From: Parcubacteria bacterium C7867-008
GTDB lineage: Bacteria; Patescibacteriota; Minisyncoccia; Phycocordibacterales; Phycocordibacteraceae
DNA: 64,000 nt
Direction: 5' to 3'
NCBI GenBank assembly: GCA_001189215.1
Contig: LFCR01000004.1
Span: 313,635 to 377,634, forward strand
In this document: piece after piece, positions 1 to 64,000 of the stretch
Numbering within the stretch: position 1 is the stretch's first letter
Layout of the letters: the number at the start of each line of letters is the position of its first letter
Notes under the pieces: generated by a model
Told to the model about the DNA's origin: nothing
Databases searched by the model: none
What the model saw: only the letters and a program-made list of their open reading frames with translations
Made by a program: the position numbers and the translations under genes

Positions 1-41
1 TCCCAGCGCCTATTTTATAGTTTTATGAATGCTTTAGCGAA

Positions 42-368
42 TTACTGCCCTTCTTTCAGTCGGTCGATGATCATCTTGTAGCCTCCGGTGCCTTCTTTGA
101 GCCAGCGGTTTATCTTGGTGATCGTTCTAGGAGAGACCATTTCGTCGCCGTCCCACTTTTCCTGAATCTGCGTGAAAGACATACCTGCGTCAAGCATTTT
201 TGCGACCTCCAATCGCATACCGAACTCACGGAGATCCCGCTCGCTCATGAGATCGCGGAAGAAAGCCTTGAGCTCGTCTTCGTTTTTAAGCGACAGAAAA
301 GCCCTGATGAGGTCAGGCGATCTCTGCTCGATTTCGGCCCATATTCCGTTCTTTTCCTGGTCGTCCAT
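42..368 (-). CDS. TrpR-like YerC/YecD family DNA-binding protein
   Basis: 108 aa; overall similarity to the YerC/YecD TrpR-like family as I recall it (segments WAEIEQRSPDL...LSERDLREFGMRLEVAKML...SPRTITKINRWL). Confidence 0.55.
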   Translation of the reverse strand: MDDQEKNGIWAEIEQRSPDLIRAFLSLKNEDELKAFFRDLMSERDLREFGMRLEVAKMLDAGMSFTQIQEKWDGDEMVSPRTITKINRWLKEGTGGYKMIIDRLKEGQ

Positions 369-425
369 AGTGCTTCACTTGATTATAGCAATTTTCAGGG
401 CCGGAGGGGAAGCTTGAGATTTCCT

Positions 426-782
426 TTACTTTTTCTTCAGTTTTTCTTTATCTTTTCTTGAGGAAAACTTTACTTTTGGGATCAGCTGGAACTTCTGCAC
501 CTCCCTGGTCGCCCGATCAACGTCGGCGCTTACCCGGAGGGCTATCTCCCTACTCCGTTTGCTCTTGCGGTTGTTGAAGACGAACTCCACTTCCTCGTCG
601 TCTATAAAAGTAGCGAGTGAGATGTAGACCGCCGCCAGGTGCCGTATGCGGTCCTTGAGCGCTTGCTTCATTTTTGCCTTTGGCTGCGAAAGCCTAGAAA
701 GCCGATTGAATATCTCGTGCCGGTTGAAGGGTATGCGGATGTTTTGGGCAGCCTTTTCGATCGCCTCTATGTCTTCGTCCAC
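426..782 (-). CDS. hypothetical basic protein
   Basis: 118-aa intact ORF in the same minus-strand operon, Lys-rich C-terminus, no recognisable domain. Confidence 0.35.
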   Translation of the reverse strand: MDEDIEAIEKAAQNIRIPFNRHEIFNRLSRLSQPKAKMKQALKDRIRHLAAVYISLATFIDDEEVEFVFNNRKSKRSREIALRVSADVDRATREVQKFQLIPKVKFSSRKDKEKLKKK

Positions 783-835
783 AGCATACGAACATACCGA
801 GAAACGGGCAGGATATCTAGGAGGACCCTATGGGC

Positions 836-1573
836 CTAATTTCCAATTATCCCTAATATAAGCAAGGCTCCTATTACAAGCATTAGTCCTGCCACCACGT
901 AGCGAACAAAACCAATGGTGGTCTTTTTCATATATCTCGCACCAAGCCACGCACCAGCAAACGCGCAAAGTGTCCCGAAACCAATTAAGGCTATCTCGTG
1001 TTGCGTTATAGATGCGGCGTCCTTCAACCCAATCGCGTAAGTTGGTAGACGCACAAGATCAATCAGGACGGCAATAAATACTCCAGTTGCTATATATCGT
1101 TTCGCATCAAAGTCGGACTTCAAGAGGAACATGGAGCGCAGCGCACCCTGCTGTCCTGATAGACCACCCATAAACCCTGTGAGGACGCCGCCGAGGGAGA
1201 GATACTTTTTTGGGAACGTAAGACGCTGGAACCACGTCTGAAACTCGAGGACCGCAAAAATAATGAGGACGGCACCAATCACGATAGCTGCGACACGTGT
1301 ATCCAAATAAGTGAGCAGGGACGCGCCGATAATGGCGGCTGGGATGGCAGGAAGGCCGAAGCGAAGTACCGTTGGCCAGTCAACGAGCTTTCTTACGAGC
1401 GAGCCCTTGAAGAGGTTGTTGAGTAAGTGGACCGTACCTGTTGCCGCGAGTGCGATAGGTGCAGAAAAGAAGAGTGCAAAAGCAGGAAGTAGGAGAGTTC
1501 CCAAACCGAAACCTGAGAATAACGTGAGTGCTGACGCACCGAATGCTACAAGCCCGATAATCAAAAAATCCAT
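836..1573 (-). CDS. TauE/SafE (DUF81) family anion permease
   Basis: 245 aa, about 7-8 hydrophobic helices, Gly-rich N-terminal helix typical of TauE/SafE sulfite-exporter-like permeases. Confidence 0.6.
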   Translation of the reverse strand: MDFLIIGLVAFGASALTLFSGFGLGTLLLPAFALFFSAPIALAATGTVHLLNNLFKGSLVRKLVDWPTVLRFGLPAIPAAIIGASLLTYLDTRVAAIVIGAVLIIFAVLEFQTWFQRLTFPKKYLSLGGVLTGFMGGLSGQQGALRSMFLLKSDFDAKRYIATGVFIAVLIDLVRLPTYAIGLKDAASITQHEIALIGFGTLCAFAGAWLGARYMKKTTIGFVRYVVAGLMLVIGALLILGIIGN

Positions 1574-1606
1574 ATGTTCAATATACTCTTTTTTCTAACA
1601 GGTGCT

Positions 1607-1867
1607 CTACGCTAGAAAAACTGGGTTCGGATTCTGGCCAATGACCTCGAGGGTGTCCTGCTTTATGATCCGGCCGCAGTCGGCGCAAACATACAAGCCG
1701 TTCCAGTTGCTCCCGATCGTAGGCTCCATCTCGTTCCCTTTCTCGTCACAGGGGTAAAAACCGCCGTCACAGGGCGTATTTTTGCAGATGCAGTGCCAGG
1801 CGTCCCGGTCCTCCGGCTCGTGGGTTATATGTTCTTTGGGCATAGTGAACGACACTACTGTAAGCAA
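1607..1867 (-). CDS. small Cys-rich protein (putative metal-binding)
   Basis: 86 aa with 9 Cys in C-x-C / C-x2-C spacing (CICKNTPCDGGFYPCDEKG...CADCGRI). Confidence 0.35.
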   Translation of the reverse strand: MLTVVSFTMPKEHITHEPEDRDAWHCICKNTPCDGGFYPCDEKGNEMEPTIGSNWNGLYVCADCGRIIKQDTLEVIGQNPNPVFLA

Positions 1868-1890
1868 AAAACATAGTCAACGGGTGGGAA

Positions 1891-2727
1891 TTACCAGCAA
1901 ACCACGGGTTTCTCACCGATCTGTTGTTCGAGGTAATTCTCTGCTTCAGTCCAACTACCGATTTCGTCGATGAGCTTGAGCGAGATTGCTGCAACCCCGA
2001 GCACGGAAGAGCCGTCAGCGATTTTCCTTACTTCTTCTACCGGGATGTTTCTGTTTTCGGCGACCGCTTCTATAAAGTTCTCGTGGACGATTTTAACGTC
2101 TCGGAGGAGCACCGCTTTTTCTTCCTCTGTGAGCGGCTTATCTGGATCGCCTGCGTCTTTGTATTTTCCGCTTGAGAGCTGAACGTACTTCTTGGTGTCG
2201 TCGATATTCTCCAGGTAAGACATCGTGACGCCGATGCCGCCAATATCTGAGTTCTTTGAGGCGAAGATATGATCCGCGCCGGTTGCGGCCAGGTATGCTG
2301 CCGATGTCCCGCTCTGCCGTATGACAACGACTGAAGGCTTGCTGAGCGCTTTAAGGGCGTTTGCTATTTCTTCTCCCGCCACTGGCGCTCCCCCGTATGA
2401 ATCCACTTCCAGCAGTACCGCCTTTATACTCGGATCATCATCTGCGCTCATGATCGCGCTGACTACTTCCTCGCTTCCGACCACATCCTCGGTCGCGGCA
2501 TCTTCTTCTTCCTCGCCCCTCATTTCATTCGGAACGTATGTGAGCATGGTGCCGTGGAGATTGATCCCCATCACTGTGCAGCTTGAGTCATCATAACTAT
2601 CCGAGAGCATCTCCCCATCCCCATACATGACCGAGTCGTAAATCGCGTAGCTGATGAAGCTCAGGACGACGAACGCGATAGCAATTCCACCGAAGAAGAG
2701 GGTGCCTTTAAGGTATTTGTTCGTCAT
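1891..2727 (-). CDS. sppA: signal peptide peptidase SppA (S49 family, 36K type)
   Basis: N-terminal TM anchor followed by ClpP/crotonase-like S49 signature SAAYLAATGADHIFASKNSDIGGIGV. Confidence 0.7.
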   Translation of the reverse strand: MTNKYLKGTLFFGGIAIAFVVLSFISYAIYDSVMYGDGEMLSDSYDDSSCTVMGINLHGTMLTYVPNEMRGEEEEDAATEDVVGSEEVVSAIMSADDDPSIKAVLLEVDSYGGAPVAGEEIANALKALSKPSVVVIRQSGTSAAYLAATGADHIFASKNSDIGGIGVTMSYLENIDDTKKYVQLSSGKYKDAGDPDKPLTEEEKAVLLRDVKIVHENFIEAVAENRNIPVEEVRKIADGSSVLGVAAISLKLIDEIGSWTEAENYLEQQIGEKPVVCW

Positions 2728-2729
2728 GC

Positions 2730-3308
2730 CTAGTACTGGTTGAACTGTGCTGGATCGACCTCGCTTGCGCTTGCGGTGCCACCAGCGACAGAGTTAAGAG
2801 TTACCTCCCAGCCCGCGGATTGCGTGCTCGTTGTATCGAAGGGGAAGGTATCGTCAAAGGATTGGAAGTGCTCGTTTCGGTTGAACTTCTGCGCGGTCGC
2901 GTCCCAGTCCGTTCCTTGGGCAAAGGCGAGCCAGTAGGTACCGTCGCTGATGCCCTCCATCGTGTAGGTATCGCCTGCCTTAATGTAGACAGTAAGGACC
3001 GAAGCGCCGTCACGGATCAGCTTTGCCACAGCGTCGTAGCTGGTTCCGTTCGATATCTCGAGTTGCCCCTCCCCACCGAGGTAGGCGGCACGCTTCTTTA
3101 TCACTGTGCCGGTCGGCAAGGAATTGCCTGGCGTGAGGTCCGGCTGGTAGTCGGAGGTTTGCTCTGCTTGTGCTGACGTATCTGGAGGCGGAAGCGACGA
3201 CGAGTTGCTGCTGTCATCGAGCGCCCCTGCAATGATCACGATTGCGATAAGACCGAGAAACCAGAAGCGGCCTGCTATGGAAAGTAAATGACTAAAAAAG
3301 TTCTTCAT
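2730..3308 (-). CDS. secreted/membrane-anchored hypothetical protein
   Basis: 192 aa, N-terminal hydrophobic anchor, Ser-rich linker; the stop abuts sppA by 2 nt. Confidence 0.4.
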   Translation of the reverse strand: MKNFFSHLLSIAGRFWFLGLIAIVIIAGALDDSSNSSSLPPPDTSAQAEQTSDYQPDLTPGNSLPTGTVIKKRAAYLGGEGQLEISNGTSYDAVAKLIRDGASVLTVYIKAGDTYTMEGISDGTYWLAFAQGTDWDATAQKFNRNEHFQSFDDTFPFDTTSTQSAGWEVTLNSVAGGTASASEVDPAQFNQY

Positions 3309-3311
3309 AAA

Positions 3312-3653
3312 TTATGTATTTGCTGATAATGATTTCTTCGGTGAATTGAAGAATACGAGCGCGACCACCAGGTCCGCGATGGACCAGAGGAAGTGTCCGA
3401 AGTAGAGAGGGTTAATAGGATTGAAAATGATGGCGATCACAATCATGACAACCATCCACTTTGTATTCTTCTCCTTGTGGTAAAGCCAGGCTGAGTGCGC
3501 TGCTGCTGCGAACACCACTAACTTCAGGAATTGGTAGGCGAAATAAGGCCAGATCGGAATTATCGCAATGAGCAGGAGGATGCCTGCGATCTTTGAGAAG
3601 AGTATTCGGTATTTTATATGCTCAGGGCTGGTCATGGCGTTATGCTCTTTCAA
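3312..3653 (-). CDS. small integral membrane protein
   Basis: 113 aa, 3-4 predicted TM helices; its start overlaps the end of the AAA+ gene. Confidence 0.4.
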   Translation of the reverse strand: MKEHNAMTSPEHIKYRILFSKIAGILLLIAIIPIWPYFAYQFLKLVVFAAAAHSAWLYHKEKNTKWMVVMIVIAIIFNPINPLYFGHFLWSIADLVVALVFFNSPKKSLSANT

Positions 3654-4725
3654 GGTCAGAGAACTGGTCGTAGTAGGTGATTTCGTGCTGGGAGATCGAC
3701 GGCTTGAATTTGCTGATGACCGAGACGATCATCTTTTCTGTGATCGAATTCCGGTCCTCTGCAACGGCGAGCCGGGCCACTTCCGTCACGATAAGCTCGA
3801 TGTCTGAGCTCACGAAGAATTCCGTCATCTCGGAGAGCTTTCCGAAGTCGATGTCCGCTTCGTAGGGACGGCCGGAGAGACAGAGCTTGAACATCTCCTT
3901 GCGAGCCTCGAAGTCTGGCGGCGACACGTAAATTCGCTTGTCCATGCGTCCGGAGCGCATGATCGCCGTATCGATGAGATGCGGGCGGTTGGTTGCGCCG
4001 ACGATAAGGATGCCGTTGTCTCCGGCGTCATTGAACTGCATGAGAAACTCGTTGATCTCCTCCTGCTTGTGCGCGGTGCTCGACACGAGGTTTTCTCTCT
4101 TAGGCAGCAATCCCTCAAGCTCGTCGATGAATACGATGGACGGACGCTTTGCTTTCGCCATGTCGAATACCTTCGCTATTTTCTCGACGCTTCCATGCAC
4201 GTAAGGAGAAGCAACGTCCGAGTGTTTTACCTCGACGAAGTTGTAGTTGATTTCTTCTGCGAGCTTACGGACGATGAATGTCTTGCCGCAGCCTGGTGGC
4301 CCGTAGAGAAGGATTCCATTCGGTACGGAGAGTTTGAATTTCTTGAATTTCTCCGGATTCAGGAGCGGCTCGATGACTTCCTCTCGGAGCAGCGTCTTTA
4401 GGTCGTTCATTCCCGCGACGCAGTCAAAGCCGCGCAGGACCGTCAGCTCGTCTATGATCTTGACGATCATTTCCTGCGAGTGGGATTCAGTGATCACGCC
4501 CAGCTCCTCCGTTCCATTGAGATTGAACTTCACGAGCTCGTACTTTCCTTTTCGATCGATGACGTCGTTCGGCTTTATCGTCGTGAAGAGGTAGAAGAAC
4601 TTGCCGTTAGACAGCGAATAAACCTCGGTGAAGAATATCTTCTCGATACGGGCGACGATGGTAATGTCATCCTTTAGCTTGAAGCCGGGATGCAGCGCTG
4701 GTTTTGTTGGTGTTGTATTTGTCAT
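3640..4725 (-). CDS. AAA+ family ATPase (Cdc48/SpoVK-like single AAA domain)
   Basis: Walker A GPPGCGKT, Walker B IVFIDELE, sensor-1 GATNRP and arginine finger (AIMRSGRMD), with an N-terminal substrate-like domain. Confidence 0.75.
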   Translation of the reverse strand: MTNTTPTKPALHPGFKLKDDITIVARIEKIFFTEVYSLSNGKFFYLFTTIKPNDVIDRKGKYELVKFNLNGTEELGVITESHSQEMIVKIIDELTVLRGFDCVAGMNDLKTLLREEVIEPLLNPEKFKKFKLSVPNGILLYGPPGCGKTFIVRKLAEEINYNFVEVKHSDVASPYVHGSVEKIAKVFDMAKAKRPSIVFIDELEGLLPKRENLVSSTAHKQEEINEFLMQFNDAGDNGILIVGATNRPHLIDTAIMRSGRMDKRIYVSPPDFEARKEMFKLCLSGRPYEADIDFGKLSEMTEFFVSSDIELIVTEVARLAVAEDRNSITEKMIVSVISKFKPSISQHEITYYDQFSDLERA

Positions 4726-4726
4726 A

Positions 4727-5593
4727 TTAATAAGGCGCCGTGCAGATGTACGCTCCGTCTTCTACATACCCCGCGTACCGGCTGTTGCGCCCCACGTCGC
4801 GCTCGCACGTTTGGTTGATGGAGGCGGTCGTGACACAGGCGTTGCGAGCTATGTTGAAATCGTATCCGTAGCTGCAGTCGCAGACCCGCTTCCCGTTTTC
4901 GGTAGTTGAATAGCTACCCGACCCGAAGGATGCCTGGCACGATTGATTGTAGGATGTCTGGCTGTAGCAAGCAGTTCGATCATTGTTCCAGGAATATCCG
5001 GCTTTGCAGTCGCAGATGCTGGTGCCCTCCTCGTCGTAGCGTAGGAAGCTCGAATTCGCCCACTCTGCCGAACAGCTGTCGTTCCGTGCCTCTAGTAGGC
5101 TAACGCACTGGTTCGTTGTATCGCTCGTGTAGTAGCCGCTCATGCAGCCGCAGCTGTTGTCGGTACTATCATAGGTAGCATACGATCCGTGCCGTTCCTG
5201 GCAGATCTCGTAGTTCGACTTCGTGGTCGGTTCTGGAGCCGTGTATACCGGCTCGGGTTCTGGCTCAGGATCAGCCACAGAAGGCTTAGGCAGCTCTGCG
5301 GGTGCCTCTGTGGTGTCTGCTACCGCCGTAGGGGCTTCTATAGCCGGTGTTGCGCCGGTAAGGGCGTCAGAGCCGCTATTATTGCCGCTGGTGCCTATCC
5401 AAGCGCCGATGATGATGATAGCGCCGACGAAGACGGCACCGGCGATCCACTTGGCATTGTCCGACATCGGCTCATCATCGAAGGAGGTCGAGGGCTCGTC
5501 TTTCTTTTTGGCAGCAGCTTTTTCAGGGCTCGCCGCTGGTGCGTCCTTCTCTAAGAAATCGAGATCAAGATTGAGTTTGTCCTTCTTTTCCAT
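4727..5593 (-). CDS. single-pass membrane protein with Cys-rich repeat ectodomain
   Basis: 288 aa; cytoplasmic N-terminus, one TM, Pro/Glu linker, then four or more repeats of C-x-C-x2-GY-x6-10-C. Confidence 0.45.
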   Translation of the reverse strand: MEKKDKLNLDLDFLEKDAPAASPEKAAAKKKDEPSTSFDDEPMSDNAKWIAGAVFVGAIIIIGAWIGTSGNNSGSDALTGATPAIEAPTAVADTTEAPAELPKPSVADPEPEPEPVYTAPEPTTKSNYEICQERHGSYATYDSTDNSCGCMSGYYTSDTTNQCVSLLEARNDSCSAEWANSSFLRYDEEGTSICDCKAGYSWNNDRTACYSQTSYNQSCQASFGSGSYSTTENGKRVCDCSYGYDFNIARNACVTTASINQTCERDVGRNSRYAGYVEDGAYICTAPY

Positions 5594-5597
5594 GTGT

Positions 5598-6311
5598 TTA
5601 TGAGGAGCCTAGGGCCGCGAATCCTATAACGAGTGCATAGAATATTCCCGGCGCGACAGCGAACCACCAGATCGCTCGACCTTTTTCTGCTCCCATGACT
5701 TCCCTTGCTGCTTTGTAGCCCATTCGTATTGCGTAAATAAGGACCGGGATCAAGAGCAGGAAGCAGATTATATCAACGACCGATCCGTCGTAGGCGTAGC
5801 TGGAGAAGTAGTCGTCTCCATACGCCATGTTATTGAAAACAAACGAGAGGATGCTTAGGAACGCGATCGGCAATGAGGAGAAGACATAAATATTCCTTGA
5901 TGTGTCGACGTTGCGGTTTCCCTTCGACCATCCTATTCGCACGTCATAGAACCAGCCCGCGATGAAATAAACGAGGGCTCCTGAGAGGATGCCGCCGAAG
6001 AGCGCGATTGCCCATGCTTCGCCCCAGCTCGAGTAGTCGCTGCTTGATCCGATGACGCGATCCGCGACAGTTCCCACGCCGACGACCCACACTACGAAGA
6101 GGAGGTATTTCGGGTTGTTCTTTGTCGTCAGATACTTCTCGGCGAATTTCGGGAAGTGCGTGAAGCACTCCTTGAAATACTCAAGGAACTTTACCTGGTC
6201 GCCGTGCGCTGCGGCCGCCTTTGGCTCTGGAGCTGCAGCCGTGCTCTTTTCAGCAGTCGGCTTGGCGTTTTCGTCCAGGAAGTTGAAGTCTAGGTGTGTT
6301 TTTTCGCTCAT
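5598..6311 (-). CDS. multi-pass membrane protein (Yip1-like topology)
   Basis: 237 aa, about 5 TM helices; its N-terminus shares the motif LDxxFLxxxAxP with the adjacent gene. Confidence 0.45.
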   Translation of the reverse strand: MSEKTHLDFNFLDENAKPTAEKSTAAAPEPKAAAAHGDQVKFLEYFKECFTHFPKFAEKYLTTKNNPKYLLFVVWVVGVGTVADRVIGSSSDYSSWGEAWAIALFGGILSGALVYFIAGWFYDVRIGWSKGNRNVDTSRNIYVFSSLPIAFLSILSFVFNNMAYGDDYFSSYAYDGSVVDIICFLLLIPVLIYAIRMGYKAAREVMGAEKGRAIWWFAVAPGIFYALVIGFAALGSS

Positions 6312-6315
6312 AAAA

Positions 6316-7914
6316 TTAATTGAATAGTGCGCCGAGCACGATGATGATAATGATCCACACTATCCAGCCGATTGCGCTCGACTTGGTGTTTTCGGCCTTC
6401 TTCTTTTTGATGACCTCGCCGAGGCCGACGTAGTAGTAGCCGTTGACGAGCACCTTGATCGCCATCTGCTCCCACCGCTCGTCGAACGCGTCGTCGATCT
6501 TCTTAATCATTTTATCCTGGATCGCATCGACCTCTTTGGCGTTTTCCGACGTCATGATTTTGACGTTGTCTTTTATCAGCTGTAGCCAGGAATCGACTAC
6601 CGACTTGTCGACATCGAATATCTCGATATTCTCGTAAACGATTGCGGCTGCTTTTTGCAGGCGAGGTGCCGCTTCGTCGTATTTATCCTTTTCAAATAGT
6701 TTGCGGCCCTCGAGGAATTCGCCCACGGCGTACATGGTTACTGCCTCCTTTTTCTTCGAGTTCATTGCATCGACCAGGTCCGTTTCGTCTTTGTGTTCTT
6801 CCTTAGTCTTGTCGATGAGAGCGATGGCTTCGACGTACTTCTTTTCTTTCAGGAGTTCGAGAACCGGGCTGATCTTTGCCATGTCCTTCTTGTTTTGCTC
6901 GAAGGTATCTAGGTCCTGCTGGAGTTTGTGCTTCATGCCTGGCGTACCCACGAACTGCATGGCGACCTTGAGCAGTTGCTCTGCCTTCGGAAGGTCGTCG
7001 AGGTTGTTATGGATATCCAGGACAATTGACCGGATGGCTGCGGCTGCGCGGTCCCGGATCGTCTTTGTCTGGCTGTCGTCGTACAGGCCGAGGTCTATAA
7101 GCTTGTTGCTGGATTCCTGAATCTGGCCGATGTACTGCTTTATCTGGGCAGCCTCATCTTGGTCGAACTCCCCGTCCTCGGACACCTTCATTGCTTCCAG
7201 TTTCTCGACCGCGGCGGTGATGTCATTGAAGATTGGGTTGAGGACCACCTTTTCGGTCTTCTGTCCTCGCACATTGAATAGCTGTCCGAATTCGCTTATG
7301 TACGAGTCGTCTTTGTGCTCGTGGCTGAGTTCGGTATAGAGGTCCGAGATGTATGACGCGCATTCGCTTTGGAATGCCGTGATGATTGCCTGATCGGTAT
7401 CTAGTTCGTCGTTCAGCTTGTAGGCTTTCGAGAAGGCGCTCCAGAATTTGGTCGAATTGACGATCTCGCTCCACAGCTGCAGGGATTTCTTGAGGTACTT
7501 CTCGTTGTTCTCTTTGAACAGGAGGAGTCCGTAGAGGATCGCCAAGTTCTTCTTATAGAAAAGTGCCTTGATGGTGTCGCCCTCGGCATGATGCTCCCAT
7601 ATCCTGATAGCCTCCTCCGGCTGCTTCTTCCTGAAGACTCCTACGGCCTGCTGGTCTATGTCGTCCGCGATGTGGAACCAGAAGAAGTATTCTTTGATCT
7701 GCTTCTTCGGCGAGGTAAGCCGCTGGATTGCTTCCTTCACTGATTCCTCGGTACGGAAATTATCAAAAATCCCGAGGTCGAGGTCGTACTCGGGAGTGTC
7801 GTCGATCTGAAGGAATTTTACGATCTCTTTCGCTCGCCTTTGTATGTCTTTCTGAGCTGCAGACGTGTCGAGGCCGAGGATGTGATACGCGTTGTTTTTG
7901 AGGAGGTTAGACAT
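6316..7914 (-). CDS. J-domain-like co-chaperone-like protein, C-terminal tail anchor
   Basis: N-terminal AYHILGLDTSAAQKDIQRRAKEIVKFL resembles J-domain helices I-II, but QIDD replaces HPD; the C-terminal 20 aa are a TM helix (IGWIVWIIIIIVLGALF). Confidence 0.45.
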   Translation of the reverse strand: MSNLLKNNAYHILGLDTSAAQKDIQRRAKEIVKFLQIDDTPEYDLDLGIFDNFRTEESVKEAIQRLTSPKKQIKEYFFWFHIADDIDQQAVGVFRKKQPEEAIRIWEHHAEGDTIKALFYKKNLAILYGLLLFKENNEKYLKKSLQLWSEIVNSTKFWSAFSKAYKLNDELDTDQAIITAFQSECASYISDLYTELSHEHKDDSYISEFGQLFNVRGQKTEKVVLNPIFNDITAAVEKLEAMKVSEDGEFDQDEAAQIKQYIGQIQESSNKLIDLGLYDDSQTKTIRDRAAAAIRSIVLDIHNNLDDLPKAEQLLKVAMQFVGTPGMKHKLQQDLDTFEQNKKDMAKISPVLELLKEKKYVEAIALIDKTKEEHKDETDLVDAMNSKKKEAVTMYAVGEFLEGRKLFEKDKYDEAAPRLQKAAAIVYENIEIFDVDKSVVDSWLQLIKDNVKIMTSENAKEVDAIQDKMIKKIDDAFDERWEQMAIKVLVNGYYYVGLGEVIKKKKAENTKSSAIGWIVWIIIIIVLGALFN

Positions 7915-7918
7915 GGGT

Positions 7919-10432
7919 TTATTTGGTAATGCCTGACATGCTGCCCTGGATTAGCTTCTGCTCCGAAGGCGGGAGGAGGAGCATCAGGTTGTGTACCGAT
8001 TTTTTAAGTGCGTCGACATCGCCCATCTCGATGGCACGCTGTCCCTTTTGAGTGTAGTAGTCGGCTTCGCTTTGGCTGGTCCACTTGTGATCCTTTTCAA
8101 GGATGGTGTTGAACAGATGGACCCAGGATGCCGGATTAGAAAGGACTACCTTGTGACCGAGTTCCTTGAGCTGCTCGAGAACTCGGCCAAGCATGACCTT
8201 GTCGCTAGATGCGAGCGCCTTCTCGCCTTCTTCTTTGACCACATTTAGCTGGTCCTGGTGAATCTCTTTTTCTTTTTCATCGCTGTAGGCATCTATAAGC
8301 TCTTGGATGTCCGTGGTTTTCTCATTGTATTCGGCAATCAGCTGTGGCAGCTCCTTTGCTTTCTCGAGGTAGTCGAGCTTGATCTTCAGTTCCTTGAGTT
8401 GCTTGTCTGCCTTGCGCTTCTCATCTTCGTCCACGTTCGCGGTTGCGATGCTGGTTTCGAGGGACTTCGTCAGGTCGCTCAGCTTTCCTTTTTCTTCCGG
8501 AGTGCAGGACTGACCGACTTTCTCACAGCGTGTGATCTGTTGCTTGAGCTGTGCCTCCATTTCCTCGATGCTGAGGTTCTCTGCATGAATAGTTGCACGG
8601 GCGCTGAAGGTTAGGTCGATTGAAGGAACGAAGGCTTCCACCTTGATCTCGCGGGATTCGTTTACCTCGATCGTGAGTGCGATCTCGGTACCTTCCGGGA
8701 GATCGTATGGGAGGTTTTCGCCGGTGACCTTCAAGTCACAGATGAATTGGTTTTGGTCCGGTACGTCGGATTCGCCCTCGCGTATCTTAATCGGGAGCGC
8801 GTTGTCCTTATCGCCCTTGGCGAGCTTCTTCAGGGTCTTGTAGGTCCGGGTCGCTTTGAGCGGCAGGATGCTGTTTTTCTCGAAGATAACCTCGAAGTCC
8901 TCCACCATTGCGAAGTTGCTGGTATTGAAATCTCGTCGTGCAACGCCCACGCCGATAGAGTGTGGTATTGGAGCTCCCGATACTGAAAGGCCGTGCGTGA
9001 TCGAGAACGATTCCGGTTCCGTCTTTATTGGATTGCCGTCAACATCGAAGAGGTATATCCAGAAGAGCGTGGTCTTGTTCTTCTCAATGCTCACCGTCTC
9101 CATGAATTTGCCGTTCTTGAGCTTCAGTTTCTTTCCACTGAAGGAACCTCCTTCGCTCTGTATCTGGACGTAGTATTCGCCCTCGGAGTCTTTGAGTTCT
9201 TCGACGATGCCGGTGATAGTTTCTTCAGTCTCGGAAGTGAGCGACTCGTAATTAAGACGCAACGTATGGATCGAGGCGTCCGTCGCCTTCTTCGATTCGA
9301 GGTATTCCTTCGGGATTTTCTGGCTTACGGCATAGATGCAGGCTCCGCGAGCTACGACTGTCAAAGGATCGGCCGAGGTGTCGACGTCGATCTTCAGGTC
9401 CTTCTCGAGACGCTCCTTGATATAAGGAATCATGGTCGGACCTCCGACGAGGACGATTTTAGCGACTGATGCCTGCTTCACTCCTGATTCCTTTATCGTT
9501 TCTTTGCTGAGCTCGATGGTCTTGTCTACCGACGGCTTGATCAGCTTCTCGAATTCGCTCTTGGTGTACGGGATGGTGAGGTAGATTTCCTTGCCATCAT
9601 CATCTGCGCCAATGTTCTCGACTTCGATGGTATAGCCCTCCATTTGTGAGAGGCTGATTTTCGCGTTCTCGGCGAAGTATTTGAGCTTAGAGAAAACGTG
9701 TAGGTATTTCTTGTTGCCACGATTGAAATCGGCGATCGTGAATTTCTCCAGAATCTTAGGGACGATAACCTTATCGACGATCGCGTTGTCGAAGTCTTTG
9801 CCGCCGAGGAAGTTGTCGCCGTTATGTCCGAGGACCGATAGCGTCCCGTCCTTTGATGAGATGAGGGCAACGTCGAAGGTGCCGCCGCCAAGGTCGTACA
9901 CTAGCCAGTTCTCGTTCTTAGCGTTCATGAATCCGTAAGCGATCGCTGCGGCGATTGGCTCCTGAAGGAGCACGACATGCTTGAAGCCAGCGTTATTGCC
10001 TGCTCGCTTCGTTGCCTCGGCCTGGAGGGTCGAGAAATACGCCGGGATCGTGATTACCGCGCCGACAGTCGAGGTATCTGGGAACTTGCGGAGAACATCC
10101 TCTTTGAGGGTCTTGAGTATCTCTCCGGAGATTTCTTCCGGGGTCAAATCCTCTCCGAGTCGGTCGAAGTGAACTTTGTCCGCGGTGCCCATCAGGCGCT
10201 TAACTTCCGCTTTGTTATTTGCAAATTCATCCTCGGAAGCATCCTTGAAAAGTTTTTCGTATGCTCGCTTTCCGACTATCTTATTCTTTGCTTTGTCGAC
10301 GCCGAAAACCGATGGCGTGTATTCGTCATTGAAAATGTTTTTTACGATCTCGACGTTGCCCTTGTTGTTCACGGCAACTTCAGAATTCGTTGTTCCTAGG
10401 TCTACGCCTATTTGTAGGTTTTGTGCGCTCAT
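7919..10432 (-). CDS. Hsp70-family ATPase (atypical, 837 aa, non-canonical C-terminal region)
   Basis: Actin-like Hsp70 NBD motifs IGVDLGTTNS, VITIPAYF, VYDLGGGTFDV, NGDNFLGGKDFD, VLVGGPTMIPYI and DPLTVVARGACIYA; the C-terminal ~450 aa do not resemble a DnaK substrate-binding domain. Confidence 0.75.
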   Translation of the reverse strand: MSAQNLQIGVDLGTTNSEVAVNNKGNVEIVKNIFNDEYTPSVFGVDKAKNKIVGKRAYEKLFKDASEDEFANNKAEVKRLMGTADKVHFDRLGEDLTPEEISGEILKTLKEDVLRKFPDTSTVGAVITIPAYFSTLQAEATKRAGNNAGFKHVVLLQEPIAAAIAYGFMNAKNENWLVYDLGGGTFDVALISSKDGTLSVLGHNGDNFLGGKDFDNAIVDKVIVPKILEKFTIADFNRGNKKYLHVFSKLKYFAENAKISLSQMEGYTIEVENIGADDDGKEIYLTIPYTKSEFEKLIKPSVDKTIELSKETIKESGVKQASVAKIVLVGGPTMIPYIKERLEKDLKIDVDTSADPLTVVARGACIYAVSQKIPKEYLESKKATDASIHTLRLNYESLTSETEETITGIVEELKDSEGEYYVQIQSEGGSFSGKKLKLKNGKFMETVSIEKNKTTLFWIYLFDVDGNPIKTEPESFSITHGLSVSGAPIPHSIGVGVARRDFNTSNFAMVEDFEVIFEKNSILPLKATRTYKTLKKLAKGDKDNALPIKIREGESDVPDQNQFICDLKVTGENLPYDLPEGTEIALTIEVNESREIKVEAFVPSIDLTFSARATIHAENLSIEEMEAQLKQQITRCEKVGQSCTPEEKGKLSDLTKSLETSIATANVDEDEKRKADKQLKELKIKLDYLEKAKELPQLIAEYNEKTTDIQELIDAYSDEKEKEIHQDQLNVVKEEGEKALASSDKVMLGRVLEQLKELGHKVVLSNPASWVHLFNTILEKDHKWTSQSEADYYTQKGQRAIEMGDVDALKKSVHNLMLLLPPSEQKLIQGSMSGITK

Positions 10433-10445
10433 AATGTTGGTGAGG

Positions 10446-10955
10446 TCAGTTAGTGACCAGAATTATTTTAGCTTTCCTGACCACCTGACCTTTGCAGATG
10501 ATGGTCGGCTCTACTGTCTCCTTTACAAAAGGAACCTCGATGCTTGGGTCTTTTTCAACCGACAAGACATCAAGGTTTAGGCCATCATTGTATTTTTTGC
10601 CTGTATAGTCAACGACCTCGATTTCATAACGGTCGAGGTAGGCAGTGAGCTTTTGGATTGAGGTTTCGAGGCCCTTCTTCTGGACCTCCGGGAGGTCGGG
10701 TCCGGCCTTTGCGATACGGTTCCCCATTCGCCATACTTCTACGGCAAGTTCGACGAGTTCGCCGACTCCCTGGCTGAGCTGTATGGTCTTAGGTTGTATT
10801 GAAAATCGGAGCTCTTCTCGGATCGCGTGAGTTGCTTCTGCGATCGCGTGTTCGATATGTCGTCGTGAGCTTAAGGAGAAATAAAGAACCACAACTAATA
10901 GTGCGAGGAGGAGGACTATCAGAATGATTTGTGGTCCAAGTATTAATGGGGTCAT
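10446..10955 (-). CDS. GrpE-like nucleotide-exchange-factor domain protein with N-terminal TM anchor
   Basis: The C-terminal YEIEVVDYTGKKYNDGLNLDVLSV...TIICKGQVVRKAKIILV aligns to the GrpE beta-domain (FGVEVI...DPNxHQAxxxV...GYxLNGRxIRxAxVxV); the N-terminal 25 aa are hydrophobic. Confidence 0.5.
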   Translation of the reverse strand: MTPLILGPQIILIVLLLALLVVVLYFSLSSRRHIEHAIAEATHAIREELRFSIQPKTIQLSQGVGELVELAVEVWRMGNRIAKAGPDLPEVQKKGLETSIQKLTAYLDRYEIEVVDYTGKKYNDGLNLDVLSVEKDPSIEVPFVKETVEPTIICKGQVVRKAKIILVTN

Positions 10956-11102
10956 AGCATAGCCTAAATCTTACCACTTTTTAATGTTAATGGCTATGGC
11001 AGAAGGCGGTGGGGACAAAAGCGCAAAAAAGCCGCTTGTTCCTAATGCTAACTATAGTATGTAGATTCATAGTTAGCAAGTGCCTAGACTTCATAGTAAC
11101 CT

Positions 11103-11315
11103 ATGAACAGGCAACTTTTAGTAAAATTCGGGAAGCGGGTGCGCGACGAAAGAATCAAAGCCGATCTTTCGCAGGAAAAGCTCGCCGAGAAGGCCAAGGT
11201 CCACAGGACCTACATTGGCATGATCGAGCGGGCCGAGAAAAACATCACGCTTTCAAACATGGAAAAGATAGCGAAGGCCCTCGGCATGAAGCTAAATCAG
11301 CTGATTGACTTCTAG
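11103..11315 (+). CDS. XRE/Cro-C1 family HTH transcriptional regulator
   Basis: 70 aa, classic HTH_3 (LSQEKLAEKAKVHRTYIGMIERAEKNITL...KIAKALGMKL). Confidence 0.8.
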   Translation: MNRQLLVKFGKRVRDERIKADLSQEKLAEKAKVHRTYIGMIERAEKNITLSNMEKIAKALGMKLNQLIDF

Positions 11316-11352
11316 TTGGCTTTCTGCTGAAAATAGCTATAATGTAAGCCAC

Positions 11353-11988
11353 ATGAGGACTAACGTTTATATCGATGCATCGAATCTTTTCTACGGCGGC
11401 AAGAAGTCGCTTGGTTGGAGCATCGACTATAAAAAGCTGTACGAATATCTTGAGGACAAATACCAGGCAGGACAGGTGTTCTTTTTCGGCGGCGTGGAGA
11501 TCCACAAGTTCCCTTTCAACTACCTAACGAATGATTCGGTGCCCGTGCGCGAGCTCGAGCAGTATCTGGTCAAATTGATTGCGGAGAAAGGCGACGCGCT
11601 GAGCGAAGCGGAGTTGAAGTTAATTGATCGCCACTTGAAGCGTGTGCGCTTCTATCTCAAGATTGCGAAGTTTGGATATCAAATGGTGTTGAAGCCGGTC
11701 AAGACTTTTTATGACGCGGAAGGCTCTCCAACTCGGAAGGCTAACTGCGATGTCGACATGGCTTTCTTTCTTATGCGCGATAAGAACATGTACGATCGTG
11801 CGGTCATTCTGTCTGGCGACGGGGATTTTCTGCCGGTGTTGAAGTTCTTGCGGGAGGAAGGCAAGAAGGAGATTTACATACTTGCTCACGCTTCGAGGAC
11901 GGCGAAAGAGATCAAGCGATTTGCTGCAGAGAAGTTTCTCGACTTCGCTTATTTGCGCGAACGCTTGAAGCGTACTGACGGAGAGTAG
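11353..11988 (+). CDS. NYN/LabA-like (PIN-fold) nuclease domain protein
   Basis: NVYIDASNLFYGG...CDVDMAFFLMRD...AVILSGDGDFLPVLKFLREEGK matches the NYN-domain acidic motifs. Start moved to the internal ATG (the ORF track starts at 11305). Confidence 0.6.
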   Translation: MRTNVYIDASNLFYGGKKSLGWSIDYKKLYEYLEDKYQAGQVFFFGGVEIHKFPFNYLTNDSVPVRELEQYLVKLIAEKGDALSEAELKLIDRHLKRVRFYLKIAKFGYQMVLKPVKTFYDAEGSPTRKANCDVDMAFFLMRDKNMYDRAVILSGDGDFLPVLKFLREEGKKEIYILAHASRTAKEIKRFAAEKFLDFAYLRERLKRTDGE

Positions 11989-12057
11989 ACCCATAAACAG
12001 CGAACGGCACCCATGTAGGATGCCGTTCAGGTCTGATGTGTCTATTATACTCCGCTC

Positions 12058-12264
12058 CTATTCCGTGTCAATCCCGATATGGGTATCTCGGTAATGGGCG
12101 TAGTTCCCCATTATTTCGAGGATTTCTTCCCTGTTGAGCTGTACACCTTCTTCGTCGAGGGCGAGCTCCTCTACTGCGATCGTATCGAACATGTTTGTCC
12201 GGCCGCTCTGGCGGACGCTTTCGTAGGCGAGGAACTTCTCTTTGCTGATCAGTGACTTTTCCAT
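12058..12264 (-). CDS. hypothetical protein
   Basis: 68-aa acidic ORF at the end of the lysis-side operon; no recognisable domain. Confidence 0.3.
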   Translation of the reverse strand: MEKSLISKEKFLAYESVRQSGRTNMFDTIAVEELALDEEGVQLNREEILEIMGNYAHYRDTHIGIDTE

Positions 12265-12305
12265 GTGAGCGACACATTACCTGGAACGTGTAGGAAGTAA
12301 AGCGT

Positions 12306-12483
12306 TTACTTCCCTGCGTAAGGCTGGCTTGAATCTCCCTTGTTCGAGAAGTAGAAGGACGAGGCCGCAATCGCCAGGATCATGAACTGGTCCACCGGCA
12401 GCTTGTTCAGGATAAATCCTGCGCAGGCGGTGAGCGTGAGGACGAGGAAGACGAGCTTTGATGCTGAATTGAAGATGGTCATT
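12306..12483 (-). CDS. small membrane protein (holin- or spanin-like candidate)
   Basis: Hand-translated 58-aa ORF (MTIFNSASKLVFLVLTLTACAGFILNKLPVDQFMILAIAASSFYFSNKGD...) with two hydrophobic segments, 2 nt downstream of the amidase gene. It is below the ORF-track length cutoff. Confidence 0.35.
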
Positions 12484-12484
12484 T

Positions 12485-13090
12485 TTATAATTGATTAAGA
12501 AGGTTAGTAATTTGCGCCTTGATGGCTTCCCTGCTCTGCGTCGGCACAGAGAGGATTCGCTTGAGCAGTTCTGTACGGACCGACTCGGGCTTTTCTTTGT
12601 AGTCGGAGATGTCGCCGTGGATGATGATATTCTTCTCGTCGAGGATGAATGCCGTCTCAGGATTGTTTGCGAAGGACTTCACAAGCTCGGCCAGCATTTG
12701 GTACTGCCACTCCGTGATGTCGTTTTCGTTCGGCTCGACCACGCCGTCCTGATCCACGTCGTATCCGGCTGCGAGCTCGATTCCGATCGTGTACTGGTTT
12801 GGATTGACGTAGGAGTTGTCGCGGTTCTTGAGCATAATCCGCTTCGCTCGGTCATTTGGGTTGCTGATCGCGCCTGCGTGCCATGCGACGTCGGTGAGCT
12901 TCACGAGCTGTGTGATCTCTCCTTCCTTCCGGCCGATGACGTAGTGCGCCGAGGATCGATTCGGTCTGTCAGCGTTTGATAGCCAGCTGACTGCTCCGTT
13001 GTATGCGCCGAGCGTCAGGTGCAGGACCACGGCGATCTTCTTCGTGGGACCGGCTGCGTAGTTCGGGGTCTGCTTGAATGGGATGTTCAT
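12485..13090 (-). CDS. N-acetylmuramoyl-L-alanine amidase (Amidase_2/PGRP, phage endolysin type)
   Basis: SAHYVIGRKEGEITQLV...VAWHAG...YTIGIELAAG matches Amidase_2 (T7 lysozyme-like) zinc amidase motifs. It sits between two small TM proteins. Confidence 0.75.
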   Translation of the reverse strand: MNIPFKQTPNYAAGPTKKIAVVLHLTLGAYNGAVSWLSNADRPNRSSAHYVIGRKEGEITQLVKLTDVAWHAGAISNPNDRAKRIMLKNRDNSYVNPNQYTIGIELAAGYDVDQDGVVEPNENDITEWQYQMLAELVKSFANNPETAFILDEKNIIIHGDISDYKEKPESVRTELLKRILSVPTQSREAIKAQITNLLNQL

Positions 13091-13095
13091 AAAAA

Positions 13096-13380
13096 TTATG
13101 GGTTAACTACTGGCAGTCGTTCGTCGAGAATCGTCTCGATCCGGGTGAGCCGTTCGCTTGTGCTTTGGAACTGGTCTTGGTTCTGATCGTCGATGCGCTT
13201 TACGTTTTCTTCGATCGTATGGATATGGTTGTCGCGTATGTTGTTCAGGGCCTCGATGACTTTGATGTCTTCCTTCGGTGCCTGCAGCATATTGAAGACT
13301 CCGAACGCGACGCCCACGATGCCGATCACGAGGGCCACCTGGTTGTATAAAAACTTCTTTAACGGCTCCGTTTTCTCCAT
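13096..13380 (-). CDS. holin-like small membrane protein
   Basis: 94 aa: one N-terminal TM helix (VALVIGIVGVAFGVF) plus a charged coiled-coil tail, immediately upstream of the endolysin. Confidence 0.4.
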   Translation of the reverse strand: MEKTEPLKKFLYNQVALVIGIVGVAFGVFNMLQAPKEDIKVIEALNNIRDNHIHTIEENVKRIDDQNQDQFQSTSERLTRIETILDERLPVVNP

Positions 13381-13408
13381 ACCCTAATGGTAGGAGTGAT
13401 TTTTTGAC

Positions 13409-13424
13409 TATCTGTAGGAATTAC
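13409..13424 (-). promoter_or_regulatory. conserved phage motif copy 1 (GTAATTCCTACAGATA on gene strand)
   Basis: Located 28 nt upstream of the holin-like start (13380). Confidence 0.55.
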
Positions 13425-13576
13425 AAAAGAGGACCAGGGTAAAGGACATTTGCACCACTAATCAGCTTATGGATAGAATTGGTCCATGCCTTACGCGGTA
13501 TTTTTCATATCCCTGGCGATACTCGTTTTTCTCGGAGGAGCTATCTTAGGACCTATCGGAGTTGCCCTTGGCGCAG

Positions 13577-15628
13577 TTATTGCGTTCCTGTTGGCACTTG
13601 GTTCAGCTTTTCTTTTTCACTAGAAAGAATCTCGTTGACCGCTTTCGTTCCTTGGGAGTTGAGAAGCTTGACCCAGTATTTCGCTGCCTCGAGCGATCCC
13701 ACTTCCATGAGCTTGTTTGCCAGCTCTGACTTCTGGACCGCGCGTAGCGTGTTGAACCAGGTGCTGTTGAGCGCGGTGGTAAGTCCGACGGCGAGTGTGC
13801 CTCCGGCCACAGTTCCGACTGCCGAGCCAGGAGGACCGGCTGCGAAGCCTCCGGCTGTTCCGCCGACTGTCGCGCCACTGCTTCCCATAACCGCGTTGAA
13901 CCATGAGATGAGTGGTCGTGCTTCCCTGCGCTTCGCCGTTTCGTCGAGTATGTCGAAGAGCCTCGAGTTGAGGCTGTATACCTTGTTGATCTTTTCGTAC
14001 TCCGGATTGTTCGTGTTCAGAAGGTCACGGATCGCGCCGTCGATCTTTCGGACCTGCGAGAGCATGCCGTTGTCATCGACTGTCTTGAGACTCTTTCGCG
14101 TTTCGTATACCACGTTGCCATAATCCTGTGCGAGTTCGCGGAGGTCTTGCTGATACGCTTCGGTCGGCATGTTGTAGAGGTGCAACGACTGAATGTCATC
14201 CCGTAGTTTCTTAAGCTGCGTGATCTTTGATGAATTTACCGATATAGGCTTCTGCGGCATCGCTTCAGACACCACCTGCTTAAGTGTTCGGGAATACTCG
14301 TCGATGCTGTCCATCTTTCCGAGATCCAGGTTATCGATAAGGTCGCCTATGTCATCGATGCCGTTATGGCGCAGCTGGTCCACGATGTTCTTCTTCGAGT
14401 CGGCGATGATCGCTGCGGTCCCTCCCGCTTTCTTGATCTGCTTCGCCATGTCCGGGTCTGCGAGGAGCTGCCGGGCAGTTTCGAGATGGTTGTCGATGGT
14501 GCTTTGGACCGCTCCGGTCTTTTCTGAGAAGGCTCGACCGCCTTGCGAGTAGTTCGAGATTTCGTCGTCGATCTTCGTGAGGATGCCGTCCGTGCCGATA
14601 GAGCCCTGGAGCTCGCCGAGCTTCTGATACTCCTCGTTCGAGAGCCGAATTCCCTTTTCCGCTTTCTTGATGAGTTGCTTGCGCGTACCCCATGCCTTCT
14701 CGTCGAGTAGGTCCGGAATGATTTTCTCGGCCTGCTCTTTGTATTTCTCTTTTGTCGCACTCAGTCCTCGCTTATAGCTTTCCACCGCTTCTTTTTTGAG
14801 GGTTTCCGGGCTGAGGTTCTTCATGTTCGCAAAGCCGGACAGCGTACCTCCTATAACGCCTGATATCGCTCCGCTTCCGAGCGCCCTTTTCATGATGGTC
14901 GGCAGGTCTTCGTCGTCCTGCATGGCGGAGGATGCACCGTAACTTACGCCTACCGGGACCGCTTCTCGCGCTCCTTCGATAAAACCTTTGCCGAATGCCG
15001 CGACTTTTGAGGTTGCGGTCGGTACCGTCTTTTGGAACGCCGTTGATGCGCCTTCCGGAAGCGCCCGCGCGAGCACCCCGCTTGCGCCTCCTTTCACGAG
15101 CAGCTTGCCGGTCTGTGCGCCCTTCGCGGCGTTGCCGTAGGTGCCGAATGAAGCGATGTCGGTTGCGACACCCAGTCCCTCGCCGAATATCTGCTTCGCG
15201 CTTTTGTTTACACTTGCGTTCGTCTCATTGATATCGATGGGCGGCTTGCTTGTGTCTTTCAGGTGCTGCTGTAGCGCAGCATCGAGGCGGGTAGTGTCTT
15301 CGCCGCGAGCTTTCTTTTCCTTAATGGTCTTAAGGAGATTGTTTGCGATCTCCTCGCTCCTTTTCATGAGCTCTGCGTTCTGGTTGTTCGTCCACGCCGC
15401 GCTTCCTGGCACGAATCCTGGGAGCGCGTCGGCGATGCTCTTACCGAACTTCAGTTCGCTTGAGATAAGGGTCTTACCGATTGTTTTTAGTACGCCGTCT
15501 TTCTTCGGCGGCTCTGGCTGCGCGTCGGAAGTAGGAAGGTTGTTCAACCATTCCTGGATTTCTTCCTGGCTTGCGCCTTGGGACTCGAGCGCTTCTATAT
15601 TCTGTTGTATTTTTTCGTGCGTAAGCAT
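13577..15628 (-). CDS. phage virion protein (internal-virion/tape-measure-like)
   Basis: 683 aa, largely alpha-helical with a Gly-zipper C-terminus (GSSGATVGGTAGGFAAGPPGSAVGTVAGG), in the tail-gene block. Confidence 0.45.
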   Translation of the reverse strand: MLTHEKIQQNIEALESQGASQEEIQEWLNNLPTSDAQPEPPKKDGVLKTIGKTLISSELKFGKSIADALPGFVPGSAAWTNNQNAELMKRSEEIANNLLKTIKEKKARGEDTTRLDAALQQHLKDTSKPPIDINETNASVNKSAKQIFGEGLGVATDIASFGTYGNAAKGAQTGKLLVKGGASGVLARALPEGASTAFQKTVPTATSKVAAFGKGFIEGAREAVPVGVSYGASSAMQDDEDLPTIMKRALGSGAISGVIGGTLSGFANMKNLSPETLKKEAVESYKRGLSATKEKYKEQAEKIIPDLLDEKAWGTRKQLIKKAEKGIRLSNEEYQKLGELQGSIGTDGILTKIDDEISNYSQGGRAFSEKTGAVQSTIDNHLETARQLLADPDMAKQIKKAGGTAAIIADSKKNIVDQLRHNGIDDIGDLIDNLDLGKMDSIDEYSRTLKQVVSEAMPQKPISVNSSKITQLKKLRDDIQSLHLYNMPTEAYQQDLRELAQDYGNVVYETRKSLKTVDDNGMLSQVRKIDGAIRDLLNTNNPEYEKINKVYSLNSRLFDILDETAKRREARPLISWFNAVMGSSGATVGGTAGGFAAGPPGSAVGTVAGGTLAVGLTTALNSTWFNTLRAVQKSELANKLMEVGSLEAAKYWVKLLNSQGTKAVNEILSSEKEKLNQVPTGTQ

Positions 15629-15630
15629 GG

Positions 15631-17220
15631 CTAATTCGGTAGGACATAGGTCTTGCCGCTCTTACTCGTAAACGATGCCGCTTCTCCTGTTGGAGCAGCT
15701 CCCTGGCCGAGCTCGGACTTGAGCGAGGTCGCCTTGCTGTTTAGCCCCGTGTAGATGGACTCGAAGCGGGATACGTCTCGTTGACCGGCGGCCATTGAGT
15801 TGAGCTGACTTGCGAGTGATCGCGTTGCAATGTCGAGCGTCATTGCCATGACTGCCTTGTTCACATCGCCGGTGCTGCGGAGGTTTGCGATCGTGCGCGA
15901 GTAGTTCTCGATATCCGCATCGGTCAGCACACCCACTTCGCCGTACACGCCTCGTGCGAGCTTCGGTACGATTGCAGTAATGGCGGCTTTCATCTGCTGC
16001 GCCTTCGTGTCATACGGATTGTTGCTCTTGATGATTCCGACGATCGGTCCGGTATCGACGCTGTTTATGAGGCTTGTGAGCGTATCGGCTTGACTGACGA
16101 TCGTCTGGATATCGGTGATTGGCTTCAGCTCGCCCTGGGTCATTACCCTGCCGCCCCTGGAACCTCGAATAGCCTCGAGGGTGTAGTTCGGGTCGTCATA
16201 GGCCAGCGTGGTTCCTGGACCGCTTCCGCTGCCTGATCCGCTTTTCGGTGCATAGGTCTTCGCGCGTTCTGCCACAAGCTTTGCGGTGCCGGTTTCAGGA
16301 TCGTAAACGTAGCGTGCTTCCCCTTCAGTTAGGTCGAACTGATTCGCTTCCATTTTCGCTTTGTCGAGATCGACTTTATCTTTTTCTACTTCTCGATTAG
16401 CCGACTCCTGCTGCGTCTTGATATCCGCGAAGAAGCTGGAAAGCTGGTCCTTCGTAAAGCCGTACTGGTCCTGGATTTTCTCGAAGTCCTTGTCGTCGAT
16501 CTCCGTAGGGTCCACGCCGAGCGCGAGCATGTTCCGGAGGAATGAGGTGATCTGCTCTTTCTTTCGACCTCCTTGCGTCTCGAGGAACTCGAAGTATTTG
16601 TCAGCGCCTTCCTTGATTGCCACACGCTTAGCCTCGATCTCTGCCTGCGCATCTTTACTTGCAGCACCGAGTAGAGCGCCGATCTTCACGTTCGCCTCGC
16701 TGCGATACGTCTGTTCTTCCTGGTTGTTGAAGTCCTCGGTTGCACGGAACTCTGACTCGCCGGTCGCGCTTCCGATTCGACCTCCAGCGGCCGCGAGCGC
16801 GTAGCTCTGGCCTTCGCGGTTCTTAGCGGTCGTGCCGCGGAAGTTCGCTATCTGGTCTGTAACGGCTGCATTTATGACGTCGATCTGTCCCTGGATGCGG
16901 GCACGAGTGGCGTTGCGAATGGCGGCTTCGTTGACCTTGTCGGTCGCCTGCGACTTCAAGGTTTTACCTATCTTCGTTGTCGTAGGGTCTTCCACGTAAT
17001 CAGGGACCGACACTTTCGCCACCTGTGCGATGGTTTGCTTCTTGCCTGCGTTCGGATCGGCTACAGGAGCATCCGCGCCCAGACTAATGCTCTTACCCGC
17101 ATATATCTTGTTCGGGTCGCTGATCGAGGGGTTAAGCACCATCAGTTCCTGGACGCTTTTCCCTGTCTGTGAGGCGATGCTGCTTAAGGTATCGCCGTAT
17201 TTGATGGTGTACGAGCTCAT
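15631..17220 (-). CDS. LysM domain-containing phage virion protein
   Basis: N-terminal LysM (YTIKYGDTLSSIASQTGKSVQELMVLNP...IYAGKSISL) followed by a long helical region. Confidence 0.6.
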   Translation of the reverse strand: MSSYTIKYGDTLSSIASQTGKSVQELMVLNPSISDPNKIYAGKSISLGADAPVADPNAGKKQTIAQVAKVSVPDYVEDPTTTKIGKTLKSQATDKVNEAAIRNATRARIQGQIDVINAAVTDQIANFRGTTAKNREGQSYALAAAGGRIGSATGESEFRATEDFNNQEEQTYRSEANVKIGALLGAASKDAQAEIEAKRVAIKEGADKYFEFLETQGGRKKEQITSFLRNMLALGVDPTEIDDKDFEKIQDQYGFTKDQLSSFFADIKTQQESANREVEKDKVDLDKAKMEANQFDLTEGEARYVYDPETGTAKLVAERAKTYAPKSGSGSGSGPGTTLAYDDPNYTLEAIRGSRGGRVMTQGELKPITDIQTIVSQADTLTSLINSVDTGPIVGIIKSNNPYDTKAQQMKAAITAIVPKLARGVYGEVGVLTDADIENYSRTIANLRSTGDVNKAVMAMTLDIATRSLASQLNSMAAGQRDVSRFESIYTGLNSKATSLKSELGQGAAPTGEAASFTSKSGKTYVLPN

Positions 17221-17227
17221 TTCTTTT

Positions 17228-19231
17228 TTAGACTTCGATCATCGTGTAGTACCTGCCGGGGTACATGATCGCGGCGTTAGGCAGAGGATTCTTTATCTTG
17301 AGATTCATTCCGTAGTCGTCGACATCGAGCATCGGGAATAGAAGTCCGCACCCGAACGGATAGTCGTAGCTGATCGTCTTCTTGTACTCGTCGTTAAGGT
17401 ACAGCTCTACGTTTGCGGAGAGCGGCCAGACGCTGTACATCGGCATGTATCGCGGCGATCGTTCGATGCCGAAGTGGATGGCGAAGTTGCCTACCTTTCC
17501 GTAGGTATGCCCGCCCTGGATGCGGTAGCTGACGTCGTTCGAGTAGGCGTCTTCGCCGCTGGCGATAGTACGCGCGGCATAGTAGCCCCTCGGATTGAGA
17601 CGATTCCTGACGGGATCGTATTCGATGAGATTCATCTGCGTGTCGTTTGCGAACCAGTATTTGTTCGAGCCGAGCGGCACAATCCAATGCAGATAGTTGT
17701 TTTGGCTGATTCCCGAGCGGGTTCGGTATGGAACCGTGGACGTCGTGCCGGAGACGGAAATAAGGAAGAGGTTTGCGCCTCCGCTGAATTCACCGTCTTC
17801 GTCGTCAGTGATGTACATGATCCTGTCGGCGGCGACTTGGATGCCGCGATGCTCGTTGAGACCGCCCGCTACCTGGGAATTAGTTACTCTGAAGGCGACT
17901 CCGTTCGATATCGTCGCAGCCGAGACTGTGCCTGCGGCAGTCCACATGGCACCGCCGTTGGCATAGAAGATTTGGTATTTGTTTGCACCGTTTGCGACAG
18001 GTATGACCTGAGTGCAGCCGGTTAAGACGACACCCGTACCGTAACCAGGAACCGTTCCCGTGAGCGAGACGACTACGATCTGCGGGTCAGCTGCCGTTGC
18101 TGGCTTCCATGCGAGAAGCGCCTTATCGACGTCGAGCTGTATGAGCCTGCTTTGCGCAAGGTCGACCGCCGTGAAGACCACGCCGGAGTTGACGGCGCAG
18201 CTTGTGCCGGTGATCGAGATGCTGGCGGTATAGATGTCCAAGCCGGTGCCCTTGTAGGAAAGAAGCGCCTTGTCGGTATTTACCATGACCACATCGCATT
18301 CTTCGATTCCGTTCGAGAAGCCGATGGATGCAGGGACCCCGAAGGTCAGTGCTCCGTCCGATGCGACCGAGAACACTACGACTTTCGTAAGACTCGCAGC
18401 GGCATCATGGAAGAGGAGTAGGCCGCGAGTAGAATCAACCTCGATCATCTTGTAGATGTTGTTGCTGCCGTTCGCCACCAGACCGGTGAGTGTGGTCTGC
18501 TCGAATCGCTTGTGCATGACGCTGAGCAGGAGTGAGTTCAGGCGCTTCACTTTCGATCCGTAGTTATCGGGAAATACGATCTTGAGGAAGCCGTTAAGGT
18601 CCACGAATGGATTGCATGGCTTGGAAGTCCTGCCTGTGTAGTTCTCGTTGTTGAGCTTCGACGGGTTAGGCATCGCCCATCCGGAGTTGTTAGCGTCGTA
18701 GTCCCAGATGGTGCGGAGTAGGAAGTCCGGAGTGGTCGCTTCTGCGCCTGCACGGGTCGTGCCGAGCGTTACTCCGTTGAACTGGTTACCTGCACCAGCC
18801 ATCGTCTCGGTAGTGGCGATACTGTTGCCGACGACGCCCGCAGTCTTTGCTGTTACCACAGCATTGTTTCCAACGAAGGTATCTATCGTGACGTCTTCGT
18901 TCACTTTCGTGGCCAGAGCATACTGCGTGCCGGGCGTGCCGATGAGGTTTACTGCGGCGACGAGGTTCGCCTGTGTTTCTATGGCGCTGCCTCCGATCTT
19001 CACGTTGCCGTCCGAGTTAGTCAGCGTGTCTTGAAAAGTGTAGACGCGCGAGCCGATGGTGATCGTCTCGCCGTTTATCGGATTGACCGGGATCGAGAGG
19101 GTTCCCTGCGCTTTGACCGGAGGATACGAGCCAGCTGCGATACCTTCCGTCTGGAGAGGCTGGATCGACATATGCGCCCACCCGCGTTGCGGGGAATGCC
19201 TCTCGTTCTTGAATGCGTTTATATTGAACAT
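17228..19231 (-). CDS. phage tail protein (tailspike/tubular-like)
   Basis: 667 aa, beta-rich Gly/Thr/Asn-rich composition, in the structural block. Confidence 0.45.
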   Translation of the reverse strand: MFNINAFKNERHSPQRGWAHMSIQPLQTEGIAAGSYPPVKAQGTLSIPVNPINGETITIGSRVYTFQDTLTNSDGNVKIGGSAIETQANLVAAVNLIGTPGTQYALATKVNEDVTIDTFVGNNAVVTAKTAGVVGNSIATTETMAGAGNQFNGVTLGTTRAGAEATTPDFLLRTIWDYDANNSGWAMPNPSKLNNENYTGRTSKPCNPFVDLNGFLKIVFPDNYGSKVKRLNSLLLSVMHKRFEQTTLTGLVANGSNNIYKMIEVDSTRGLLLFHDAAASLTKVVVFSVASDGALTFGVPASIGFSNGIEECDVVMVNTDKALLSYKGTGLDIYTASISITGTSCAVNSGVVFTAVDLAQSRLIQLDVDKALLAWKPATAADPQIVVVSLTGTVPGYGTGVVLTGCTQVIPVANGANKYQIFYANGGAMWTAAGTVSAATISNGVAFRVTNSQVAGGLNEHRGIQVAADRIMYITDDEDGEFSGGANLFLISVSGTTSTVPYRTRSGISQNNYLHWIVPLGSNKYWFANDTQMNLIEYDPVRNRLNPRGYYAARTIASGEDAYSNDVSYRIQGGHTYGKVGNFAIHFGIERSPRYMPMYSVWPLSANVELYLNDEYKKTISYDYPFGCGLLFPMLDVDDYGMNLKIKNPLPNAAIMYPGRYYTMIEV

Positions 19232-19235
19232 AAAA

Positions 19236-20057
19236 TTATCGTTTGCTTATGGCTTGTAATGCTCCATCCGGCTTGTACTGAATGACCCAGATGTTCGTAC
19301 CGTCGAAGATCGATCGGAGCACGTCGCCAGGGTCGTAGGTCAGCACGTAGGTCTTTCCGTTATCGAGGTCATGCACGCTCCGGACCCTGCCGCGGCGGTC
19401 GTAGTTGATCTGCGGGCTATTGAGGCCGGAGATGAGGGCAGCGCCGCCGAACGCGAGCGCGAGCACCCATTGCTTCGTTGCGACGTCATTGCTGCCGACC
19501 GGGTCCGCGGCAGACACGGGCGTATTCGAGGTGAGTCCGGACTGGAAGATCGGCCGGTCCTGGAACGTCTTCACGCCAGCGATATTCTCGTTGCCGGTCT
19601 TCCCTACCTTCCCGGCGGATTGATCGTCTGCGTACTTTTTTGTGACGACTTGCTTGCCGTCGTTGAACGAGGGATCGGCGTCGTATCGGAGCGGGTTCGC
19701 GGCGTCTAGCGTATCCGCGCCGTTCAGGATGTCGACGATGACTTTTAGGTTTATGAAATCGGTCAGGTAGCACTTCGCTCCTGCCCGGTGCCCGTTGAGA
19801 TTCTGAACGCCAGCGGTCTGTACGCCCTGGCGCGAGACGCTCACGATGTTTGCTATCGCGTTGCCGGTCAGGTCGAAGAGCAGGTGTTCCTCGTCGCCAG
19901 TACCGCGATCCACGATCATGCAGTACCTTCCGTTTGGGAGCGCGACGCTGTTCTTGTCGGTGATGCTCGTCAAAGCGCCAGCAACCGCCCCGTTTCCGAG
20001 CTTCGTTGCGAGCGAAGTCTCGAAGTTTGCGACTACTTTGGTGAGTTTGCTCGACAT
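19236..20057 (-). CDS. phage tail fibre protein
   Basis: 273 aa; contains the NIAGVKTFQDRPIF motif typical of phage tail-fibre shafts. Confidence 0.5.
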   Translation of the reverse strand: MSSKLTKVVANFETSLATKLGNGAVAGALTSITDKNSVALPNGRYCMIVDRGTGDEEHLLFDLTGNAIANIVSVSRQGVQTAGVQNLNGHRAGAKCYLTDFINLKVIVDILNGADTLDAANPLRYDADPSFNDGKQVVTKKYADDQSAGKVGKTGNENIAGVKTFQDRPIFQSGLTSNTPVSAADPVGSNDVATKQWVLALAFGGAALISGLNSPQINYDRRGRVRSVHDLDNGKTYVLTYDPGDVLRSIFDGTNIWVIQYKPDGALQAISKR

Positions 20058-20085
20058 GATGTAAGTATTTGCGTAAAAAACTGCC

Positions 20086-20101
20086 TATCTGTAGGAATTA
20101 C
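20086..20101 (-). promoter_or_regulatory. conserved phage motif copy 2
   Basis: Identical 16-mer, 28 nt upstream of the tail-fibre gene start (20057). Confidence 0.55.
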
Positions 20102-21999
20102 TGGTTCGTCTGCTTTCCATCGAGGCTGACGTGCTCTTTTTGGCGGTACGCTTTCGGAAGCCTGTCCTCGTAGGTCAGGATGTCCCAGTCGACCGATTCC
20201 ATGAGGCTCACGTAGCCGATTCCCTTCGCAATAAAGCGGATGCTTCGTCTGCGGAACTTCGGAATCTTTACCGCCTTGATCTGCATCTCGAAGGGGTATA
20301 CTTTCGCCTCGCCGTCCCCGCCGATGGCCGCGTCGCCGACCATAGTCGTGCCGACGCTCGAAGGACTCGTGCGGTTCACATAGCTCGCATCGCCGCGGAT
20401 CGTGCCGACCAGCGTGTATCCAGCGCCATCAAAGTCGGCGTAAACCTCCACGTATTGCGCTGGGTCGATCTCCCCGCGGTAGCGAAGGCGTCGGTACTTC
20501 TTGAGTCGCCGCGCTCCGTAGGTTTCGTATTTGCTGTCCCAGTTGTTCTGCACGACATTCCCGTCGTCGTCGAAGCCGTTGAGAATTTTATAGACAGTCT
20601 GCGTGTGTGGGCTTCCGCCGTAGAGCACTCCGGAATCGCGTGCGAGAGATTTCATTCCGTAGTTCGTCACGTCGACAGTGTTCTTCACGATGTCGATCAC
20701 GAGCATGCGGTCGTTCACGATGCTGTTTTGCGCCCGACAGGAAAGAACGATGAATTGCCCGTAGGTTTCCATGACTGCGTCGGAGTAGTCGAACTTCTCC
20801 CATGCGAAATGCGGAATGAGCTCGGTTGCGAGGATGTCATCGCCGAGTGGGTTCTTCTCCAGGACTGTGAGTTGCGGTCGGTCGGGATTTGCGGTGTTGA
20901 TGAAGAGCACGCCGCGTCCGGTCGTTACGACGCTCTTTCTTGTGAGCACGCCGATGTTGCGGCGGACCACTTGGTTGTTGAAGGTCTTATCGTCATCCGT
21001 GTACTTATGCTGATAGGCGCTTTGTTTCTTGAGCGAGTAGTAGTTGCCGTCGATGCCGATCACGAGCTGTTGGATTGCATCGCCTCCCTCGTCCTGGCGG
21101 ATGACGTCGCCTTCACCAGCGAGTCTCGCTGAGCTGTATGAAAAGTCGGCTACACCTTTGCTCGTGCTGTTCTCCCACACATAGGTGGCTTGGACATTGT
21201 TCGGGGTCGCGGCTGGAATAGTCACGAACGTGACGCTCCATGCGCCGGTGATGTAGTTGATTGTGCCGACGCCGCCCGCACTCCCCTTCAGGTTCCCGTT
21301 CTTGTCGTCTGTAAAGAGTTCTCCGCTACCATCCGTGCATCTGATCGTAACAAGCCCGCAGTTTCGTTTTGGCTGCCCCGGTTTGAATGCGAGTATGCCG
21401 GAGAAGGTGGTCTGGACTCCGTTCCCGCTTCCTATGAGCTCGTTCGATACTTGCGTGAAGCTAGCGCCATCTCGTTGCACGTCGATGTAGCTGCGGTAGA
21501 GGCTGGTCTGGTCCTTTGCGATTCCCCATAGGTACATGCGGGCCTTGTCGATGAGTGGGAAGCCGCAGAAGAAGTCGGTTGTCGTATAGAGCTGGACGTA
21601 GTCGTTCGGATTCGCGTTGGCGAACTTGAAGAGGCCGCCGGGGCCGCCTGCAAATGTCCACGCGCCGGTCAGCGAGCTGTAATTTGTGAAGACGTAGAGG
21701 TCGTTCGGATTGAGACCGGTGACCACGTTTATCCATGCTGTTCCATTGAAGTATTGGATCGTGGTCCCGATCTTGCGCCAGAGGATTGCAGCGCCGGTGC
21801 TCTTGTATCCGATATGAATTGCCGGACAGGTTCCCGCAGCGCCTTCAGCGCCTACAGTGACTTTGCCGCGAGCGAGTTCGATCTTGCCATCGAGCGTTAC
21901 CCAGTTGAGAGAGTCTTTGGCGCTGTCTTTCGGCGTATCCTCGTTGTCTTCACGGTTATGCACTCCTGATGCGAATTTCTCTATCTCGTGGTTTGCCAT
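20098..21999 (-). CDS. phage tail structural protein (tubular protein B-like size)
   Basis: 633 aa, beta-rich, in the structural block. Confidence 0.4.
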   Translation of the reverse strand: MANHEIEKFASGVHNREDNEDTPKDSAKDSLNWVTLDGKIELARGKVTVGAEGAAGTCPAIHIGYKSTGAAILWRKIGTTIQYFNGTAWINVVTGLNPNDLYVFTNYSSLTGAWTFAGGPGGLFKFANANPNDYVQLYTTTDFFCGFPLIDKARMYLWGIAKDQTSLYRSYIDVQRDGASFTQVSNELIGSGNGVQTTFSGILAFKPGQPKRNCGLVTIRCTDGSGELFTDDKNGNLKGSAGGVGTINYITGAWSVTFVTIPAATPNNVQATYVWENSTSKGVADFSYSSARLAGEGDVIRQDEGGDAIQQLVIGIDGNYYSLKKQSAYQHKYTDDDKTFNNQVVRRNIGVLTRKSVVTTGRGVLFINTANPDRPQLTVLEKNPLGDDILATELIPHFAWEKFDYSDAVMETYGQFIVLSCRAQNSIVNDRMLVIDIVKNTVDVTNYGMKSLARDSGVLYGGSPHTQTVYKILNGFDDDGNVVQNNWDSKYETYGARRLKKYRRLRYRGEIDPAQYVEVYADFDGAGYTLVGTIRGDASYVNRTSPSSVGTTMVGDAAIGGDGEAKVYPFEMQIKAVKIPKFRRRSIRFIAKGIGYVSLMESVDWDILTYEDRLPKAYRQKEHVSLDGKQTNQ

Positions 22000-22001
22000 G
22001 G

Positions 22002-22631
22002 CTAGATGAGTTTGAATCGTGCGTCTCGCAGCTTGAGGTTCTTTAGGTAGCGCTGGTACTGGACCGAGTTCTCCTGCATGCTGCTACGTGCCTTTTCTGA
22101 CTTCTTGATGATTTCCTCGTCGATGAGCATGGCGAAGACGATCATCGGGTGGTATTCGGCAGGAAGCTTTGGTGATGTCAGCGGGGTGATATCGTCAGGG
22201 CTCGTCTTGTAGTCGTATTCGTAGGCTGCGCCCGTGCCAGGACTCTGAGCGAAGTTGATCTTGCCGTCCGAAGGATCGAACCAGCAGACATTGCTGTAGT
22301 TGTTCGCATTCCGCTGCCCCATCGGGACGATTAGATGCGGCGCTTTGCTGCCGCCCACATAGACGACCTTCGTTATGGGCTCGCCGATCGTCGGATCGTC
22401 GCTGAAGTTCTCCATGAATTCATCGAAGTCGGTCGGAGGCGTGATCTTCCCGTCGCTCTCTACGCTTCCTGCTTTCTTGCGTCGCAAAAACTCCCACGGC
22501 TGCTCCATGTAGACGAGTCGCAGCTTGTCGTTTGCGAGGATTATTTCTTCGTCGCTCGAGAGGTCCGTCGTATCGTCGGTGTAGAGCTCGAAGCGGTCGA
22601 TGATTTGTTGTCCGGTGAGTGGTGTCGCCAT
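22002..22631 (-). CDS. phage tail/adaptor protein (tubular protein A-like size)
   Basis: 209 aa, immediately downstream of the capsid gene. Confidence 0.35.
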   Translation of the reverse strand: MATPLTGQQIIDRFELYTDDTTDLSSDEEIILANDKLRLVYMEQPWEFLRRKKAGSVESDGKITPPTDFDEFMENFSDDPTIGEPITKVVYVGGSKAPHLIVPMGQRNANNYSNVCWFDPSDGKINFAQSPGTGAAYEYDYKTSPDDITPLTSPKLPAEYHPMIVFAMLIDEEIIKKSEKARSSMQENSVQYQRYLKNLKLRDARFKLI

Positions 22632-22644
22632 AATTTCTTTTTTA

Positions 22645-22685
22645 CCCAGTGCTGGATGCAGGCTATGTCTGCATCCAGCACTGGG
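22645..22685 (-). other. perfect 17-bp-stem hairpin downstream of capsid gene
   Basis: CCCAGTGCTGGATGCAG-gctatgt-CTGCATCCAGCACTGGG, with no mismatches. Confidence 0.6.
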
Positions 22686-22715
22686 CCCCAGCCGAAGCTG
22701 AGGTCAGTGCAGTCT

Positions 22716-23918
22716 TTACGACTGGAGGAGAACGTCGAGGAACTGCGGCTTCCCGTCCGAGAACGTGAAGATTCCGTAGATCGCATCGGCGCGGATGATC
22801 TTCGCCCGCTGGTACGGGTCGTCGACCATTTCCATCTCCGCGAGGTCCTGGATGACCACGTCGATCGCACCCTTCTTTCCGTAGTACCCATGGATGAGGT
22901 TCTTCGTGAGGGTGTAGGTCGCGTTCCCGCCGAACACGAGGCGGCCGGAGCCGGTACCCGTGATCGTGATCGTATCGGCAGCGTCGCTGTCGACAGCCGC
23001 GAGCTGAAGGTCGACCCAGTTGGACTGGTCATAGCTCGGATCGACGTCGGTCCATGCGATGTACTTCACGCCTGCAGTACCAGAGGTCTGGTGGATTGCA
23101 TCGATGAGGTTATCGCGCGTCGCGTCTACGCCTGCTTCGATGAGCACGTTGCCCGGATTCGAGCCGATCGAGGTCACGAAGGTGTAGACGAAGCCGTTGA
23201 TCGAGAACGTCTGCCCGTTTGAGGGGTTTGACGCCATCGTGATCACCGCCTCAGCGAGAAGGTTCTCGGAGAGATAGAGCTCTGCGCCTCCTACCGGACC
23301 GGCATAGCCGTTCTTGAAGGCTGCTGCAGCTAGGTCGATATTCTTCGACATGACGTACTGCTCGATGATCGAGCCGCCGTAGCTGTCGAGCACAAGGGCC
23401 AGGCTTGTGAGGTCCTGGTTCGCCTTGCGAAGCTTCGCGCGTCCCTGCGAGAGGAGCTGCGGAAGGTTCGTGGTCGACAGCGTGACAGCGACGCCGCTCG
23501 AGGTCATCGTGGTAAGGTCGCCGGTGTCGAACGTCTGAAGGGCGTTCTTGACCTGCGCGAAGACGTCCGCGTCGATGTAACGTGAGAGCTTCTTTGCGAC
23601 TTCGGCACCGATCGTCTCCGCAGGATTCAGCGGGCCAGCCTGAATCATCTCCTTCTTGGAGATGCGGAAGTCGGCACCCTTGTTCTTGTTCACGAGGAGC
23701 GTCTCGCCAGCGTCATTGAGCTGGTCAATGGTGCGGTTGACGCCGATCGTGATGTTACGCACACGAATTGGTGCGAGAGAATACTTCACACGCTTTACCG
23801 ATGCTCCGTACTCGAGTTTCTTCTCGAGGCGCGTGTTGGCGATCTCCATCGCCACGAGCACCTTGTCGAACACCGCCTGGTAGGCGTTGTCGAACTGTTC
23901 CTTGAAAGTTACTAACAT
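22716..23918 (-). CDS. putative major capsid protein
   Basis: 400 aa; it follows a scaffold-like gene and precedes the strong hairpin. Confidence 0.5.
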   Translation of the reverse strand: MLVTFKEQFDNAYQAVFDKVLVAMEIANTRLEKKLEYGASVKRVKYSLAPIRVRNITIGVNRTIDQLNDAGETLLVNKNKGADFRISKKEMIQAGPLNPAETIGAEVAKKLSRYIDADVFAQVKNALQTFDTGDLTTMTSSGVAVTLSTTNLPQLLSQGRAKLRKANQDLTSLALVLDSYGGSIIEQYVMSKNIDLAAAAFKNGYAGPVGGAELYLSENLLAEAVITMASNPSNGQTFSINGFVYTFVTSIGSNPGNVLIEAGVDATRDNLIDAIHQTSGTAGVKYIAWTDVDPSYDQSNWVDLQLAAVDSDAADTITITGTGSGRLVFGGNATYTLTKNLIHGYYGKKGAIDVVIQDLAEMEMVDDPYQRAKIIRADAIYGIFTFSDGKPQFLDVLLQS

Positions 23919-23962
23919 GAGAGGGATAAATTAGAGTTGCTAATTGCCCTCCCAGAAATGGA

Positions 23963-24880
23963 CTAACTAGAGCGATGACGTGAGCGCTGCGTCAGTCGGT
24001 CGATAAGACCATCCTGGTACTTATCGAACTCCTGTCCGCCACGTTCGCGGGATTCAGCGATGCGCTTATGATCGTCCTCGCTTGGCTTCTTGTAATCCGG
24101 CTCCTTCGGATGGTTGCCGCCTTGTGAGCTGTAGCCTTCCATGCCGGGTTCCGGCTTTACTGCGTCGCCATAGAGTTCCTCGAGGATGTCTTCCATCGTG
24201 CGGCTGAGGTTTTCCTCGCTCGACAGGATGTATTTCCTCACGGCTTCCCTTTTGGCTACTTTTCCAAGCTCCGGATTCTCTGCGACCACGCGGTCGAATT
24301 CTTTCACTATCGCCGCGGTGATCTGCGCATTGTTGATCTCCTTTGATTGCGCTTCCGTCTTCTTCTTGATGTCCTTGATATCTGAGAGGTACTCGTCCTC
24401 GAACTGCTTCTTGGACTTGGTGAGGAGTGCGTTCGCCAGCTTTCGGGTGAACTCCGGGTCGGCACTTCCTTCGATGAGCGATTCGATTTCGTCTTTAGCG
24501 TCATCGCCGCGTGAACCTCCCTTTTTGATTTGCTCCTGCAAATCTTTTATGGTGGGAATGACCTCGTCGCGGATCATTTTTTTCATCTCGCGGTTCTCTT
24601 TCTTGAGATCAACGATGAGGCTGTCGCGCTCGTCGCTGTCCTTAGGCTTCTGGTCCTTGGAATCGCCTGACGCTCCGGCAACTTCCGCGATTGACTTGTT
24701 TGAGGGAGCAGCGTCATTGCCACCCTGATCGGCTGGCTTCTGGTCCCCTGCAGCTTTTCCTGACTTGTCGTCAGCGGGTGCTGCTTCCTGGTTTTGTGGT
24801 TTTGGCATAACGTTTTTATGTCGATGGTTTCGCCCCACCGATGTCCTGATGTGTACGCCGGACATTCGCGCGATTAACAA
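23963..24880 (-). CDS. putative scaffolding protein
   Basis: 305 aa, highly charged and helical, low-complexity N-terminus; it lies between the portal-side genes and the capsid gene. Confidence 0.45.
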   Translation of the reverse strand: MLIARMSGVHIRTSVGRNHRHKNVMPKPQNQEAAPADDKSGKAAGDQKPADQGGNDAAPSNKSIAEVAGASGDSKDQKPKDSDERDSLIVDLKKENREMKKMIRDEVIPTIKDLQEQIKKGGSRGDDAKDEIESLIEGSADPEFTRKLANALLTKSKKQFEDEYLSDIKDIKKKTEAQSKEINNAQITAAIVKEFDRVVAENPELGKVAKREAVRKYILSSEENLSRTMEDILEELYGDAVKPEPGMEGYSSQGGNHPKEPDYKKPSEDDHKRIAESRERGGQEFDKYQDGLIDRLTQRSRHRSS

Positions 24881-24937
24881 CCTTTTTAATAAGAGGTTGG
24901 CCCCTCTTACCGATAAGTGTGTTCGGGAAAAGATGTT

Positions 24938-24953
24938 TATCTGTAGGAATTAC
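24938..24953 (-). promoter_or_regulatory. conserved phage motif copy 3
   Basis: Identical 16-mer, 57 nt upstream of the scaffold gene start (24880). Confidence 0.55.
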
Positions 24954-25016
24954 TTTTTGCATCAAAAAACCACCGGCGTGCCGATGGTTTTTCTTTATCT
25001 TTTCTCCAGCTTTTCT

Positions 25017-25406
25017 TTATCTCGCCAGGGTGCTCGATGTGCTCGGCCGCTTACGCGAGAGCTCGTCGAGCAAGGTGTCTAGGTCATCCTGGGCTCCGGT
25101 AAAGCGTCGCATCATCTGGACGGACGCCTCGAAGCGAGCGACGACGGAGATGAGTCTGCCCAGCTCTGGGCTCTCATGCAGGACTGCGAAGAGTTCGTTC
25201 ATTGCCTTGCGGGATTCGGTCTGAAGTCTTTCTATAGTGTCCTTGCCCGCGGGAGTGCGCGTCCATGAGACGAGATCGCTCGCCACGTCGATGGCTTGGC
25301 TAATCTCCTCGACTTCAGCGGCGTCTTCCTTGGGTTCTTCCGGGACCGGCTGCGATTCGTCATGCGGTCCGGTAAGGATTTCTTCTTTTGGAGCTTCGTC
25401 GGTCAT
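25017..25406 (-). CDS. hypothetical acidic protein
   Basis: 129-aa intact ORF in the morphogenesis block. Confidence 0.3.
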   Translation of the reverse strand: MTDEAPKEEILTGPHDESQPVPEEPKEDAAEVEEISQAIDVASDLVSWTRTPAGKDTIERLQTESRKAMNELFAVLHESPELGRLISVVARFEASVQMMRRFTGAQDDLDTLLDELSRKRPSTSSTLAR

Positions 25407-25777
25407 AGCTTTAATTGCTTACGGACCTCCTTGTCTTCCGACATAAGCGTGCGAAGAATGCTCTTTGCCTGCTTTTCTTGGTCCTTGAACTGCTTTGCCT
25501 TGTTCTCCTGGATGGCTAGCATCGTCAGCGCATACCGCTTCTTCGGCGTGAGCTTTTTCATGTACGCCACGAGATCAGGATTTGCGCGACGAATGTTCTC
25601 TGCCATTGAATCCTGCAGCTTGGCGTTCGCTTCCATCTCGCGGGCCTGTTTGCGGACCTGCTCGACGTTGCGATTCATCTCGCGCAGAGAAAACTCCGCG
25701 ACTTGGCCGTGCTTCGTGATGCGATGGTCGCCCTTATCCTTCGCCTTCTTCTTGATCTGGTAGGAGAAGCGAAGCAT
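25403..25777 (-). CDS. hypothetical basic protein
   Basis: 124-aa Lys-rich ORF with 4-nt overlaps to its neighbours. Confidence 0.3.
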   Translation of the reverse strand: MLRFSYQIKKKAKDKGDHRITKHGQVAEFSLREMNRNVEQVRKQAREMEANAKLQDSMAENIRRANPDLVAYMKKLTPKKRYALTMLAIQENKAKQFKDQEKQAKSILRTLMSEDKEVRKQLKL

Positions 25778-26118
25778 TAGAATATTGCCGACCCGGCGTC
25801 GTTAGCTTCTTCCTGCTGTTCTCCCTCACCAGTTGCGGTCCCGGCCGTCGACTCTGCCTGGGCTTCAGCGGTACCTTCCTGATTCTCGACAGGAGCGGTA
25901 TCGCCTACTGGTGCAGCCGGTGCTTCAGGTTCGGTTGGAGCCGGTGCTGGCGCGACCTCGGCGTTACCGACGCCATTGTTGCGCTCGTAGTCATCGCGGG
26001 CATCGCGCTCGGTATCGAATAGTGGGCTGCGGAAGATGACCGAGCCCTCAGCGTCGTAGCGCTTCCAGAGCCACTTGCCGTTATCTTCTACGAACTTCAC
26101 GTTGTTTGATTCAGACAT
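25777..26118 (-). CDS. YegP/DUF1508-like domain protein
   Basis: The N-terminal VKFVEDNGKWLWKRYDAEGSVIFRSPLFDTERDARDDYER resembles the YegP (UPF0339) repeat; the C-terminus is acidic and low-complexity. Confidence 0.45.
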   Translation of the reverse strand: MSESNNVKFVEDNGKWLWKRYDAEGSVIFRSPLFDTERDARDDYERNNGVGNAEVAPAPAPTEPEAPAAPVGDTAPVENQEGTAEAQAESTAGTATGEGEQQEEANDAGSAIF

Positions 26119-26134
26119 AAATGTAATTAGTTAG

Positions 26135-28150
26135 TTAACTTGTTAATGCTGCGGTTGCCGCAGCCTCCGCGCCCGGATCGCCGAGCGGGACCGCATCAGC
26201 TGCAGCCAGCTCAGGGTTCTCGAGGCCGGTTCCATCGACCATTCCGGCTCCACCGCTGATCAAGCCTGCCTTTGCGGATTCTGCTACCACCGAGCGTGCG
26301 GCGTTTCGCTCTACGATCGGCGTTATTTGGTCGATGTAGGCGAATACTTCCGCATGCTGCTCGGAGGTGAGCTCGTGATCGTATTTGTCGGATAGGTCAT
26401 GGAGACGCTGAAGGAATGCTGTGTTCGCGTCTTTGTAGAGAGGAGGTGTGTGCCCGCCTATGATGAGCTGGAATGCTTCGTCCGCTTGCGCGACTATCTC
26501 GATTGCGTTGTAGTCGTTCGTGTCGAGTAGGCGCTTGATCGTGTCGTCATCTACGCCTGCGATTGTCGCCTGAGTTTCAAAGAGCACCTTCTGATTGATG
26601 GTTTGGTCGCCCTTGTAGGAACCCAGGAATGTAAGTTTATTCTTGCTGTCAGCGAGATTGCTCTGCGCTTCGGCGAGGCTCGATTCGACGAGGATATCGT
26701 AGTCCTCTTGGAACGGCTTCAGGTCGCGTGAGCTGACCATCTCGATCTCTAGACCCATAGGCCCGAGAATCTGTACCGCCATCTTCTTCTTAAGGTCCTG
26801 CATCACGCCCTCCTTGTGGAGGACTGCGAAGCGGTAGTAACCCTCGGCGTAGCTCTTATTCAAGAGGCCGAAGCGATCGCCTGCTTGCATGAGGTTTCCC
26901 TCGTAGATGCCGAGCGTTTCTTCGTCGCTCGTTCCCTTCACGTCTGATGTCACGCCGCTTTCTGTTTCTGCGATCTGTTCGAGCTTGTCGTAGACCATGA
27001 ATGGTCCTTCGATTGGTGGCGTCTGCCGTGTCTGCAGCACTCTGTTCACGTCCACGTTGCCTTCGATCTCTATGTAGCCGTCCTTTCGGTAGCGAACCTG
27101 CGCGAGGTTGCGGACGTAGTCGACATTCACGGCGGTCTGCGGTCGGTTGATCTGCTCGGAGTTGTCGAGCGATTGGTTAATGCTCTTTTCCTGCGCCATG
27201 AAGAGACCGCGGACGAAGTCGCAGTAGGCAGGCGTCCAGAACTCGCGTGGGTCCGGGAACGCTGCCCAGGTCCAGATTGGGTACTTACCGCTCTTACGGA
27301 TTTCGGTCCAGGGTTCGCAGCGGATGCAGTCGCCTGATGGCGTGAGCACGAGATAGTATCGGTCGTCGTTCTCGTCTGTGGTGATCCACGTATAGAAAAT
27401 AAATTGATTCTCGTTCTTCACTCCCTCTCGCGGAGTGCCGCTTGGCTTGCGATTCTCCTTGTCGGTATCTTGGCTTGTCTTTGTCTTTGCGTTCGTACCT
27501 CCATCAAGTAGTTCATCGACAATCTTCTTGTAATAAATGCCGTCTTTGATGCCCTTGGTTAGCTGCGCTCTTGTGAGCTTCGTATTCCACCATCCCAGGT
27601 ATCCCGCCTTCTCGACGCCGTTGCCGTCTTCTTCTTCGGTGCTGAGACCACCCACGTCCGGGTCTATGAGAAAGTCTTTCGGATCAATCAGGTTGAGGAT
27701 GCTTCGGTATTGGCCCTTGTCGTTCCGGGTCAGGTAGAGATAAATTGCGCGTCCATAAATCGCTGCATCGCGTTTGCCCATAAGGTCCTTGAAGTTCCAG
27801 CGTCCTGTCTTCGAGTCCTTGTCGCGTATGGCGTTCATCAGCTTCGCTTTCTTAAGGTCGGCTGATTCCCCTTTGACGTACTTGAATGTTAGCGGGCTGT
27901 CGATTTTCGAGAGAATGGTGTGGACGAAGCCATGCATCTTATAGAGCGGGACCTGGGCGCGAGTGTCGGCCTGCTGTGTTGAGCCTCCGTAAGGTGAGAC
28001 GACGGACGGACTGTTCTTGTCCGGGTTCATCATGTCCTCGTTCTTATTCCACGAAGACATTCGCGCTTTCTTGTAGCGATAGGAGTAGTCGATCTCTTTA
28101 AGCGCCTGCTTGGCGAGCGCGTCGCGTTTCTTGTAGTGGGCTAACGACAT
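26135..28150 (-). CDS. putative portal protein
   Basis: 671 aa, positioned between the terminase large subunit and the scaffold/capsid genes. Confidence 0.45.
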   Translation of the reverse strand: MSLAHYKKRDALAKQALKEIDYSYRYKKARMSSWNKNEDMMNPDKNSPSVVSPYGGSTQQADTRAQVPLYKMHGFVHTILSKIDSPLTFKYVKGESADLKKAKLMNAIRDKDSKTGRWNFKDLMGKRDAAIYGRAIYLYLTRNDKGQYRSILNLIDPKDFLIDPDVGGLSTEEEDGNGVEKAGYLGWWNTKLTRAQLTKGIKDGIYYKKIVDELLDGGTNAKTKTSQDTDKENRKPSGTPREGVKNENQFIFYTWITTDENDDRYYLVLTPSGDCIRCEPWTEIRKSGKYPIWTWAAFPDPREFWTPAYCDFVRGLFMAQEKSINQSLDNSEQINRPQTAVNVDYVRNLAQVRYRKDGYIEIEGNVDVNRVLQTRQTPPIEGPFMVYDKLEQIAETESGVTSDVKGTSDEETLGIYEGNLMQAGDRFGLLNKSYAEGYYRFAVLHKEGVMQDLKKKMAVQILGPMGLEIEMVSSRDLKPFQEDYDILVESSLAEAQSNLADSKNKLTFLGSYKGDQTINQKVLFETQATIAGVDDDTIKRLLDTNDYNAIEIVAQADEAFQLIIGGHTPPLYKDANTAFLQRLHDLSDKYDHELTSEQHAEVFAYIDQITPIVERNAARSVVAESAKAGLISGGAGMVDGTGLENPELAAADAVPLGDPGAEAAATAALTS

Positions 28151-28182
28151 GATGGACTGAGTATGTGAGCGAAAGTTGTTCT

Positions 28183-28197
28183 TTCTGTAGGAATTAC
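28183..28197 (-). promoter_or_regulatory. conserved phage motif copy 4 (one substitution)
   Basis: TTCTGTAGGAATTAC, 32 nt upstream of the portal gene start (28150). Confidence 0.5.
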
Positions 28198-28203
28198 CCC
28201 TAC

Positions 28204-29988
28204 TTAGATGCCGATATCAGGGTATTGAGGCTCTAAGACGTCGTATTCGTCGTCATATCCGGGCGTTACCTTGCCGTATGCGGTATCAATGACCCGCTCC
28301 GGGATCACATCGCGCGGTCGTTCAGTCCCTGCCGGGCGTGCGATGTCGCTTTGGTAGGCAGTTGCGTCGCCTGTATCGTCATAGGGCGCATCCGGGAAGC
28401 GAATCAGTTCGTTCTCAAGGTCCTTGCATTCGCCTTCAAGGTGGAAGATGCTGCGCGTTTCGTATCGGTACATGAGTCCCGTTCGGATACGGTCCTCTTT
28501 CGATCGACCAGCGTGCTTGAGCCACATGAGCGGCAGGAAGACTTGTCGCATGCGTTGCTCGTGCCGCAGCATCGGTTCGAGTCCACGCGTGAATGCCGTA
28601 TCTTCCCAGCCGAACTTCACGGCAGGTGTTCCTGCCTGGAGGAGGAAGGTGTAGACGCCGAACATCTTCTCAATGATCGCGGTTGGTCCGAGTCGTTCTC
28701 GCCATGCTTTCAAGTGCCACTTCCCTTCTTTGTCGGCCCAGTTGATGCAGATGCCCACATAGTCCCCGGCCTTATCGACTTCGCCTTCCTTTCTACTTGG
28801 TGTGTCGATCGTTACGTAAGCAGCGAGCTTCTTCTGCATGAGCGCTTCCCAGCTGATTGGCTGGAACCATTCGCGCTTGAAGAGTGCTTTCGTTTCGTCG
28901 AGTGGCTGACACAGCATCTCTGATTGGAAGTCAGCGTCGCCTTCTTCCGGCGTCCACATAGCACGGCGTTTAGCATCAACGCTCAGTTTCCCTGCTTTCT
29001 TCGCTTCTTCGTCCGTAATGACCCATCGTTCCGGCCAGGTAGGCGTATGCAGTCCTTCCATGAGAGTTCCTTCACAAATTGGGACCACGCGCACCCTAAG
29101 CTCCGGATCGACTTTCGCTCGCTCGATCACGCTCTGTACGTTTCCGTACTCGCTCAGGATGTTGCCGAGGTAGAGCACTCTGCGTCTACCCGAGTCCAGG
29201 CTTCGCTTGAACTCCTGGATATGCATGCGGATTTGCGCAGTTGATACTTCGCTCTTGAGAGTCTTCTTCGTCTCGAAGTCGTCGAGCAGGACGAAGCCTG
29301 GTCGCATTGATCCGTGGACCCGACCTCGCACGCTTTCCTGCGTGCTATGCGCTTCGATACGAACGCCTTCCTGGACGATGTTGCCTTGCTCATTCTTCGT
29401 CGGGTTCGTGACGAAGTCTTTGATTCGCTTTTGGGTCACTTCGTCCTTGCTGCGCTTTGCGTTGTATTTCTCTCCGAAGTCTTCAAGGAAGCGTCTGTTC
29501 GTTTGGAGCTCCCACACGATGTCGAAGAGGACGCGCTCAGAGTTCGTGCTATCGAAGGAGTCGGCGTTGATGTACGGCTCGATGTCGTAGGCGATCATGT
29601 AAAGGATAAGTGCCTTGGCGAAGCTCGTCTTTGCACTCTCTCCGAACATGAACCATGCGAGCTCTCGGATGCGGTGCTCGAGCAGGTCATGCACGTCGCC
29701 CATCATGTCGTAGTGGAACGCGCTAAATTCGCTCCGCACGTAATGTTGGAGGTAATACGCGACGAAATATCCGAAGTGATTCTTCAGATTATTCGTACGC
29801 ACTTCTTTCCGTTGATTCCGGAGTGCCTGGATTCCCACCAGGGTTACCGGCTTCAGCGATGCTTTCGGTTTCGGGTTTATCATTGCGGCTGAATAGTGAA
29901 TCGAATTCTGCTTGTTCTTCTGGCGTGTATTCCCTGACGCCCTGACGCTCGACCGGATTGACCTCGATGGCGAGCGGGACCTTTCCAT
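28204..29988 (-). CDS. terminase large subunit (start uncertain)
   Basis: 594-aa ORF with a deviant Walker A-like FGESAKTS and an acidic Walker B-like LLDDFE. The 5' 200 nt overlap the terS-like ORF in another frame, so the true start is probably an internal Met. Confidence 0.5.
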   Translation of the reverse strand: MERSRSPSRSIRSSVRASGNTRQKNKQNSIHYSAAMINPKPKASLKPVTLVGIQALRNQRKEVRTNNLKNHFGYFVAYYLQHYVRSEFSAFHYDMMGDVHDLLEHRIRELAWFMFGESAKTSFAKALILYMIAYDIEPYINADSFDSTNSERVLFDIVWELQTNRRFLEDFGEKYNAKRSKDEVTQKRIKDFVTNPTKNEQGNIVQEGVRIEAHSTQESVRGRVHGSMRPGFVLLDDFETKKTLKSEVSTAQIRMHIQEFKRSLDSGRRRVLYLGNILSEYGNVQSVIERAKVDPELRVRVVPICEGTLMEGLHTPTWPERWVITDEEAKKAGKLSVDAKRRAMWTPEEGDADFQSEMLCQPLDETKALFKREWFQPISWEALMQKKLAAYVTIDTPSRKEGEVDKAGDYVGICINWADKEGKWHLKAWRERLGPTAIIEKMFGVYTFLLQAGTPAVKFGWEDTAFTRGLEPMLRHEQRMRQVFLPLMWLKHAGRSKEDRIRTGLMYRYETRSIFHLEGECKDLENELIRFPDAPYDDTGDATAYQSDIARPAGTERPRDVIPERVIDTAYGKVTPGYDDEYDVLEPQYPDIGI

Positions 29989-30373
29989 CGACGCGGTCGA
30001 GGACTATGGAGATTGCCTTTAGGTCCCCGTCCATGGCCTTGCGCGTGAGCTTGTCGGCGATAACGTCGCCTACCGACACCTTTTGCCCGTCTCGCGTGAC
30101 GCCTCCTGCGCTGTCGACCTTGTATCTGATCTTTCCTGCCATGTGTCGGGCACCGAGCGGCTTGCCTGGATTACCTTCGGTGAAGCGGCCATTGACCGGG
30201 TCCCTGCCCGTATTTTCCCCGTATTTACGGTCAGGAGTTGGCGCTTCTAAAGGCCCGGAGTTGGCTTCTCCGGCTTCTACTGACGTTTGCTCCTGCGTGG
30301 CGGCCGGTACGGCCTTGGGAGCCGGGAGCAGGAGGAGCGTCTCTTGCGGTTTTTCATTATTCTTCAGGTTCAT
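29789..30373 (-). CDS. terminase small subunit-like protein
   Basis: Contains the NGRFTEGNPGKPLG motif common in phage small terminase/DUF5681-type proteins. Confidence 0.4.
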   Translation of the reverse strand: MNLKNNEKPQETLLLLPAPKAVPAATQEQTSVEAGEANSGPLEAPTPDRKYGENTGRDPVNGRFTEGNPGKPLGARHMAGKIRYKVDSAGGVTRDGQKVSVGDVIADKLTRKAMDGDLKAISIVLDRVDGKVPLAIEVNPVERQGVREYTPEEQAEFDSLFSRNDKPETESIAEAGNPGGNPGTPESTERSAYE

Positions 30374-31685
30374 GCTCGGTTATGGTCCGGGACCAGGCTT
30401 CCGGCTCGCCATTCCGGACTACCTGCTCTATGCCGGTGAAGTCCACCCATCGCTGCACGATCACGTCGGCGAACTTTGGATCGAGCTCCATTCCCACGCA
30501 GACGCGTCCAGTCTTTTCGCAGGCGATAAGCGTGCTGCCGCTGCCGAGGAATGGGTCGACCACCACGTCTTCTGCTTTCGAGCTGTTCATGAGCGCGTAA
30601 GTGATGAGCTCCACCGGCTTCTGTGTTGGATGTTGGTATTCGTTCACGCGGTCGCGCTTCATCGTCCAGATCGTGAGCTTTCCTTCAGTCTCGAGCTTCT
30701 TCTGCCGCTTCGCCCAGTTGAGGAGTTTCTGCTCGCTGTCGTGGAAGTCGATGATGGTCGAGTGTGTGCGATCGCCGTAGAAGACAGTCTCGGTGCCTTC
30801 CTTCGATGCGTAGAAGAATGGCTCATGCTTCCATCGGTAATCGCCCCAGCCCATCGATGCCGTCGGTTTATTCCAGATGAGTTGGTTTCGGATCGCCATG
30901 CCGAACTTCTTCAGCGCGTTCTCGAATTGCGCTTGCGTTGACGTTGAATGGAAGACGTACCAGCCAGCGCCGGTCTTTGCAGCGTTTGCGATCTGTCGGA
31001 ATGCGTTCTCAAGGAAAGTATCGAACGCCTCCGCATCCATGTGATCGTTCATGATGCCTTCGCTTGTCTTCTTACCGCGTCCCGCATAGTTCACGTTGTA
31101 CGGCGGGTCCGTGAAGACGCAGTCGGCTTTGCGGCCGTTCATTGCCCTGCTCCATGCTTCCTCGTCAGTTGAGTCGCCGCAAACGATCGTGTGTGGACCG
31201 AGCTGATACATGTCGTTCAGCCTGCTCCGCGGCTCGATCGGCGTTTCCGGGACCACGTCGTCCGCTTCATCGTCCTCGAGAATGATGTCGTGGTCGAAGC
31301 CTGTAAGCGTGATGTCGAAGCCAGCAGCGTCGAGCAGCTTCAGTTCGTCCGTGATGAGCATCAGGTCCTGGCCGGTGAGCGCGTTTATCTGGTTGTCGGC
31401 GATGCGATACGCTTTGACCTCGTCTTCGGTTAGGTCGTCGACCAGCACATACGGAATGACCGGCTCGCCTTTCTTCGTGAACGCTTTCTGCTCCATGAGC
31501 GTGTAGCCCAGGAGATCCGTCATGGCGATGAAGCGGCCGTGCCCGACCACTATCACGCCATCTTTATCGAGAATGATCGGCTGCTTGCATCCGAACGCCT
31601 TTATGGAATTGGCGATCTTCTCCAGCTGGAAGTCTGGATGCTCCTTGGCGTTCTTCTCGTACTTTTTTACGTCGGTGATCTGCAT
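30357..31685 (-). CDS. ParB-like nuclease domain / N6-adenine DNA methyltransferase fusion
   Basis: N-terminal ParB/Srx fold (PIILDKDGVIVVGHGRFIA) plus MTase motif IV FTDPPYNV. Confidence 0.8.
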   Translation of the reverse strand: MQITDVKKYEKNAKEHPDFQLEKIANSIKAFGCKQPIILDKDGVIVVGHGRFIAMTDLLGYTLMEQKAFTKKGEPVIPYVLVDDLTEDEVKAYRIADNQINALTGQDLMLITDELKLLDAAGFDITLTGFDHDIILEDDEADDVVPETPIEPRSRLNDMYQLGPHTIVCGDSTDEEAWSRAMNGRKADCVFTDPPYNVNYAGRGKKTSEGIMNDHMDAEAFDTFLENAFRQIANAAKTGAGWYVFHSTSTQAQFENALKKFGMAIRNQLIWNKPTASMGWGDYRWKHEPFFYASKEGTETVFYGDRTHSTIIDFHDSEQKLLNWAKRQKKLETEGKLTIWTMKRDRVNEYQHPTQKPVELITYALMNSSKAEDVVVDPFLGSGSTLIACEKTGRVCVGMELDPKFADVIVQRWVDFTGIEQVVRNGEPEAWSRTITEHEPEE

Positions 31686-31686
31686 G

Positions 31687-32094
31687 TTATTGCTTGTCCA
31701 TCCAGGACCTCATGCTGACCTCGCTGCATGAACCTTCTTTGCCGAGATCGTCGACGTAGCTATAGACCGGCTTTCCTTTGGCGGTAGGTGCGATGCCGGT
31801 CACGAGTCGCTCATCGCCTCTGCGGTTGCGACAGATGGTGCCGAAGGTATAGGTGAGCTTCTGGCCCGGATTCCGCTTCTCCCAGTGATGCTTGAGCGCA
31901 CCGAAGAATTCGGCCTGAACTGTTTCGAGGAATGCTTCGATCGCCTTCCTGCTTTCCGTTCGGAAGATGGGCAGGAGGCCGTGAGCTCCGATGATCCACG
32001 CGCCGACCAGGTCCGGGCGGGCGGCGAGGAACCGAGCGGAGAGGCTGATTGGATCGGAGACGTCGAGCACTTTGTTTTGTTTATCTTTTTTCAT
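31687..32094 (-). CDS. hypothetical protein
   Basis: 135-aa ORF whose stop is 2 nt upstream of the MTase start. Confidence 0.35.
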   Translation of the reverse strand: MKKDKQNKVLDVSDPISLSARFLAARPDLVGAWIIGAHGLLPIFRTESRKAIEAFLETVQAEFFGALKHHWEKRNPGQKLTYTFGTICRNRRGDERLVTGIAPTAKGKPVYSYVDDLGKEGSCSEVSMRSWMDKQ

Positions 32095-32097
32095 GGG

Positions 32098-32487
32098 TTA
32101 ATGGTTATGCTGATGTTCGGTCGCATCCGAGCCGAGGATTTCATTGCAGGTGCTGCATCGCTTGATCCATCGGTGGTGCTCGCATGAGTCGCGCCTTCGT
32201 TCCTGGCCCTGCATCTGAATGAACGCGTAAGTACCGCCGACTCTTTTGTGGTACTGGTCCTTTCGGCGCTCGCGGTAAATCTCCGCAATCTCCTCGGGCA
32301 TCTGTTTCGGCATGAGGGACCGGCGAATCCAGCCGTTGTGTCCCGCGTGGAAACGGACCGCCTTTGGATCGACGCTGAAGAAGCGGGCAATCCAGAGGAT
32401 TTTCCAGCCCTGGTCCTCGTATCGCTTTCGCGCTTCTTCGATCTGCGCGGCATTTAGTTTGTGGCGTGGGTTGTTGGCGTTGAACAT
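32098..32487 (-). CDS. HTH domain protein with C-terminal Cys/His cluster
   Basis: N-terminal LNAAQIEEARKRYEDQG...IARFFSVDPKAVRFH resembles resolvase/sigma-r4-type HTH; C-terminal CEHHRWIKRCSTCNE...HQHNH. Two overlapping Arg-rich ORFs in other frames were rejected. Confidence 0.4.
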   Translation of the reverse strand: MFNANNPRHKLNAAQIEEARKRYEDQGWKILWIARFFSVDPKAVRFHAGHNGWIRRSLMPKQMPEEIAEIYRERRKDQYHKRVGGTYAFIQMQGQERRRDSCEHHRWIKRCSTCNEILGSDATEHQHNH

Positions 32488-32514
32488 TTTTTCTAAGGGT
32501 GTTCAGGACTTTCT

Positions 32515-33087
32515 TCATTGGCCCCCATGCCTGAACCGATTGAGGGACATTTTTTGAGTGAGTTCTCTTTTCAGGACTCCTAAGTTATCCACAGGGTCCC
32601 TAATACTTGGTTTCTCTTTCTTTCCTAGGTTTTGTGTGTTCACTACCTGAACCGATTTCGGTCTACTACCTGAACCGCTTTTGGTACGCCCAGCAGACTG
32701 GTTCACTACCTGAACTACTTTTTCCACATCCATATGCAGGTTTATTTGGTAGTAGTTCCCCTTCGTCGTTCCCCTGATCGAAATCGCTCCCGCCTCATTC
32801 AGACTCTTGAGACCTTTGGCGACCGAGGCACGCGCTAAGCCCGCACCGTAATCGAGCACGTTGCCACGGCGATCTTTTATTCCATCCATGAATTGCGAGA
32901 AGCTGATGCGGTCTGCGTCTTTATGAAATCCGAACGTGCGACGGCAAATGTAAAGAAGACATCGCGCTTCTGCTTCAGGGATAAGGGGAATAACCTTATC
33001 GAGGAGAATGTTTGGTAGCTGTGTGCTGTTTGGTATGAAAGATGTTGTTTTGTGTTCATCCATAGTTTTTTGGAAGAGAAGAAGCAT
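32515..33087 (-). CDS. putative phage replication initiator (winged-helix, lambda O/DnaD-like)
   Basis: The N-terminal region resembles replisome-organiser wHTH; the 3' end of the gene contains iteron repeats. Confidence 0.4.
   Translation of the reverse strand: MLLLFQKTMDEHKTTSFIPNSTQLPNILLDKVIPLIPEAEARCLLYICRRTFGFHKDADRISFSQFMDGIKDRRGNVLDYGAGLARASVAKGLKSLNEAGAISIRGTTKGNYYQINLHMDVEKVVQVVNQSAGRTKSGSGSRPKSVQVVNTQNLGKKEKPSIRDPVDNLGVLKRELTQKMSLNRFRHGGQ
32529..32724. repeat. iteron-like direct repeats (candidate phage ori) inside replication gene
   Basis: ACTACCTGAAC at 32641, 32664 and 32704 (each preceded by TTC/TCT), plus CCTGAACCGATT at 32529. Spacings are 23 and 40 bp. Confidence 0.6.
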
Positions 33088-33187
33088 CGATTGCTCGATG
33101 ATTCTTCCCGGTTAGTCGGGGGCTTCGCCCCTGATCCCAGCCCTCGTACCACTGCGACCAGGGCTGGGTCAGTGGCGAAGCTAGTTA

Positions 33188-34378
33188 CTACTTGCCACTC
33201 TTAGGAGCCTTGGCGGCTTTCCGTTCGGGCTTCCCGTCTTTCGTCTCTCGAAGGTCTTTCTCGAACTTCTGCTCAGGTGTTGGTTCTGGCACCTGTTCGC
33301 CTTTTGCTTCAGCGATCTTCTGCTGTGCGAATTCCTGGACCTTGGCGTAGCCGTCCTCGAGGATGTCAGGGCGCATCGTCTCGATCGCGGACCAGCTGCG
33401 AGTCCCGAAGGCGTAGTCGAGAGCGTCTACCTTGTTCTTCCTCTCGGCCGCGCTTGTGCTCGGCCAGATAGATACCAGGTAGCTTTCGATCTCCTCGAGC
33501 CAGCGCTTCCTTTCGAGGACCCACTTGCGCTTGTCCTCCTCGGTCCGGATCAGCTCGCCTGCGTCCCTTACTGCAGGGCTAAAACGGGCTGCTGCCGGGT
33601 CTTTGATGACCGCCTCGATTGCCGGTGCGAAGTCCTCGTAGGTCGGGTTCTTGAAGACCTTTCCGTCGAGGAGGTTGCCGCGGCCCTTGAGGACAGTTGC
33701 CTGTCGCCATACCTCTCGGTTCTTTCGAGTGATGAGCTCGTGGCGCTCCATGAGCACCAGGACATCGAACTCGTAGGCGGCATTCTTCTCGGCCTGCATC
33801 TTCACGCCTGTCTTCGTGAATTCTTTGCGGCCATCCTCATCTACCTCCTGCTCCATGCGATCCGACACGCGCCCGGTGGCGATGATGTGGAGCGGTGACT
33901 GGACCATCGGTATCGAGAAGTTCCGGTTCCAGTCGGACTTGATTGCCATCCAATCCTGGATTTGGAACGTCTGACGATTGAGCTTTCGCTTGTACGCCTC
34001 TTGGAAGTCCATCCAGATGTGAGTGATGCTGTCGATCACTACGATGTCCGAATATCCTTCCTGACAGAGCTTCATTGCCGTTACCAGGTCAGCGAGCGAG
34101 TGTGACTCGCGCACCATCGCTTCGATCCCGTGCTCCTTGAAGAGAGGGACCAGGAACTTTGATGCTTTCTCGGTGTCGATAAGGACAATGGGCTTTGTGC
34201 TGCCGATCTTCTTGTGAAGACCGATTGCTACTAATGCGGCACTCCAGCTCTTGCCGGTGCCAGGCTCTCCTTCAAAGGCTGCCTTGAAGTAGGGTTTGGT
34301 GTTCCCGATTGCGGTGAAGAAGTTTTCTTCAGTCGCTATTGGGACCACGCTTGGTCTTTCTAATGTTGCGGTAGTCAT
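33188..34378 (-). CDS. RecA-fold ATPase, AAA_24/Sak4-like (phage recombination/replication)
   Basis: Walker A GEPGTGKSW, Walker B IVVIDSITHIW. Confidence 0.55.
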   Translation of the reverse strand: MTTATLERPSVVPIATEENFFTAIGNTKPYFKAAFEGEPGTGKSWSAALVAIGLHKKIGSTKPIVLIDTEKASKFLVPLFKEHGIEAMVRESHSLADLVTAMKLCQEGYSDIVVIDSITHIWMDFQEAYKRKLNRQTFQIQDWMAIKSDWNRNFSIPMVQSPLHIIATGRVSDRMEQEVDEDGRKEFTKTGVKMQAEKNAAYEFDVLVLMERHELITRKNREVWRQATVLKGRGNLLDGKVFKNPTYEDFAPAIEAVIKDPAAARFSPAVRDAGELIRTEEDKRKWVLERKRWLEEIESYLVSIWPSTSAAERKNKVDALDYAFGTRSWSAIETMRPDILEDGYAKVQEFAQQKIAEAKGEQVPEPTPEQKFEKDLRETKDGKPERKAAKAPKSGK

Positions 34379-34459
34379 AGTTTTTTTATGCTATTGACTC
34401 TCCGAAGCGGCCTCTGATACGATGTATCTGTTGGTGAGGGACCTTCTTCGGAAGGTCTT

Positions 34460-34756
34460 TTACTTTTTCTCCTTGAATAATTTGAGTCGTGCGTCTAAGT
34501 CGTCATGCATCTCCTCCTGGAGCTGACTGATGACTTCCCTGATTAACCCGTCCCGGATGATTCCGCATGCCATTACGGTGGCTTTGGTATCTTTCGTGTC
34601 GATGTTCGTCAGGCTGCCCATGATGTCGCCGATATATTCCGCGACCTCATCGAGCGTGTGAGGGATGATCATTTCCCGGACATTTGTCGGGGCTTTATCC
34701 TTCACTGCCGCTAGGGCTTCCCTCGCTAATGCTTTGCGTCGTTCTTGTTTCGTCAT
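34460..34756 (-). CDS. hypothetical protein
   Basis: 98-aa ORF whose 3' end overlaps the next ORF. Confidence 0.3.
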   Translation of the reverse strand: MTKQERRKALAREALAAVKDKAPTNVREMIIPHTLDEVAEYIGDIMGSLTNIDTKDTKATVMACGIIRDGLIREVISQLQEEMHDDLDARLKLFKEKK

Positions 34757-35033
34757 CTGATTCGTTGAATCGGACTCTGAACTCTCGCTTTTCCTTTCGC
34801 CTCTTTTGGTTCTTAAGGCTTAAGGGAGCGTTCTTGCTCAGGCTTATTCCTTTAGGCTGATAATCGATGTCGATAACGTCTCCGATTGAGAGTCGGTATC
34901 TTTGAGTGAGCCAGTGGCCTTCGAGGATCAGGGCTGGTATTCCTGGTCGCCGGTAGGTCACGGCGCGAGTGGTTCTAAGTGCTTTTTTCATTGCTAGCAT
35001 CTGACCCCGTCGGGCCGATCCCTTTCGGGACAA
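34695..35033 (-). CDS. SymE-like / AbrB-fold (SpoVT-AbrB) domain protein
   Basis: YRRPGIPALILEGHWLTQRYRLSIGDVIDIDYQPKGISL closely parallels E. coli SymE ([26 protein letters not shown]). The start is uncertain (internal Met residues). Confidence 0.5.
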   Translation of the reverse strand: MSRKGSARRGQMLAMKKALRTTRAVTYRRPGIPALILEGHWLTQRYRLSIGDVIDIDYQPKGISLSKNAPLSLKNQKRRKEKREFRVRFNESDDETRTTQSISEGSPSGSEG

Positions 35034-35042
35034 TGATCTGGA

Positions 35043-35528
35043 TTAGCTGCTGAACTCGTCGAGGAGTTTGCGCTCGGCACTCATCAGGATCGTGCTGCCC
35101 TCGCCCAGGCGCTTCTCGGCCAGGATGATCCTGTGCGTCTTGAAGCAATACTGGCCGAGCCTGGATGCCAGGAAGGAGGCAGCTACGTTGATGTCCCCCT
35201 TGAGCCCGATACTCCACTCCGTGACCTGCTCTACAGGCTTCAGGTACTCCTTGTAGTCGTAGATGGTGAGGACGATCATCTTGCCCTTGTGGATGGCCTT
35301 GAAGGCCCACTCGGCTCTGACCTTGCCGTCTCCGGACCGCCAGGGTCCTTCGTTGGTGCAGTCATGCGGCTTCCCGAATGCCTGGACCATGGTTTCGTAG
35401 TCGGCCATCATTTGGCCCCGACCGCCCGACCCCTTTACGTCTGCCCGCCTTGCTTTCACGAACTTAATTTGTGGCTCCATAATCACTTTTGATTGGCTGG
35501 TAAAATCGACCTTTTTGGGTGAGCTCAC
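35043..35528 (-). CDS. hypothetical protein (first gene of phage rightward-end operon)
   Basis: 161-aa ORF with no recognisable domain. Confidence 0.35.
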   Translation of the reverse strand: MSSPKKVDFTSQSKVIMEPQIKFVKARRADVKGSGGRGQMMADYETMVQAFGKPHDCTNEGPWRSGDGKVRAEWAFKAIHKGKMIVLTIYDYKEYLKPVEQVTEWSIGLKGDINVAASFLASRLGQYCFKTHRIILAEKRLGEGSTILMSAERKLLDEFSS

Positions 35529-35537
35529 GGGGCATAG

Positions 35538-35570
35538 AAAAAGCCCCGCTTGCGCGGAGCTTTTTCTTTT
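35538..35570 (-). terminator. intrinsic terminator downstream of gap
   Basis: AAAAAGCCCCGC-ttgc-GCGGAGCTTTTTCTTTT; on the minus strand the hairpin is followed by a TTTTTCT tract. Confidence 0.7.
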
Positions 35571-35588
35571 CGGTCTGTGATATGAAGG

Positions 35589-36632
35589 CTACTTTCCTTG
35601 CTTGGCTTCTGCCTCTTTCAGGTATTGGCCTGCTTTGATGACGTGGAGCAATAACGTCTGGGTGTACCCGGCTTCGTTGTCATACCAGGCAAGTACTTTA
35701 ACCAAGTTGCCGTCTACAACTCGTGTCATACCAAGATCTGCGATTGAAGCAAAGCGTTCTCCAATAATATCGCTTGATACCAGCTCATCATCTGTTGCTG
35801 AGAAGATACCCGCCCAACGTGCATCCTTAGCAGCGGTACGAAGAATCTCGTTTACTTCTTCTGCAGTGGTAGGACGCTTGGCGATGAACGTTATGTCAGC
35901 GATAGATCCTGCAGGCACGGGTACGCGAAGTGAGATACCATCAAACTTTCCTGCAAGTGACGTGTATGCCTTCGTAACAGCAACGGCAGCACCTGTTGAA
36001 GTTGGGACAATGTTCTGTGCAGCAGCGCGTCCTTCCTTCATATCTTTCTTTGATGGACCATCAACAATAGACTGACTCGCCGTGTACGCGTGTGTGGTTG
36101 AAAGAATTGCCTTTTCAATACCAATTGCCTCATCAAGAATAGCAATAACTGGTGAAGCTGAGTTCGTGGTACATGATGCGTTGCTGGTTATAGCGCATGT
36201 TCCAAGCTTTGATTCATCAAGTCCCATAAGAACTGTTGCACCAAGTGGATTCTCATCTTTTACGGGTGCTGAAATAACAACACGGCGAGCTCCGGCTGTG
36301 ATGTGTGCGTTTGCCTTTTCGTAATCAGTGAAAAAACCAGTTGACTCAATAACTACATCGATATTTAAATCTTTCCATGGGAGCAAGGTGGGATCTTTTT
36401 CTGAACAAAACACTACCTCCTTTCCGTTAACCATAAGCTTCCCTTCTGTAACTGATACCGGAAAGGGTGCGCGCTTATAGACGGTGTCGTACTTAAGAAG
36501 GTATGCGAGGTTCTCAAGCGAGCCAAGATCATTTACAGCCACAAGTTCAATCTCTGGACGATCAAAACTCTGACGAACAAAGGCGCGACCAATACGACCG
36601 AACCCATTAATTGCTACTCGGACTGGTTTCAT
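35589..36632 (-). CDS. gap: glyceraldehyde-3-phosphate dehydrogenase, type I
   Basis: NGFGRIGR Rossmann motif and the active-site SNASCTTN segment. Confidence 0.9.
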   Translation of the reverse strand: MKPVRVAINGFGRIGRAFVRQSFDRPEIELVAVNDLGSLENLAYLLKYDTVYKRAPFPVSVTEGKLMVNGKEVVFCSEKDPTLLPWKDLNIDVVIESTGFFTDYEKANAHITAGARRVVISAPVKDENPLGATVLMGLDESKLGTCAITSNASCTTNSASPVIAILDEAIGIEKAILSTTHAYTASQSIVDGPSKKDMKEGRAAAQNIVPTSTGAAVAVTKAYTSLAGKFDGISLRVPVPAGSIADITFIAKRPTTAEEVNEILRTAAKDARWAGIFSATDDELVSSDIIGERFASIADLGMTRVVDGNLVKVLAWYDNEAGYTQTLLLHVIKAGQYLKEAEAKQGK

Positions 36633-36643
36633 AGTTCATTTGA

Positions 36644-38605
36644 TTACTGGATACGGAACGAACCTCCGAAAATATTAAAAGAACCACGGAAAATATTGAA
36701 TTTTGAATCAGTAATAGGCGAACTATTTATTGCAGGACGTAGTGCGAAGGTTGTCACACCTGGAAGTACTGTGACTCCGTAGTTCCAAGTTACCGATGCT
36801 TGTGTTTGAGAGGTTGAAATAATTTTGTATATAGCGTTCTGAGGTTGGTTAGTTGAAATCTCGTTAAGTCCAACAAACGAATCTCCAGGCATTACAGTTG
36901 CTAGAGTTTGTGTGCCAGTGTCAATAGACGAGACACTGTATACGAGTGCTTTAGCTGTGAGTGTTGTGATAGCAGTGGTTGTTGCGGTAGCACCTCCTGC
37001 ACCCCCTGTATATGAGAAGGTACTGTTTGAAGGAGCAACATCATATTTACTTGTTCGATCAACATCACGGAACGTTGTGCAGATAACAGTCCAACGGTCA
37101 TTCGTGTTCGAGGTGAAATTATATGTGGAAGGTTCAGATCCTCCAGCATAGCGTGAGAATACGTAGACGTTTGCAGTTCCGTAGTTAGGACTCGTATAGT
37201 CTTTTGTGAATGGTGTTGCACCATTGTTATCTGAAAGTACCGCAGAACCACTATTAAAATTGATGGTGGCGATAACAACATCTCCTGATGCAGTACCCGC
37301 AGGTTTCGTACAAGATACCGCAGTACCGGAAGCCGCACTGCCGCTTGTGGTATCTATGACAGTTATGCCAGTAGGTGGTGCAATGAATGTAGCCATACTC
37401 ATCTTCACAAGCGACACCGCCGCCGGAGAGCCGGAGACAGAAGTAACCCAATTCACGAATTGATTGGCGCTGACCGCAATGGTGTTAGCTATATCACTTG
37501 CAGTGGTTGCAGCACTTGTGATAGTCGCACTAAGGGCCTGTGTTGCACCATTAATACGTAAAGCAAAGGTTCGAGTGGTCACACCACCGGGGGCCGCATC
37601 GATACTCGCGTAGATATTCTTCAAACTATAGTCAATACCTACCGTAGTAGAAGAAAGATTCTCAAGAGTGGTGTCCTGAGTAGCACCAACAATGGCATTG
37701 AAGCGGGTGCCGTTGGTGAGTACTGCACCCCGAACCCAAAGCGGAGCCTCGCCATCGGTAGTTGGCTTGTACGCGAAACCATAAAATACCTGACGGGCAG
37801 CGGGAGAGCCGACGGGTTCTGTGTGCACCGAGATTGTATCGCCCGCAGCAAATGATACCGTATGTACTACATCACTACACTGTAGTGTAGAAGCACCGCC
37901 TACATTACAGGTTACGGTCGTAGTAGCACCATTCTTATTTACATAAATATTGTATGACGTTCCAGCACCTGCAGCGAGCGCAAGCTGTCCATACAATTTT
38001 GTTAATGTGCCAGCAACAGGCATAATTGCGGACGAAGATGCTTCTACTGTGAAGGCTGAGCCTCCGTACGGCGGGAAGTAATTATATGCAGTGTTTGAGA
38101 CAATAGTTCCTCCTCCACCAAAACTTACCTCATCAGCAATACCGTGAGTATCAGATGCATTTATAACACCATTACTTGCTGCAGGAGTGCCCGCGGGTAC
38201 CTGCTGCCATGCGAGAAGATCTCCTGGAAGGTACGGGACGGTGTGCGTATTGTCCGCACAGCTACCTGAAGTATCGCTAATCGTGCAAGTAAGTGCGGTG
38301 GCAACGTTGTTACGGTAGAGAGTAATTACGTGAGATTTTCCTGCTCCAGGTGGAGTTACTAGTTGTACGGTGAGATTGCTCACCATGCCAGCACTTGATT
38401 GAGGTAGAGCACCTCCAGCAAAAGCGTTTGAGTTGACCCCAGATGTACCTCCTTCAAATCCAATGTATCGAGTACCGAACTGATTGAATGAAACATTGAT
38501 GGACGAGAAGACGGGTCGTTGCATCGCATACACCCCTAACGGCATTACCAGGAAGGCGACAAGAAAGGATCCTGCAACTCGTTTTGAGAATAAGTCTTGA
38601 AACAT
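36644..38605 (-). CDS. secreted Thr/Ser/Gly-rich surface protein
   Basis: 653 aa with an N-terminal signal/anchor (VAFLVMPLGVYAM) and beta-rich low-complexity composition, immediately downstream of the giant gene. Confidence 0.5.
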   Translation of the reverse strand: MFQDLFSKRVAGSFLVAFLVMPLGVYAMQRPVFSSINVSFNQFGTRYIGFEGGTSGVNSNAFAGGALPQSSAGMVSNLTVQLVTPPGAGKSHVITLYRNNVATALTCTISDTSGSCADNTHTVPYLPGDLLAWQQVPAGTPAASNGVINASDTHGIADEVSFGGGGTIVSNTAYNYFPPYGGSAFTVEASSSAIMPVAGTLTKLYGQLALAAGAGTSYNIYVNKNGATTTVTCNVGGASTLQCSDVVHTVSFAAGDTISVHTEPVGSPAARQVFYGFAYKPTTDGEAPLWVRGAVLTNGTRFNAIVGATQDTTLENLSSTTVGIDYSLKNIYASIDAAPGGVTTRTFALRINGATQALSATITSAATTASDIANTIAVSANQFVNWVTSVSGSPAAVSLVKMSMATFIAPPTGITVIDTTSGSAASGTAVSCTKPAGTASGDVVIATINFNSGSAVLSDNNGATPFTKDYTSPNYGTANVYVFSRYAGGSEPSTYNFTSNTNDRWTVICTTFRDVDRTSKYDVAPSNSTFSYTGGAGGATATTTAITTLTAKALVYSVSSIDTGTQTLATVMPGDSFVGLNEISTNQPQNAIYKIISTSQTQASVTWNYGVTVLPGVTTFALRPAINSSPITDSKFNIFRGSFNIFGGSFRIQ

Positions 38606-38623
38606 GGAACAATTATAGCATCG

Positions 38624-41600
38624 CTATGACGCAGACAGCACAACCGGAGCTGGAGCTGGTTCCGGTGCTGGAGTAGGAGCTGGTTCCGGTGCTGGAGTAG
38701 GAGCTGGTTCCGGTGCTGGAGTAGGAGTAGGTTCACTTGCTGGTAGCTGTGGTGCGCCCACATGTACCATTCGTGAGACCCCCGCACTCTGCCCTACCCC
38801 ATCCACTACTGAGTAGTTAATGGTATAGAGGCCGCTGGTATTTACATCCACCGTTCCTGTTACCGCAATTTGCGACGTAAGATCATTTCCTTGTGCATCA
38901 GTAGCAGTTGCTCCTGGGTCAGCCCAGTATGCACCCTGTGCAATATCAACGGCTGCGTCACCATTCAATGTAATGGTGGGTGCTCCAGGAACAGACGGTT
39001 CAGGTTCTGTTGGTGTTGGCTCCCCTGCGCTTGGAGTTGGTGGTGTGAACGGTGCAGCAACACTTGCAACCTGTGTTTGTTCCTCTGTCTGAACAATGAA
39101 GTAGTCGAAGGTTACATCTTCAGTCTGTGCTGAAGCAAGCGTGATTGTGAAACTTCCCTCCTGCTTCTCACGGATATACCAGCTACCATTGAGCGGTGAA
39201 GTAATAGTGACGAAGATCTTTGAGCTTGTGTGCATGAGTGGATTCGTCACTATTGTCTCTGTAGTTCCCACTGCAATGGTGCTAGTTGCAACTGATGAAG
39301 TTCCATCAGCAGCTGGAGCAGCAATAAGATTTGTGAACGCGAGCGAGCCAAAGCGTGCAATACCGTTCTGTATCAAGATACCCGCCTGAGCAAGCAGATC
39401 CTTAAGACCAGTAAGTGTAAGTGTTCCTCCAGTACCAGGGGTGCTTGATGCAATTGCCTCCAACATTGCAACACGGAGCTCAACTGCATCAATACGACCT
39501 GCAAGAAGTGCGGTTTGTGCGGTGAGTGATTGTACTCCCGTGATTGCATACGTTGCAGCCTTGTAGAGATCAACTCCTCCTTCTACAAGGATTTCACTCG
39601 GAAGAACACCGGTCGTTGATGCAATGGTGAATGTGATTGGTGTTGCAGGTGCAATAAATCCTGTCGCAAGAGCATTACCTGTAAGCGTAAGGCTTTGCGC
39701 GTTTATGTCGCTTGCTACTAGTGACTTAGGTTCAGACGGTTGTTCAGCATCCGGATGTTCAAGCTTACTGACCCGTGACCCAAGCGTCGTAGTAGACATA
39801 CTGAGAACTTCGAGTCTTCCAGCAAGATCCTTTATTGCGTTCACGCTCGCTGCAAGTATCGGACGATCGGAGAGACTCAAGTATCCCTGCGGACCAAGAT
39901 CTACAGCTTCTGGGATTACACTCTGGACGTTCTGTGCACTGAAACCAGCGTACAGCGTTGAACGGTCAAGACTACTTGTCGCATTCCAGTGGTAGAGAAT
40001 TGGATTAAGACCCTGTATTTCGGCAAGACCACGAGTGAACAAACCGTTTATATCCTTAAGACGTTCATCAGACGATACGGATAGGTTTCCGAGTGAATCT
40101 GTCTGCAATGTTCCTGCGCCGAAGGTTGCAAATCGTACTGACCCACTGGTACTGAGTTGAGCAGTAGGAGTAGTGGTACCGACGCCTATATTGCCTCCGT
40201 TACCGACCATGAAGTAGGTGCTTCCTGTTGACGTACCTACCGCAAAGATTGAAGAAGCACTATCTACCGTACTTACATTGAAGGTTGTTGAACCAACTGA
40301 GTTCTCAATGGCGAACGCATCTGAAACATCAGTTGTTGTCTTAAAACGAACACCTGCTGCACCAGAAACACTTAGTAGCCAGTTTGGTGTAGTAGTACCA
40401 ATACCTAGACGGCCGTTGGTGTTGTCCCATTTAAGAATACTTGCTCCCGAGTTTGCTGCCTGAGTGAGTTTGCTACCATCACTGAATACAATCCCGCCGT
40501 TATAGAAGGTTGTCGTAGCGGTACCACCACTTGCAAGTGTGTTGGTAAAGGAGGATCCAGTTGAAAGGCACACTCCGTTCATTGCGAAACAACCGGAAGT
40601 TAGGTTGATTCCTCCACTGCTATAAAAGGTTGATGTTGCAGTCGTAAAGTTGGCGATACCAGCGATAGAGAGAAGTGAACCAGGTGTTGTTGTACCAATA
40701 CCAACACTACCTCCATTACTGACCAAGAAACTTGTTGCAGATGATGAACCGACAACAAATGCTGGGGCTGTACCAATTGCATTTGGATTAACAGAGAAGG
40801 ATCCCCATGGCGTAGTACTTGAAATACCGACATTTCCGGTATTACCGAGAACCGAGATACGTGTAGTGCTATTCGCGCCAATACTTACTCCGCTTGATGT
40901 ACCTCCAGCCGAAATAACAATCTCACGATCATTGGTTTCGGTAATAAGACCGAATTGTGAACTGTTTGTGTACAACCTACCTGCGGTATTGCCTCCCGTA
41001 AGTCGAAGCTCGTTACCGGTATTTCCAGTCGGGTCATGTATCACGAGTGTTGCGCGACCCGCCGTACCAGGAGCAGGTGTAGCGGTGCCTATACCAACAT
41101 AGCCACTATTGGTAACAATGAACTTTACTCCAGTACTAGACCCAATTACAAAAGAAGGCGCTGTACCGTCTGCTGCGCTTGGATTTACTGATAGGCGTCC
41201 CCATGGTGATGAACTACCTACACCAGTAAATCCTTCGATAATGGCACCATTTGTTGGGGCGGTAATTCCTGCATAGGTTGCACCCAGGCCGAGGTTTCCT
41301 AATACGTTGAGACTTGAATTGGTCGCATTGGTATTAATACTGAACCCAGCGCTATTTACTTGTGCAGTACCAGTTGTACCCACGGTGCCATTAGCGCGGA
41401 AAACGATACGTCCAGAAGTTGGAGTCTGGAAGTAAAGATTACTATCACCTCCTCCAAAGAAACCAACCATGGTTGAGTCACCAAGACTGCCGTTTAGACT
41501 AATCGCTCCGTATGAAGGTGCACCCGCATCCACACCAAAGACGATTGGGTTTGATGCTCCAACTGTGTATTGAGTCATCTGACCATTCGCGTCAACCTTT

Positions 41601-44600
41601 AGATATGAACGTGTTGAAGAACCAATAACAAATGCGGGAGCACTACCCAGTGCTGCAGTTGGATTAATTGAGAGTAGTGCGGTTGGAGTTGACGTGCCAA
41701 GTCCAAGACGAGTGTTTGATTCACTCCAGAAAAAGTTTGCAGCAGCTGATGATTGGGTCAGCTTAGTACCATCAGAGAAGACCACGCCACCGTTGTAGAA
41801 CGATGTTGTAGCTGTACCTCCTGCCGCAAGTGTATTTGAGAATGAGCCTGCACCAACACAGGTGCCATTGATTGCGAAACAACCAGCAGTTAGGTTGATA
41901 CCTCCGGTTGAAGAGAAGCCGATGGCAAATGAAGGTACAGACCCGTATGTTGCGAGGGGATTGATTGAGAGCTGCGCCCACGGCGTGGAAGATGCAATAC
42001 CTACGTTACCTCGAAGATCACCATTTGCAGTAACTCCAAGGAGTACGTTACCGTCACGACCACCAATACCTCCCGATCCAACGGCACCACCTGCAAGGAA
42101 TACGTCCCCACCGTTACCGGCAGAACCTCCATTGTATGGACCTCCATCACCAGCAGTGAATAGCAGAGCACCTCCATCACCTCCACCAAATATGCCATCA
42201 TCCCCACCTCCTTTACCTGCATTGAGGATGATTCGCCCTCCGGTTCCTGCGATGTCAAAAAGTTCTACAAACTGCGAAGCATCATCAGCATACACCACGA
42301 GTCCATCTAAACCATTACCAGTGCTTGCTTCGCGTCCAGCAATAGAAAGGATACCCATCGGGGAACTTGTACCTACGCCTATCTTTCCGATAGGAGTGAG
42401 ACTCAAACCGCTACTAAAATCTCTAATGAAATTAAATTGACCGTTATCAAGACTAAATTGAGCAACACCATTGTTAAACTGTTTAAGATTTGCTGTGGCA
42501 AGAGCACCCGCAAACGTACTGGTGGCAGCAGTATTTGTTGCAGAGAAGAATGAGCCTACGACCTCACCTGCCACAGAAAGCCTTGCGTATGGAGATGATG
42601 TACCAATACCAAGATTCTTAGTGCTCTCACTCCAGAAGAAGTTTGCAGCGGATGCGGATTGCGTAAGCTTCGAACCATCACTGAACACTACCCCACCATT
42701 GTAGAAGGTGGTGGTTCCAGTACCGCCTGCCGCAAGTGTATTTGAGAATGAGCCTGCACCAACACAGGTGCCATTGATTGCGAAACAACCAGCAGTTAGG
42801 TTGATACCTCCGGTTGAAGAGAAGACAGGGTTAATTGATAGACGTCCCCACGGGGTTGAGGTACCGAGACCGAGGAACTTATTTGATTCACTCCAGAAGA
42901 AGTTGGCTGGGTCAGAAGATTGGGTAAGTTTTGTACCATCGCTGAATACGACACCACCGTTGTAGAACGTAGTGGTTGCAGTACCCCCATTTGCTAGAGT
43001 ATTGGAGAATGAACTACCTCCCACGCAAGTACCATTAATTGCAAAGCAGCCTGACGTTAGGTTGATACCTCCGGTTGAAGAGAAGGTTGAGGTTGCGGTA
43101 CTGAAGTTAGCAATACCTTGTATTGAGAGGAGTGAACCGGGTGTTGAGGTACCTATACCTACGAGTCCTGCGTTTGTGACTACAAAGTTAGTTGCCGTTG
43201 AAGATCCGATTACAAACGCAGGAGAAGTGCCGTTGCTTGCAATTGGGTTAATTGATAGACGCCCCCAAGGAGTGGTTGTTGCAACACCAACAGAACCTCC
43301 AAAATAGTTCTTGTTTGTTACAGAAGATGCATATACGCCGTATGTTGCACCTGTCACGTTTATACCTGCTCCGATAACAGAGTCACTAAGTATTGCATTG
43401 TTAGTTCCATCTGTAGCACTAAGTCCAACACCACTGCTCACATCAGCAATATCAATAGTATAAGGAGAGCTGGTGATGCGAACGGCACGATTCACTTGTG
43501 CAGGATCAGCATTAACAAGGAGTGCGGTCGTGTTTGGTAGGAAGGAAAGGGTACCTGATGTGTTTGAAAGACTAGCACCTTGAGCAACAACAAAGCCTGA
43601 AACGTATGCACTACCCCCAACTGAAAGTGTTGAGCCAGGGGTTGAGGTTCCGATACCAACGCGTCCTGCGCTAGTAACTAGGAAACTTGTTGCGGTTGAC
43701 GAACCAATACTAAATGCTGGAGCCGTGCCATTTGCAGCTGTTGGATTAATTGAAAGCTGAGCCCATGGTGTTGTTGAACCGACACCGACAAAACCATTAC
43801 CTGCCACCATGAAATCAGTCTTCGTGGAAGATCCGACTACAAATGAAGGTCGTGTACCGTTACCACTCTGGTTTATAGAGACCATTCCCCATGGTGATGT
43901 TGTTCCAAAGCCTGCCTGAATGGTGTTAAGTGCTGCCGTGCCTGATCCAGCTAAGGTAAGGGTCGGTATACCGGTGCCTGCGTTGTTGTCGATACCAATG
44001 TTTATTTTTGTGTTGAAGTTAGAGCGGATAGCTAGATCATTTTGTGCAGCACCCACAAACCATGAGTTCGCCGCACCAGAAAGAGCGAGTGCTGTCGTGT
44101 TAATGCCGGAACGAGCCAGCTTGATCGCAGGACTAAAGTTTGTGCCAGTCTGGGTTATAAGCAGACCGTCTCCTTCAATCGCGGTACTTATATTGAGCTT
44201 TGCTGCTGGAAACGCTGTTCCTATACCGACATTCGTAGTTGATGCAACGACGAAGCTTGTGCCAGTTGAAGATCCAATGGCAAACGCTGGTGCAGTAGCA
44301 TTCGTTGCCGTTGGGTTAATAGAAAGCTGTGCCCATGGCGTCGAGGTACCTAGACCAACATTTCCGTTATAGAGCGCTGTGAAGATCGGTGCCGTGCTTG
44401 TGGCGTTATTAATAGAAAGAATAGAAACATTCTGTGATTTCGTTGTTGAGGCGCTGAACGATGAGAAACCGTTTACGTTCAGACCGCTTCCGGCATTGAG
44501 ACTTCCCCATGCGTAAATGTCTCCATTCGCTGTAATGTTCTCGGTTACATTAAGGACGTTCGTAGCAATGTTCCCGGCGTAAAGCGAAGGCACTTCGGTG

Positions 44601-47600
44601 CCATTGATGTCGACAATCTGAAGGCCTGAGGAAGCATCCGCAACATACGCATACTTTCCAGAAACATAGACATCGGCAGTAGAACCTGAGGTATCAAAAG
44701 TCCCAATAAGCACCGGGGATGCGGCGTTCGAAATGTCGACGACTTGAACTCCATCCGCGCCATCTGCGACATACGCGTACTTTCCGGAAACGTAGACACC
44801 GCCCGCAGCTCCCGTGGTGTTATAGGTGCCAGCGAGTGAAGGCGCAACAGGGTTCGAGATGTCGACAATCTGAAGGCCTGAGGAAGCATCCGCAACATAC
44901 GCATACTTTCCAGAAACATAGACGGCTGCTGCAAATCCCGTGGTGTTATAGGTGCCAGCGAGTGAAGGCGCAACAGGGTTCGAGATGTCGATTATTTGGA
45001 GACCAGCAGTATCATCAGCGACATACGCATACTTTCCAGAAACGTATACATCCGTGGCGAAGCCTGTGGTATTAAACGTTCCAGCAAGCGTAGGTGACGC
45101 CGGATTCGATATGTCGATGACCAAGAGACCAGCTGAGTTATAACCAACATACGCGTACTTTCCGGAAACGTAGACACCGCTGGGAATGTCTACGCCAATG
45201 TAGGATCCCACAAGTGTAGGTGACGTTGGGTTCGAGATATCGATGACCTTGAGTGCCCCAGTATCATCAGTAATATAGGCGTACTTTCCTGAAACATAGA
45301 CATCGGCAATAAATGCCCCGCTGCTATACGTGCCAGCAAGCGTAGGTGACGCCGGATTCGATATATCGATGATTTGGAGTCCTCCAGAATCATCGGCGAC
45401 ATACGCATACTTTCCTGAGACTTGCACACCAAAGGACTGGCCTGGCGTGTCGTATGTTCCCATCAGCGTCGGATTCCCAAAAGCAGTCTGGATGAAGTTC
45501 CCTCCTGCGAGCGCGAGCTTAGCGAATGGACTTGATGTACCAATACCAACAAGTCCCGCATTTGTAACAACAAAGTTTGTTGCTGATGAAGAACCTATTG
45601 CAAACGATGGCGCCAAACCATTTGCTGCTGTTGGGTTAATAGAAAGCTGTGCCCAAGGTGTGGTTGAGGCAAGAGCAACGGTTGAGGTGAAGTTGTTTGC
45701 AGCACCCCAGGTATTTGCGGTGGTAGTACCGAATGCGAGAGAAAGAATGTTTGAAGAGAGTTGGATTGGATAGGTTGCAGTGAGAGGTGCTTGGTAATCG
45801 GTGCCGGATACTGCAACTGAGAGAAGACCGTTAGTTGATTTAACAAGACCACTGCCAAGACCATCGATTGTCGCCGTTCCATGAACAAGGAAGTTGCCTT
45901 CAACAGACAGTGCTGCAGACGGTGAGGTTGTTGCAATACCAAGGAAACCTGATGAGTTGAATCGTGCACGTTCAATACCCGACGTAGTGAAGCCGATTGT
46001 ATTTGCACCAGCGTGGAAGATACCCGTACCGAGGTCTGACGCCCACGTAAACGATGGTGCTGATGCGCCATCTGCGTTAAGACCAATGAATTGTGATCCT
46101 GTAGTGATGGAACCAGTCGTGTTGATAGTGGTTGCCGTAAGTCCCCCGTTGAAATCTTGGAGTTGGCTCCATTGGTTGGCAGTCGTAGTACCAAATGCGA
46201 GTGATACGTTGGTTCCAGAAAGTTGAAGTGGGTATGAGAAAGAGAGTGTATTGCCACCGACACAAGTTCCGTTTACCGCAAAACATCCATTGGTTAGGTT
46301 GATGCCTCCCGTTGAAGAGAATGTTGACGTTGCGTTAGTGAAGTTAACAATACCTTCTATGGAGAGGAGTGAGCCTGGAGTGGTGGTACCTATGCCAACA
46401 TTTCCATTGTTAAGGATATTAAACAGTGTTGTTGTTGCAGTTAACGTTGAAGATCCTATTGCAAAAAGGGTCTTATCTGTTGAGCCAGTATTTGCGTGTA
46501 TTGAGAGTTTTGCATAGGGCGAGCTACTGGCAATACCAATCTGTCCAGTAGTTGCATCTAAGAATGAAGTTGCACTTGTTGTTGCAGGAAGCGTACCGAA
46601 AAGCAGGTTGCCAATATTGAGTTGATTATTTGCTGTTGCACTTGCAAAACGCGTATTGAAACCAATCCCAATATTGTTTCCTCCCGTAGTAATGTAGCCA
46701 GTGCCACTAGTACCTGACTGAGTTCCCAGGAATGTGTTGTCGCCACCGGTAGTAATTGCACCACCAGCTCGAACACCCACCGCAGTATTGTTAGATCCTG
46801 ACAACAAATTCGTCATGGCAAATACACCAAATGCAGAGTTAGCTGCTCCCGTGGTATTTGAACTTAGTGCCGTTGCCCCGAACGCACTGTTATTTGACGC
46901 GGTTGTGTTTGAACCGAGAGCGCTGGTACCAATTGCCTGGTTGCGTATTCCTGTTGTGTTTGAACCGAGAGCGCTGCCCCCAATCGCAATGTTGTTATTT
47001 CCCGTCGTGTTGGTTGAAAGTGCCAGGGTACCAATCCCAATATTAAATGCACCTGAGTTTGCACCAAGCGTGCTTGAACCAAAACCTGCATTGTTTCCTA
47101 TATACACGCCATCACTTGCTGTTGCGCCATATCCAGCACCGGTACCCAGGAAGACGTTGCGTGCACCTGTGGTCTTTGTTGGTGATCCGTTTGCACCAAG
47201 CCCACCAAAGAAGTTACTGGTACCTAGTACCGAGATAGTTGTTGAACCCTGATAACTCAACAGGTTTGTGTTGCTGTCTACATTGAAGCCGCCTGTTGCT
47301 GTGGTGGTGCCTACAACGGATAGCGTCTGGTACGGGGTAGTAGTTCCAAGACCGAGTCGTGCATTTGATTCACTCCAGAAGAAGTTAGCAGCAGCTGATG
47401 ACTGGGTCAGCTTGGTGCCATCAGAGAACACTACACCGCCATTGTAGAACGTAGTGGTTCCCGTGCCACCACTTCCAAGACCGAGCGTTCCTCCAAGAGA
47501 ACTTAATGAAAGACAGGTTCCATTTATTGCGTAGCAGCCAGCTGCGAGATTTAGTCCACCAGTTGAGTAGAATGTTGAAGTTGCAGTGGTGAAGTTAGCA

Positions 47601-50600
47601 ATACCACCTACAGACAGAAGTGAGCCAGGTGAGGTTGTTCCGACACCAAAGAATCCAGATGAGTTGAAACGGCCTCGTTCAATACCACTGGTACTAAATC
47701 CAATGGTGTTGGCAGACCCATGGAAGATACCTGTACCCAAGTCACTTCCCCATGTAAATGATGGTGCGGACGCACTATCACCACTTAGACCAATGAACTG
47801 TGAACCGGTAGTGATGGAACCAGTCGTGTTGATAGTTGTTGCCGTAAGGCCTCCATTAAAGTCTTGGAGTTGGCTCCATTGATTAGCAGTGGTGGTACCA
47901 AACGCAAGTGATACGTTAGTTCCAGAAAGTTGAAGTGGGTATGCGAATGAGAGTGTATTGCCACCAATACATGAACCGTTAATTGCGAAACATCCATTCG
48001 TGAGGTTAATACCGCCTGATGATTGGAACGTTGAGGTTGCAGTGGTGAAGTTTGCGATTCCTTGTATTGAGAGGAGTGAACCAGGAGTTGAGGTACCGAT
48101 ACCAACATTTCCGTTATTGAGGATATTAAACAGAGTTGTTGTGGCGGTAGGTGAACTAGAGCCAATAGTGAAGAGATTGGTATTTGTTTCTCCACTGTTT
48201 GCATGGATGGAGAGTTTTGAGAATGGTGAAGAAGTACCAATGCCAACGTTACCGTTATAGAGCGCAGTAAATATTGGCGCAGAACTTGTCGCGTTGCTTA
48301 CTGAAAGTACTGAGATGTTCTGTGCACGAGATGTAGATGCATTAAATGTAGAGAAACCATTTACATTGAGACCATTTCCAGCCATGATAGTCCCCCATGC
48401 TGAAATATTTCCTCCAGAGAAAATGTTGTCGGTTGCGTTAAGTACGTTTGTTGCAATGTTTCCTGCCGTAAGTGCCGGTACATCAACGCCGTTGATATCA
48501 ATGATCTGAAGCCCCGCAGAAAGATCACCAACATACGCATACTTGCCGACGACAGTTACACCATATGCGGTACCTGATGTGTCATACGTACCCACAAGTA
48601 ATGGTTGTGCAGGATTGGTAACATCAAGTACCTGGAGACCCGAACTACCATCTCCAACATACGCATACCTTCCAGCAACAAAGATGCTGTGTGCAGTACC
48701 AGCAGTATCAAAGCTACCAACAGACGTTACTGATGCTGGGTTTGAGATATTAACGATTTGAACGCTTGCGAAAGGAGAACCTCCGTCTGAAATGTATGCG
48801 TACTTCCCAACCACCGTCACATCTTCAGCAATCCATGGGGTGTCATAGGTACTAACTAGTCTTGGATTTGCAGGGCTTGAAATATCAATGACGCGCAAAC
48901 CGCTGAAATCGTCTGCAACGTATGCATACTTACCAGCAATAGAGATGCCGCTTGGTGCTGAGAGGCCAGAAAGGAATCCGACACCGACTGGAGCAGTTGG
49001 GTTTGAAATATCAATCACGACGACATTTGCCCCTGTGCCATCAGTAACATACGCATACCTACCCACTATCGCAACACCATTGTAATCAAAAGCGCTAATA
49101 CTGTAGTTTCCTACCAGTGCTGGAGCCGTTGGATTTGAGATATCGATAACCTGAAGACCGCTTCCCGAGTCTGCGATGTACGCGTATTTACCTGAGATAG
49201 CAATTGCACCAGCGACACCAGGAGTGTCGTACGTACCTACAAGAACAGGTAGTGCAGGGTTTGAAACATCGATAATCTGAAGGCCGCTACCCGCATCTGC
49301 GACGTAAGCGTAACTACCTATAACTTGTGCAACTACAGCAGAACCTGCTGTGTTGTATGTTCCAAGTAGGGTTGGATTTCCAACAGCAGTCTGCACAAAG
49401 TTTCCTCCTGCAAGCGCAAACTTCGCAAATGGCGATGTTGTACCGATACCAACACGTCCTGCATTTGAAACAATAAAGCTTGTTGCTGACGAAGAACCAA
49501 CAACAAACGCTGGTGCGGTGCCGAGGGTTGCTATTGGATTAACAGAGAGTTGTGCCCATGGTGTTGACGTACCGACACCGAAATTACCCGTGCTACTCAC
49601 TCTCGCCTTTTCAGAACCACTTACATAAAATACGTGACTACCTGAGACTGGCACTATGTAATCAAGCTGACTTCCGCTAACGCCCAAACCAAATACCGTA
49701 GAGCCATCGTCATACAATTTGAGCTTTGGATTGTTACCCGCTGAGCTAGAGAAGGTACCACCCAAAGATACTACGACCGGACTGGCAGTTGACTGACTTG
49801 TCTGAGAGCCTATTTGTAGATTCGATTGTGGGTTTGTTGTACCAATTCCAACATTTCCTGCATTTGAAACAATGAAGCTTGTTGCTGACGAAGATCCAAC
49901 AACAAACGCTGGTGCGGTACCGAGCGTTGCTATTGGATTAACCGAGAGTTGTGCCCATGGTGTTGTAGAAGCAACACCCACACGTCCAGCGTTGAGTATC
50001 GAAACTAACGTGGTTGGACTCGCAGCAATGCCACTCTGAAAATTGAAATTTCCAGTAGCAGCACGGAAATTCACGTTTCCATTTGATCCATCATTATAGA
50101 ACCCAAAACCATTTGCGCCGGCGTCTGCTGTACGGTTCGAAGAGTTATAGTAGAAACCTGCAGTACTGGATGTATCGTTTTTAAAGACTACGATTGAGTG
50201 CGCTGTTGCACCTGCGCTTGAATTTTGGAAACTAAGTGGTGCAAATTGACCGCTGACTGATGTTGCAACTGTGAAGGTGTCAGTAGTATATATTTTTCCA
50301 TCGACGGAAAAGCGCTGTGCGGGTGTTGTGGTTCCTATACCCACATATCCTGAGTTTGATACTAGGAAGCTTGTTGCAGAGGACGAGCCGATTACGAATG
50401 CTGGTGATGTACCGAGAGTAGCTGTTGGGTTAATTGAGAGCTGTGCCCACGGTGTTGAAGTTCCGAGACCAAGGAATTTGTTTGATTCACTCCAGAAGAA
50501 GTTTGCTGCTGCAGAAGACTGTGTGAGTTTTGTACCGTCACTGAATACAACACCTCCGTTATAGAAGGTGGTTGTTCCTGTACCACCACTTCCAAGTCCA

Positions 50601-53600
50601 AGAGTTCCTACAAGAGAACTGAGTGTGAGACATGTTCCATTAATTGCATAACACCCGCCTGTAAGATTGAGTCCGCCAGTACTGTAGAAAGTCGATGTTG
50701 CTGCAGTGAAGTTAGCAACACCTTCAATTGAGAGGAGTGATCCTGGTGAAGTCGTTGCGATACCAAGGAAACCACTTGAGTTAAACCGTGCGCGTTCAAT
50801 ACCGCTTGTGCTGAATCCAATTGCATTTGCACCAGCGTGGAATATTCCTGTAGTGAGATCAGACGCCCAAGTGAATGAAGGTGCTGATGCGCCATCAGCG
50901 TTAAGACCTATGAACTGTGAGCCAGTTGTGATGGAGCCTGAAGTGAGGATGGTTGTTGCCGTAAGTCCCCCGTTGAAATCTTGGAGTTGGCTCCATTGGT
51001 TGGCAGTCGTTGTACCAAATGCGAGTGATACGTTAGTTCCAGAAAGTTGAAGTGGGTATGCGAATGAGAGTGTATTACCACCAATACATGAACCGTTAAT
51101 TGCGAAACAACCGGAACTTAGGTTGATTCCTCCACTGCTATAGAAGGTTGATGTTGCAGTGCCAAAGTTAGCAATACCTTGGATGGAGAGGAGTGAACCA
51201 GGTGTTGAAGTACCTATACCAACCCTACCTCCATTACTGACCAAGAAGGTTGTTGCAGATGATGAACCGACAACAAATGCTGGGGCGGATCCGTCACTTG
51301 CGATTGGATTTACTGATAGGTTTGCCCATGGCGTGGTAGATCCAACACCAAGCTTACCGATATAGTAGCTCGTATCGTACCCTATACGCGCATAGTCCTT
51401 ATAGGTTCCATCGTTGCGGAATCCTGAGAATAGGAAGAAAGCATTTGATGAATTGACAGTCTCACGGACACTTCGAATATCGGTAAGGACGCGTCCAGAA
51501 CCTATACTTCCAGCGGGATTGATCTGAAGCGTGATATTCGCAAACTGGTTGGCATTGTTGCCCGTATTTGTATTCTCCATTACGAAGGTACGACCAGCAT
51601 CTCCCATATCGGTATTTGCTGCATATGTACTGGTGTCTGATTTCTGGAGTGTTAGGAGACCGCGCACATCAGTACCCCCGATAGCCCAGCCATTTGTTAC
51701 TGCACCTTGGCCCGCATAGAGTATGGTACCTCCTGCAACACCCTGAGGGCTGACGGTGAGTGCACCGTTTGCAGCAACAGTGAATGACGTGTAGTTACTT
51801 CCATCATACCCAACACGCAACTGTTCCGTAGTACTTACCGCATGAAGCTTAGCTGCAGGCGCAGCGGTTCCGATACCCACACGTCCTGCATTTGTAATCA
51901 CAAAGTTGGTTGCAGACGATGAACCAACAACAAATGATGGTGCTGTACCGTTTGCAGCTGTTGGGTTAACGGAGAGTTGCCCCCATGGAGTGGTTGAAGC
52001 AAGAGCAACCGTTGATGTGAAGTTGTTTGCAGCACCCCAGGTATTTACTGTTGTGGTACCAAAGGCGAGTGAGATTACATCCGATGAATTAATTAATGGG
52101 TAGGTAAACACGAGTGGTACTTGATAATCAGTACCTGCTGAAGCAACTGAAAGGACACCAGCAGTTGCTTTAAGCAGTCCGGTGAGTGATGTATTAACGG
52201 TGGTGAGATTAGGAGCAGAGACAAGTGTTCCAATCGTAGATGTTGCATTAATGCGTGCATCTGCACGGGCATCTGTGAAGTATCGATTTGTAAGACCTTC
52301 AGCAAGTGCATCCGTAGTAGTTGCACTGAAGTATGAGTAGAAGCGCTCACCAAAGTTTGTCAGATTTACTGCATTCAAGTAATAACTTCCCTCCTGTCCA
52401 TCAAACGTACCGGTCCAGTCACCGGTGCGATCGAGAGTAAGAACACCTGCGGTGTTTACAAGACCACTACCGGTGAGTGAGGTGAAGTATGAGCTGTTGA
52501 GACCGAAGGTGGTGGTGTTGAGTGAGGTGGTGGTTGCGTTGCCAGCAGTGAGTGCACCGGTGACTGCAAGGGCACCGCCGATCGTAGCGTTCCCTGAAGT
52601 TCGTAGCGTGCCTGCAACGGTGTTAAGTATCCCGACACCAATACCGCCAGTGAAGTATCCTGAGCCACTTACTGACAATTGGGTAGGCGCTGTAGTTGTT
52701 GCGATACCGAGACGTGAAGAGATGTACTGCTGCCCAATTACCTCAAAGATGCTGTTTGAGGTACTTGTTGCACTACCACCAATTACTACAACATTTGATG
52801 TGTCTTGCGGGTAAATAAGTCCTGATGATGTAGCAAATACACCATCACCACCACCCCCACCTGAAATGGTCTGATCAAGGCCCCATGCAGGAAGACCTGC
52901 CTGAACCTTGAGTACCTGGCCGGCAGAGCCAATTGGTAGGGTTGTTAGGTTGCCGCTACCATCCGCAAAGAGAATATCTCCAGAATTATAGGTAGAAATG
53001 CCCGTTCCTCCGTTCACCTGTGCAAGAACACCCGTGTGATTAGCGAGATCTAGGTAATAACTTCCCTCCTGTCCATCAAACGTACCGGTCCAGTCACCGG
53101 TGCGATCAAGCGTCAGAACACCTGCAGTGTTTACAAGACCACTACCGGTGAGTGAGGTGAAGTATGAGCTGTTGAGACCGAAGGTGGTGGTGTTGAGTGA
53201 TGTGGTGGTTGCGTTGCCAGCGATAAGTGAAGAAAGGAAACTTGGGCCAGAAACAGTAAGTGCGGTTGTAGAAGCACCCCCGTTGAACTGCTGAAGTGCA
53301 TTCCATTGATTTGCGGTGGTGGTACCGAACGCAAGTGAGACTGAGTTAATCGCACGGACGAGAGGATATGCGAACGAAAGCGGATTCTCGTAATCAACTC
53401 CAGCAACTGCAGGTGAAAGGACACCTGCAGTTGCTTTAAGAATTCCGGTAAGTGATGTGGCCACCGTACCAAGATTTGGCGCTGAGGTAAGAGTACCGAT
53501 TGTTGATGTTGCATTGATGCGCGCATCCGCACGAGCATTTGTGAAGTATAGATTTGTAATGCCTTCTGCAAGTGCATCAGTAGTCTTTGTGGTGAACCAG

Positions 53601-55864
53601 TAGTCAGTTGAAGTTGTAGAGAAATAATTGTTTGTACTATCGAGACCAAGTACACCATTCACCACAGAAAGTCCGAGACCAGTGAGATCAGTAACGTAAT
53701 CACTACCGAGTGCAATCGCGCCACTTGCAATGCGTGGCAAGGTTGAAGTGCCCGTTCCTGTTGCGTTGAAGATATCTCCCGTAATCGTACCTGCAACCGT
53801 GAGAAGTGATGCTGGTGTAGTAGTACCGATACCAACGTTACCGCTCGTATCAATGGTTACGCGTGCAATGTTGTTCGTTATGAACTGAAGTGGATTTACA
53901 TCAAGGGTACCAAGTACGGCAGTGGCACCATATGAATTTCCTCCTTGTTCAAAAGAAGTACCGCTCGACGTTGTTCCGGTGAATGTAAGAACACCGTTAA
54001 CAACAGTAAGACCAGTACCAGCGAAATCGGTTATGTAGTCACCACCGATACCAAATGAATTCACTACAAGGTTAGGTAGTGTTGATGTTGCGCTTAGAGA
54101 TGTTGCGGTGAAGAACGGTGCGCTTATCTCTCCAGAACTTGTGAGCATGCCACCGAGAGTGAGTGTTCCATCAAGAGTTGAATCGCCAGTTACATGTAGT
54201 GAGCTTGCAGTAATATCGCCTCCGTTTACTACATCACCACCTCCACCACCACTCGAACTGCGACGAATGAGGCGTGCAAGACTCTCACTCACGCCTGTAA
54301 GGCGCATATCGAGCATTTCCTTCGTAACGCCACCTTCTGTTGAGTTATAGAAATTCTGAATATTCGTTACATTTGTGCTGTTTCCGCCTGTACCGTAGCC
54401 AATTCCGTAGTTTGGACGTGAAGCATCCCCAGGGATAGTAACGGCAGGGGGAAGCGGTACAACTGCAAGGTTTCTATTGCCTCGTAGGAATGCGAGCACG
54501 CGGTCAATACCTGTATGGACAGCGGCCTGCAAGCCATGAATTGCTTCGTAGGTAGCTAGTGCAACGCGGCGTCCAGCATTCAAGAATGACTCAGACGATA
54601 CTGGAGTAAATGGTGAGAATGACGCTGGGTTCGCAACAATCGTTGACACGTCAGCTGTATTTATTTCAGGGAGAGAGACATTTGGAATATTAGAGGCTGA
54701 TGCAAATAGTGCGTCTGTGGCGGCAGGAACATCAATTCGTGCGAGTGATACTGCGCCTCTCATCGCAAGAAGCTGATTGTCGATAGTCTGTTGAGTAGCA
54801 AGAGCGAGCGAACGAATGTTTGTGTTTGCACCTTCCACAAAAGCTATTGCTGCTGGACCCGCATTAATTTCTGCATCTGCTGCATATGCGACCACTGTGT
54901 TCGAACCTTCAGCCCAAGATGTAATTCCATATGCATATGCATCGAGCATTGAACCTGATGTACTTGGTGCGCGGGCAATCAGATCACGAGTAGTTGCTGC
55001 AACGGAGAGAGTATTCTCGCCTGCACGATTAATGCCGAGATTATATGTATCAAGTAATGAATACAACACATCTCGTGTATCCGAGCCGAAGGTAATATAT
55101 CCATCAAGTGCGCGTGCTGTAAGTGACACATCGCCCCCTATAAAACGACTGAACGCGCGCTCGGTGTGAGCGCGCGAATGCTGTAGCGTTGCAGCGCGTG
55201 CTGCTGCAACGTTGTACGCAATAATCCGGTGTCCTGTTTCTGCGCGTGCATCAGGCACATCAATACGCGCAAGCATTGAACGTATTGTTGCGCTGTCGAT
55301 TGCAGGTACAAGTGCTTTTGCAAACTGTGTACGTTCTTGAGGAATAGCATTCAGTGTTGCTGTAGCTGTTGACGCAACACGGAGCCGCGGCTCCGTTGCA
55401 GAATCACTATTTGATACTGCACGAACCGCATTCATCGCAAACGAACCTGCATGTTCAACAACAGAACCAATGGGGCCAAATGCTGCATAGACACTTCCGC
55501 CCATAACGATAAGTGATGCAATAAATGCTGCTGCTGGAGCACGTAGTACTGAAGCATAAGGGCTTCGGACTGTGGCACGAGACACTTTCTTGTTCCTATT
55601 GTCTATTTTTGAGGCGTTCCTTTGTGCCTGCTGATATTCCTTTTCGCGAGTCTGCGAAAGTTCTGTTGCAATATCGCGCTTTCGATCATCTTGCTCGCGA
55701 ACAAACTGCTCGAGTGAATCACGATCAATCAACCACGTTCGACCAACTTGAGTTCCGGTAATTTTTCCTGAGCGACAGAGGCGGGAAAGGTAGTCAGCAT
55801 TGTACCCCGACAGCGATGCTGCGTCCTTAGTGGAGAGAAGATTTTTTTGAAGGATCAAAGTCAT
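38624..55864 (-). CDS. giant multidomain surface protein (5,746 aa): N-terminal HTH, single TM, LVIVD propellers, phage-fibre repeats, S74-like domain
   Basis: One uninterrupted 17,241-nt ORF. Excisionase/MerR-type HTH at aa 1-60; a TM helix at about aa 108-130. A ~45-aa module (PWAQLSxNP...APxFVxGSSxATxFxVxNxGxVGIGT) occurs in more than 13 copies. Two LVIVD-repeat blocks carry GKYAYVADxxSGLQIIDISNP. Phage_fibre_2-like NTAxGxxALxxNTTG repeats, a SDERLKDINGL...ILYHWN S74-like chaperone domain, an Ig-like domain and a PTPAPEPA linker follow. Confidence 0.85.
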   Translation of the reverse strand: MTLILQKNLLSTKDAASLSGYNADYLSRLCRSGKITGTQVGRTWLIDRDSLEQFVREQDDRKRDIATELSQTREKEYQQAQRNASKIDNRNKKVSRATVRSPYASVLRAPAAAFIASLIVMGGSVYAAFGPIGSVVEHAGSFAMNAVRAVSNSDSATEPRLRVASTATATLNAIPQERTQFAKALVPAIDSATIRSMLARIDVPDARAETGHRIIAYNVAAARAATLQHSRAHTERAFSRFIGGDVSLTARALDGYITFGSDTRDVLYSLLDTYNLGINRAGENTLSVAATTRDLIARAPSTSGSMLDAYAYGITSWAEGSNTVVAYAADAEINAGPAAIAFVEGANTNIRSLALATQQTIDNQLLAMRGAVSLARIDVPAATDALFASASNIPNVSLPEINTADVSTIVANPASFSPFTPVSSESFLNAGRRVALATYEAIHGLQAAVHTGIDRVLAFLRGNRNLAVVPLPPAVTIPGDASRPNYGIGYGTGGNSTNVTNIQNFYNSTEGGVTKEMLDMRLTGVSESLARLIRRSSSGGGGGDVVNGGDITASSLHVTGDSTLDGTLTLGGMLTSSGEISAPFFTATSLSATSTLPNLVVNSFGIGGDYITDFAGTGLTVVNGVLTFTGTTSSGTSFEQGGNSYGATAVLGTLDVNPLQFITNNIARVTIDTSGNVGIGTTTPASLLTVAGTITGDIFNATGTGTSTLPRIASGAIALGSDYVTDLTGLGLSVVNGVLGLDSTNNYFSTTSTDYWFTTKTTDALAEGITNLYFTNARADARINATSTIGTLTSAPNLGTVATSLTGILKATAGVLSPAVAGVDYENPLSFAYPLVRAINSVSLAFGTTTANQWNALQQFNGGASTTALTVSGPSFLSSLIAGNATTTSLNTTTFGLNSSYFTSLTGSGLVNTAGVLTLDRTGDWTGTFDGQEGSYYLDLANHTGVLAQVNGGTGISTYNSGDILFADGSGNLTTLPIGSAGQVLKVQAGLPAWGLDQTISGGGGGDGVFATSSGLIYPQDTSNVVVIGGSATSTSNSIFEVIGQQYISSRLGIATTTAPTQLSVSGSGYFTGGIGVGILNTVAGTLRTSGNATIGGALAVTGALTAGNATTTSLNTTTFGLNSSYFTSLTGSGLVNTAGVLTLDRTGDWTGTFDGQEGSYYLNAVNLTNFGERFYSYFSATTTDALAEGLTNRYFTDARADARINATSTIGTLVSAPNLTTVNTSLTGLLKATAGVLSVASAGTDYQVPLVFTYPLINSSDVISLAFGTTTVNTWGAANNFTSTVALASTTPWGQLSVNPTAANGTAPSFVVGSSSATNFVITNAGRVGIGTAAPAAKLHAVSTTEQLRVGYDGSNYTSFTVAANGALTVSPQGVAGGTILYAGQGAVTNGWAIGGTDVRGLLTLQKSDTSTYAANTDMGDAGRTFVMENTNTGNNANQFANITLQINPAGSIGSGRVLTDIRSVRETVNSSNAFFLFSGFRNDGTYKDYARIGYDTSYYIGKLGVGSTTPWANLSVNPIASDGSAPAFVVGSSSATTFLVSNGGRVGIGTSTPGSLLSIQGIANFGTATSTFYSSGGINLSSGCFAINGSCIGGNTLSFAYPLQLSGTNVSLAFGTTTANQWSQLQDFNGGLTATTILTSGSITTGSQFIGLNADGASAPSFTWASDLTTGIFHAGANAIGFSTSGIERARFNSSGFLGIATTSPGSLLSIEGVANFTAATSTFYSTGGLNLTGGCYAINGTCLTLSSLVGTLGLGSGGTGTTTFYNGGVVFSDGTKLTQSSAAANFFWSESNKFLGLGTSTPWAQLSINPTATLGTSPAFVIGSSSATSFLVSNSGYVGIGTTTPAQRFSVDGKIYTTDTFTVATSVSGQFAPLSFQNSSAGATAHSIVVFKNDTSSTAGFYYNSSNRTADAGANGFGFYNDGSNGNVNFRAATGNFNFQSGIAASPTTLVSILNAGRVGVASTTPWAQLSVNPIATLGTAPAFVVGSSSATSFIVSNAGNVGIGTTNPQSNLQIGSQTSQSTASPVVVSLGGTFSSSAGNNPKLKLYDDGSTVFGLGVSGSQLDYIVPVSGSHVFYVSGSEKARVSSTGNFGVGTSTPWAQLSVNPIATLGTAPAFVVGSSSATSFIVSNAGRVGIGTTSPFAKFALAGGNFVQTAVGNPTLLGTYNTAGSAVVAQVIGSYAYVADAGSGLQIIDVSNPALPVLVGTYDTPGVAGAIAISGKYAYIADSGSGLQVIDISNPTAPALVGNYSISAFDYNGVAIVGRYAYVTDGTGANVVVIDISNPTAPVGVGFLSGLSAPSGISIAGKYAYVADDFSGLRVIDISSPANPRLVSTYDTPWIAEDVTVVGKYAYISDGGSPFASVQIVNISNPASVTSVGSFDTAGTAHSIFVAGRYAYVGDGSSGLQVLDVTNPAQPLLVGTYDTSGTAYGVTVVGKYAYVGDLSAGLQIIDINGVDVPALTAGNIATNVLNATDNIFSGGNISAWGTIMAGNGLNVNGFSTFNASTSRAQNISVLSVSNATSSAPIFTALYNGNVGIGTSSPFSKLSIHANSGETNTNLFTIGSSSPTATTTLFNILNNGNVGIGTSTPGSLLSIQGIANFTTATSTFQSSGGINLTNGCFAINGSCIGGNTLSFAYPLQLSGTNVSLAFGTTTANQWSQLQDFNGGLTATTINTTGSITTGSQFIGLSGDSASAPSFTWGSDLGTGIFHGSANTIGFSTSGIERGRFNSSGFFGVGTTSPGSLLSVGGIANFTTATSTFYSTGGLNLAAGCYAINGTCLSLSSLGGTLGLGSGGTGTTTFYNGGVVFSDGTKLTQSSAAANFFWSESNARLGLGTTTPYQTLSVVGTTTATGGFNVDSNTNLLSYQGSTTISVLGTSNFFGGLGANGSPTKTTGARNVFLGTGAGYGATASDGVYIGNNAGFGSSTLGANSGAFNIGIGTLALSTNTTGNNNIAIGGSALGSNTTGIRNQAIGTSALGSNTTASNNSAFGATALSSNTTGAANSAFGVFAMTNLLSGSNNTAVGVRAGGAITTGGDNTFLGTQSGTSGTGYITTGGNNIGIGFNTRFASATANNQLNIGNLLFGTLPATTSATSFLDATTGQIGIASSSPYAKLSIHANTGSTDKTLFAIGSSTLTATTTLFNILNNGNVGIGTTTPGSLLSIEGIVNFTNATSTFSSTGGINLTNGCFAVNGTCVGGNTLSFSYPLQLSGTNVSLAFGTTTANQWSQLQDFNGGLTATTINTTGSITTGSQFIGLNADGASAPSFTWASDLGTGIFHAGANTIGFTTSGIERARFNSSGFLGIATTSPSAALSVEGNFLVHGTATIDGLGSGLVKSTNGLLSVAVSGTDYQAPLTATYPIQLSSNILSLAFGTTTANTWGAANNFTSTVALASTTPWAQLSINPTAANGLAPSFAIGSSSATNFVVTNAGLVGIGTSSPFAKLALAGGNFIQTAFGNPTLMGTYDTPGQSFGVQVSGKYAYVADDSGGLQIIDISNPASPTLAGTYSSGAFIADVYVSGKYAYITDDTGALKVIDISNPTSPTLVGSYIGVDIPSGVYVSGKYAYVGYNSAGLLVIDISNPASPTLAGTFNTTGFATDVYVSGKYAYVADDTAGLQIIDISNPVAPSLAGTYNTTGFAAAVYVSGKYAYVADASSGLQIVDISNPVAPSLAGTYNTTGAAGGVYVSGKYAYVADGADGVQVVDISNAASPVLIGTFDTSGSTADVYVSGKYAYVADASSGLQIVDINGTEVPSLYAGNIATNVLNVTENITANGDIYAWGSLNAGSGLNVNGFSSFSASTTKSQNVSILSINNATSTAPIFTALYNGNVGLGTSTPWAQLSINPTATNATAPAFAIGSSTGTSFVVASTTNVGIGTAFPAAKLNISTAIEGDGLLITQTGTNFSPAIKLARSGINTTALALSGAANSWFVGAAQNDLAIRSNFNTKINIGIDNNAGTGIPTLTLAGSGTAALNTIQAGFGTTSPWGMVSINQSGNGTRPSFVVGSSTKTDFMVAGNGFVGVGSTTPWAQLSINPTAANGTAPAFSIGSSTATSFLVTSAGRVGIGTSTPGSTLSVGGSAYVSGFVVAQGASLSNTSGTLSFLPNTTALLVNADPAQVNRAVRITSSPYTIDIADVSSGVGLSATDGTNNAILSDSVIGAGINVTGATYGVYASSVTNKNYFGGSVGVATTTPWGRLSINPIASNGTSPAFVIGSSTATNFVVTNAGLVGIGTSTPGSLLSIQGIANFSTATSTFSSTGGINLTSGCFAINGTCVGGSSFSNTLANGGTATTTFYNGGVVFSDGTKLTQSSDPANFFWSESNKFLGLGTSTPWGRLSINPVFSSTGGINLTAGCFAINGTCVGAGSFSNTLAAGGTGTTTFYNGGVVFSDGSKLTQSASAANFFWSESTKNLGIGTSSPYARLSVAGEVVGSFFSATNTAATSTFAGALATANLKQFNNGVAQFSLDNGQFNFIRDFSSGLSLTPIGKIGVGTSSPMGILSIAGREASTGNGLDGLVVYADDASQFVELFDIAGTGGRIILNAGKGGGDDGIFGGGDGGALLFTAGDGGPYNGGSAGNGGDVFLAGGAVGSGGIGGRDGNVLLGVTANGDLRGNVGIASSTPWAQLSINPLATYGSVPSFAIGFSSTGGINLTAGCFAINGTCVGAGSFSNTLAAGGTATTSFYNGGVVFSDGTKLTQSSAAANFFWSESNTRLGLGTSTPTALLSINPTAALGSAPAFVIGSSTRSYLKVDANGQMTQYTVGASNPIVFGVDAGAPSYGAISLNGSLGDSTMVGFFGGGDSNLYFQTPTSGRIVFRANGTVGTTGTAQVNSAGFSINTNATNSSLNVLGNLGLGATYAGITAPTNGAIIEGFTGVGSSSPWGRLSVNPSAADGTAPSFVIGSSTGVKFIVTNSGYVGIGTATPAPGTAGRATLVIHDPTGNTGNELRLTGGNTAGRLYTNSSQFGLITETNDREIVISAGGTSSGVSIGANSTTRISVLGNTGNVGISSTTPWGSFSVNPNAIGTAPAFVVGSSSATSFLVSNGGSVGIGTTTPGSLLSIAGIANFTTATSTFYSSGGINLTSGCFAMNGVCLSTGSSFTNTLASGGTATTTFYNGGIVFSDGSKLTQAANSGASILKWDNTNGRLGIGTTTPNWLLSVSGAAGVRFKTTTDVSDAFAIENSVGSTTFNVSTVDSASSIFAVGTSTGSTYFMVGNGGNIGVGTTTPTAQLSTSGSVRFATFGAGTLQTDSLGNLSVSSDERLKDINGLFTRGLAEIQGLNPILYHWNATSSLDRSTLYAGFSAQNVQSVIPEAVDLGPQGYLSLSDRPILAASVNAIKDLAGRLEVLSMSTTTLGSRVSKLEHPDAEQPSEPKSLVASDINAQSLTLTGNALATGFIAPATPITFTIASTTGVLPSEILVEGGVDLYKAATYAITGVQSLTAQTALLAGRIDAVELRVAMLEAIASSTPGTGGTLTLTGLKDLLAQAGILIQNGIARFGSLAFTNLIAAPAADGTSSVATSTIAVGTTETIVTNPLMHTSSKIFVTITSPLNGSWYIREKQEGSFTITLASAQTEDVTFDYFIVQTEEQTQVASVAAPFTPPTPSAGEPTPTEPEPSVPGAPTITLNGDAAVDIAQGAYWADPGATATDAQGNDLTSQIAVTGTVDVNTSGLYTINYSVVDGVGQSAGVSRMVHVGAPQLPASEPTPTPAPEPAPTPAPEPAPTPAPEPAPAPVVLSAS
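38653..38724 (-). repeat. 3 x 24-bp perfect tandem repeat (encodes PT linker)
   Basis: GAGCTGGTTCCGGTGCTGGAGTAG appears three times exactly, in-frame, encoding (PTPAPEPA)x3. Confidence 0.9.
44500..45480 (-). repeat. LVIVD-repeat beta-propeller block 2 (coding, within giant gene)
   Basis: Seven or more units of SGKYAYVADxxxGLQIIDISNPxxPxLxGTY; approximate limits. Confidence 0.6.
48300..49330 (-). repeat. LVIVD-repeat beta-propeller block 1 (coding, within giant gene)
   Basis: Eight units starting GSYAYVADAGSGLQIIDVSNP; approximate limits. Confidence 0.6.
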
Positions 55865-56619
55865 GTCGGATATCCGAATTAACTAAATTCTATCGCACTA
55901 ATTCAGAATCTCTTCACTTTTATTTGTGGATAAAATTTACTATTTCCTCATGAACGTTTTTTAAGAAATTAATAGTGAATTCGGATACTGAAAAGTAATG
56001 AATTTTGATTCAAAATAGTTGCATCTAGCTCTTAGACTACCGTTAATTTTAAATTCTTTGAGAAGATTTAAATTTCTCGACCTAAAATCAAGCAATGCAG
56101 GTGGCAATTTCAGAAAGTCTCTACTGACATTCAGTACATCTATCCGCACAAATTGAACGCAATGAGCGAATTTGTAGAATAAGTTGTCAAAGTGTTTAAA
56201 ACGATGACTAGATTGCACTATTTAATCTAATTATTCATTTCCTGCACATATTTTATATATAGTGGTCGAGTATCCGATATACCTAGTATTTACTTACTAT
56301 TTTAATAATACTTATTTCCTATTAATCTTTTTGTTTAATAGCAGATAGCTTACTTGAAATACTCTGTGTCCAAACGAGACTGACACGAACTGCATATCTA
56401 TATGGAAATATATAAGTCTCATCTATAAATTCCTTTGCGTCGAGTATTTATACCTATGTATACGTTTAAATTGCTTAGAACGCATTTAAATGCCTTGTTT
56501 ATTCTTTAGTATAGGCAAAAACTCACTTATACGTGCAACATTAGTTTCTATAAATGAAAACTGCGCCTCATATTGGCGCAGTTTTCATTTATTTTTTGCC
56601 GAGATAACTATTCCTTTAT
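55865..56619. promoter_or_regulatory. 755-bp AT-rich non-coding leader/promoter region of the giant gene
   Basis: No credible ORF. Contains a 12-bp palindrome TCGGATATCCGA abutting the start codon, and a GTATCCGA(A/T) motif three times (55866, 55978 inverted, 56269). Confidence 0.5.
56556..56597. terminator. bidirectional intrinsic terminator
   Basis: GAAAACTGCGCC-tcatatt-GGCGCAGTTTTC perfect 12-bp stem followed by ATTTATTTTTT; it lies 23 nt past the stop of the 56620-57621 gene. Confidence 0.75.
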
Positions 56620-57621
56620 TTACTTAGTATAAGTGCTCGTTCCACCGAGAAAATCAAATATTGGTAGCAACATATTTGTGTCTTTAAGATAACGATCTGC
56701 AAAACCTGTACCTACTGCTGTAGTGGCTAGAGTAAGAAGAATGAGTGCAAGAAGGCCGGCGCGAACAATAATGGATCCTGAACCAGAATGAGTTCTTCTA
56801 CCTAGCATACGACGCTGCTTACGTGCCTCAGCAATAGCCTGTTTGCGCTCTTTCTTGCTTGGAACATGTACTTCCTGCTCTTCTAAAGCCTCTTCACGCT
56901 CTGCTTCTGTTGAATGATGTATCAAGACTGGCTCTGAACCTTGTTCTATCTCATCAAACTCAGGCTCTTCGATAGTTGCTATATGAGTATTTATAACTAC
57001 TGGTTCAGGCATCTCAACCACTGCAGGTGCTCGATATGCGGTGAAAGGAACTGAAATAACCTCATCTTCAGGATCTTCTTCCTCAATAACAGTGCTGTGC
57101 GTCTCTTTAAATGCCTGTATATTCTCTTCTATCTCGAGTTCACGATCATGTTCTTCCTCGCGTGCATCGATTATTTGAGGTGTTTCAATGAACGTATCTT
57201 GCTTTTGAGCAAACCATTCTTTCCACGCAGACTGCATATCTGAGAGAGATTCGGCAGTATCACCTGGCTCTTGAGCTTCATCAGGAGCTTCAATAGGCAT
57301 GGGGCGCTCTACAACGGGCATAACGGGCATTGAGGGGACCGTATCAGCAACATAGACAGGATTTTCCCACGTTGAAGAAGATACAGTCTCATCTTTTGGC
57401 ATAGCTATAACAGATTCTAAAACTGGTTCTGCGTGTGCATCTCCTCCGAAACGATGAGCACGTATAGAAGTCTCAAGTACATACCAGCTTCGTCCAACCA
57501 TACGAGCCTCTACATGTCCTTCGCGACATAGCTGCCCAACGTAATCCTTTGCGTACCCAGTTATATCTGCAGCCTTTTTAGACGAGATATATTGCTTGCC
57601 GTCGATAGTAAGTTCATTCAT
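56620..57621 (-). CDS. HTH (excisionase/MerR-like) domain membrane protein, paralogous N-terminus to giant protein
   Basis: N-terminal KKAADITGYAKDYVGQLCREGHVEARMVGRSWYVL is very similar to the giant protein N-terminus (KDAASLSGYNADYLSRLCRSGKITGTQVGRTWLI). It has an acidic middle region and a C-terminal TM helix (IIVRAGLLALILLTLATTAVG). Confidence 0.6.
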   Translation of the reverse strand: MNELTIDGKQYISSKKAADITGYAKDYVGQLCREGHVEARMVGRSWYVLETSIRAHRFGGDAHAEPVLESVIAMPKDETVSSSTWENPVYVADTVPSMPVMPVVERPMPIEAPDEAQEPGDTAESLSDMQSAWKEWFAQKQDTFIETPQIIDAREEEHDRELEIEENIQAFKETHSTVIEEEDPEDEVISVPFTAYRAPAVVEMPEPVVINTHIATIEEPEFDEIEQGSEPVLIHHSTEAEREEALEEQEVHVPSKKERKQAIAEARKQRRMLGRRTHSGSGSIIVRAGLLALILLTLATTAVGTGFADRYLKDTNMLLPIFDFLGGTSTYTK

Positions 57622-57705
57622 ACATAAAGTATAAGGCTATCTCGTCTTGTATGGAATAGAATATCAACAGTAGATAAAGGATAACTAAATCAGTGTTGCT
57701 TCTCC

Positions 57706-59124
57706 CTATTTCGATAATTCTGCAAGTAACAACTCTTTGATTAGCCCAGGGTTCCCTGCTCCTTTGGTTGCCTTCATAGCCTGACCAACTAAGAACTGGA
57801 GGGACGATTCCTTGCCTGCTCGATACTCAGCAGCTACAGCCTCATTAGCTGCAATAACCTCTTGTACTGCGGTAGTGAGGGCCCCAGTATCGCTCACCTG
57901 GATCAAGTTGTGAGTCTGTGCCAAAACCTCAGGATCTCCACCCTCAATAGCGAGTAGTGCGAGTGTATCCTTTGCGCCACGTGATGAAAGCTTATTCGCA
58001 GCAATCATACGAATAAGTTTCGTAAATGATTCAGGAGTTACGTGCACTTCACTCGTTGCGTTTGCATAAATACCTGCAAGATCAGATACGAAATAATTTA
58101 TTGCATGTGTACGTAGATTTGTATCGTCTTTAACTAGCGCAATAACTTCATCAAAGAATGATGTACGCTGCATATCATTTGCTACATACGCAGCATCTTC
58201 TTCTTTCATTCCGAATGCGATGTACCGTGCACGCTTTTCCCACGGTAGTTCTGGTAGTGATGCTTTAAGTGCTTCATCGCTCCATTCAGGAATTCGAGAA
58301 CGATATATTTTAGGAATATCGGGCTCAGGGAAATAGCGATAATCAGCACTCCCTTCCTTCAAACGCTGATGGAATGTTACCTGTTTATTCTCATCCCAAC
58401 CGCGCGTTGCCTGCTGCACCGTTCCTCCCTCTTCAAGAAGTTTGATCTGTCTTTCAACTTCATAATCAATTGCACGCTCGACAGAGCGGAATGAATTTAA
58501 GTTCTTAACTTCAACCTTTGTACCAAAGGTATCTGTTTTTGATACGGAAATATTTGCCTCAATTCGCATCTCCCCTTTCTCAAGGTTTGCGTGAGACACT
58601 CCAAGGGTACGAAGAAGCAGCTGTAATTCTCGTGCAAACTTTCCTGCAGTTTCCGCGTCGTGAATGACCGGTTCTGTTACCAACTCCATGAGTGGAACTC
58701 CTGCACGATTGAAATCTACAAGACTTGCGCCAGCTGCATGTGATGAGCGTGCCGTGTCTTCCTCAAGATGCACACGCGTAATGGCAACACCTGCAAGTTC
58801 TCCTCCTGCAACGAATGGGTACTCAAACTGACTGATCTGATATCCCTTCGGAATGTCTGGGTAGAAATATGATTTACGATCGAACTCACTGTAGTCAGCA
58901 AGTTTTGCACCAAGCGCGGTGCCAACGCGAAGTACGTTATGAATTGCGTCACGATTAGGAACAGGAAGTGTGCCTGGGTGTGCAAGACATACTGGGCACA
59001 CGTTTACATTCGGACGTGTTTCTTCCGGATCGTTCGGTGAGTCACAAAACATCTTAGTCTTTGTGGCGAGTTCAGCATGAACTTCAAGACCTATGGTGGT
59101 GCGGTATCCAGATGTGTCTGACAT
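57706..59124 (-). CDS. gatB: aspartyl/glutamyl-tRNA(Asn/Gln) amidotransferase subunit B
   Basis: Full-length similarity to GatB (TTIGLEVHAEL, CPVCLAHPGTLPV, YFPEPDIP). Confidence 0.9.
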   Translation of the reverse strand: MSDTSGYRTTIGLEVHAELATKTKMFCDSPNDPEETRPNVNVCPVCLAHPGTLPVPNRDAIHNVLRVGTALGAKLADYSEFDRKSYFYPDIPKGYQISQFEYPFVAGGELAGVAITRVHLEEDTARSSHAAGASLVDFNRAGVPLMELVTEPVIHDAETAGKFARELQLLLRTLGVSHANLEKGEMRIEANISVSKTDTFGTKVEVKNLNSFRSVERAIDYEVERQIKLLEEGGTVQQATRGWDENKQVTFHQRLKEGSADYRYFPEPDIPKIYRSRIPEWSDEALKASLPELPWEKRARYIAFGMKEEDAAYVANDMQRTSFFDEVIALVKDDTNLRTHAINYFVSDLAGIYANATSEVHVTPESFTKLIRMIAANKLSSRGAKDTLALLAIEGGDPEVLAQTHNLIQVSDTGALTTAVQEVIAANEAVAAEYRAGKESSLQFLVGQAMKATKGAGNPGLIKELLLAELSK

Positions 59125-59177
59125 ACGCTTAGCCTAGAGGTTAGGGGGCAAACGCGCAACCGACACTTTCGGCCAGT

Positions 59178-60179
59178 TTACTTCTTTTCAAGTGCTTCGA
59201 GGCGCTGAGCCAGGGTATCGGAAAAGGCCTTCAGGAGGTCGTCATCGATAACCGAGAGCGGTATAACTGCTTTGCCGGAGGCATCAGAAAGCTGCTTTAT
59301 CTTCTGTGTAAGCTCTTCTGGTGATATGAGATCGCACTTAGAAAGCATCACAATCTCCTCCTTCCCTTCCAAATTTCCACTAAACGATTCCAGTTCCTTT
59401 CGTATGGAATGGTAGCTTTCTACAACGTCTTCTTGCTCAGCCGAGACGAGATGTGCAATTATTTTAGTACGTTCTATATGGCGTAGGAACTTTGAACCAA
59501 GACCTTTGCCAGACGAGGAGCCTTCAATAAGACCTGGGATGTCTGCAATCATGTATCCGTAGAACTCACCGAGATGCGGATCAAGAGTAGTGAATGGATA
59601 GGATCCAACTTTGGACTGGGCGCGCGTTAATGCATTAAGGAGTGAGGACTTCCCTGCATTCGGGAACCCAACCAATCCAACATCTGCGATGAGTTTAAGG
59701 GTGATATGGATATCCCCAGCCTGCCCCGGTTTACCCGGTGTAGACTCCTTCGGATTCTGGTGTGAAGCAGTTTTGAAGTGAGGGTTACCAAGACCACCAA
59801 TGCCACCCTTGAAGATTATTTTCTCTTCACCGTCTTCAAAGAATTCATGCAACTCTTGCGTAGTGCAGTTCTTTGCAACCGTTCCAACAGGAACATTTAT
59901 CACTATATTCTCACCATCACGACCATGTTTATCGTTACTACCACCTGGTGCACCGTTCTCTGCATTGAACTTCTTTGCATAGCGATAGCGTGCAAGTACA
60001 CCAAGATCACGCACCGCGCGAAGGATAATATCGCCACCACGGCCACCATCACCGCCGGCTGGACCCGCTTTCTCATTACCCTTTATGTGCAGCCAGCGAA
60101 CCACGCCGTTTCCGCCGTGTCCTGCTCGTGCATGGATGTGCATTTCATCGATGAATGCCATATATGTCCACCCTATCAC
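59178..60179 (-). CDS. obg: GTPase Obg/CgtA
   Basis: Obg fold (FIDEMHIHARAGHGGNGVV...GGDGGRGGDIIL) plus a G-domain (GLVGFPNAGKSSLLN). The true start is probably the Met 6 codons in. Confidence 0.85.
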   Translation of the reverse strand: MIGWTYMAFIDEMHIHARAGHGGNGVVRWLHIKGNEKAGPAGGDGGRGGDIILRAVRDLGVLARYRYAKKFNAENGAPGGSNDKHGRDGENIVINVPVGTVAKNCTTQELHEFFEDGEEKIIFKGGIGGLGNPHFKTASHQNPKESTPGKPGQAGDIHITLKLIADVGLVGFPNAGKSSLLNALTRAQSKVGSYPFTTLDPHLGEFYGYMIADIPGLIEGSSSGKGLGSKFLRHIERTKIIAHLVSAEQEDVVESYHSIRKELESFSGNLEGKEEIVMLSKCDLISPEELTQKIKQLSDASGKAVIPLSVIDDDLLKAFSDTLAQRLEALEKK

Positions 60180-60214
60180 AAACGCCGTTTTGTACCATAT
60201 AGAGGTACTTTCGG

Positions 60215-60376
60215 TTAGTAATTAGAGATTCGGTACGCTATGAAGATTCCAACCAACCCACCTACGGCTCCAAAGATAACAGATGAAAATGAGAAGATGC
60301 CTGCACCCCATAAACTTGGAATATAACTTCCTACAAAGGAGCCAACAGCCATTCCTACAAAAATAACTTGTTTCAT
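60215..60376 (-). CDS. small Gly-zipper membrane protein (GlsB/YeaQ/YmgE-like)
   Basis: Hand-translated 53-aa ORF MKQVIFVGMAVGSFVGSYIPSLWGAGIFSFSSVIFGAVGGLVGIFIAYRISNY, below the ORF-track length cutoff. Confidence 0.35.
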   Translation of the reverse strand: MKQVIFVGMAVGSFVGSYIPSLWGAGIFSFSSVIFGAVGGLVGIFIAYRISNY

Positions 60377-60388
60377 TCCTGAATGATA

Positions 60389-61642
60389 CTACGCGTTACT
60401 TCCTGCAATGAATCCACTGGTCCAACACAACTGCAGTGAGTATCCGCCCGAGGGTCTGGTGATATGAAGAAGGTCCCCTACTATGAATAAATTCTCTATC
60501 TTCTGTGAACGCATCGTACGCATATCCATTTCGTTGAGCGGAACACCGCCATCAGCAACTACCGCTTTCTCGAACCCGAGAAGACCCGTAACAGTGAGTG
60601 TAAGACCTTTCAGGAGTTCTGTAAGTAGACGTCGTTCTTCCTTGGTCACACTGTGTGTCTTTGTTTCAGGATTAATCTCAGGAAGACGCTCGAGTAGTAC
60701 TTCAGTGGTGCCGTTTGGTACAAAGGTTCGCAGTGCATTTCTAAGTGAACGATTCTTAACCGTATCAAAATGATCACGTAGTTGCCGATCAAGAATACCC
60801 AGATCAATCTTCGGGAATAGGTCTATACGGGCTGTAACCAGTCCTTCGTGCAGAAGATCTGATACCTTCCCAGCAGCATTCAATATAGTTGGTCCTGAGA
60901 GGCCTTGATGAGTGAAAAGGATGGGTCCTTGTACCGAGAACTTTTGTTTGATCTCAGTGGTAAATGTGATTTTGACGTCAGGTAGTGATGTACCCGCAAG
61001 ATCCTTTACCCATGACTCCTTAACCTTAAGCGGTACTATGGTTGGTGTAGGAGCAATCACCGTGTGACCAAGAGTATTCAGCCAATTAAACCCGTCTCCA
61101 GTGGAACCGGTCTCAGGGTGTGAGAGGCCTCCCGTAGCAAAGATATATGAGGCAGCACTGTACTCTGTAGTTCCAGCGAGTATTGATTCAATACGTCCAC
61201 TTTTAGTTCGTATTTCCTGGACCGGTGCCTTGAGTTTCACCAAGACCTTTCCACTGATTAGTTGCGTACGAAAGAATTCAACCACATCTCGTGCATGTTC
61301 ACTTTTTGGAAAGGCACGTTTCTTTGCCTGAACGACGACTGGTAGCTTATTTGATTCAAAGAACTCGTACGCTCCTTTCATACCAAAGGTTGCGAATGGC
61401 GAGTGGAGGAATGGTTGCGCACTTCCATAGTTAGAAAGAAGGGTGTGTTCATCCTCCTCAGCATTTAATATGTTGCAGCGTCCTCCTCCTGATATAGCGA
61501 GCTTTTCTCCAAGCTTTGCGTTCTTCTCAAGCAGAAGCACGCGCTTACCGCGCGTGCTTGCTGTTACGGCTGCCATCATACCGGCAGCTCCCCCGCCGAT
61601 TACGATTACATCGTATGTTTCCTTTAGGTTTCTAGTACCCAT
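60389..61642 (-). CDS. FAD-dependent oxidoreductase, HI0933/BaiN-like family
   Basis: DVIVIGGGAAGMMAA dinucleotide-binding motif and the GGGRCNILN motif characteristic of the HI0933 family. Confidence 0.75.
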   Translation of the reverse strand: MGTRNLKETYDVIVIGGGAAGMMAAVTASTRGKRVLLLEKNAKLGEKLAISGGGRCNILNAEEDEHTLLSNYGSAQPFLHSPFATFGMKGAYEFFESNKLPVVVQAKKRAFPKSEHARDVVEFFRTQLISGKVLVKLKAPVQEIRTKSGRIESILAGTTEYSAASYIFATGGLSHPETGSTGDGFNWLNTLGHTVIAPTPTIVPLKVKESWVKDLAGTSLPDVKITFTTEIKQKFSVQGPILFTHQGLSGPTILNAAGKVSDLLHEGLVTARIDLFPKIDLGILDRQLRDHFDTVKNRSLRNALRTFVPNGTTEVLLERLPEINPETKTHSVTKEERRLLTELLKGLTLTVTGLLGFEKAVVADGGVPLNEMDMRTMRSQKIENLFIVGDLLHITRPSGGYSLQLCWTSGFIAGSNA

Positions 61643-64000
61643 CCTTCTGCTAGTAACGGCTCGGCTTTCTTATATTTGAGTGTTTGTGTCTTGTCTCCGT
61701 TACGGATCGTAACTGTGTCATTACGACCGTGCGTCTGATCATTCACTACAGGAGCGTTTTCTACATTTGCCGTGCCATCACCTCCTTCACTAGCAGCTAC
61801 CAGCTGACGACGAGTCTTTTCCTCCTGGGCACGTATACGCGCATCATCTGAAGGAACGATACGTGGAATAGCTTCTGTTATCTGCTGAATGATACCCTCT
61901 TCCATCTGACGGAATCGCATAAGGCCTTCACGACGATACTCAATGAGTGGATCACGCTGTCCATATGCACGAAGGGATACGGTGCGTCGTAGGTAGTCCA
62001 TGGTTTCGAGCTGTTCAAGCCAGAATGCATCGGTAACCTGGAGGATGAGACGGCGAAGGAGGAGTGCCCAAGTCTCTGGACCAAGCTCTTCACGCTTTGC
62101 TTCGTATGCAGCAATAGCAGCTTCATCGCCTGCAATCATGTCTTGTACGAGTCCTTCTATCTCTTCTGCAGTACCTACCAGTGCAGTACGGCGACGAGCA
62201 TACATAGAGAGACGTTGTGTATTCATCACATCGTCGTATGCAAGCACCTGCTTACGCGCATCAAAGTTGAATCCTTCGATACGCTTCTGTGCAGTCTCTA
62301 GTGACTTACTGATCATGCCGCTGGCAATCGGTTCATCCTCTGCAATCTTGAAGGTACCCATAACGTTCTTCAGCATGTCTGATGCGAATACACGCATGAG
62401 TTTATCTTCAAGCGATACATAGAATCGTGTCTCTCCCGGATCTCCCTGACGACCAGATCGTCCACGAAGCTGATTATCAATGCGACGTGCCTCATGGCGT
62501 TCAGTACCGATAACCGCAAGACCACCGAGTTCACGGACTTCTTCTTGCTCTGCAGGGTCAACGGGTGCGCCACCGAGCTTAATGTCCACACCACGACCTG
62601 CAAGGTTAGTTGCTACCGTCACACGACCCTTACGTCCTGCCTGTGCGATGAGTTCACCTTCACGTTCATGATTCTTCGCGTTAAGTATCTCGTGCGGAAT
62701 CTTTGCGTCTGCAAGGTACTGCCCGACAATCTCGTTATCTTCAATAGATACGGTACCAATAAGTACTGGCTGCCCCTTCTCTTGAAGGATACGCACCTCA
62801 CGCGCCAGCGCCATGTATTTACCCTTGTTGGTCTGAAAGATGAGATCGTTATGATCAATACGCTTAACGGCGCGATTCGTTGGCACCACCACCACATCAA
62901 GCTTATATACCGTGTAGAACTCTTCCTCGGAAGAAAGACCGGTACCGGTCATACCCCCAAGCGCTTCATACATGCGGAAGTAGTTCTGGAAGGTAACACT
63001 CGCATAGGTGCGCGTTTCTTTCTGAATTGAAAGACCTTCCTTTGCCTCAATGGCTTGATGAAGACCTTCGCTCCAGCGACGTCCCGGCTGCAGACGTCCC
63101 GTGAATTCATCCACGATAACGACTTCCCCATCTGCCACCACGTATTCCTTGTCCTTATGGAAGAGCGCTTTAGCACGAACGGCAGTTTCAAGATGATGCG
63201 CCAGCTTAACACCGCCCTCAGTATATAGATTCTCTATGTTGAGTGCTTTCTCTGCCTTAGTGATACCAGCATCAGTAAGCTGAATAGCACGCTCTTTCTC
63301 ATCAACAGTATAGTCTTCCTCTTTATTAAATCCTCGTGCGATGGCAGCAAACTTTTCATAGAGCTGTTCTGCGTCAGCAGCAGGGCCTGAAATGATAAGT
63401 GGCGTACGTGCTTCATCAATAAGGATGGAATCGATCTCATCCACGATTGCGTAGTGGTGGCCACGCTGCATGATCTGGGATGCGTCGTACGCAGTGTTAT
63501 CGCGGAGGTAATCGAAACCAAGTTCATTGTTGGTTGCGTACGTGATATCAGCCGCATAGGCTTCAATCTTGGTAGCGGGTCGAAGGAAGTCATAGAAAAC
63601 ACGGAATGAACCAGTCTCATCACGAGACTCATCTTCGCTCTTAGTTACGTGTGACGGGTCATAGAGGTAAGCACCACTTGAAGCAACCACACCAACAGTA
63701 AGTCCTAGGTAGTGATACACCTGACCCATCCACGCAGCGTCACGACGTGCGAGGTAGTCGTTCACTGTAACGAGGTGTACTCCTTTGCCTGCTAGTGCAC
63801 GAAGTGTTGCAGCAAGTGTTGCTACCAGTGTCTTTCCTTCACCTGTGCGCATCTCGGCAATCTTTCCCTTAGCGAGAGCAAGACCTCCAATGAGCTGTAC
63901 ATCATAGTGACGTTCTTTAAGGACGCGACGAGATGCTTCACGCACGAGTGCAAATACTTCAGCAATATCTGCATCCTTCTCAGGATGGCCGTCTGTACGC
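61624..64000 (-). CDS. secA: preprotein translocase SecA (5'-truncated by window edge)
   Basis: DEAD-like motor motifs (MRTGEGKTLVATL, IVDEIDSILIDEARTPLIISG). The first in-window residues, REASRRVLKERHYDVQLIGG, correspond to an internal SecA segment, so the N-terminus lies beyond 64000. Confidence 0.9.
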   Translation of the reverse strand, partial: RTDGHPEKDADIAEVFALVREASRRVLKERHYDVQLIGGLALAKGKIAEMRTGEGKTLVATLAATLRALAGKGVHLVTVNDYLARRDAAWMGQVYHYLGLTVGVVASSGAYLYDPSHVTKSEDESRDETGSFRVFYDFLRPATKIEAYAADITYATNNELGFDYLRDNTAYDASQIMQRGHHYAIVDEIDSILIDEARTPLIISGPAADAEQLYEKFAAIARGFNKEEDYTVDEKERAIQLTDAGITKAEKALNIENLYTEGGVKLAHHLETAVRAKALFHKDKEYVVADGEVVIVDEFTGRLQPGRRWSEGLHQAIEAKEGLSIQKETRTYASVTFQNYFRMYEALGGMTGTGLSSEEEFYTVYKLDVVVVPTNRAVKRIDHNDLIFQTNKGKYMALAREVRILQEKGQPVLIGTVSIEDNEIVGQYLADAKIPHEILNAKNHEREGELIAQAGRKGRVTVATNLAGRGVDIKLGGAPVDPAEQEEVRELGGLAVIGTERHEARRIDNQLRGRSGRQGDPGETRFYVSLEDKLMRVFASDMLKNVMGTFKIAEDEPIASGMISKSLETAQKRIEGFNFDARKQVLAYDDVMNTQRLSMYARRRTALVGTAEEIEGLVQDMIAGDEAAIAAYEAKREELGPETWALLLRRLILQVTDAFWLEQLETMDYLRRTVSLRAYGQRDPLIEYRREGLMRFRQMEEGIIQQITEAIPRIVPSDDARIRAQEEKTRRQLVAASEGGDGTANVENAPVVNDQTHGRNDTVTIRNGDKTQTLKYKKAEPLLAEGWVLET

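What the first reader, a model, noticed from the sequence alone, without database searches (positions are those of the whole stretch)
32515..33087. Lambda-style origin: iterons embedded in the 3' part of the replication-initiator gene
Three copies of (T)TCACTACCTGAAC plus a fourth partial CCTGAACCGATT lie within 32529-32724, inside the coding 3' end of a winged-helix protein gene. The adjacent downstream region is AT-richer. This mirrors the arrangement in phage lambda, where the O-protein iterons lie within the O gene. It predicts the replication origin of the element and the DNA-binding specificity of the 190-aa protein.
Basis: partly seen in the sequence, partly recalled or inferred. Interest (0 to 1): 0.55.

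Follow-up and report, generated by a model that had tools for sequence, protein, structure and literature searches.

The report
Lambda-type origin inside initiator gene
A prophage in a Parcubacteria (candidate-phyla-radiation) genome carries a phage-lambda-style replication origin inside its own initiator gene: four initiator binding sites, an A-rich stretch and two flanking host DnaA boxes. It is a recognisable relative of a textbook system with a plasmid-like twist.

Summary
ORF 32515-33087 (-), probable start 33063, encodes a Phage_rep_O / "O-like" winged-helix protein. They are spaced 17-23-23 nt and so fall in three reading frames.

In 81 non-redundant relatives from CPR phages and prophages:
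- The four slots keep exactly this register.
- The arms covary to preserve the dyad (GTTCA/TGAAC, GTCTA/TAGAC, GTTCG/CGAAC, GTTAA/TTAAC), change in concert in all slots, and track residues of the predicted recognition helix.
- Synonymous sites are far more conserved in the origin (0.74) than in the DNA-binding domain (0.40).

The array starts at nucleotide 348 of the gene, as in lambda O. As in lambda, it is followed at once by an A-rich sense-strand block beginning ACACAAAA.

It differs from lambda in three ways. The protein lacks a C-terminal domain, no P-like loader is encoded nearby, and DnaA boxes flank the array. These are two of only three TTWTNCACA matches in the 64 kb window.

Verdict: a lambda-type origin with plasmid-like DnaA boxes, a new variant of a known kind. 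Function is inferred, not shown.

The parts
32515..33063 (-). O-like replication initiator gene, 182 aa from M9. The mechanical ORF extends to 33087, giving 190 aa.
   Evidence: ORF list. Pfam PF04492 Phage_rep_O E 9.4e-8, above the gathering cutoff. PHROG 678 'replication initiation O-like' 9e-18. Identical 182-aa protein P0001 in the database. The stop is real: the closest relative L013 has TAA at the same codon.
32740..33024 (-). Coding region of the winged-helix DNA-binding domain (Phage_rep_O match, residues 22-116 of the 190-aa ORF).
   Evidence: Pfam match coordinates. In the AlphaFold2 model, 10-residue block mean pLDDT is about 80-93 over residues 21-120, with helix-turn-helix plus beta wing. 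Foldseek returns only generic winged-helix proteins: CodY, MarR, SmtB, Orc/Cdt1 WH.
32791..32832 (-). Predicted recognition helix (residues 78-91 of the 182-aa protein). Residues 77-79 (A-R-A) track iteron class.
   Evidence: Helix H78-91 in the model. ARA(S) goes with GTTCA arms (31/31 loci), SRQ with GTCTA (21/21), SRP with GTTAA/GTAAA (24/24), ARS with GTTCG/GTCCA (4/4). The association is confounded by shared ancestry.
32720..32728 (-). Upstream DnaA-box-like site. Gene-sense TGTGGAAAA = TTTTCCACA on the + strand. It fits the relaxed consensus TTWTNCACA and lies 13 nt 5' of slot 1.
   Evidence: The same position holds a perfect TGTGGATAA in 55 of 81 relatives, and a relaxed box in 57 of 59 short-form relatives. 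The Val codon inside it is GTG in 100% of Val-Val pairs, against about 0.3 codon identity for Val codons in the domain.
32701..32715 (-). Iteron slot 1, GTTCAGGTAGTGAAC (perfect 5-bp dyad arms), reading frame 0, gene offset 348.
32684..32698 (-). Iteron slot 2, GTCTGCTGGGCGTAC. Degenerate in this element (3 of 5 dyad pairs), frame 2, gene offset 365.
   Evidence: Identified by register with relatives, where the slot reads e.g. GTTCAGCAGCCGAAC or GTTAAGAGAGTTAAC.
32661..32675 (-). Iteron slot 3, GTTCAGGTAGTAGAC, frame 1, gene offset 388.
32638..32652 (-). Iteron slot 4, GTTCAGGTAGTGAAC (perfect dyad), frame 0, gene offset 411.
32605..32637 (-). A-rich, purine-rich sense-strand block (ACACAAAACCTAGGAAAGAAAGAGAAACCAAGT). 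Candidate DNA unwinding element.
   Evidence: The 34-bp stretch 32604-32637 is 35% GC with 26 of 34 purines on the sense strand. It is nearly invariant across relatives, including synonymous sites: codon identity 0.8-1.0 for codons 143-153. Lambda has ACACAAAAGACAC...AAAAGAAAAAAGAAAAG at the same place and polarity.
32585..32593 (-). Perfect DnaA box (TTATCCACA on the + strand, TGTGGATAA on the gene-sense strand), 122 nt 3' of the start of slot 1.
   Evidence: One of two perfect boxes in 64 kb. Only three TTWTNCACA matches exist in the window, and two of them flank the iterons. 47 of 59 short-form relatives have a perfect box here, in either orientation (30 forward, 17 inverted, coding different peptides). 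54 of 59 have a relaxed box. 0 of 19 long forms have one.
32530..32541 (-). Membership doubtful.
   Evidence: 12-nt identity to the slot 4 left arm plus flank. No right arm. GTTCAGG is kept only in the closest relative L013. The inverted CCTGAAC at 32501-07 is not conserved.

Best explanation
This is the vegetative replication origin of a roughly 25-33 kb temperate phage integrated in a Parcubacteria chromosome. It is built on the phage-lambda plan and sits inside the initiator gene.

Proposed mechanism:
1. The 182-aa O-like protein binds as dimers, through its N-terminal winged-helix domain, to four 15-bp dyad-symmetric iterons (GTTCA-N5-TGAAC). These lie in the part of its own gene that encodes a disordered tail.
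2. The resulting nucleoprotein complex destabilises the adjacent conserved A-rich block, the candidate unwinding element.
3. The protein has no lambda-O-type C-terminal domain and the phage encodes no P-like loader or helicase. The two host DnaA boxes bracketing the array are therefore proposed to bring in DnaA, and through it the host helicase, as in iteron plasmids.
4. All genes are co-oriented, so transcription of the early operon runs through the origin. This could activate it, as pR transcription does in lambda.

Shown here: homology of the protein, the anatomy, and DNA-level purifying selection and covariation of every element.

Inferred: binding, dimer stoichiometry, melting site, DnaA dependence, transcriptional activation.
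For: Protein:
- Phage_rep_O is above Pfam's cutoff.
- Best PHROG is 678 'O-like', shared with lambda O.
- BLASTP to lambda O gives 36% identity over the core helix region, E 2e-5.
- The AF2 model shows a confident wHTH. The tail residues 129-160 have pLDDT below 50; they are encoded by slots 3-4 and the A-rich block, and the stretch ends at the DnaA box.

Iterons:
- Enrichment in the window.
- In 81 non-redundant relatives the 78-nt array is ungapped with fixed 17-23-23 spacing.
- Dyad pairs average 4.1-4.6 of 5 per slot, against 1.28 in control 15-mers.
- Arm positions 3/13, 4/12 and 5/11 show compensatory types TA/CG/AT, AT/CG/TA and AT/GC. Inner-arm complementarity is 2.27, against 1.41 in shuffles (maximum 1.65 of 2000).
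- Arms of different slots are more alike within a locus (0.825) than between loci (0.687).
- Slots fall in frames 0, 2, 1, 0.
- Iteron class tracks the recognition-helix residues.

DNA-level selection: synonymous codon identity is 0.40 in codons 8-100 and 0.74 in codons 108-150.

Lambda register: same gene offsets, same order, same ACACAAAA start of the A-rich block. Lambda's origin anatomy is taken from PMC7466680 and PMC5043065.

DnaA boxes.

Context: the gene sits in a phage early/replication module next to a Sak4/AAA_24 protein, a ParB-methylase, terminase and portal. Relatives occur on 30-40 kb IMG/VR viral contigs.
Against: - No experiment of any kind: binding, melting and replication are all inferred.
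- The 'AT-rich' block is only moderately AT-rich (35% GC over 34 bp, 41% over 44 bp), against 23% GC in lambda.
- Slot 2 is degenerate, and the upstream DnaA box has one mismatch to the strict consensus in this particular element.
- There is no GC-skew inflection at the site.
- No helicase, loader or primase gene was found, so the downstream steps are conjecture.
- The DnaA-box consensus of Parcubacteria DnaA was not verified.
- The helix-iteron association is confounded by phylogeny.
- The prophage may be cryptic: no integrase or att sites were identified.
- JGI annotates some relatives as 'transcriptional regulator'.
Confidence: 0.78

Rival explanations
1. The winged-helix protein is a transcriptional regulator. 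The dyad repeats are operators, for example for autoregulation or a roadblock inside the early operon, and not a replication origin.
For: The fold is a generic wHTH shared with CodY, MarR and SmtB repressors. Dyad-symmetric sites are typical operators. JGI names some relatives 'predicted transcriptional regulator' or 'biotin operon repressor'.
Against: There is specific Phage_rep_O / O-like PHROG homology shared with lambda O. The site array has the same gene offsets as lambda's iterons and is followed by the same kind of A-rich block. Flanking DnaA boxes are conserved as DNA. Operators normally overlap promoters, not the 3' half of the regulator's own ORF. No copies of the site occur elsewhere in the window.
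Confidence: 0.08
2. The origin architecture is real for the phage family, but this copy is a decayed, non-functional relic in a cryptic prophage.
For: Slot 2 is degenerate (3 of 5 dyad pairs, arms unlike the other slots), and the 5' DnaA box deviates from TGTGGATAA. No integrase or att repeat was found.
Against: The ORF is intact. An identical protein is seen in another dataset, and the closest relative L013 shares the same slot-2 variant (GTCTGCTGGCCGTAC), so the variant is inherited and not fresh decay. Ten of 81 loci share the TGTGGAAAA variant, which still fits TTWTNCACA. Structural genes (terminase, portal, endolysin) are long intact ORFs. According to literature quoted in PMC7466680, lambda needs only the two iterons nearest the AT-rich region in vitro.
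Confidence: 0.12
3. The inverted repeats act as RNA or single-stranded-DNA hairpins (5-bp stem, 5-nt loop), for example in mRNA stability or translation, and not as protein binding sites.
For: Arm covariation preserves base-pairing potential, which a hairpin model also predicts.
Against: All four slots in a locus carry the same arm sequence and switch together between loci; independent hairpins would have no reason to do this. Non-Watson-Crick cells show no strand-consistent G-U bias (TG 19 / CA 3 at pair 3, but CA 20 / TG 3 at pair 4). Arm class tracks the recognition helix. There is no Rfam match. Five-bp stems are marginal.
Confidence: 0.03
4. The repeats are a by-product of a repeated peptide (VQVVN ... 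VQVVN) in the protein.
For: Slots 1 and 4 are in the same frame and both encode VQVVN.
Against: Slots 2 and 3 are in the other two frames and encode unrelated residues. Synonymous positions are conserved. Dyad symmetry and its covariation have no meaning at protein level. Slots 3-4 encode residues with pLDDT below 50.
Confidence: 0.01

Closest known systems
Phage lambda ori-lambda and O protein (lambdoid phages, including Stx phages with six iterons)
   Same: - N-terminal Phage_rep_O winged-helix domain.
- Origin inside the initiator gene, immediately after the domain-coding part.
- Four iterons with internal dyad symmetry and a 5-nt spacer. Lambda iteron 1 reads TCCCTC-AAAAC-GAGGGA.
- Near-identical gene offsets: 348/368/392/415 in lambda, 348/365/388/411 here.
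- An A-rich sense-strand block starting ACACAAAA right after iteron 4.
- Iterons fall in several reading frames.
- Published anatomy: PMC7466680, PMC5043065.
   Different: - The protein stops about 44 codons after the last iteron and has no lambda-O C-terminal domain.
- No P-like loader gene is nearby.
- Arms are 5 bp, not 6, and of unrelated sequence.
- Two DnaA boxes bracket the array, whereas the 1.2-kb lambda O region has no TTWTNCACA match.
- The A-rich block is less AT-rich.
- The host is a CPR bacterium.
Iteron-plasmid origins with DnaA boxes (P1 oriR/RepA, R6K gamma ori/pi, pSC101, RK2 oriV)
   Same: An array of initiator sites plus an A+T-rich region plus host DnaA binding sites. In R6K gamma and wild-type P1 the DnaA sites bound the origin (PMC5043065). 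Helicase is recruited through host DnaA and not through a phage loader; here that is inferred.
   Different: Plasmid iterons are direct repeats bound by monomers of Rep_3-type two-winged-helix initiators, and they lie outside the rep gene. Here the sites are dyad-symmetric, the protein is Phage_rep_O (no Rep_3 hit), and the origin is inside the gene.
Temperate phages of Firmicutes with the origin inside the replication gene (SPP1 G38P/oriL; lactococcal TP901-1, Tuc2009). Recalled from memory, not checked here.
   Same: Repeats bound by the initiator lie within its own coding sequence, with an adjacent AT-rich stretch.
   Different: Those phages encode their own loader and/or helicase. No flanking DnaA boxes are known to me. 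Sequence relationship to this family was not tested.

Membership tests
Lambda-type origin / O initiator | Initiator with an N-terminal Phage_rep_O (PF04492) winged-helix DNA-binding domain. | tested here: met
   PF04492 scores 32.9 bits against a cutoff of 28.7. PHROG 678 is shared with lambda O. The AF2 model shows a wHTH.
Lambda-type origin / O initiator | Origin located inside the initiator gene, just 3' of the domain-coding part. | tested here: met
   The first slot is at gene offset 348 (codon 117). Lambda iteron 1 is also at offset 348, and the lambda domain ends at residue 115.
Lambda-type origin / O initiator | About four iterons, each an inverted repeat suited to an initiator dimer. 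| tested here: met
   Four slots are fixed in 81 of 82 relatives, with 4.1-4.6 of 5 dyad pairs. In this window there are three good slots and one degenerate slot.
Lambda-type origin / O initiator | A+T-rich unwinding region adjacent to the last iteron. | tested here: inconclusive
   A conserved A-rich, purine-skewed block lies at 32605-37. It is 35% GC (34 bp, 32604-37), against 23% in lambda. Conservation at synonymous sites supports function. Melting was not tested.
Lambda-type origin / O initiator | C-terminal domain of O that recruits the P-DnaB complex. | tested here: not met
   The protein ends 44 codons after slot 4. There is no similarity to the lambda O C-terminal half. About 290-aa relatives have an unrelated C-terminal domain.
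Lambda-type origin / O initiator | P-like helicase loader gene next to O. | tested here: not met
   The two downstream ORFs tested (129 and 135 aa) have no Pfam or PHROG hit; beyond them lie a ParB-methylase and a DUF5681 protein. No loader or helicase was recognised by eye among ORFs within +/-3 kb of seven long-form loci.
Lambda-type origin / O initiator | Initiator binds the iterons and the fragment supports replication. | not testable with these tools
   Only indirect support: iteron arms covary with recognition-helix residues.
Iteron plasmid origins (Rep_3-type) | Rep_3 / two-winged-helix monomeric initiator binding directly repeated iterons. | tested here: not met
   No Rep_3 hit; the only Pfam family is Phage_rep_O. 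The sites are dyad-symmetric.
Iteron plasmid origins (Rep_3-type) | Host DnaA boxes within or bounding the origin. | tested here: met
   TTATCCACA at 32585-93 and TTTTCCACA at 32720-28. These are two of three TTWTNCACA matches in 64 kb. They are conserved in 57/59 and 54/59 short-form relatives, against 4/59 in the N-terminal coding control.

The most novel reading that the evidence does not exclude
A widespread family of CPR (Patescibacteria) phages uses a 'minimal lambda' replicon. It is an O-type initiator reduced to its DNA-binding domain plus a disordered tail. Helicase recruitment has been handed over to host DnaA, through two DnaA boxes that, together with four initiator sites in three reading frames and the unwinding element, are all written into about 145 bp of the initiator's own coding sequence.

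Relatives that keep a C-terminal domain lack the 3' DnaA box (0 of 19, against 47 of 59) and carry a covarying GC-rich palindrome there instead. This suggests two interchangeable solutions to helicase loading. If so, the roughly 0.7-kb gene plus origin would be a self-contained replicon usable as a vector backbone for CPR bacteria.
Probability: 0.35. Interest if true: 0.6.

Novelty: new variant of a known kind. Interest (0 to 1): 0.42.

Why it matters
1. It pins down, to the base pair, a testable replication origin and its cognate initiator for phages of Patescibacteria. This host group has few genetic tools. A compact gene-plus-origin cassette is an obvious candidate vector replicon.
2. The family supplies a natural specificity table. 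At least four iteron classes are paired with changes at two or three recognition-helix residues, so the DNA-recognition code of O-type initiators could be tested by residue swaps.
3. It is a clean example of overlapping codes. A protein tail, four protein-binding dyads in three frames, an unwinding element and two host-factor boxes share one stretch of DNA, with measurable suppression of synonymous change.
4. The same gene offsets and the same ACACAAAA junction in lambda and in CPR phages suggest the gene-plus-origin module is an ancient, co-inherited unit.

None of this overturns current understanding.

Tried and rejected
- Stop-codon read-through or fusion with the next ORF. ORF 32098-32487 is in the same frame, with two TGA codons between. 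Rejected: the closest relative has TAA at the stop, and the downstream protein is a separate gene elsewhere in relatives.
- A half-site at the start codon (TGAACACAAAAC) as an autoregulatory operator. It does not covary with iteron class across loci.
Not conserved.
- GC skew as origin evidence. Cumulative skew is flat across 23-36 kb; the local swings reflect composition.
- Similar DNA in 50,697 GenBank phage records: none.
- Solved structures by sequence: nothing below E 0.1. Foldseek against the PDB: only generic winged helices, E > 0.01.
- Rfam families across 31.0-35.6 kb: none credible.
- Sigma-70 promoter and terminator scan: nothing above shuffles.
- Host oriC at about 56 kb (AT-rich, one DnaA box, skew switch). 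The neighbours are not dnaA/dnaN and there is only one box.
- att repeats between the two ends of the high-GC region: none of 13 nt or longer.
- C-terminal domain of the long-form relatives compared with the lambda O C-terminus: no similarity.

Full report
**Observation**

The + strand at 32638-32715 holds three copies of a 13-15-nt unit.
- TCACTACCTGAAC occurs at 32640 and 32703 (exact) and at 32663 (one mismatch).
- At up to two mismatches the window has 10 hits against 2.1 expected, and no shuffle reaches 10.

Read on the gene-sense (-) strand the unit is a 15-mer with 5-bp inverted arms, GTTCA-N5-TGAAC. The only two perfect instances in 64 kb are here.

All copies lie in ORF 32515..33087 (-), 190 aa. 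A 100%-identical database protein starts at the ninth codon (33063), giving 182 aa. GC falls to 0.40 in 32550-32649, against about 0.54 for the surrounding element.

**The protein**

- It matches Pfam Phage_rep_O above the curated cutoff: 32.9 bits against 28.7, residues 22-116.
- Its best PHROG is 678, 'replication initiation O-like', 9e-18. Lambda O also hits this family.
- BLASTP against lambda O aligns the conserved core at 36% identity, E 2e-5.
- AlphaFold2 with a 34-sequence alignment gives a confident winged-helix domain, with a helix at 78-91 in the recognition position. Residues 129-160 have pLDDT below 50.
- Foldseek finds only generic winged-helix proteins, and no close solved structure exists by sequence.

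**Context**

The window is a chromosome segment of a Parcubacteria MAG: GatB is 100% identical to 'Parcubacteria bacterium C7867'. The flanks carry host genes GAPDH, GatB and Obg.

A higher-GC, co-oriented block carries these phage genes:
- endolysin
- portal
- large terminase
- a ParB-methylase
- a Sak4/AAA_24 protein
- the O-like gene

More than 190 homologues exist, nearly all from Patescibacteria metagenomes. I retrieved 117 loci, many on 30-40 kb IMG/VR viral contigs. Of these, 82 have distinct complete genes.

**What the relatives show**

The 78-nt stretch is ungapped in 81 of 82 genes. It contains four slots, not three, at offsets 0, 17, 40 and 63.

- **Dyad symmetry.** Each slot keeps it: mean 4.1-4.6 of 5 complementary arm pairs, against 1.28 for control 15-mers in the same genes.
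- **Arm covariation.** The arms differ between lineages but stay complementary: GTTCA/TGAAC, GTCTA/TAGAC, GTTCG/CGAAC, GTTAA/TTAAC. Inner-arm complementarity is 2.27 against 1.41 in shuffles, maximum 1.65 of 2000.
- **Concerted change.** All slots of a locus change together: arm identity between different slots is 0.825 within loci and 0.687 between loci.
- **Reading frames.** The slots fall in frames 0, 2, 1, 0. This excludes a peptide repeat.
- **Synonymous conservation.** Among pairs below 75% protein identity, codon identity is 0.40 in the DNA-binding domain and 0.74 across codons 108-150. It is close to 1.0 in the block that follows slot 4.
- **Recognition helix.** Arm class tracks residues 77-79: ARA with GTTCA, SRQ with GTCTA, SRP with GTTAA/GTAAA, ARS with GTTCG/GTCCA, with no exceptions in 80 loci. 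This fits specific recognition but is confounded by common descent.

**Comparison with lambda**

The annotated lambda record places iterons 1-4 at 39034, 39054, 39078 and 39101 in an O gene starting at 38686. These are gene offsets 348, 368, 392 and 415. The Phage_rep_O domain ends at residue 115.

Here the slots start at offsets 348, 365, 388 and 411. Lambda iteron 1 reads TCCCTC-AAAAC-GAGGGA, also two arms around a 5-nt spacer.

In both phages the last iteron is followed directly by ACACAAAA and a purine-rich, A-rich sense strand. In lambda it is 23% GC over 43 nt; here it is 41% over 44 nt and 35% over the core 34 nt.

Published descriptions of ori-lambda agree: four inverted-repeat iterons for O dimers, then a roughly 40-bp A+T-rich region, inside O (PMC7466680; PMC5043065). 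The whole gene-plus-origin module therefore looks homologous, not merely analogous.

**Differences from lambda**

1. The protein ends 44 codons after slot 4. It lacks any counterpart of the lambda O C-terminal half.
2. No P-like loader, helicase or primase was found nearby. The two ORFs just downstream have no Pfam or PHROG hit. I recognised none by eye among the neighbouring ORFs of seven long-form relatives.
3. DnaA boxes bracket the array.
   - A perfect TTATCCACA lies at 32585-93 and TTTTCCACA at 32720-28.
   - These are two of only three matches to TTWTNCACA in the whole window.
   - The 1.2-kb lambda O region has none.

In relatives:
- The 5' box is perfect in 55 of 81 loci, always 13 nt before slot 1.
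- Among 59 short-form genes, 57 have a relaxed box upstream and 54 downstream. The comparison figure is 4 in 18.7 kb of N-terminal coding sequence.
- The 3' box survives indels and occurs in either orientation: 30 forward, and 17 inverted as TTATCCACA encoding a different peptide. This argues for selection on DNA.

The 19 long-form relatives (about 290 aa, with an unrelated C-terminal domain) never have the 3' box. By eye, several carry a covarying GC-rich palindrome there. DnaA sites bounding an iteron origin are a feature of plasmids such as R6K gamma and P1 (PMC5043065).

**Mechanism proposed**

1. Dimers of the O-like protein occupy the four dyads.
2. The complex strains the adjacent A-rich block.
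3. DnaA bound at the flanking boxes helps opening and brings the host helicase. This substitutes for the missing O C-terminal domain and P.
4. Read-through transcription of the co-oriented early operon may activate the origin.

Only the anatomy, homology and selection are shown. Every biochemical step is inferred.

**Rivals**

- An operator array for a repressor. This is disfavoured by the lambda register, the A-rich block and the DnaA boxes.
- A decayed relic. This remains possible, but the slot-2 variant is shared with the nearest relative and the ORFs are intact.
- RNA or ssDNA hairpins. These are disfavoured by the concerted identity of the arms, the lack of strand-consistent wobble, and no Rfam hit.
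- A peptide repeat. This is excluded by the frames.

The copy at 32530-41 is a genuine 12-nt match to slot 4's left half plus flank. It lacks a right arm and is conserved only in the closest relative. I do not count it as part of the origin.

**Verdict**

This is a lambda-type origin in register with ori-lambda, in a CPR prophage. Its two family-wide departures are a truncated initiator with no loader, and flanking DnaA boxes. Together these make it a new variant of a known kind. Interest is moderate.

Noticed in passing
window 33076-33109 (-), just 5' of the O start codon: Conserved extended hairpin: purine tract, CATCGA, loop, TCGATG, pyrimidine tract. Sequence GGGAAGAAT-CATCGA-GCAA-TCGATG-C-TTCTTCTC, -18.5 kcal/mol. 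It is present in most relatives. The central stem covaries (CATCGA/TCGATG, CACCGA/TCGGTG, GCCGCC/GGCGC). Possible roles are attenuator, terminator or translational control of the initiator. If the ORF started at 33087 it would begin inside this hairpin.
   Followed up: partly
related loci L005, L031, L079, L083, L085, L111, L113; about 110-140 nt after slot 1: Long-form (about 290 aa) relatives lack the 3' DnaA box. At that place they carry a GC-rich palindrome whose arms covary: GCAGTCA.TGACTGC, GCCGAC-AAA-GTCGGC, GCGGAC..GTCCGC. From memory, lambda also has a palindrome to the right of its AT-rich region.
   Followed up: partly
related loci (e.g. L020, L027, L035, L044, L056), 1.25-2.6 kb upstream of the iterons; window homologue 35043-35528: A third perfect DnaA box (CTTGTGGATAA, encoding ELVDK) is conserved at synonymous positions inside an upstream early gene in about 18 loci. 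In all, 23 perfect same-strand boxes lie outside the origin, against 1.4 expected. The window's copy of that gene lacks the box.
   Followed up: partly
window 55865-56620: A 750-bp intergenic region at about 35% GC, with the window's only other perfect DnaA box (55925-33, - strand). The sign of the GC skew changes near 56 kb. The flanking genes are a 5746-aa ORF and an HTH_17 protein, not dnaA/dnaN, so this is probably not oriC.
   Followed up: partly
window 38624-55864 (-): A single 5746-aa ORF, followed at 36644-38605 by a 653-aa Ser/Thr/Gly-rich ORF. These look like giant surface-type proteins, which from memory are typical of CPR genomes.
   Followed up: no
window 1891-10432 (-): The far-left part of the higher-GC block encodes an S49 / head-maturation-protease-like protein, an AAA ATPase and an 837-aa HSP70-like protein. 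It is unclear whether these are phage cargo, a defence island or host genes. No integrase or att repeats were found, so the prophage borders are not defined. The right end is probably about 35.55 kb, at a hairpin before GAPDH.
   Followed up: partly
window 32488-32517 and ORF 32098-32487 (-): The O stop (TGA) and the next ORF are in the same frame, with a second in-frame TGA between them. Both TGAs fall in or next to CCTGAAC-type motifs. The closest relative has TAA at the stop, so this is a real stop and not a recoding signal.
   Followed up: yes
window 33115-33185: GC-rich nested inverted repeats lie between the Sak4-like gene and the O gene: GCTTCGCCCCTGATCC / GGGTCAGTGGCGAAGC, and CCCAGCCCTCGT / ACCAGGGCTGGG. 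Relatives have a GGGGGCTAAGCCCCC hairpin at the same place. This is possibly a terminator without a T-run.
   Followed up: no
window 30357-31685 (-): A fusion of a ParB-like N-terminal domain with an N6/N4 DNA methyltransferase lies downstream of the replication module. It is conserved in relatives.
   Followed up: no

What the first reader, a model, noticed from the sequence alone, without database searches (positions are those of the whole stretch)
38624..55864. 5,746-aa giant surface protein that fuses phage tail-fibre modules, LVIVD propellers and a cytoplasmic HTH
One unbroken 17.2-kb ORF. The cytoplasmic N-terminus is an excisionase/MerR-like HTH followed by a single TM helix, so the remaining ~5,600 aa should be extracellular. 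The ectodomain mixes more than 13 copies of an unrecognised ~45-aa module (PWAQLSxNP...VGIGT, often with a CFAINGTC disulfide-like loop), two LVIVD beta-propellers, phage-fibre repeats, an S74-like chaperone domain, an Ig-like domain and a PT linker. A membrane-anchored protein carrying phage receptor-binding machinery next to a prophage suggests an adhesion or host-attachment apparatus of the kind proposed for episymbiotic CPR bacteria. It could also be a domesticated tail-fibre array. The DNA-binding N-terminus on a membrane protein is unexplained.
Basis: partly seen in the sequence, partly recalled or inferred. Interest (0 to 1): 0.85.

Follow-up and report, generated by a model that had tools for sequence, protein, structure and literature searches.

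The report
Giant membrane-anchored fibre protein of CPR bacteria
This 5,746-residue gene is real and belongs to an apparently undescribed but widespread family of giant, phage-tail-fibre-like surface fibres of ultra-small CPR bacteria, each anchored in the membrane behind a DNA-binding-type domain and preceded by an almost invariant palindromic DNA element.

Summary
There is one unbroken 5,746-aa ORF on the minus strand (38624-55864). It has an HTH_17 domain, one TM helix, about 16 PWAQLS..VGIGT modules, nine C-x6-C loops, two 7-bladed LVIVD propellers, an S74 chaperone domain with an intact SDERLK motif, an Ig-like domain and a PT tail.

The gene is not prophage-linked and not a chimera. It is the local member of a Patescibacteria (CPR) family; 873 cluster representatives match its N-terminal profile at E<=1e-10, though how many of these are giants is not established. 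Members share the head (HTH, TM) and, in the six complete relatives examined, the tail (S74, beta domain, Ig-like), with a shuffled middle. The gene always sits in one chromosomal locus: gatB, a small HTH-TM gene, the giant gene, then usually GAPDH.

The "unrecognised" module is the repeat unit of solved Bdellovibrio MAT fibres (Bd3182, Bd2133).

A new finding is an almost invariant 21-nt leader, TAGTTAATTCGGATATCCGAC, containing a 12-bp palindrome. It precedes the start codon in all 14 loci found through the protein alone. Every one of 35 metagenome matches to it precedes such a gene.

The best reading is a membrane-anchored, probably trimeric surface fibre for cell-cell contact. Its HTH may bind its own leader, but this is inferred and untested. 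I class it as a new variant of a known kind, interest about 0.65.

The parts
38624..55864 (-). Giant gene, 5,746 codons plus stop
55691..55840 (-). Cytoplasmic Xis/MerR-like winged HTH (aa 9-58). It continues into a long helix to about aa 93 (down to 55586).
   Evidence: Pfam HTH_17 at 31.5 bits. AF2 pLDDT is about 95 for aa 8-88. Foldseek best matches are Xis 4J2N, TraN, BldC, RdfS and RacA.
55472..55540 (-). Single TM helix / signal anchor (aa ~109-131), N-in
   Evidence: All large family members checked but one have exactly one TM after the HTH.
54230..55471 (-). Family-specific extracellular N-domain (aa ~132-545). It is predicted helical at low confidence.
40103..54229 (-). Modular fibre region (aa ~546-5254). 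It holds MAT-type beta-helix / capping-loop repeats, C-x6-C loop modules, a YadA-head-like GxxAxG stretch (my reading of the sequence; no profile hit) and other shuffled blocks.
48440..49387 (-). LVIVD beta-propeller 1 (aa ~2160-2475)
44540..45487 (-). LVIVD beta-propeller 2 (aa ~3460-3775)
39902..40072 (-). Peptidase_S74 intramolecular chaperone domain (aa 5265-5321). The S-D-E-R-L-K motif is at aa 5265-5270 (window 40055-40072).
39095..39901 (-). Conserved tail: helical region plus the 'SWYI..FDYFIVQTE' beta domain (aa ~5322-5590)
38759..38974 (-). Ig-like domain (Bact_surface_Ig-like / DUF5011), aa 5631-5702
38627..38758 (-). Pro/Thr/Ala/Glu-rich C-terminal tail
55865..55885 (-). Nearly invariant leader TAGTTAATTCGGATATCCGAC directly before the ATG. 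It contains the perfect palindrome TCGGATATCCGA (55866-55877).
55925..55933 (-). Conserved upstream box TTATCCACA, about 67-78 nt before the start codon. By my recollection it matches the DnaA-box consensus. It is a single copy here, so this is not an origin.
56266..56277 (-). Degenerate second copy of the palindrome (TCGGATACTCGA), about 400 nt upstream. L013 and L031 carry exact second copies.
56620..57621 (-). Conserved partner gene, 333 aa: N-terminal HTH paralogous to the giant's, an acidic linker, a C-terminal TM and a short outside tail

Best explanation
The gene encodes a type II (N-in) membrane-anchored surface fibre of a Patescibacteria (CPR) bacterium.

Shown:
- The first ~95 residues form an Xis/MerR-like winged HTH plus a long helix.
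- One TM helix follows.
- The remaining ~5,600 residues are built from repeat units homologous to the trimeric beta-helix fibres of Bdellovibrio MAT adhesins and phage tail fibres. Two LVIVD propellers are inserted, and the region ends in an S74 intramolecular chaperone with an intact Ser-Lys motif, a conserved beta domain, an Ig-like domain and a Pro-rich tail.
- It is one member of a family with a conserved head and tail and a mosaic middle.
- The gene sits in a fixed chromosomal locus next to a small HTH-TM paralogue.
- It lies behind a nearly invariant palindromic leader whose distance to a -10-like box is fixed.

Inferred:
- After Sec export, three chains are zipped from the C-terminal S74 domain into a fibre hundreds of nanometres long. 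The fibre stays tethered by its N-terminal TM helices and mediates contact with host or partner cells. The variable middle and tip set the specificity.
- The S74 domain may cut itself at S5265.
- The cytoplasmic HTH, alone or with the small HTH-TM neighbour, binds the palindrome at the gene's own transcription start. This would give autoregulation or membrane tethering of this very costly gene.
For: - ORF and domains.
- Topology: one TM, positive-inside flanks, and Cys pairs found only in the ectodomain.
- HTH fold: pLDDT about 95. The best structural neighbours listed are all proteins solved as DNA binders (Xis, TraN, BldC, RdfS, RacA, SoxR).
- Module homology to the solved MAT fibres 8OJN and 8OND, E 3.7e-5 and 7.5e-5, with aligned VGxGTxxPxxxL loops. 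MAT biology is from PMC10769870.
- S74: above the Pfam cutoff, and the SDERLK motif is conserved in relatives.
- Family: 873 representatives at E<=1e-10 and 49 at <=1e-30. Members reach 5,467 aa, nearly all with HTH followed by one TM. The six complete relatives share the same tail.
- All relatives found in genomes are CPR.
- Synteny holds in at least 10 independent loci. The small HTH-TM gene lies upstream in 34 of 42 loci; most of the other eight have little upstream DNA.
- Leader: present in all 14 protein-found loci. All 35 metagenome matches precede an HTH-family start. Spacing to the -10-like box is fixed, while spacing to the ATG is 0, 10 or 22 nt. In 559 kb of fetched DNA the core occurs only in this intergenic region.
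- The HTH is the most conserved protein segment, at 58-80% identity.
Against: - Trimer state, surface location, S74 cleavage and binding partners are all untested.
- The AF2 monomer model of a module block failed (pLDDT 35), so the fibre fold rests on sequence homology alone.
- The S74 domain is not terminal. A conserved ~425-aa tail follows it, and cleavage would release that tail, which is unexplained.
- A threefold fibre does not obviously fit a twofold palindrome.
- DNA binding by the HTH is circumstantial. The palindrome could be bound by another protein or could act in the RNA.
- The gene is a single-copy, syntenic core gene. That also fits a general envelope or structural role rather than a host-specific adhesin.
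- The literature search was limited to open-access text.
Confidence: 0.6

Rival explanations
1. The fibre reading is right, but the HTH is a protein-docking module rather than a DNA binder. RodZ is the precedent: its N-terminal HTH binds MreB (my recollection of the literature, not looked up here). The HTH would anchor the fibre to a cytoplasmic partner or to the small HTH-TM neighbour. The palindromic leader would then be recognised by some other factor, or would act as an RNA or promoter element.
For: - The architecture (HTH, TM, outside domain) is the same as RodZ.
- The gene pair with a paralogous HTH-TM protein is conserved.
- The TIGR01764 excisionase model scores just under its cutoff, 27.6 against 28.8.
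- There is a threefold-versus-twofold symmetry mismatch between a trimeric fibre and a palindrome.
Against: - The fold matches Xis/MerR-type DNA binders, not the Xre type that I recall for RodZ.
- An almost invariant palindrome sits at the promoter of exactly this gene and nowhere else in 559 kb. This is what co-conservation of a DNA-binding domain and its operator would look like.
Confidence: 0.25
2. The protein is a general envelope component rather than a host-recognition adhesin. It would form a fibrous coat, spacer or protective layer.
For: - It is a single-copy, vertically inherited core locus among housekeeping genes.
- The head and tail are conserved.
- Vampirococcus cells show a thick fibrous coat that has been attributed to giant proteins (PMC8080830).
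Against: - The middle is mosaic and lengths range from 3,484 to 5,746 aa among the complete members.
- The fibre carries binding-type domains (LVIVD propellers, Ig-like).
- The closest characterised relatives, the MAT fibres, are adhesins.
Confidence: 0.2
3. The gene is a domesticated or cargo tail-fibre array that belongs to the adjacent prophage.
For: - A prophage (terminase, portal, Rep-O, Sak4-like, amidase, LysM) lies within ~3 kb, at about 12-35.5 kb.
- PHROGs gives tail-fibre hits for the giant protein.
Against: - GC is 0.47 for the giant gene against 0.55 for the prophage, and the AT skew differs.
- GAPDH and a 653-aa gene lie between them.
- Orthologous loci have gatB..giant..GAPDH with no phage genes among those listed nearby.
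- tblastn finds no similarity to any prophage ORF.
Confidence: 0.03
4. The ORF is an assembly collapse or a chimera of several genes.
For: The ORF is highly repetitive. One orthologue (P0001/L002) is frameshifted, and another (P0002/L003) ends after the N-domain.
Against: - The repeats are diverged at the DNA level.
- An identical sequence exists in a second deposited contig.
- Six other complete members, from different samples, have the same head-to-tail architecture.
Confidence: 0.02

Closest known systems
MAT (mosaic adhesive trimer) fibres of Bdellovibrio bacteriovorus, e.g. Bd3182 and Bd2133 (Caulton et al. 2024, PMC10769870; PDB 8OJN, 8ONB, 8ONC, 8OND)
   Same: - Repeat units are sequence-homologous (…TNNxxRMTIDxxGNVGIGTxxPxxxLxV) and carry the capping-loop motif.
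- Both have an S74 chaperone with SDxxxK.
- Both have a mosaic make-up with a variable distal part.
- In Bdellovibrio the fibres sit on the surface of a bacterium that lives off other bacteria.
   Different: - MATs are about 600-1,000 aa. They have a signal peptide and a conserved ~130-aa beta-rich N-domain, and they are described in a Gram-negative predator.
- This protein is 5-9 times longer.
- It is anchored by HTH plus TM plus a different N-domain.
- It carries LVIVD propellers.
- Its S74 domain is followed by a conserved ~425-aa tail.
- CPR bacteria are not listed among the MAT hosts in that paper or its supplements.
Phage tail fibres and tailspikes with a C-terminal S74 intramolecular chaperone (K1F endosialidase 3GW6 and T5 pb1 4UW8, as cited in PMC10769870)
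   Same: Both have an S74 domain with a Ser-Lys motif, which implies C-to-N trimer folding. PHROGs gives tail-fibre hits.
   Different: This protein is not in a virion module. Its N-terminus is a membrane anchor instead of a virion-attachment domain. The gene is chromosomal and syntenic across CPR lineages.
Giant membrane proteins of episymbiotic or predatory CPR bacteria (Vampirococcus lugosii, PMC8080830)
   Same: Both are very large membrane-localised proteins in CPR bacteria. Those of Vampirococcus have been proposed to form the fibrous surface and attach to hosts.
   Different: The Vampirococcus proteins carry WD40, PKD, integrin and fibronectin-type domains. No HTH head, S74 domain or conserved locus is described for them.
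Bitopic membrane proteins with a cytoplasmic N-terminal HTH: ToxR/CadC-type regulators and RodZ (from my own knowledge, not looked up here)
   Same: The topology is the same: a cytoplasmic HTH, one TM helix and an outside domain.
   Different: The HTH class differs (Xis/MerR-like rather than OmpR-type or Xre-type). The outside part is a 5,600-aa fibre rather than a small sensor domain.

Membership tests
MAT superfamily (PMC10769870) | Beta-helix fibre repeats with the capping-loop motif V-G-G/N-pi-x-x-P-x-x-x-L | tested here: met
   phmmer hits to Bd3182 (8OJN, E 3.7e-5) and Bd2133 (8OND, E 7.5e-5), with the loops aligned. The protein has 36 VGxG[TS]-type motifs. In this protein the Pro appears one position later than in the motif as published.
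MAT superfamily (PMC10769870) | Signal peptide followed by a conserved ~130-aa beta-rich N-terminal domain | tested here: not met
   The N-terminus is an HTH, a long helix, a TM helix and a family-specific domain predicted helical at low confidence.
MAT superfamily (PMC10769870) | C-terminal S74 domain (SDxxxK) or an alternative adhesive tip | tested here: met
   S74 scores 34.5 bits and SDERLK lies at aa 5265-5270. However, 476 further residues follow the motif.
MAT superfamily (PMC10769870) | Trimeric state and surface display | not testable with these tools
   The monomer AF2 model failed, and no multimer prediction or experiment is available.
Peptidase_S74 / intramolecular chaperone (PF13884) | Profile match above the curated cutoff, with the Ser-Lys dyad present | tested here: met
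   34.5 bits against a cutoff of 22. A Ser with Lys five residues later is kept in the six aligned complete family tails.
Peptidase_S74 / intramolecular chaperone (PF13884) | Autoproteolytic release of the chaperone | not testable with these tools
   This needs expression of aa ~5100-5746 with and without an S5265A change.
HTH_17 / excisionase-MerR-like winged helix | Profile match and fold | tested here: met
   PF12728 scores 31.5 bits against a cutoff of 27. TIGR01764 is just below its cutoff, 27.6 against 28.8. AF2 pLDDT is about 95. Foldseek gives Xis 4J2N with rmsd 1.7 A and target TM-score 0.72-0.74.
HTH_17 / excisionase-MerR-like winged helix | Sequence-specific DNA binding | not testable with these tools
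   The evidence is only circumstantial: a co-conserved palindromic leader.
LVIVD repeat beta-propeller (PF08309) | Tandem LVIVD repeats | tested here: met
   14 stretches, E 4e-162, in two blocks. TIGR04312 choice-of-anchor B scores 103 bits.
Prophage-encoded tail fibre | The gene lies within a phage structural module or shares sequence with it | tested here: not met
   The gene is in a conserved host locus between gatB and GAPDH. tblastn finds no hit to the prophage region. The base composition differs.
ToxR-like membrane-bound transcription regulators | OmpR-type winged helix, one TM helix and a periplasmic sensor (features as I recall them) | tested here: not met
   The topology is shared, but the HTH is Xis/MerR-like. 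This is an analogy of mechanism only.

The most novel reading that the evidence does not exclude
The cytoplasmic HTH of a giant surface fibre is a working DNA-binding domain that recognises the nearly invariant palindrome at its own transcription start. The fibre protein would then feed back directly on its own 17-kb gene. Possible forms are nascent-chain or membrane-tethered autorepression, tethering of the gene to the export site, or release of the HTH after host contact. The conserved small HTH-TM neighbour would act as a partner. This would be a CPR-wide surface-to-genome regulatory module of a new kind.
Probability: 0.3. Interest if true: 0.85.

Novelty: new variant of a known kind. Interest (0 to 1): 0.65.

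Why it matters
How CPR/Patescibacteria recognise and hold on to their hosts is largely unknown beyond type IV pili and a few adhesins.

This work defines a widespread, syntenic and easily recognised family of giant fibres in several CPR lineages, including Saccharibacteria, where genetics is now possible. The family ties these fibres to the structurally solved MAT and phage-fibre class. Databases currently label the members only as 'excisionase family' or 'helix-turn-helix domain-containing' proteins.

The conserved HTH head together with the invariant palindromic leader gives a concrete, cheap test for a possible direct link between a surface fibre and gene control: an EMSA with about 95 residues of protein and a 21-bp DNA duplex.

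Tried and rejected
1. An AF2 monomer model of a 316-aa module block (aa 1495-1810, five paralogous rows) gave pLDDT 35 and was unusable, so no fold search was run on it.
2. In the AF2 model of aa 1-560, only the HTH and long helix are confident. The TM helix and N-domain are below 50.
3. The word-indexed homology search with the N-terminus found only 2-3 relatives. The full HMMER scan was needed to find the family.
4. An oriC reading of the AT-rich 755-nt spacer with a TTATCCACA box was rejected. There is a single box and no enrichment in the window.
5. An Rfam scan of the window and the spacer found nothing above threshold, only chance hits on the terminator hairpin.
6. An RNA-hairpin or Shine-Dalgarno-like role for the leader is not favoured. 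The palindrome is invariant, so no covariation test is possible. Its distance to the start codon varies (0, 10 or 22 nt), while its distance to the -10-like box is fixed.
7. An invertible-promoter idea, based on a partial inverted copy at about -110, was dropped because that copy is not conserved in other loci.
8. A self-BLAST of the whole protein was uninformative, so tiled BLAST was used instead.
9. The look-up of encoding contigs could not take the giant protein because it exceeds 5,000 aa.
10. Literature searches for CPR together with LVIVD, S74 or intramolecular chaperone found no description of this family.
Full report
OBSERVATION

The window holds one unbroken ORF at 38624..55864 on the minus strand, ATG start, 5,746 aa.
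- HTH_17 at aa 9-58, 31.5 bits against a cutoff of 27.
- 14 LVIVD repeats, E 4e-162, in two blocks of seven at about aa 2160-2475 and 3460-3775.
- Peptidase_S74 at aa 5265-5321, 34.5 bits against a cutoff of 22.
- Bact_surface_Ig-like at aa 5631-5702, 70 bits.

NCBIfam adds 'choice-of-anchor B' on the propellers and a near-threshold excisionase domain. PHROGs adds modest tail-fibre hits.

A hydropathy scan finds exactly one TM-like segment, at aa ~109-131. Its N-side flank has net charge +6 and its C-side flank about -1, so the HTH is predicted inside and the remainder outside. There are 16 P[WYF]xxLSxNP...VGIGT modules and nine C-x6-C loops. Of the 19 cysteines, all but C30 in the HTH sit in those pairs, which fits an extracellular location.

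The DNA repeats are diverged, mostly 60-90% identical. A JGI contig is identical over 17.4 kb, although it may come from the same sample.

CONTEXT

On the coding strand the gene order is SecA, an HI0933-like oxidoreductase, Obg, GatB, a 333-aa protein, a 755-nt AT-rich spacer, the giant gene, a 653-aa secreted protein of unknown function, and GAPDH. A prophage-like region follows, with Rep-O, a Sak4-like ATPase, a methylase, large terminase, portal, a LysM protein and an amidase. Its GC is 0.55 against 0.47 for the giant gene, and its AT skew is very different.

tblastn of the giant protein against the rest of the window hits only the HTH of the 333-aa neighbour. The prophage is therefore a bystander.

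A FAMILY, NOT A ONE-OFF

A word-indexed search with aa 1-560 found only two relatives. A full HMMER scan with the three-sequence profile found 4,877 cluster representatives at E<=1e-3, 873 at <=1e-10 and 49 at <=1e-30. How many of these are giants rather than proteins sharing only the head was not determined. Among the best 150, 48 exceed 1,000 aa, and complete proteins of 5,467, 5,216, 4,235, 3,831 and 3,484 aa are present.

Of the 34 members longer than 1,500 aa that I checked, 33 have the HTH followed by exactly one TM helix at about aa 95-185; one had no segment above my threshold. The six complete relatives that reach a C-terminus share the same tail as the window protein:
- S74 with a Ser and a Lys five residues later.
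- A helical stretch.
- A 'SWYIxxKxEGSF..FDYFIVQTE' beta domain.
- A PT linker.
- The Ig-like domain.
- A Pro-rich end.

The middle differs in length and module order. Segment identities to five relatives are 58-80% for the HTH and helix, 27-48% for the N-domain, 45-69% for the tail and 55-79% for the Ig-like domain. The HTH is the most conserved part.

All relatives located in genomes are Patescibacteria: Parcubacteria, Paceibacterota, Kaiserbacteria or Saccharibacteria. Sources annotate them only as 'excisionase family DNA binding protein' or 'helix-turn-helix domain-containing protein'.

SYNTENY

In every locus with enough flanking DNA, the giant gene follows GatB and a small HTH-TM gene. 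GAPDH follows directly in L048, and after one extra gene in L047 and in the window.

The small protein (226-372 aa) has a very conserved HTH (Y[IV]SSK.AA..TGYAKDY[IV]GQLCREG), an acidic linker, a DMQxAWxEWF motif and a C-terminal TM helix. It lies directly upstream in 34 of 42 loci. Of the remaining eight, seven have under 1.5 kb of upstream DNA and one has 1,483 nt.

WHAT THE MODULES ARE

phmmer against PDB sequences aligns the repeat …F(I/E)TNNxxR(V/M)TIDxxGNVGIGTTxPxSxLxV to two Bdellovibrio fibres: the Bd3182 tip (8OJN, 8ONB, 8ONC; E 3.7e-5) and Bd2133 (8OND; E 7.5e-5).

These are the mosaic adhesive trimer (MAT) fibres described in PMC10769870. That paper reports trimeric beta-helices with 'capping loops' of motif V-G-G/N-pi-x-x-P-x-x-x-L, many ending in an autoproteolytic S74 domain with SDxxxK. 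They are displayed on the predator surface, and at least one binds prey glycans.

CPR genomes also encode ordinary-sized S74 proteins of 600-860 aa that NCBI names 'tail fiber domain-containing protein'.

An AF2 monomer model of one module block failed (pLDDT 35). That is uninformative for an obligate oligomer with a five-row alignment.

THE HTH

AF2 with a 30-row family alignment gives pLDDT of about 95 for aa 8-88. The model shows strand, helix, helix and a two-strand wing, followed by a long helix. The rest is below 50.

The best Foldseek PDB matches are mycobacteriophage Pukovnik Xis (4J2N; rmsd 1.7 A, target TM-score 0.72-0.74), TraN, BldC, RdfS excisionase, RacA and MerR-type proteins. 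Most of these entries are DNA-bound or described as DNA-binding. The E-values are weak, 0.03 and above, because the domain is small within a 560-residue query.

A CONSERVED CIS ELEMENT (NEW)

Aligning the spacers of four loci showed that the sequence just before the ATG is far better conserved than the proteins: TTATCCACA, about 32 nt, TAGAAT, then TTAGTTAATTCGGATATCCGAC|ATG. It includes the perfect 12-bp palindrome TCGGATATCCGA at window 55866-55877.

The evidence for this element is as follows.
- The leader is present, with 0-2 base changes or a 2-nt shorter variant in Saccharibacteria L009, in all 14 loci found through the protein alone: L002-L009, L046 and L048-L051.
- A metagenome scan for TAGYTAATTCGGWTATCCGAC returned 35 loci. 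In all 35 the match is followed within 0-22 nt by an ORF that starts with the family's N-terminal sequence; one is frameshifted and two are cut very short by contig ends. TATCCACA lies 67-78 nt upstream in 32 of them.
- The element keeps a fixed distance to a -10-like TAnnAT box, but its distance to the start codon is 0, 10 or 22 nt. This argues for a promoter or transcription-start function rather than a ribosome-binding one.
- In 559 kb of fetched CPR DNA the core occurs only in this spacer. L013 and L031 carry a second upstream copy, and the window has a degenerate one.
- No Rfam family matches.
- There is a single DnaA-box-like site, so this is not an origin.

MECHANISM

Shown:
- The topology signals.
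- Homology of the repeats to solved trimeric fibres.
- An intact S74 motif.
- The family architecture.
- The conserved locus and leader.

Inferred:
- The protein is exported by Sec with its N-terminus retained in the membrane.
- It is trimerised from the C-terminal S74 domain.
- It forms a very long fibre. Scaling from Bd3182 (about 550 A for about 780 residues, PMC10769870) gives a few hundred nanometres for about 5,100 residues. I recall CPR cells as being of comparable size, but that was not checked here.
- By analogy with MAT fibres and with the giant proteins proposed for Vampirococcus (PMC8080830), the likeliest role is contact with host or partner cells, with the mosaic middle providing specificity.
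- The HTH most plausibly binds the palindromic leader of its own gene, alone or with the small paralogue.

The last point is supported only by co-conservation. A RodZ-like protein-docking role is the main rival. A general envelope role also remains open, because the gene is a single-copy core gene.

It is unexplained why a conserved ~425-aa tail follows the S74 domain, since cleavage at S5265 would release it.

KNOWN VERSUS NEW

Phage-fibre-like adhesins on bacteria (MAT) and giant surface proteins in CPR bacteria are both known. The following combination was not found in the open-access literature searched:
- The HTH-TM head.
- The giant MAT-like body with LVIVD propellers.
- The extended S74 tail.
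- The fixed gatB / small-HTH / giant locus.
- The invariant palindromic leader.

I class it as a new variant of a known kind. It fails one defining MAT feature, the N-terminal domain, so it should be described as working like a MAT fibre rather than filed as a member.

VERDICT

The CPR origin and the surface-fibre reading hold. The prophage link, the 'unrecognised' module and the 'inexplicable' HTH do not. Interest is 0.65.

Noticed in passing
window 57622-57655 (minus strand), and the equivalent position in 34 loci: The small HTH-TM gene has its own conserved upstream element..AG(C/A)CGAGATAxGxxTATACT. A -10-like box lies only 5-8 nt from the ATG, which suggests a leaderless mRNA.
   Followed up: partly
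window ~56596-56612 (just after the stop of the 333-aa gene); 22 of 36 unique loci: A recurrent motif TATCTCG(TCTCG) sits right after the small gene's stop codon. It is an inverted copy of the CGAGA core found upstream of that gene, so the small gene is flanked by inverted copies. Its function is unknown.
   Followed up: partly
window 56550-56592: An 18-bp-stem hairpin with T-runs on both sides lies between the small gene and the giant gene. It looks like a bidirectional terminator. The spacer is 277-761 nt long across loci, which seems long for small CPR genomes.
   Followed up: partly
window ~12000-35500: A prophage-like region carries terminase, an SU10-type portal, Rep-O, a Sak4-like ATPase, an N6/N4 methylase, a LysM protein and an amidase. 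Its GC is 0.55 and its AT skew is strong. No integrase and no tRNA were found, so its borders and integration site are undefined.
   Followed up: partly
window 7919-10432: An 837-aa protein has an HSP70/MreB-like ATPase N-terminal half. It sits in a cluster with an AAA ATPase, a Yip1-domain protein and an S49 peptidase, left of the phage structural genes.
   Followed up: no
window 36644-38605: A 653-aa secreted Ser/Thr/Gly-rich protein lies directly downstream of the giant gene. It has no Pfam hit and a weak match to phrog_3329 (unknown function). It is absent at this position in L047 and L048.
   Followed up: partly
L002, L003, L046: There are annotation and assembly problems in relatives. 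P0001 is a frameshifted giant gene. The N-terminal extension of P0002 and the first 3 residues of P0004 are translated from the leader element, so these starts are mis-called. L003 carries two giant genes in tandem.
   Followed up: partly
P0177, P0180, P0181, P0184: Patescibacteria chromosomes (contigs of 43-414 kb) also encode ordinary-sized S74 'tail fiber domain-containing' proteins of 600-860 aa. MAT-like fibres of normal length therefore appear to coexist with the giant family.
   Followed up: no
L011, L021, L029, L033, L042: In one subgroup a 22-nt insert, CATCTATC(A/C)ACAC(G/C)TTAT(A/C)(C/A)GA, separates the leader from the ATG. Its 3' part looks to me like a degenerate duplicate of the leader's 3' half.
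   Followed up: no

What the first reader, a model, noticed from the sequence alone, without database searches (positions are those of the whole stretch)
39750..40072. Internal Peptidase_S74-like intramolecular chaperone domain about 375 aa before the C-terminus of the giant protein
The segment SDERLKDINGLFTRGLAEIQGLNPILYHWN...SDRPILAASVNAIKDLAGRLEVL matches the tail-spike/endosialidase C-terminal chaperone domain as I recall it. In phages this domain self-cleaves at the conserved Ser after trimer folding and is released. Here it is internal, so autoproteolysis would shed a ~375-aa C-terminal fragment (Ig-like domain plus PT linker), or the domain has been repurposed as a trimerisation unit.
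Basis: partly seen in the sequence, partly recalled or inferred. Interest (0 to 1): 0.6.

Follow-up and report, generated by a model that had tools for sequence, protein, structure and literature searches.

The report
Self-cleaving chaperone domain in giant fibre
A 5,746-residue surface-fibre protein of a Parcubacteria-like (candidate phyla radiation) bacterium carries a genuine phage-type self-cleaving "S74" folding domain 482 residues before its end, and relatives show that a conserved tail module always sits behind such a cutter, so the tail is probably cut off from the finished fibre.

Summary
Residues 5265-5369 of the 5,746-aa ORF (window 38624-55864, minus strand) are a Peptidase_S74 / intramolecular-chaperone domain. 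It scores 36 bits against a Pfam cut-off of 22, and a clade profile hits solved S74 domains including MyRF ICA. The AF2 model has pLDDT above 90 in this part and matches S74 folds.

The catalytic dyad is intact: SDERLK gives Ser5265 and Lys5270, the same +5 spacing as endoNF, T5 pb1 and MyRF.

The interpretation needs three corrections.
- Cleavage in this family is N-terminal of the Ser, so the piece released would be 482 aa (49 kDa) and would include the S74 domain, not about 375 aa.
- The gene is chromosomal in a patescibacterium, not phage.
- An internal position is the rule in this clade: the median Ser-to-stop distance is 242 aa, against 126 aa in other phyla.

Two further results came out of the comparison.
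- The tail begins with a degenerate second S74 unit that has lost its dyad. A helical segment, a β-sandwich and an Ig-like domain follow. These are better conserved than the fibre body.
- At least 314 protein clusters share this tail. In every classifiable one it lies behind at least one intact autoprotease: S74, tandem S74, or a Peptidase_G2-like domain.

Self-cleavage itself remains untested.

The parts
38624..55864 (-). Giant ORF of 5,746 aa. Layout: N-terminal HTH_17, one TM segment, a tail-fibre-like repeat body with two LVIVD propeller blocks, the S74 domain, then the conserved C-terminal module.
55691..55840 (-). HTH_17 / excisionase-type helix-turn-helix, aa 9-58
   Evidence: Pfam 30.8 bits. 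TIGR01764 28 bits, just under its cut-off. The same N-terminus is present in giant relatives.
55475..55540 (-). The only strongly hydrophobic segment, aa 109-130. Putative signal-anchor or TM helix.
   Evidence: Kyte-Doolittle scan, one window above 1.8 in the whole protein
40073..40195 (-). Conserved pre-cleavage stalk, aa 5224-5264 (GNIGVGTTTPTAQL...GAGTLQTDSLGNLSVS). It contains a VGxGTxxPxxxL loop motif.
   Evidence: Conservation across 79 loci: D(-9) in 75/79, G(-6) in 77/79, N(-5) in 70/79. Consensus.
39758..40072 (-). Peptidase_S74 / intramolecular chaperone auto-processing domain, unit 1, aa 5265-5369. It includes the long C-terminal helix aa 5333-5369.
40070..40072 (-). Codon of Ser5265, the predicted nucleophile. 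The predicted scissile bond is S5264|S5265.
   Evidence: Pfam profile position 1. Aligned with the Ser of S16 gp37 and 8jov, and with the S-to-A site of MyRF 7dc3. Literature.
40055..40057 (-). Codon of Lys5270, the predicted general base (Ser +5)
39452..39667 (-). Degenerate, internally deleted second S74 unit, aa 5400-5471. The dyad positions are lost (Ser to Ala; the Lys position falls at the edge of the deletion), about 40 residues are missing, and only GVDLYK plus the long helix are retained.
   Evidence: An HMM of intact unit 2 from relatives matches only model positions 62-107 (2e-12). Alignment A4. Unit 2 of relatives is PF13884. Model helix 209-248.
39314..39406 (-). Conserved helical segment, aa 5487-5517 (LKDLLAQAGILIQNGIARFGSLAFTNLIAAP)
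39089..39304 (-). Small β-sandwich domain, aa 5521-5592, pLDDT above 90
   Evidence: 79% identity to L001. Conserved in the 314 clusters.
38981..39088 (-). Pro/Thr-rich linker, aa 5593-5628
   Evidence: sequence; pLDDT below 50
38759..38974 (-). Bact_surface_Ig-like domain (PF16403), aa 5631-5702
   Evidence: 74.7 bits against a cut-off of 27. Foldseek hits to BT2262 and Big_3 domains.
38627..38752 (-). Pro/Thr/Ala/Glu-rich C-terminal tail, aa 5705-5746. No TM segment and no LPXTG motif.
   Evidence: sequence. No hydrophobic segment in any extension.

Best explanation
Residues 5265-5369 are a working S74 intramolecular chaperone/autoprotease at the distal end of a giant, probably trimeric, cell-surface fibre of a Parcubacteria-like bacterium.

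Proposed sequence of events:
1. The chain is anchored by its N-terminal TM segment and exported.
2. The C-terminal region emerges last. It consists of S74 unit 1, the coiled-coil helix left from a decayed S74 unit 2, and the helical, β-sandwich and Ig-like module.
3. Three of these regions associate and set the register for folding of the tail-fibre-like stalk.
4. Once the trimer is formed, Ser5265, activated by Lys5270, cuts the S5264|S5265 bond.
5. This severs a 482-aa, 49-kDa acidic fragment (S74 plus the conserved tail module) from the 5,264-aa mature fibre.

Shown computationally:
- domain identity, dyad and fold;
- clade-wide conservation of the domain;
- a tail module under strong purifying selection;
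- in relatives, at least one intact autoprotease domain always in front of that module.

Inferred:
- trimerisation;
- actual cleavage;
- dissociation of the fragment;
- the role of the tail module. I favour a conserved assembly or tethering role, or a separate role after release, because it is more conserved than the fibre body. A variable host-binding tip seems less likely.
For: Domain identity: PF13884 at 36 bits against a cut-off of 22, starting at S5265.

Solved relatives: profile hits to 8jov, MyRF ICA and S16 gp37, with Ser and Lys aligned.

Fold: AF2 pLDDT above 90 in the domain, with Foldseek hits to MyRF ICA and to many viral ICA/S74/Gp37 proteins.

Dyad spacing: S/K at +5, identical to endoNF S911/K916, MyRF S587/K592 (PMC8326128) and T5 S1264/K1269. 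In T5 the cut is Thr1263-Ser1264 (PMC4690869).

Conservation: the SDxxxK motif is present in 79/79 informative genome loci that were retrieved through a different motif, YxGFSAQNV.

Precedent: bacterial surface fibres ending in S74 do self-cleave. Bdellovibrio Bd3182 cleaves at S782 and the S782A mutant does not (PMC10769870).

The tail module is functional: against the syntenic orthologue L001 its folded parts are 79-87% identical (dN 0.08-0.14), while the upstream stalk is 62% identical (dN 0.33).

Family pattern among relatives that share the tail (314 clusters), for the 63 representatives that could be classified:
- 23 have tandem S74 units;
- 16 have S74 plus a truncated unit 2, like the window (one of them only a weak S74 match);
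- 13 have a G2-like domain plus a truncated unit 2;
- 11 have an intact unit 2, ten with no other such domain found and one behind a G2-like domain.
None lacks a domain with an intact catalytic motif.

Topology: no TM segment or sorting signal lies C-terminal of the cut in any of 78 extensions.
Against: - No experiment has been done, and no trimer model could be built with these tools.
- In endoNF and T5 an Arg 14 residues upstream of the Ser, from a neighbouring chain, stabilises the oxyanion. Here position -14 is Gly. Candidate Args are at -21 (R5244, 49/79 loci) and +3 (R5268, 75/79), and their roles are unresolved.
- Strong conservation of the tail, and adhesin-type domains in it (Ig-like here; H-lectin, HYR and InlK_D3 in relatives), would also fit a tip that stays on the fibre.
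- The Peptidase_G2 assignment in relatives is borderline. Three of 11 score above the Pfam cut-off, and a profile found no PDB hit.
- The classification of relatives rests on my own HMMs and regular expressions and covers only 63 of 145 representatives.
Confidence: 0.65

Rival explanations
1. The domain cleaves, but the 482-aa fragment stays bound non-covalently at the fibre tip, or it is never cleaved and S74 acts only as a trimerisation clamp. In either case the β-sandwich and Ig-like domains form the working distal adhesive tip.
For: - The tail is under strong purifying selection.
- Tails in relatives carry adhesion-type domains: PF16403 in 15/78, plus H_lectin, HYR and InlK_D3.
- The C-terminus is the distal end of an N-terminally anchored fibre.
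- The decayed unit 2 shows that S74 pieces can be kept purely as a coiled coil.
Against: - The dyad of unit 1 is invariant in 79/79 loci. Where the dyad has decayed (unit 2), another intact autoprotease is always present upstream. That is hard to explain if cutting does not matter.
- Every S74 domain with an intact SDxxxK motif covered in the papers read here cleaves, and the parts separate: T5, MyRF and Bd3182.
- A conserved tail on highly variable fibres does not look like a host-range-determining tip.
Confidence: 0.25
2. The gene is a tail fibre of the neighbouring prophage, and the S74 domain does its ordinary phage job.
For: - A phage-like block lies 4 kb downstream on the same strand. 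It includes a terminase, Rep_O, a methylase and an endolysin-domain ORF.
- PHROG tail-fibre families match the region.
Against: - GAPDH and a conserved secreted ORF separate the gene from the block.
- The giant gene, that ORF and GAPDH are syntenic with Parcubacteria bacterium C7867-007, which shows no homologue of any phage-block ORF in the 5.8 kb held beyond GAPDH.
- GAPDH flanks the S74-bearing gene in 12 loci and GatB or Obg in 6 each.
- The protein starts with an HTH and a membrane anchor and is 5,746 aa long. Relatives of 3,400-5,500 aa share both ends.
Confidence: 0.04
3. The match is a chance or low-complexity artefact, or a decayed relic with no function.
For: A single-sequence phmmer search against the PDB was weak (E 0.055).
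Against: - The Pfam score is above the gathering cut-off.
- Profile-to-PDB E-values reach 3e-13.
- The fold matches.
- The domain is 85% identical to its orthologue with dN 0.09, the lowest but one of all segments compared.
Confidence: 0.01

Closest known systems
Phage C-terminal intramolecular chaperone domains (Peptidase S74): K1F endosialidase endoNF, T5 pb1, S16/T4-like gp37, GA-1 neck appendage
   Same: - Same Pfam family and same fold.
- SDxxxK Ser-Lys dyad with +5 spacing.
- Preceded by a β-rich fibre stalk.
- Long C-terminal helix expected to form the trimeric coiled coil.
   Different: - The phage domains are the last 130-155 residues of the protein and are discarded alone. Here 377 further residues with folded, conserved domains follow.
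- The host protein is cellular, membrane-anchored and about five times longer.
- There is no Arg at position -14.
Bdellovibrio bacteriovorus MAT (mosaic adhesive trimer) fibres, S74 subgroup, e.g. Bd3182 (PMC10769870)
   Same: - A cellular (not viral) surface fibre of a bacterium that lives on other bacteria.
- A trimeric β-helix stalk with recurring V-G-x-x-x-x-P-x-x-x-L type loops.
- An S74 domain with an SDxxxK motif. Self-cleavage has been shown for Bd3182.
   Different: - MATs terminate in the S74 domain. They have a signal peptide and a conserved ~130-aa β-rich N-domain, and are about 900-1,100 aa long.
- The window protein has HTH plus TM at the N-terminus, is 5,746 aa long, and carries a conserved module after S74.
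- Membership of the MAT family was not tested and is unlikely.
MYRF / MrfA membrane-bound transcription factors (ICA domain)
   Same: - The S74/ICA domain is internal and further domains follow it.
- After the cut the ICA domain stays with the C-terminal fragment.
- The C-terminal helix drives trimerisation.
- MyRF ICA is the best PDB fold match for the S74 part of the model.
- Both proteins combine a DNA-binding-type domain, a TM segment and an S74 domain.
   Different: - The order differs. MYRF is DBD-ICA-TM, so cleavage frees the DBD. Here the order is HTH-TM-fibre-S74, so the cut is on the far side of the membrane and cannot free the HTH.
- There is no Ndt80 domain.
- MYRF is eukaryotic, this protein is patescibacterial.
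Peptidase_G2 IMC autoproteolytic domain (phi29 gp12 pre-neck appendage type)
   Same: In some relatives (for example P0150) a domain matching PF11962 occupies the place of S74 in front of the same tail module. This points to a shared role as a cutter or chaperone.
   Different: It is not present in the window protein. The Pfam matches are borderline and partial (profile positions 16-100 of 228), and a profile found no PDB sequence hit.

Membership tests
Peptidase S74 / ICA (PF13884) | Sequence match to the family profile above the curated threshold | tested here: met
   36.1 bits against a cut-off of 22, profile positions 1-57 of 58, E 8e-9. Repeated.
Peptidase S74 / ICA (PF13884) | Catalytic Ser with Lys five residues downstream (SDxxxK) | tested here: met
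   S5265-D-E-R-L-K5270. Aligned to the Ser and Lys of 8jov and S16 gp37, and to the mutated Ser site of MyRF. Reference residues from PMC8326128 and PMC4690869. Present in 79/79 loci.
Peptidase S74 / ICA (PF13884) | α/β fold ending in a long helix | tested here: met
   AF2 pLDDT 84-97 with helix aa 5333-5369. Foldseek match to MyRF ICA at E 1.4e-4 and TM(target) up to 0.65. 119 viral matches at E<=1e-3, the listed ones mostly annotated as ICA, S74, Gp37 or neck appendage.
Peptidase S74 / ICA (PF13884) | Homotrimer, with the active site completed in the trimer (Arg from the neighbouring stalk in endoNF and T5) | not testable with these tools
   Only single-chain prediction was available. There is no Arg at -14. 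Candidates are R5244 (-21, 49/79 loci) and R5268 (+3, 75/79).
Peptidase S74 / ICA (PF13884) | Autoproteolysis at the bond before the Ser | not testable with these tools
   Needs protein expression with S5265A and K5270A controls.
Phage-type C-terminal IMC (CIMCD) arrangement | The domain is the extreme C-terminus and is released alone | tested here: not met
   377 aa with three further folded elements follow the domain. In Patescibacteria 49/51 homologues have at least 160 aa from the Ser to the stop codon.
Bdellovibrio MAT fibre family | Signal peptide followed by a conserved ~130-aa β-rich N-terminal domain, with a trimeric fibre ending in S74 or another tip | not tested
   The N-terminus here is HTH_17 plus a TM segment, unlike the published description. 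No MAT sequence was compared.
MYRF family | Ndt80-type DNA-binding domain N-terminal of the ICA domain and a TM segment C-terminal of it | tested here: not met
   No Ndt80 hit. The only TM-like segment is at aa 109-130, far upstream of S74.

The most novel reading that the evidence does not exclude
Patescibacteria have a family of giant fibres that are HTH-TM-anchored. At least 314 clusters share the tail module. Their conserved C-terminal module (coiled coil derived from an S74 unit, then a helical segment, a β-sandwich and an Ig-like domain) is a dedicated 'leaving group'. It is always severed by an interchangeable autoprotease cassette: S74, tandem S74, or a G2-like domain. Under this reading the module is either a previously undescribed maturation and assembly device for half-megadalton surface fibres, or a way of shedding a trimeric Ig-domain particle towards the host.
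Probability: 0.3. Interest if true: 0.7.

Novelty: new variant of a known kind. Interest (0 to 1): 0.5.

Why it matters
Patescibacteria (CPR) are thought to live attached to other microbes. Their giant surface proteins are assumed to mediate this, but almost nothing is known about how such proteins are built.

This locus shows that a phage-style quality-control cutter is built into a 5,746-aa fibre, and it predicts the exact maturation bond. That gives a simple, testable handle: one point mutant and one gel.

The family-level pattern is a conserved tail that always lies behind one or two cutters, sometimes of different types. It suggests that severing the tail is the selected function. It also shows S74 units decaying into plain coiled coils, which bears on how these modules evolve and on the origin of internal S74 domains such as the one in MYRF.

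Tried and rejected
- A single-sequence phmmer search of the segment against the PDB gave only a weak hit (8jov, E 0.055). A clade profile resolved this.
- My first translation used the wrong strand or frame.
- Prophage tail-fibre idea: rejected on synteny and architecture.
- Search for the endoNF/T5-type Arg at position -14: not present.
- Peptidase_G2 in relatives: only 3 of 11 segments pass the Pfam cut-off, and profile A5 found no solved relative. I keep it as 'G2-like'.
- Literature searches for S74 or 'chaperone of endosialidase' in CPR/Patescibacteria found nothing that links the two. The Vampirococcus paper mentions giant surface proteins but not S74.
- NCBIfam has no model for the region.
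- dN/dS ratios are unreliable because synonymous sites are saturated (pS 0.59-0.74). Only dN and amino-acid identity are used.
- My first scan of relatives for S74 gave misleading 'no S74' calls, because divergent SxxxxK units and unit 2 were missed. I redid it.
Full report
**1. What is at the coordinates**

The window holds a 17.2-kb ORF on the minus strand (38624-55864, 5,746 aa). 392 residues follow it. The plus-strand ORF at 39624-39995 is an antisense by-product inside this gene.

**2. Is it an S74 domain?**

Yes.
- Pfam PF13884 (Peptidase_S74, 'chaperone of endosialidase') matches with E 8e-9 and 36.1 bits against a gathering cut-off of 22. The match covers profile positions 1-57 of 58 and begins exactly at Ser5265 (reproduced).
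- PHROG tail-fibre families also match the region.
- A single-sequence search of the PDB was weak.
- A profile of the domain from 26 relatives (A1) hits three solved S74 domains: tail fibre 8jov (3e-13), the MyRF ICA domain 7dc3 (8.5e-9) and the phage S16 gp37 tip with its chaperone, 6f45 (1e-8). In each alignment S5265 and K5270 lie on the Ser and Lys of the target. In 7dc3 the Ser position holds Ala, which I take to be an engineered substitution.
- An AlphaFold2 model of aa 5225-5746 has pLDDT 84-97 across aa 5265-5369 and ends in a 37-residue helix.
- Foldseek finds the MyRF ICA domain in the PDB (E 1.4e-4, TM up to 0.65 on the target).
- In BFVD there are 119 matches at E<=1e-3. The listed ones are mostly named ICA, Peptidase S74, Gp37 or neck appendage.

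**3. Catalytic residues and the cut site**

Three papers give the reference residues.
- EndoNF Ser911/Lys916 are equivalent to MyRF Ser587/Lys592 and form the catalytic dyad (PMC8326128; PMC3742443).
- In T5 pb1 the dyad is Ser1264/Lys1269. The bond cut is Thr1263-Ser1264, and the Ser leaves with the chaperone (PMC4690869).
- Bdellovibrio MAT fibres carry the same 'SDxxxK' motif (PMC10769870).

The window protein has S5265-D-E-R-L-K5270. The predicted cut is therefore S5264|S5265. The released piece would be S5265-S5746: 482 aa, 49.4 kDa, pI 4.3.

The Arg that completes the active site in endoNF and T5 lies 14 residues upstream of the Ser. It is absent here, where position -14 is Gly. R5244 (-21) and R5268 (+3) are candidates.

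**4. Whose gene is it?**

The flanking genes are housekeeping genes: GatB, Obg and an HI0933-like flavoprotein upstream, and GAPDH downstream. The 3' end of the giant gene, the next ORF (653 aa, secreted) and GAPDH are syntenic at 71-77% nucleotide identity with Parcubacteria bacterium C7867-007 (L001). GAPDH lies next to the S74-bearing gene in 12 related loci, and GatB and Obg in 6 each.

Close homologues are named Kaiserbacteria, Paceibacteria, Parcubacteria or Patescibacteria.

A phage-like block (terminase, Rep_O, methylase and others) starts about 4 kb downstream. None of its ORFs has a homologue in L001, which holds 5.8 kb beyond GAPDH. The gene is therefore chromosomal and not a prophage tail fibre.

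The protein begins with an HTH_17 domain (aa 9-58) and a single hydrophobic segment (aa 109-130). Other giant relatives of 2,900-5,500 aa begin the same way. The body consists of tail-fibre-like G-[IV]-G-T-x-x-P-x-x-x-L repeats (34 copies) and two seven-bladed LVIVD propeller blocks.

**5. Is the internal position unusual?**

Not in this clade. The 80 genome loci were retrieved through the motif YxGFSAQNV, which is independent of the dyad. The distance from the catalytic Ser to the stop codon has these medians:
- Patescibacteria: 242 aa, with 49 of 51 at 160 aa or more and a maximum of 592 aa.
- Other phyla (Flavobacteriia, Methylocystis, Saprospiria and others): 126 aa, which corresponds to a terminal domain.

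All 79 informative loci keep SDxxxK. None of the 78 extensions contains a TM-like segment, so a severed fragment would be soluble. Pfam finds PF16403 in 15 of the 78 extensions, and occasionally H_lectin, HYR or InlK_D3.

**6. What follows the domain**

The model and comparisons show these elements in order:
- a low-confidence linker;
- a second long helix, aa 5433-5472;
- a conserved helical segment, aa 5487-5517;
- a β-sandwich, aa 5521-5592, pLDDT above 90;
- a PT linker;
- the Ig-like domain, aa 5631-5702;
- a PT-rich tail.

Against the orthologue in L001 the folded tail elements are 79-87% identical (dN 0.08-0.14). That is as conserved as the S74 core (85%, dN 0.09) and clearly more conserved than the upstream stalk (62%, dN 0.33). 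Synonymous sites are saturated, so dN/dS ratios are not used. The tail is therefore functional and not junk.

**7. The tail in the wider protein universe**

Searching aa 5370-5600 against 1.84 billion cluster representatives gives 314 clusters at E<=1e-3 and 77 at E<=1e-30. The module always lies near the C-terminus, in proteins of up to 5,473 aa.

Two things emerged when I inspected what precedes the module.

(a) Many relatives carry a second S74 unit at the start of the 'tail', of the form ...GFVNTSTRxAKKDI...LGLIAEE...GVDLYKLATFTL...
- Pfam calls this unit PF13884. P0126 and P0157 each show two S74 stretches. In P0155 and P0128 the hit falls on this unit.
- In the window protein only the C-terminal part of this unit survives. 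An HMM of intact unit 2 matches only model positions 62-107, at aa 5429-5474, with E 2e-12.
- Alignment A4 shows an internal deletion of about 40 residues. It also shows Ala at the Ser position, and the Lys position falling at the edge of the deletion (ATGFIAPATPIT...).
- The second long helix of the tail is thus a decayed S74 unit that has been kept as a helix.

(b) The domain in front of the module varies.
- It can be canonical S74.
- It can be a divergent SxxxxK S74: P0113 (SSQRFK, PF13884 at 36 bits) or P0114 (STPLAK, a weak 18 bits).
- It can be a DYAEYF...GIVSTxP... domain that matches Pfam Peptidase_G2, the IMC autoproteolytic domain. Scores against a cut-off of 25 are 30.6, 26.2 and 25.6 bits, with 24.7, 24.6 and 20.6 just below.
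- That assignment is tentative. Only profile positions ~16-100 of 228 match, and a profile of these domains finds no solved relative.

Of 145 representatives, 63 could be classified with local HMMs:
- 23 have S74 plus an intact unit 2, that is, tandem S74 units;
- 15 have S74 plus a truncated unit 2, like the window, and P0114 adds one more with a weak S74 match;
- 13 have a G2-like domain plus a truncated unit 2;
- 10 have an intact unit 2 with no other such domain found within 420 aa;
- 1 has a G2-like domain plus an intact unit 2.

Wherever unit 2 has lost its dyad, another putative autoprotease stands in front of it. No classified member lacks one. This complementarity is the main argument that cutting is selected for, rather than trimerisation alone.

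**8. Mechanism**

I propose the following.
- The C-terminal region nucleates and registers the trimer. This region is S74 unit 1, the coiled-coil remnant of unit 2, and the rest of the tail.
- The stalk then folds, and S5265/K5270 cut S5264|S5265.
- The cut frees a 49-kDa fragment from the N-terminally anchored 5,264-aa fibre.

Every S74 domain with an intact SDxxxK covered in the papers read here cleaves. I put the probability of cleavage at about 0.7-0.75.

Whether the fragment leaves, and what it does, is inference. The tail is more conserved than the fibre bodies it is attached to. I therefore favour a conserved partner, such as assembly or tethering on the cell's own envelope, or a separate role after release. 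A host-specific tip seems less likely.

The main rival is that the tail stays on as the adhesive tip, either uncleaved or held non-covalently. I give it about 0.25.

**9. Comparison with known systems and novelty**

- The domain is a member of Peptidase S74. Profile, dyad and fold were all tested and met. Trimer formation and cleavage could not be tested.
- It does not have the phage CIMCD arrangement. Terminal position was tested and not met.
- It works most like the S74 subgroup of Bdellovibrio MAT fibres. Those are cellular predator fibres with demonstrated self-cleavage, but they end in S74 and have a different N-terminus.
- It resembles MYRF in having an internal ICA domain. The domain order differs, however, so the HTH cannot be released by the cut.
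- I found no paper linking S74 to Patescibacteria. Databases merely label such proteins 'tail fiber domain-containing'.

I rate the finding as a new variant of a known kind. The domain and its chemistry are ordinary. The conserved post-cutter module, the decayed second unit and the interchangeable cutters are, as far as I could find, undescribed.

Interest is 0.5.

Noticed in passing
window 7919-34378 (minus strand): A phage-like gene block. It holds a terminase large subunit (28204-29988, phrog_38), a portal-sized ORF (26135-28150), a DNA methylase (30357-31685), Rep_O (32515-33087), AAA_24 (33188-34378), a transglycosylase/endolysin-domain ORF (15631-17220) and a phrog_22485 ORF (7919-10432). 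None of these ORFs has a homologue in the 5.8 kb held beyond GAPDH in the syntenic Parcubacteria locus L001. This is a likely prophage in a CPR genome. There is no tRNA gene anywhere in the window.
   Followed up: partly
window 55475-55840 and 56620-57621: The giant protein and the 333-aa ORF just upstream both start with an excisionase-type HTH_17 domain and have a single TM segment. Giant relatives (P0113, P0114, P0110, P0128, P0150, P0155) share this N-terminus. A cytoplasmic DNA-binding-type domain tied through one TM segment to a giant ectodomain is a ToxR-like topology of unknown meaning.
   Followed up: partly
relatives P0126, P0157 and 21 other representatives: Two complete S74 units in tandem (SDERLK..., then about 100 aa later STRxAK...), in front of the same tail module. 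This implies two potential self-cleavage sites in one chain.
   Followed up: partly
relatives P0150, P0151, P0201 and others: A DYAEYF...GIVSTxP...ENGPIxxGD domain replaces S74 in front of the same tail module. It matches Pfam Peptidase_G2 (IMC autoproteolytic domain) at or near the cut-off. A second subtype (AENYP...ALSGRVPV) scored 20.6 bits at best among the three copies scanned.
   Followed up: partly
window 36644-38605 (minus strand): A 653-aa ORF with an N-terminal signal-like segment lies 18 nt downstream of the giant gene. It has no Pfam family and only a weak phrog_3329 match. It is conserved (60% identity) only in L001 among the 80 loci. It may be co-transcribed with the giant gene.
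   Followed up: partly
giant protein aa ~2190-2460 and ~3480-3750 (window ~47500-49300 and ~44600-45430): Two seven-repeat LVIVD β-propeller blocks are embedded in the fibre. The body also contains large internal duplications: for example YPLQLSGTNVSLAFGTTTANQWSQLQDFNGGLTATTI occurs at aa 1603, 2642 and 3211, and FYNGGVVFSDGTKLTQ-type motifs occur six times.
   Followed up: no
loci L012, L018, L033 (Methylocystis), L034/L038/L043 (Flavobacteriaceae), L049 (Saprospirales), L071 (Omnitrophota): Very similar S74 domains (52-68% identity to the window's) occur in unrelated phyla, there mostly as the terminal domain. This suggests horizontal spread of the cassette, possibly through phages.
   Followed up: no
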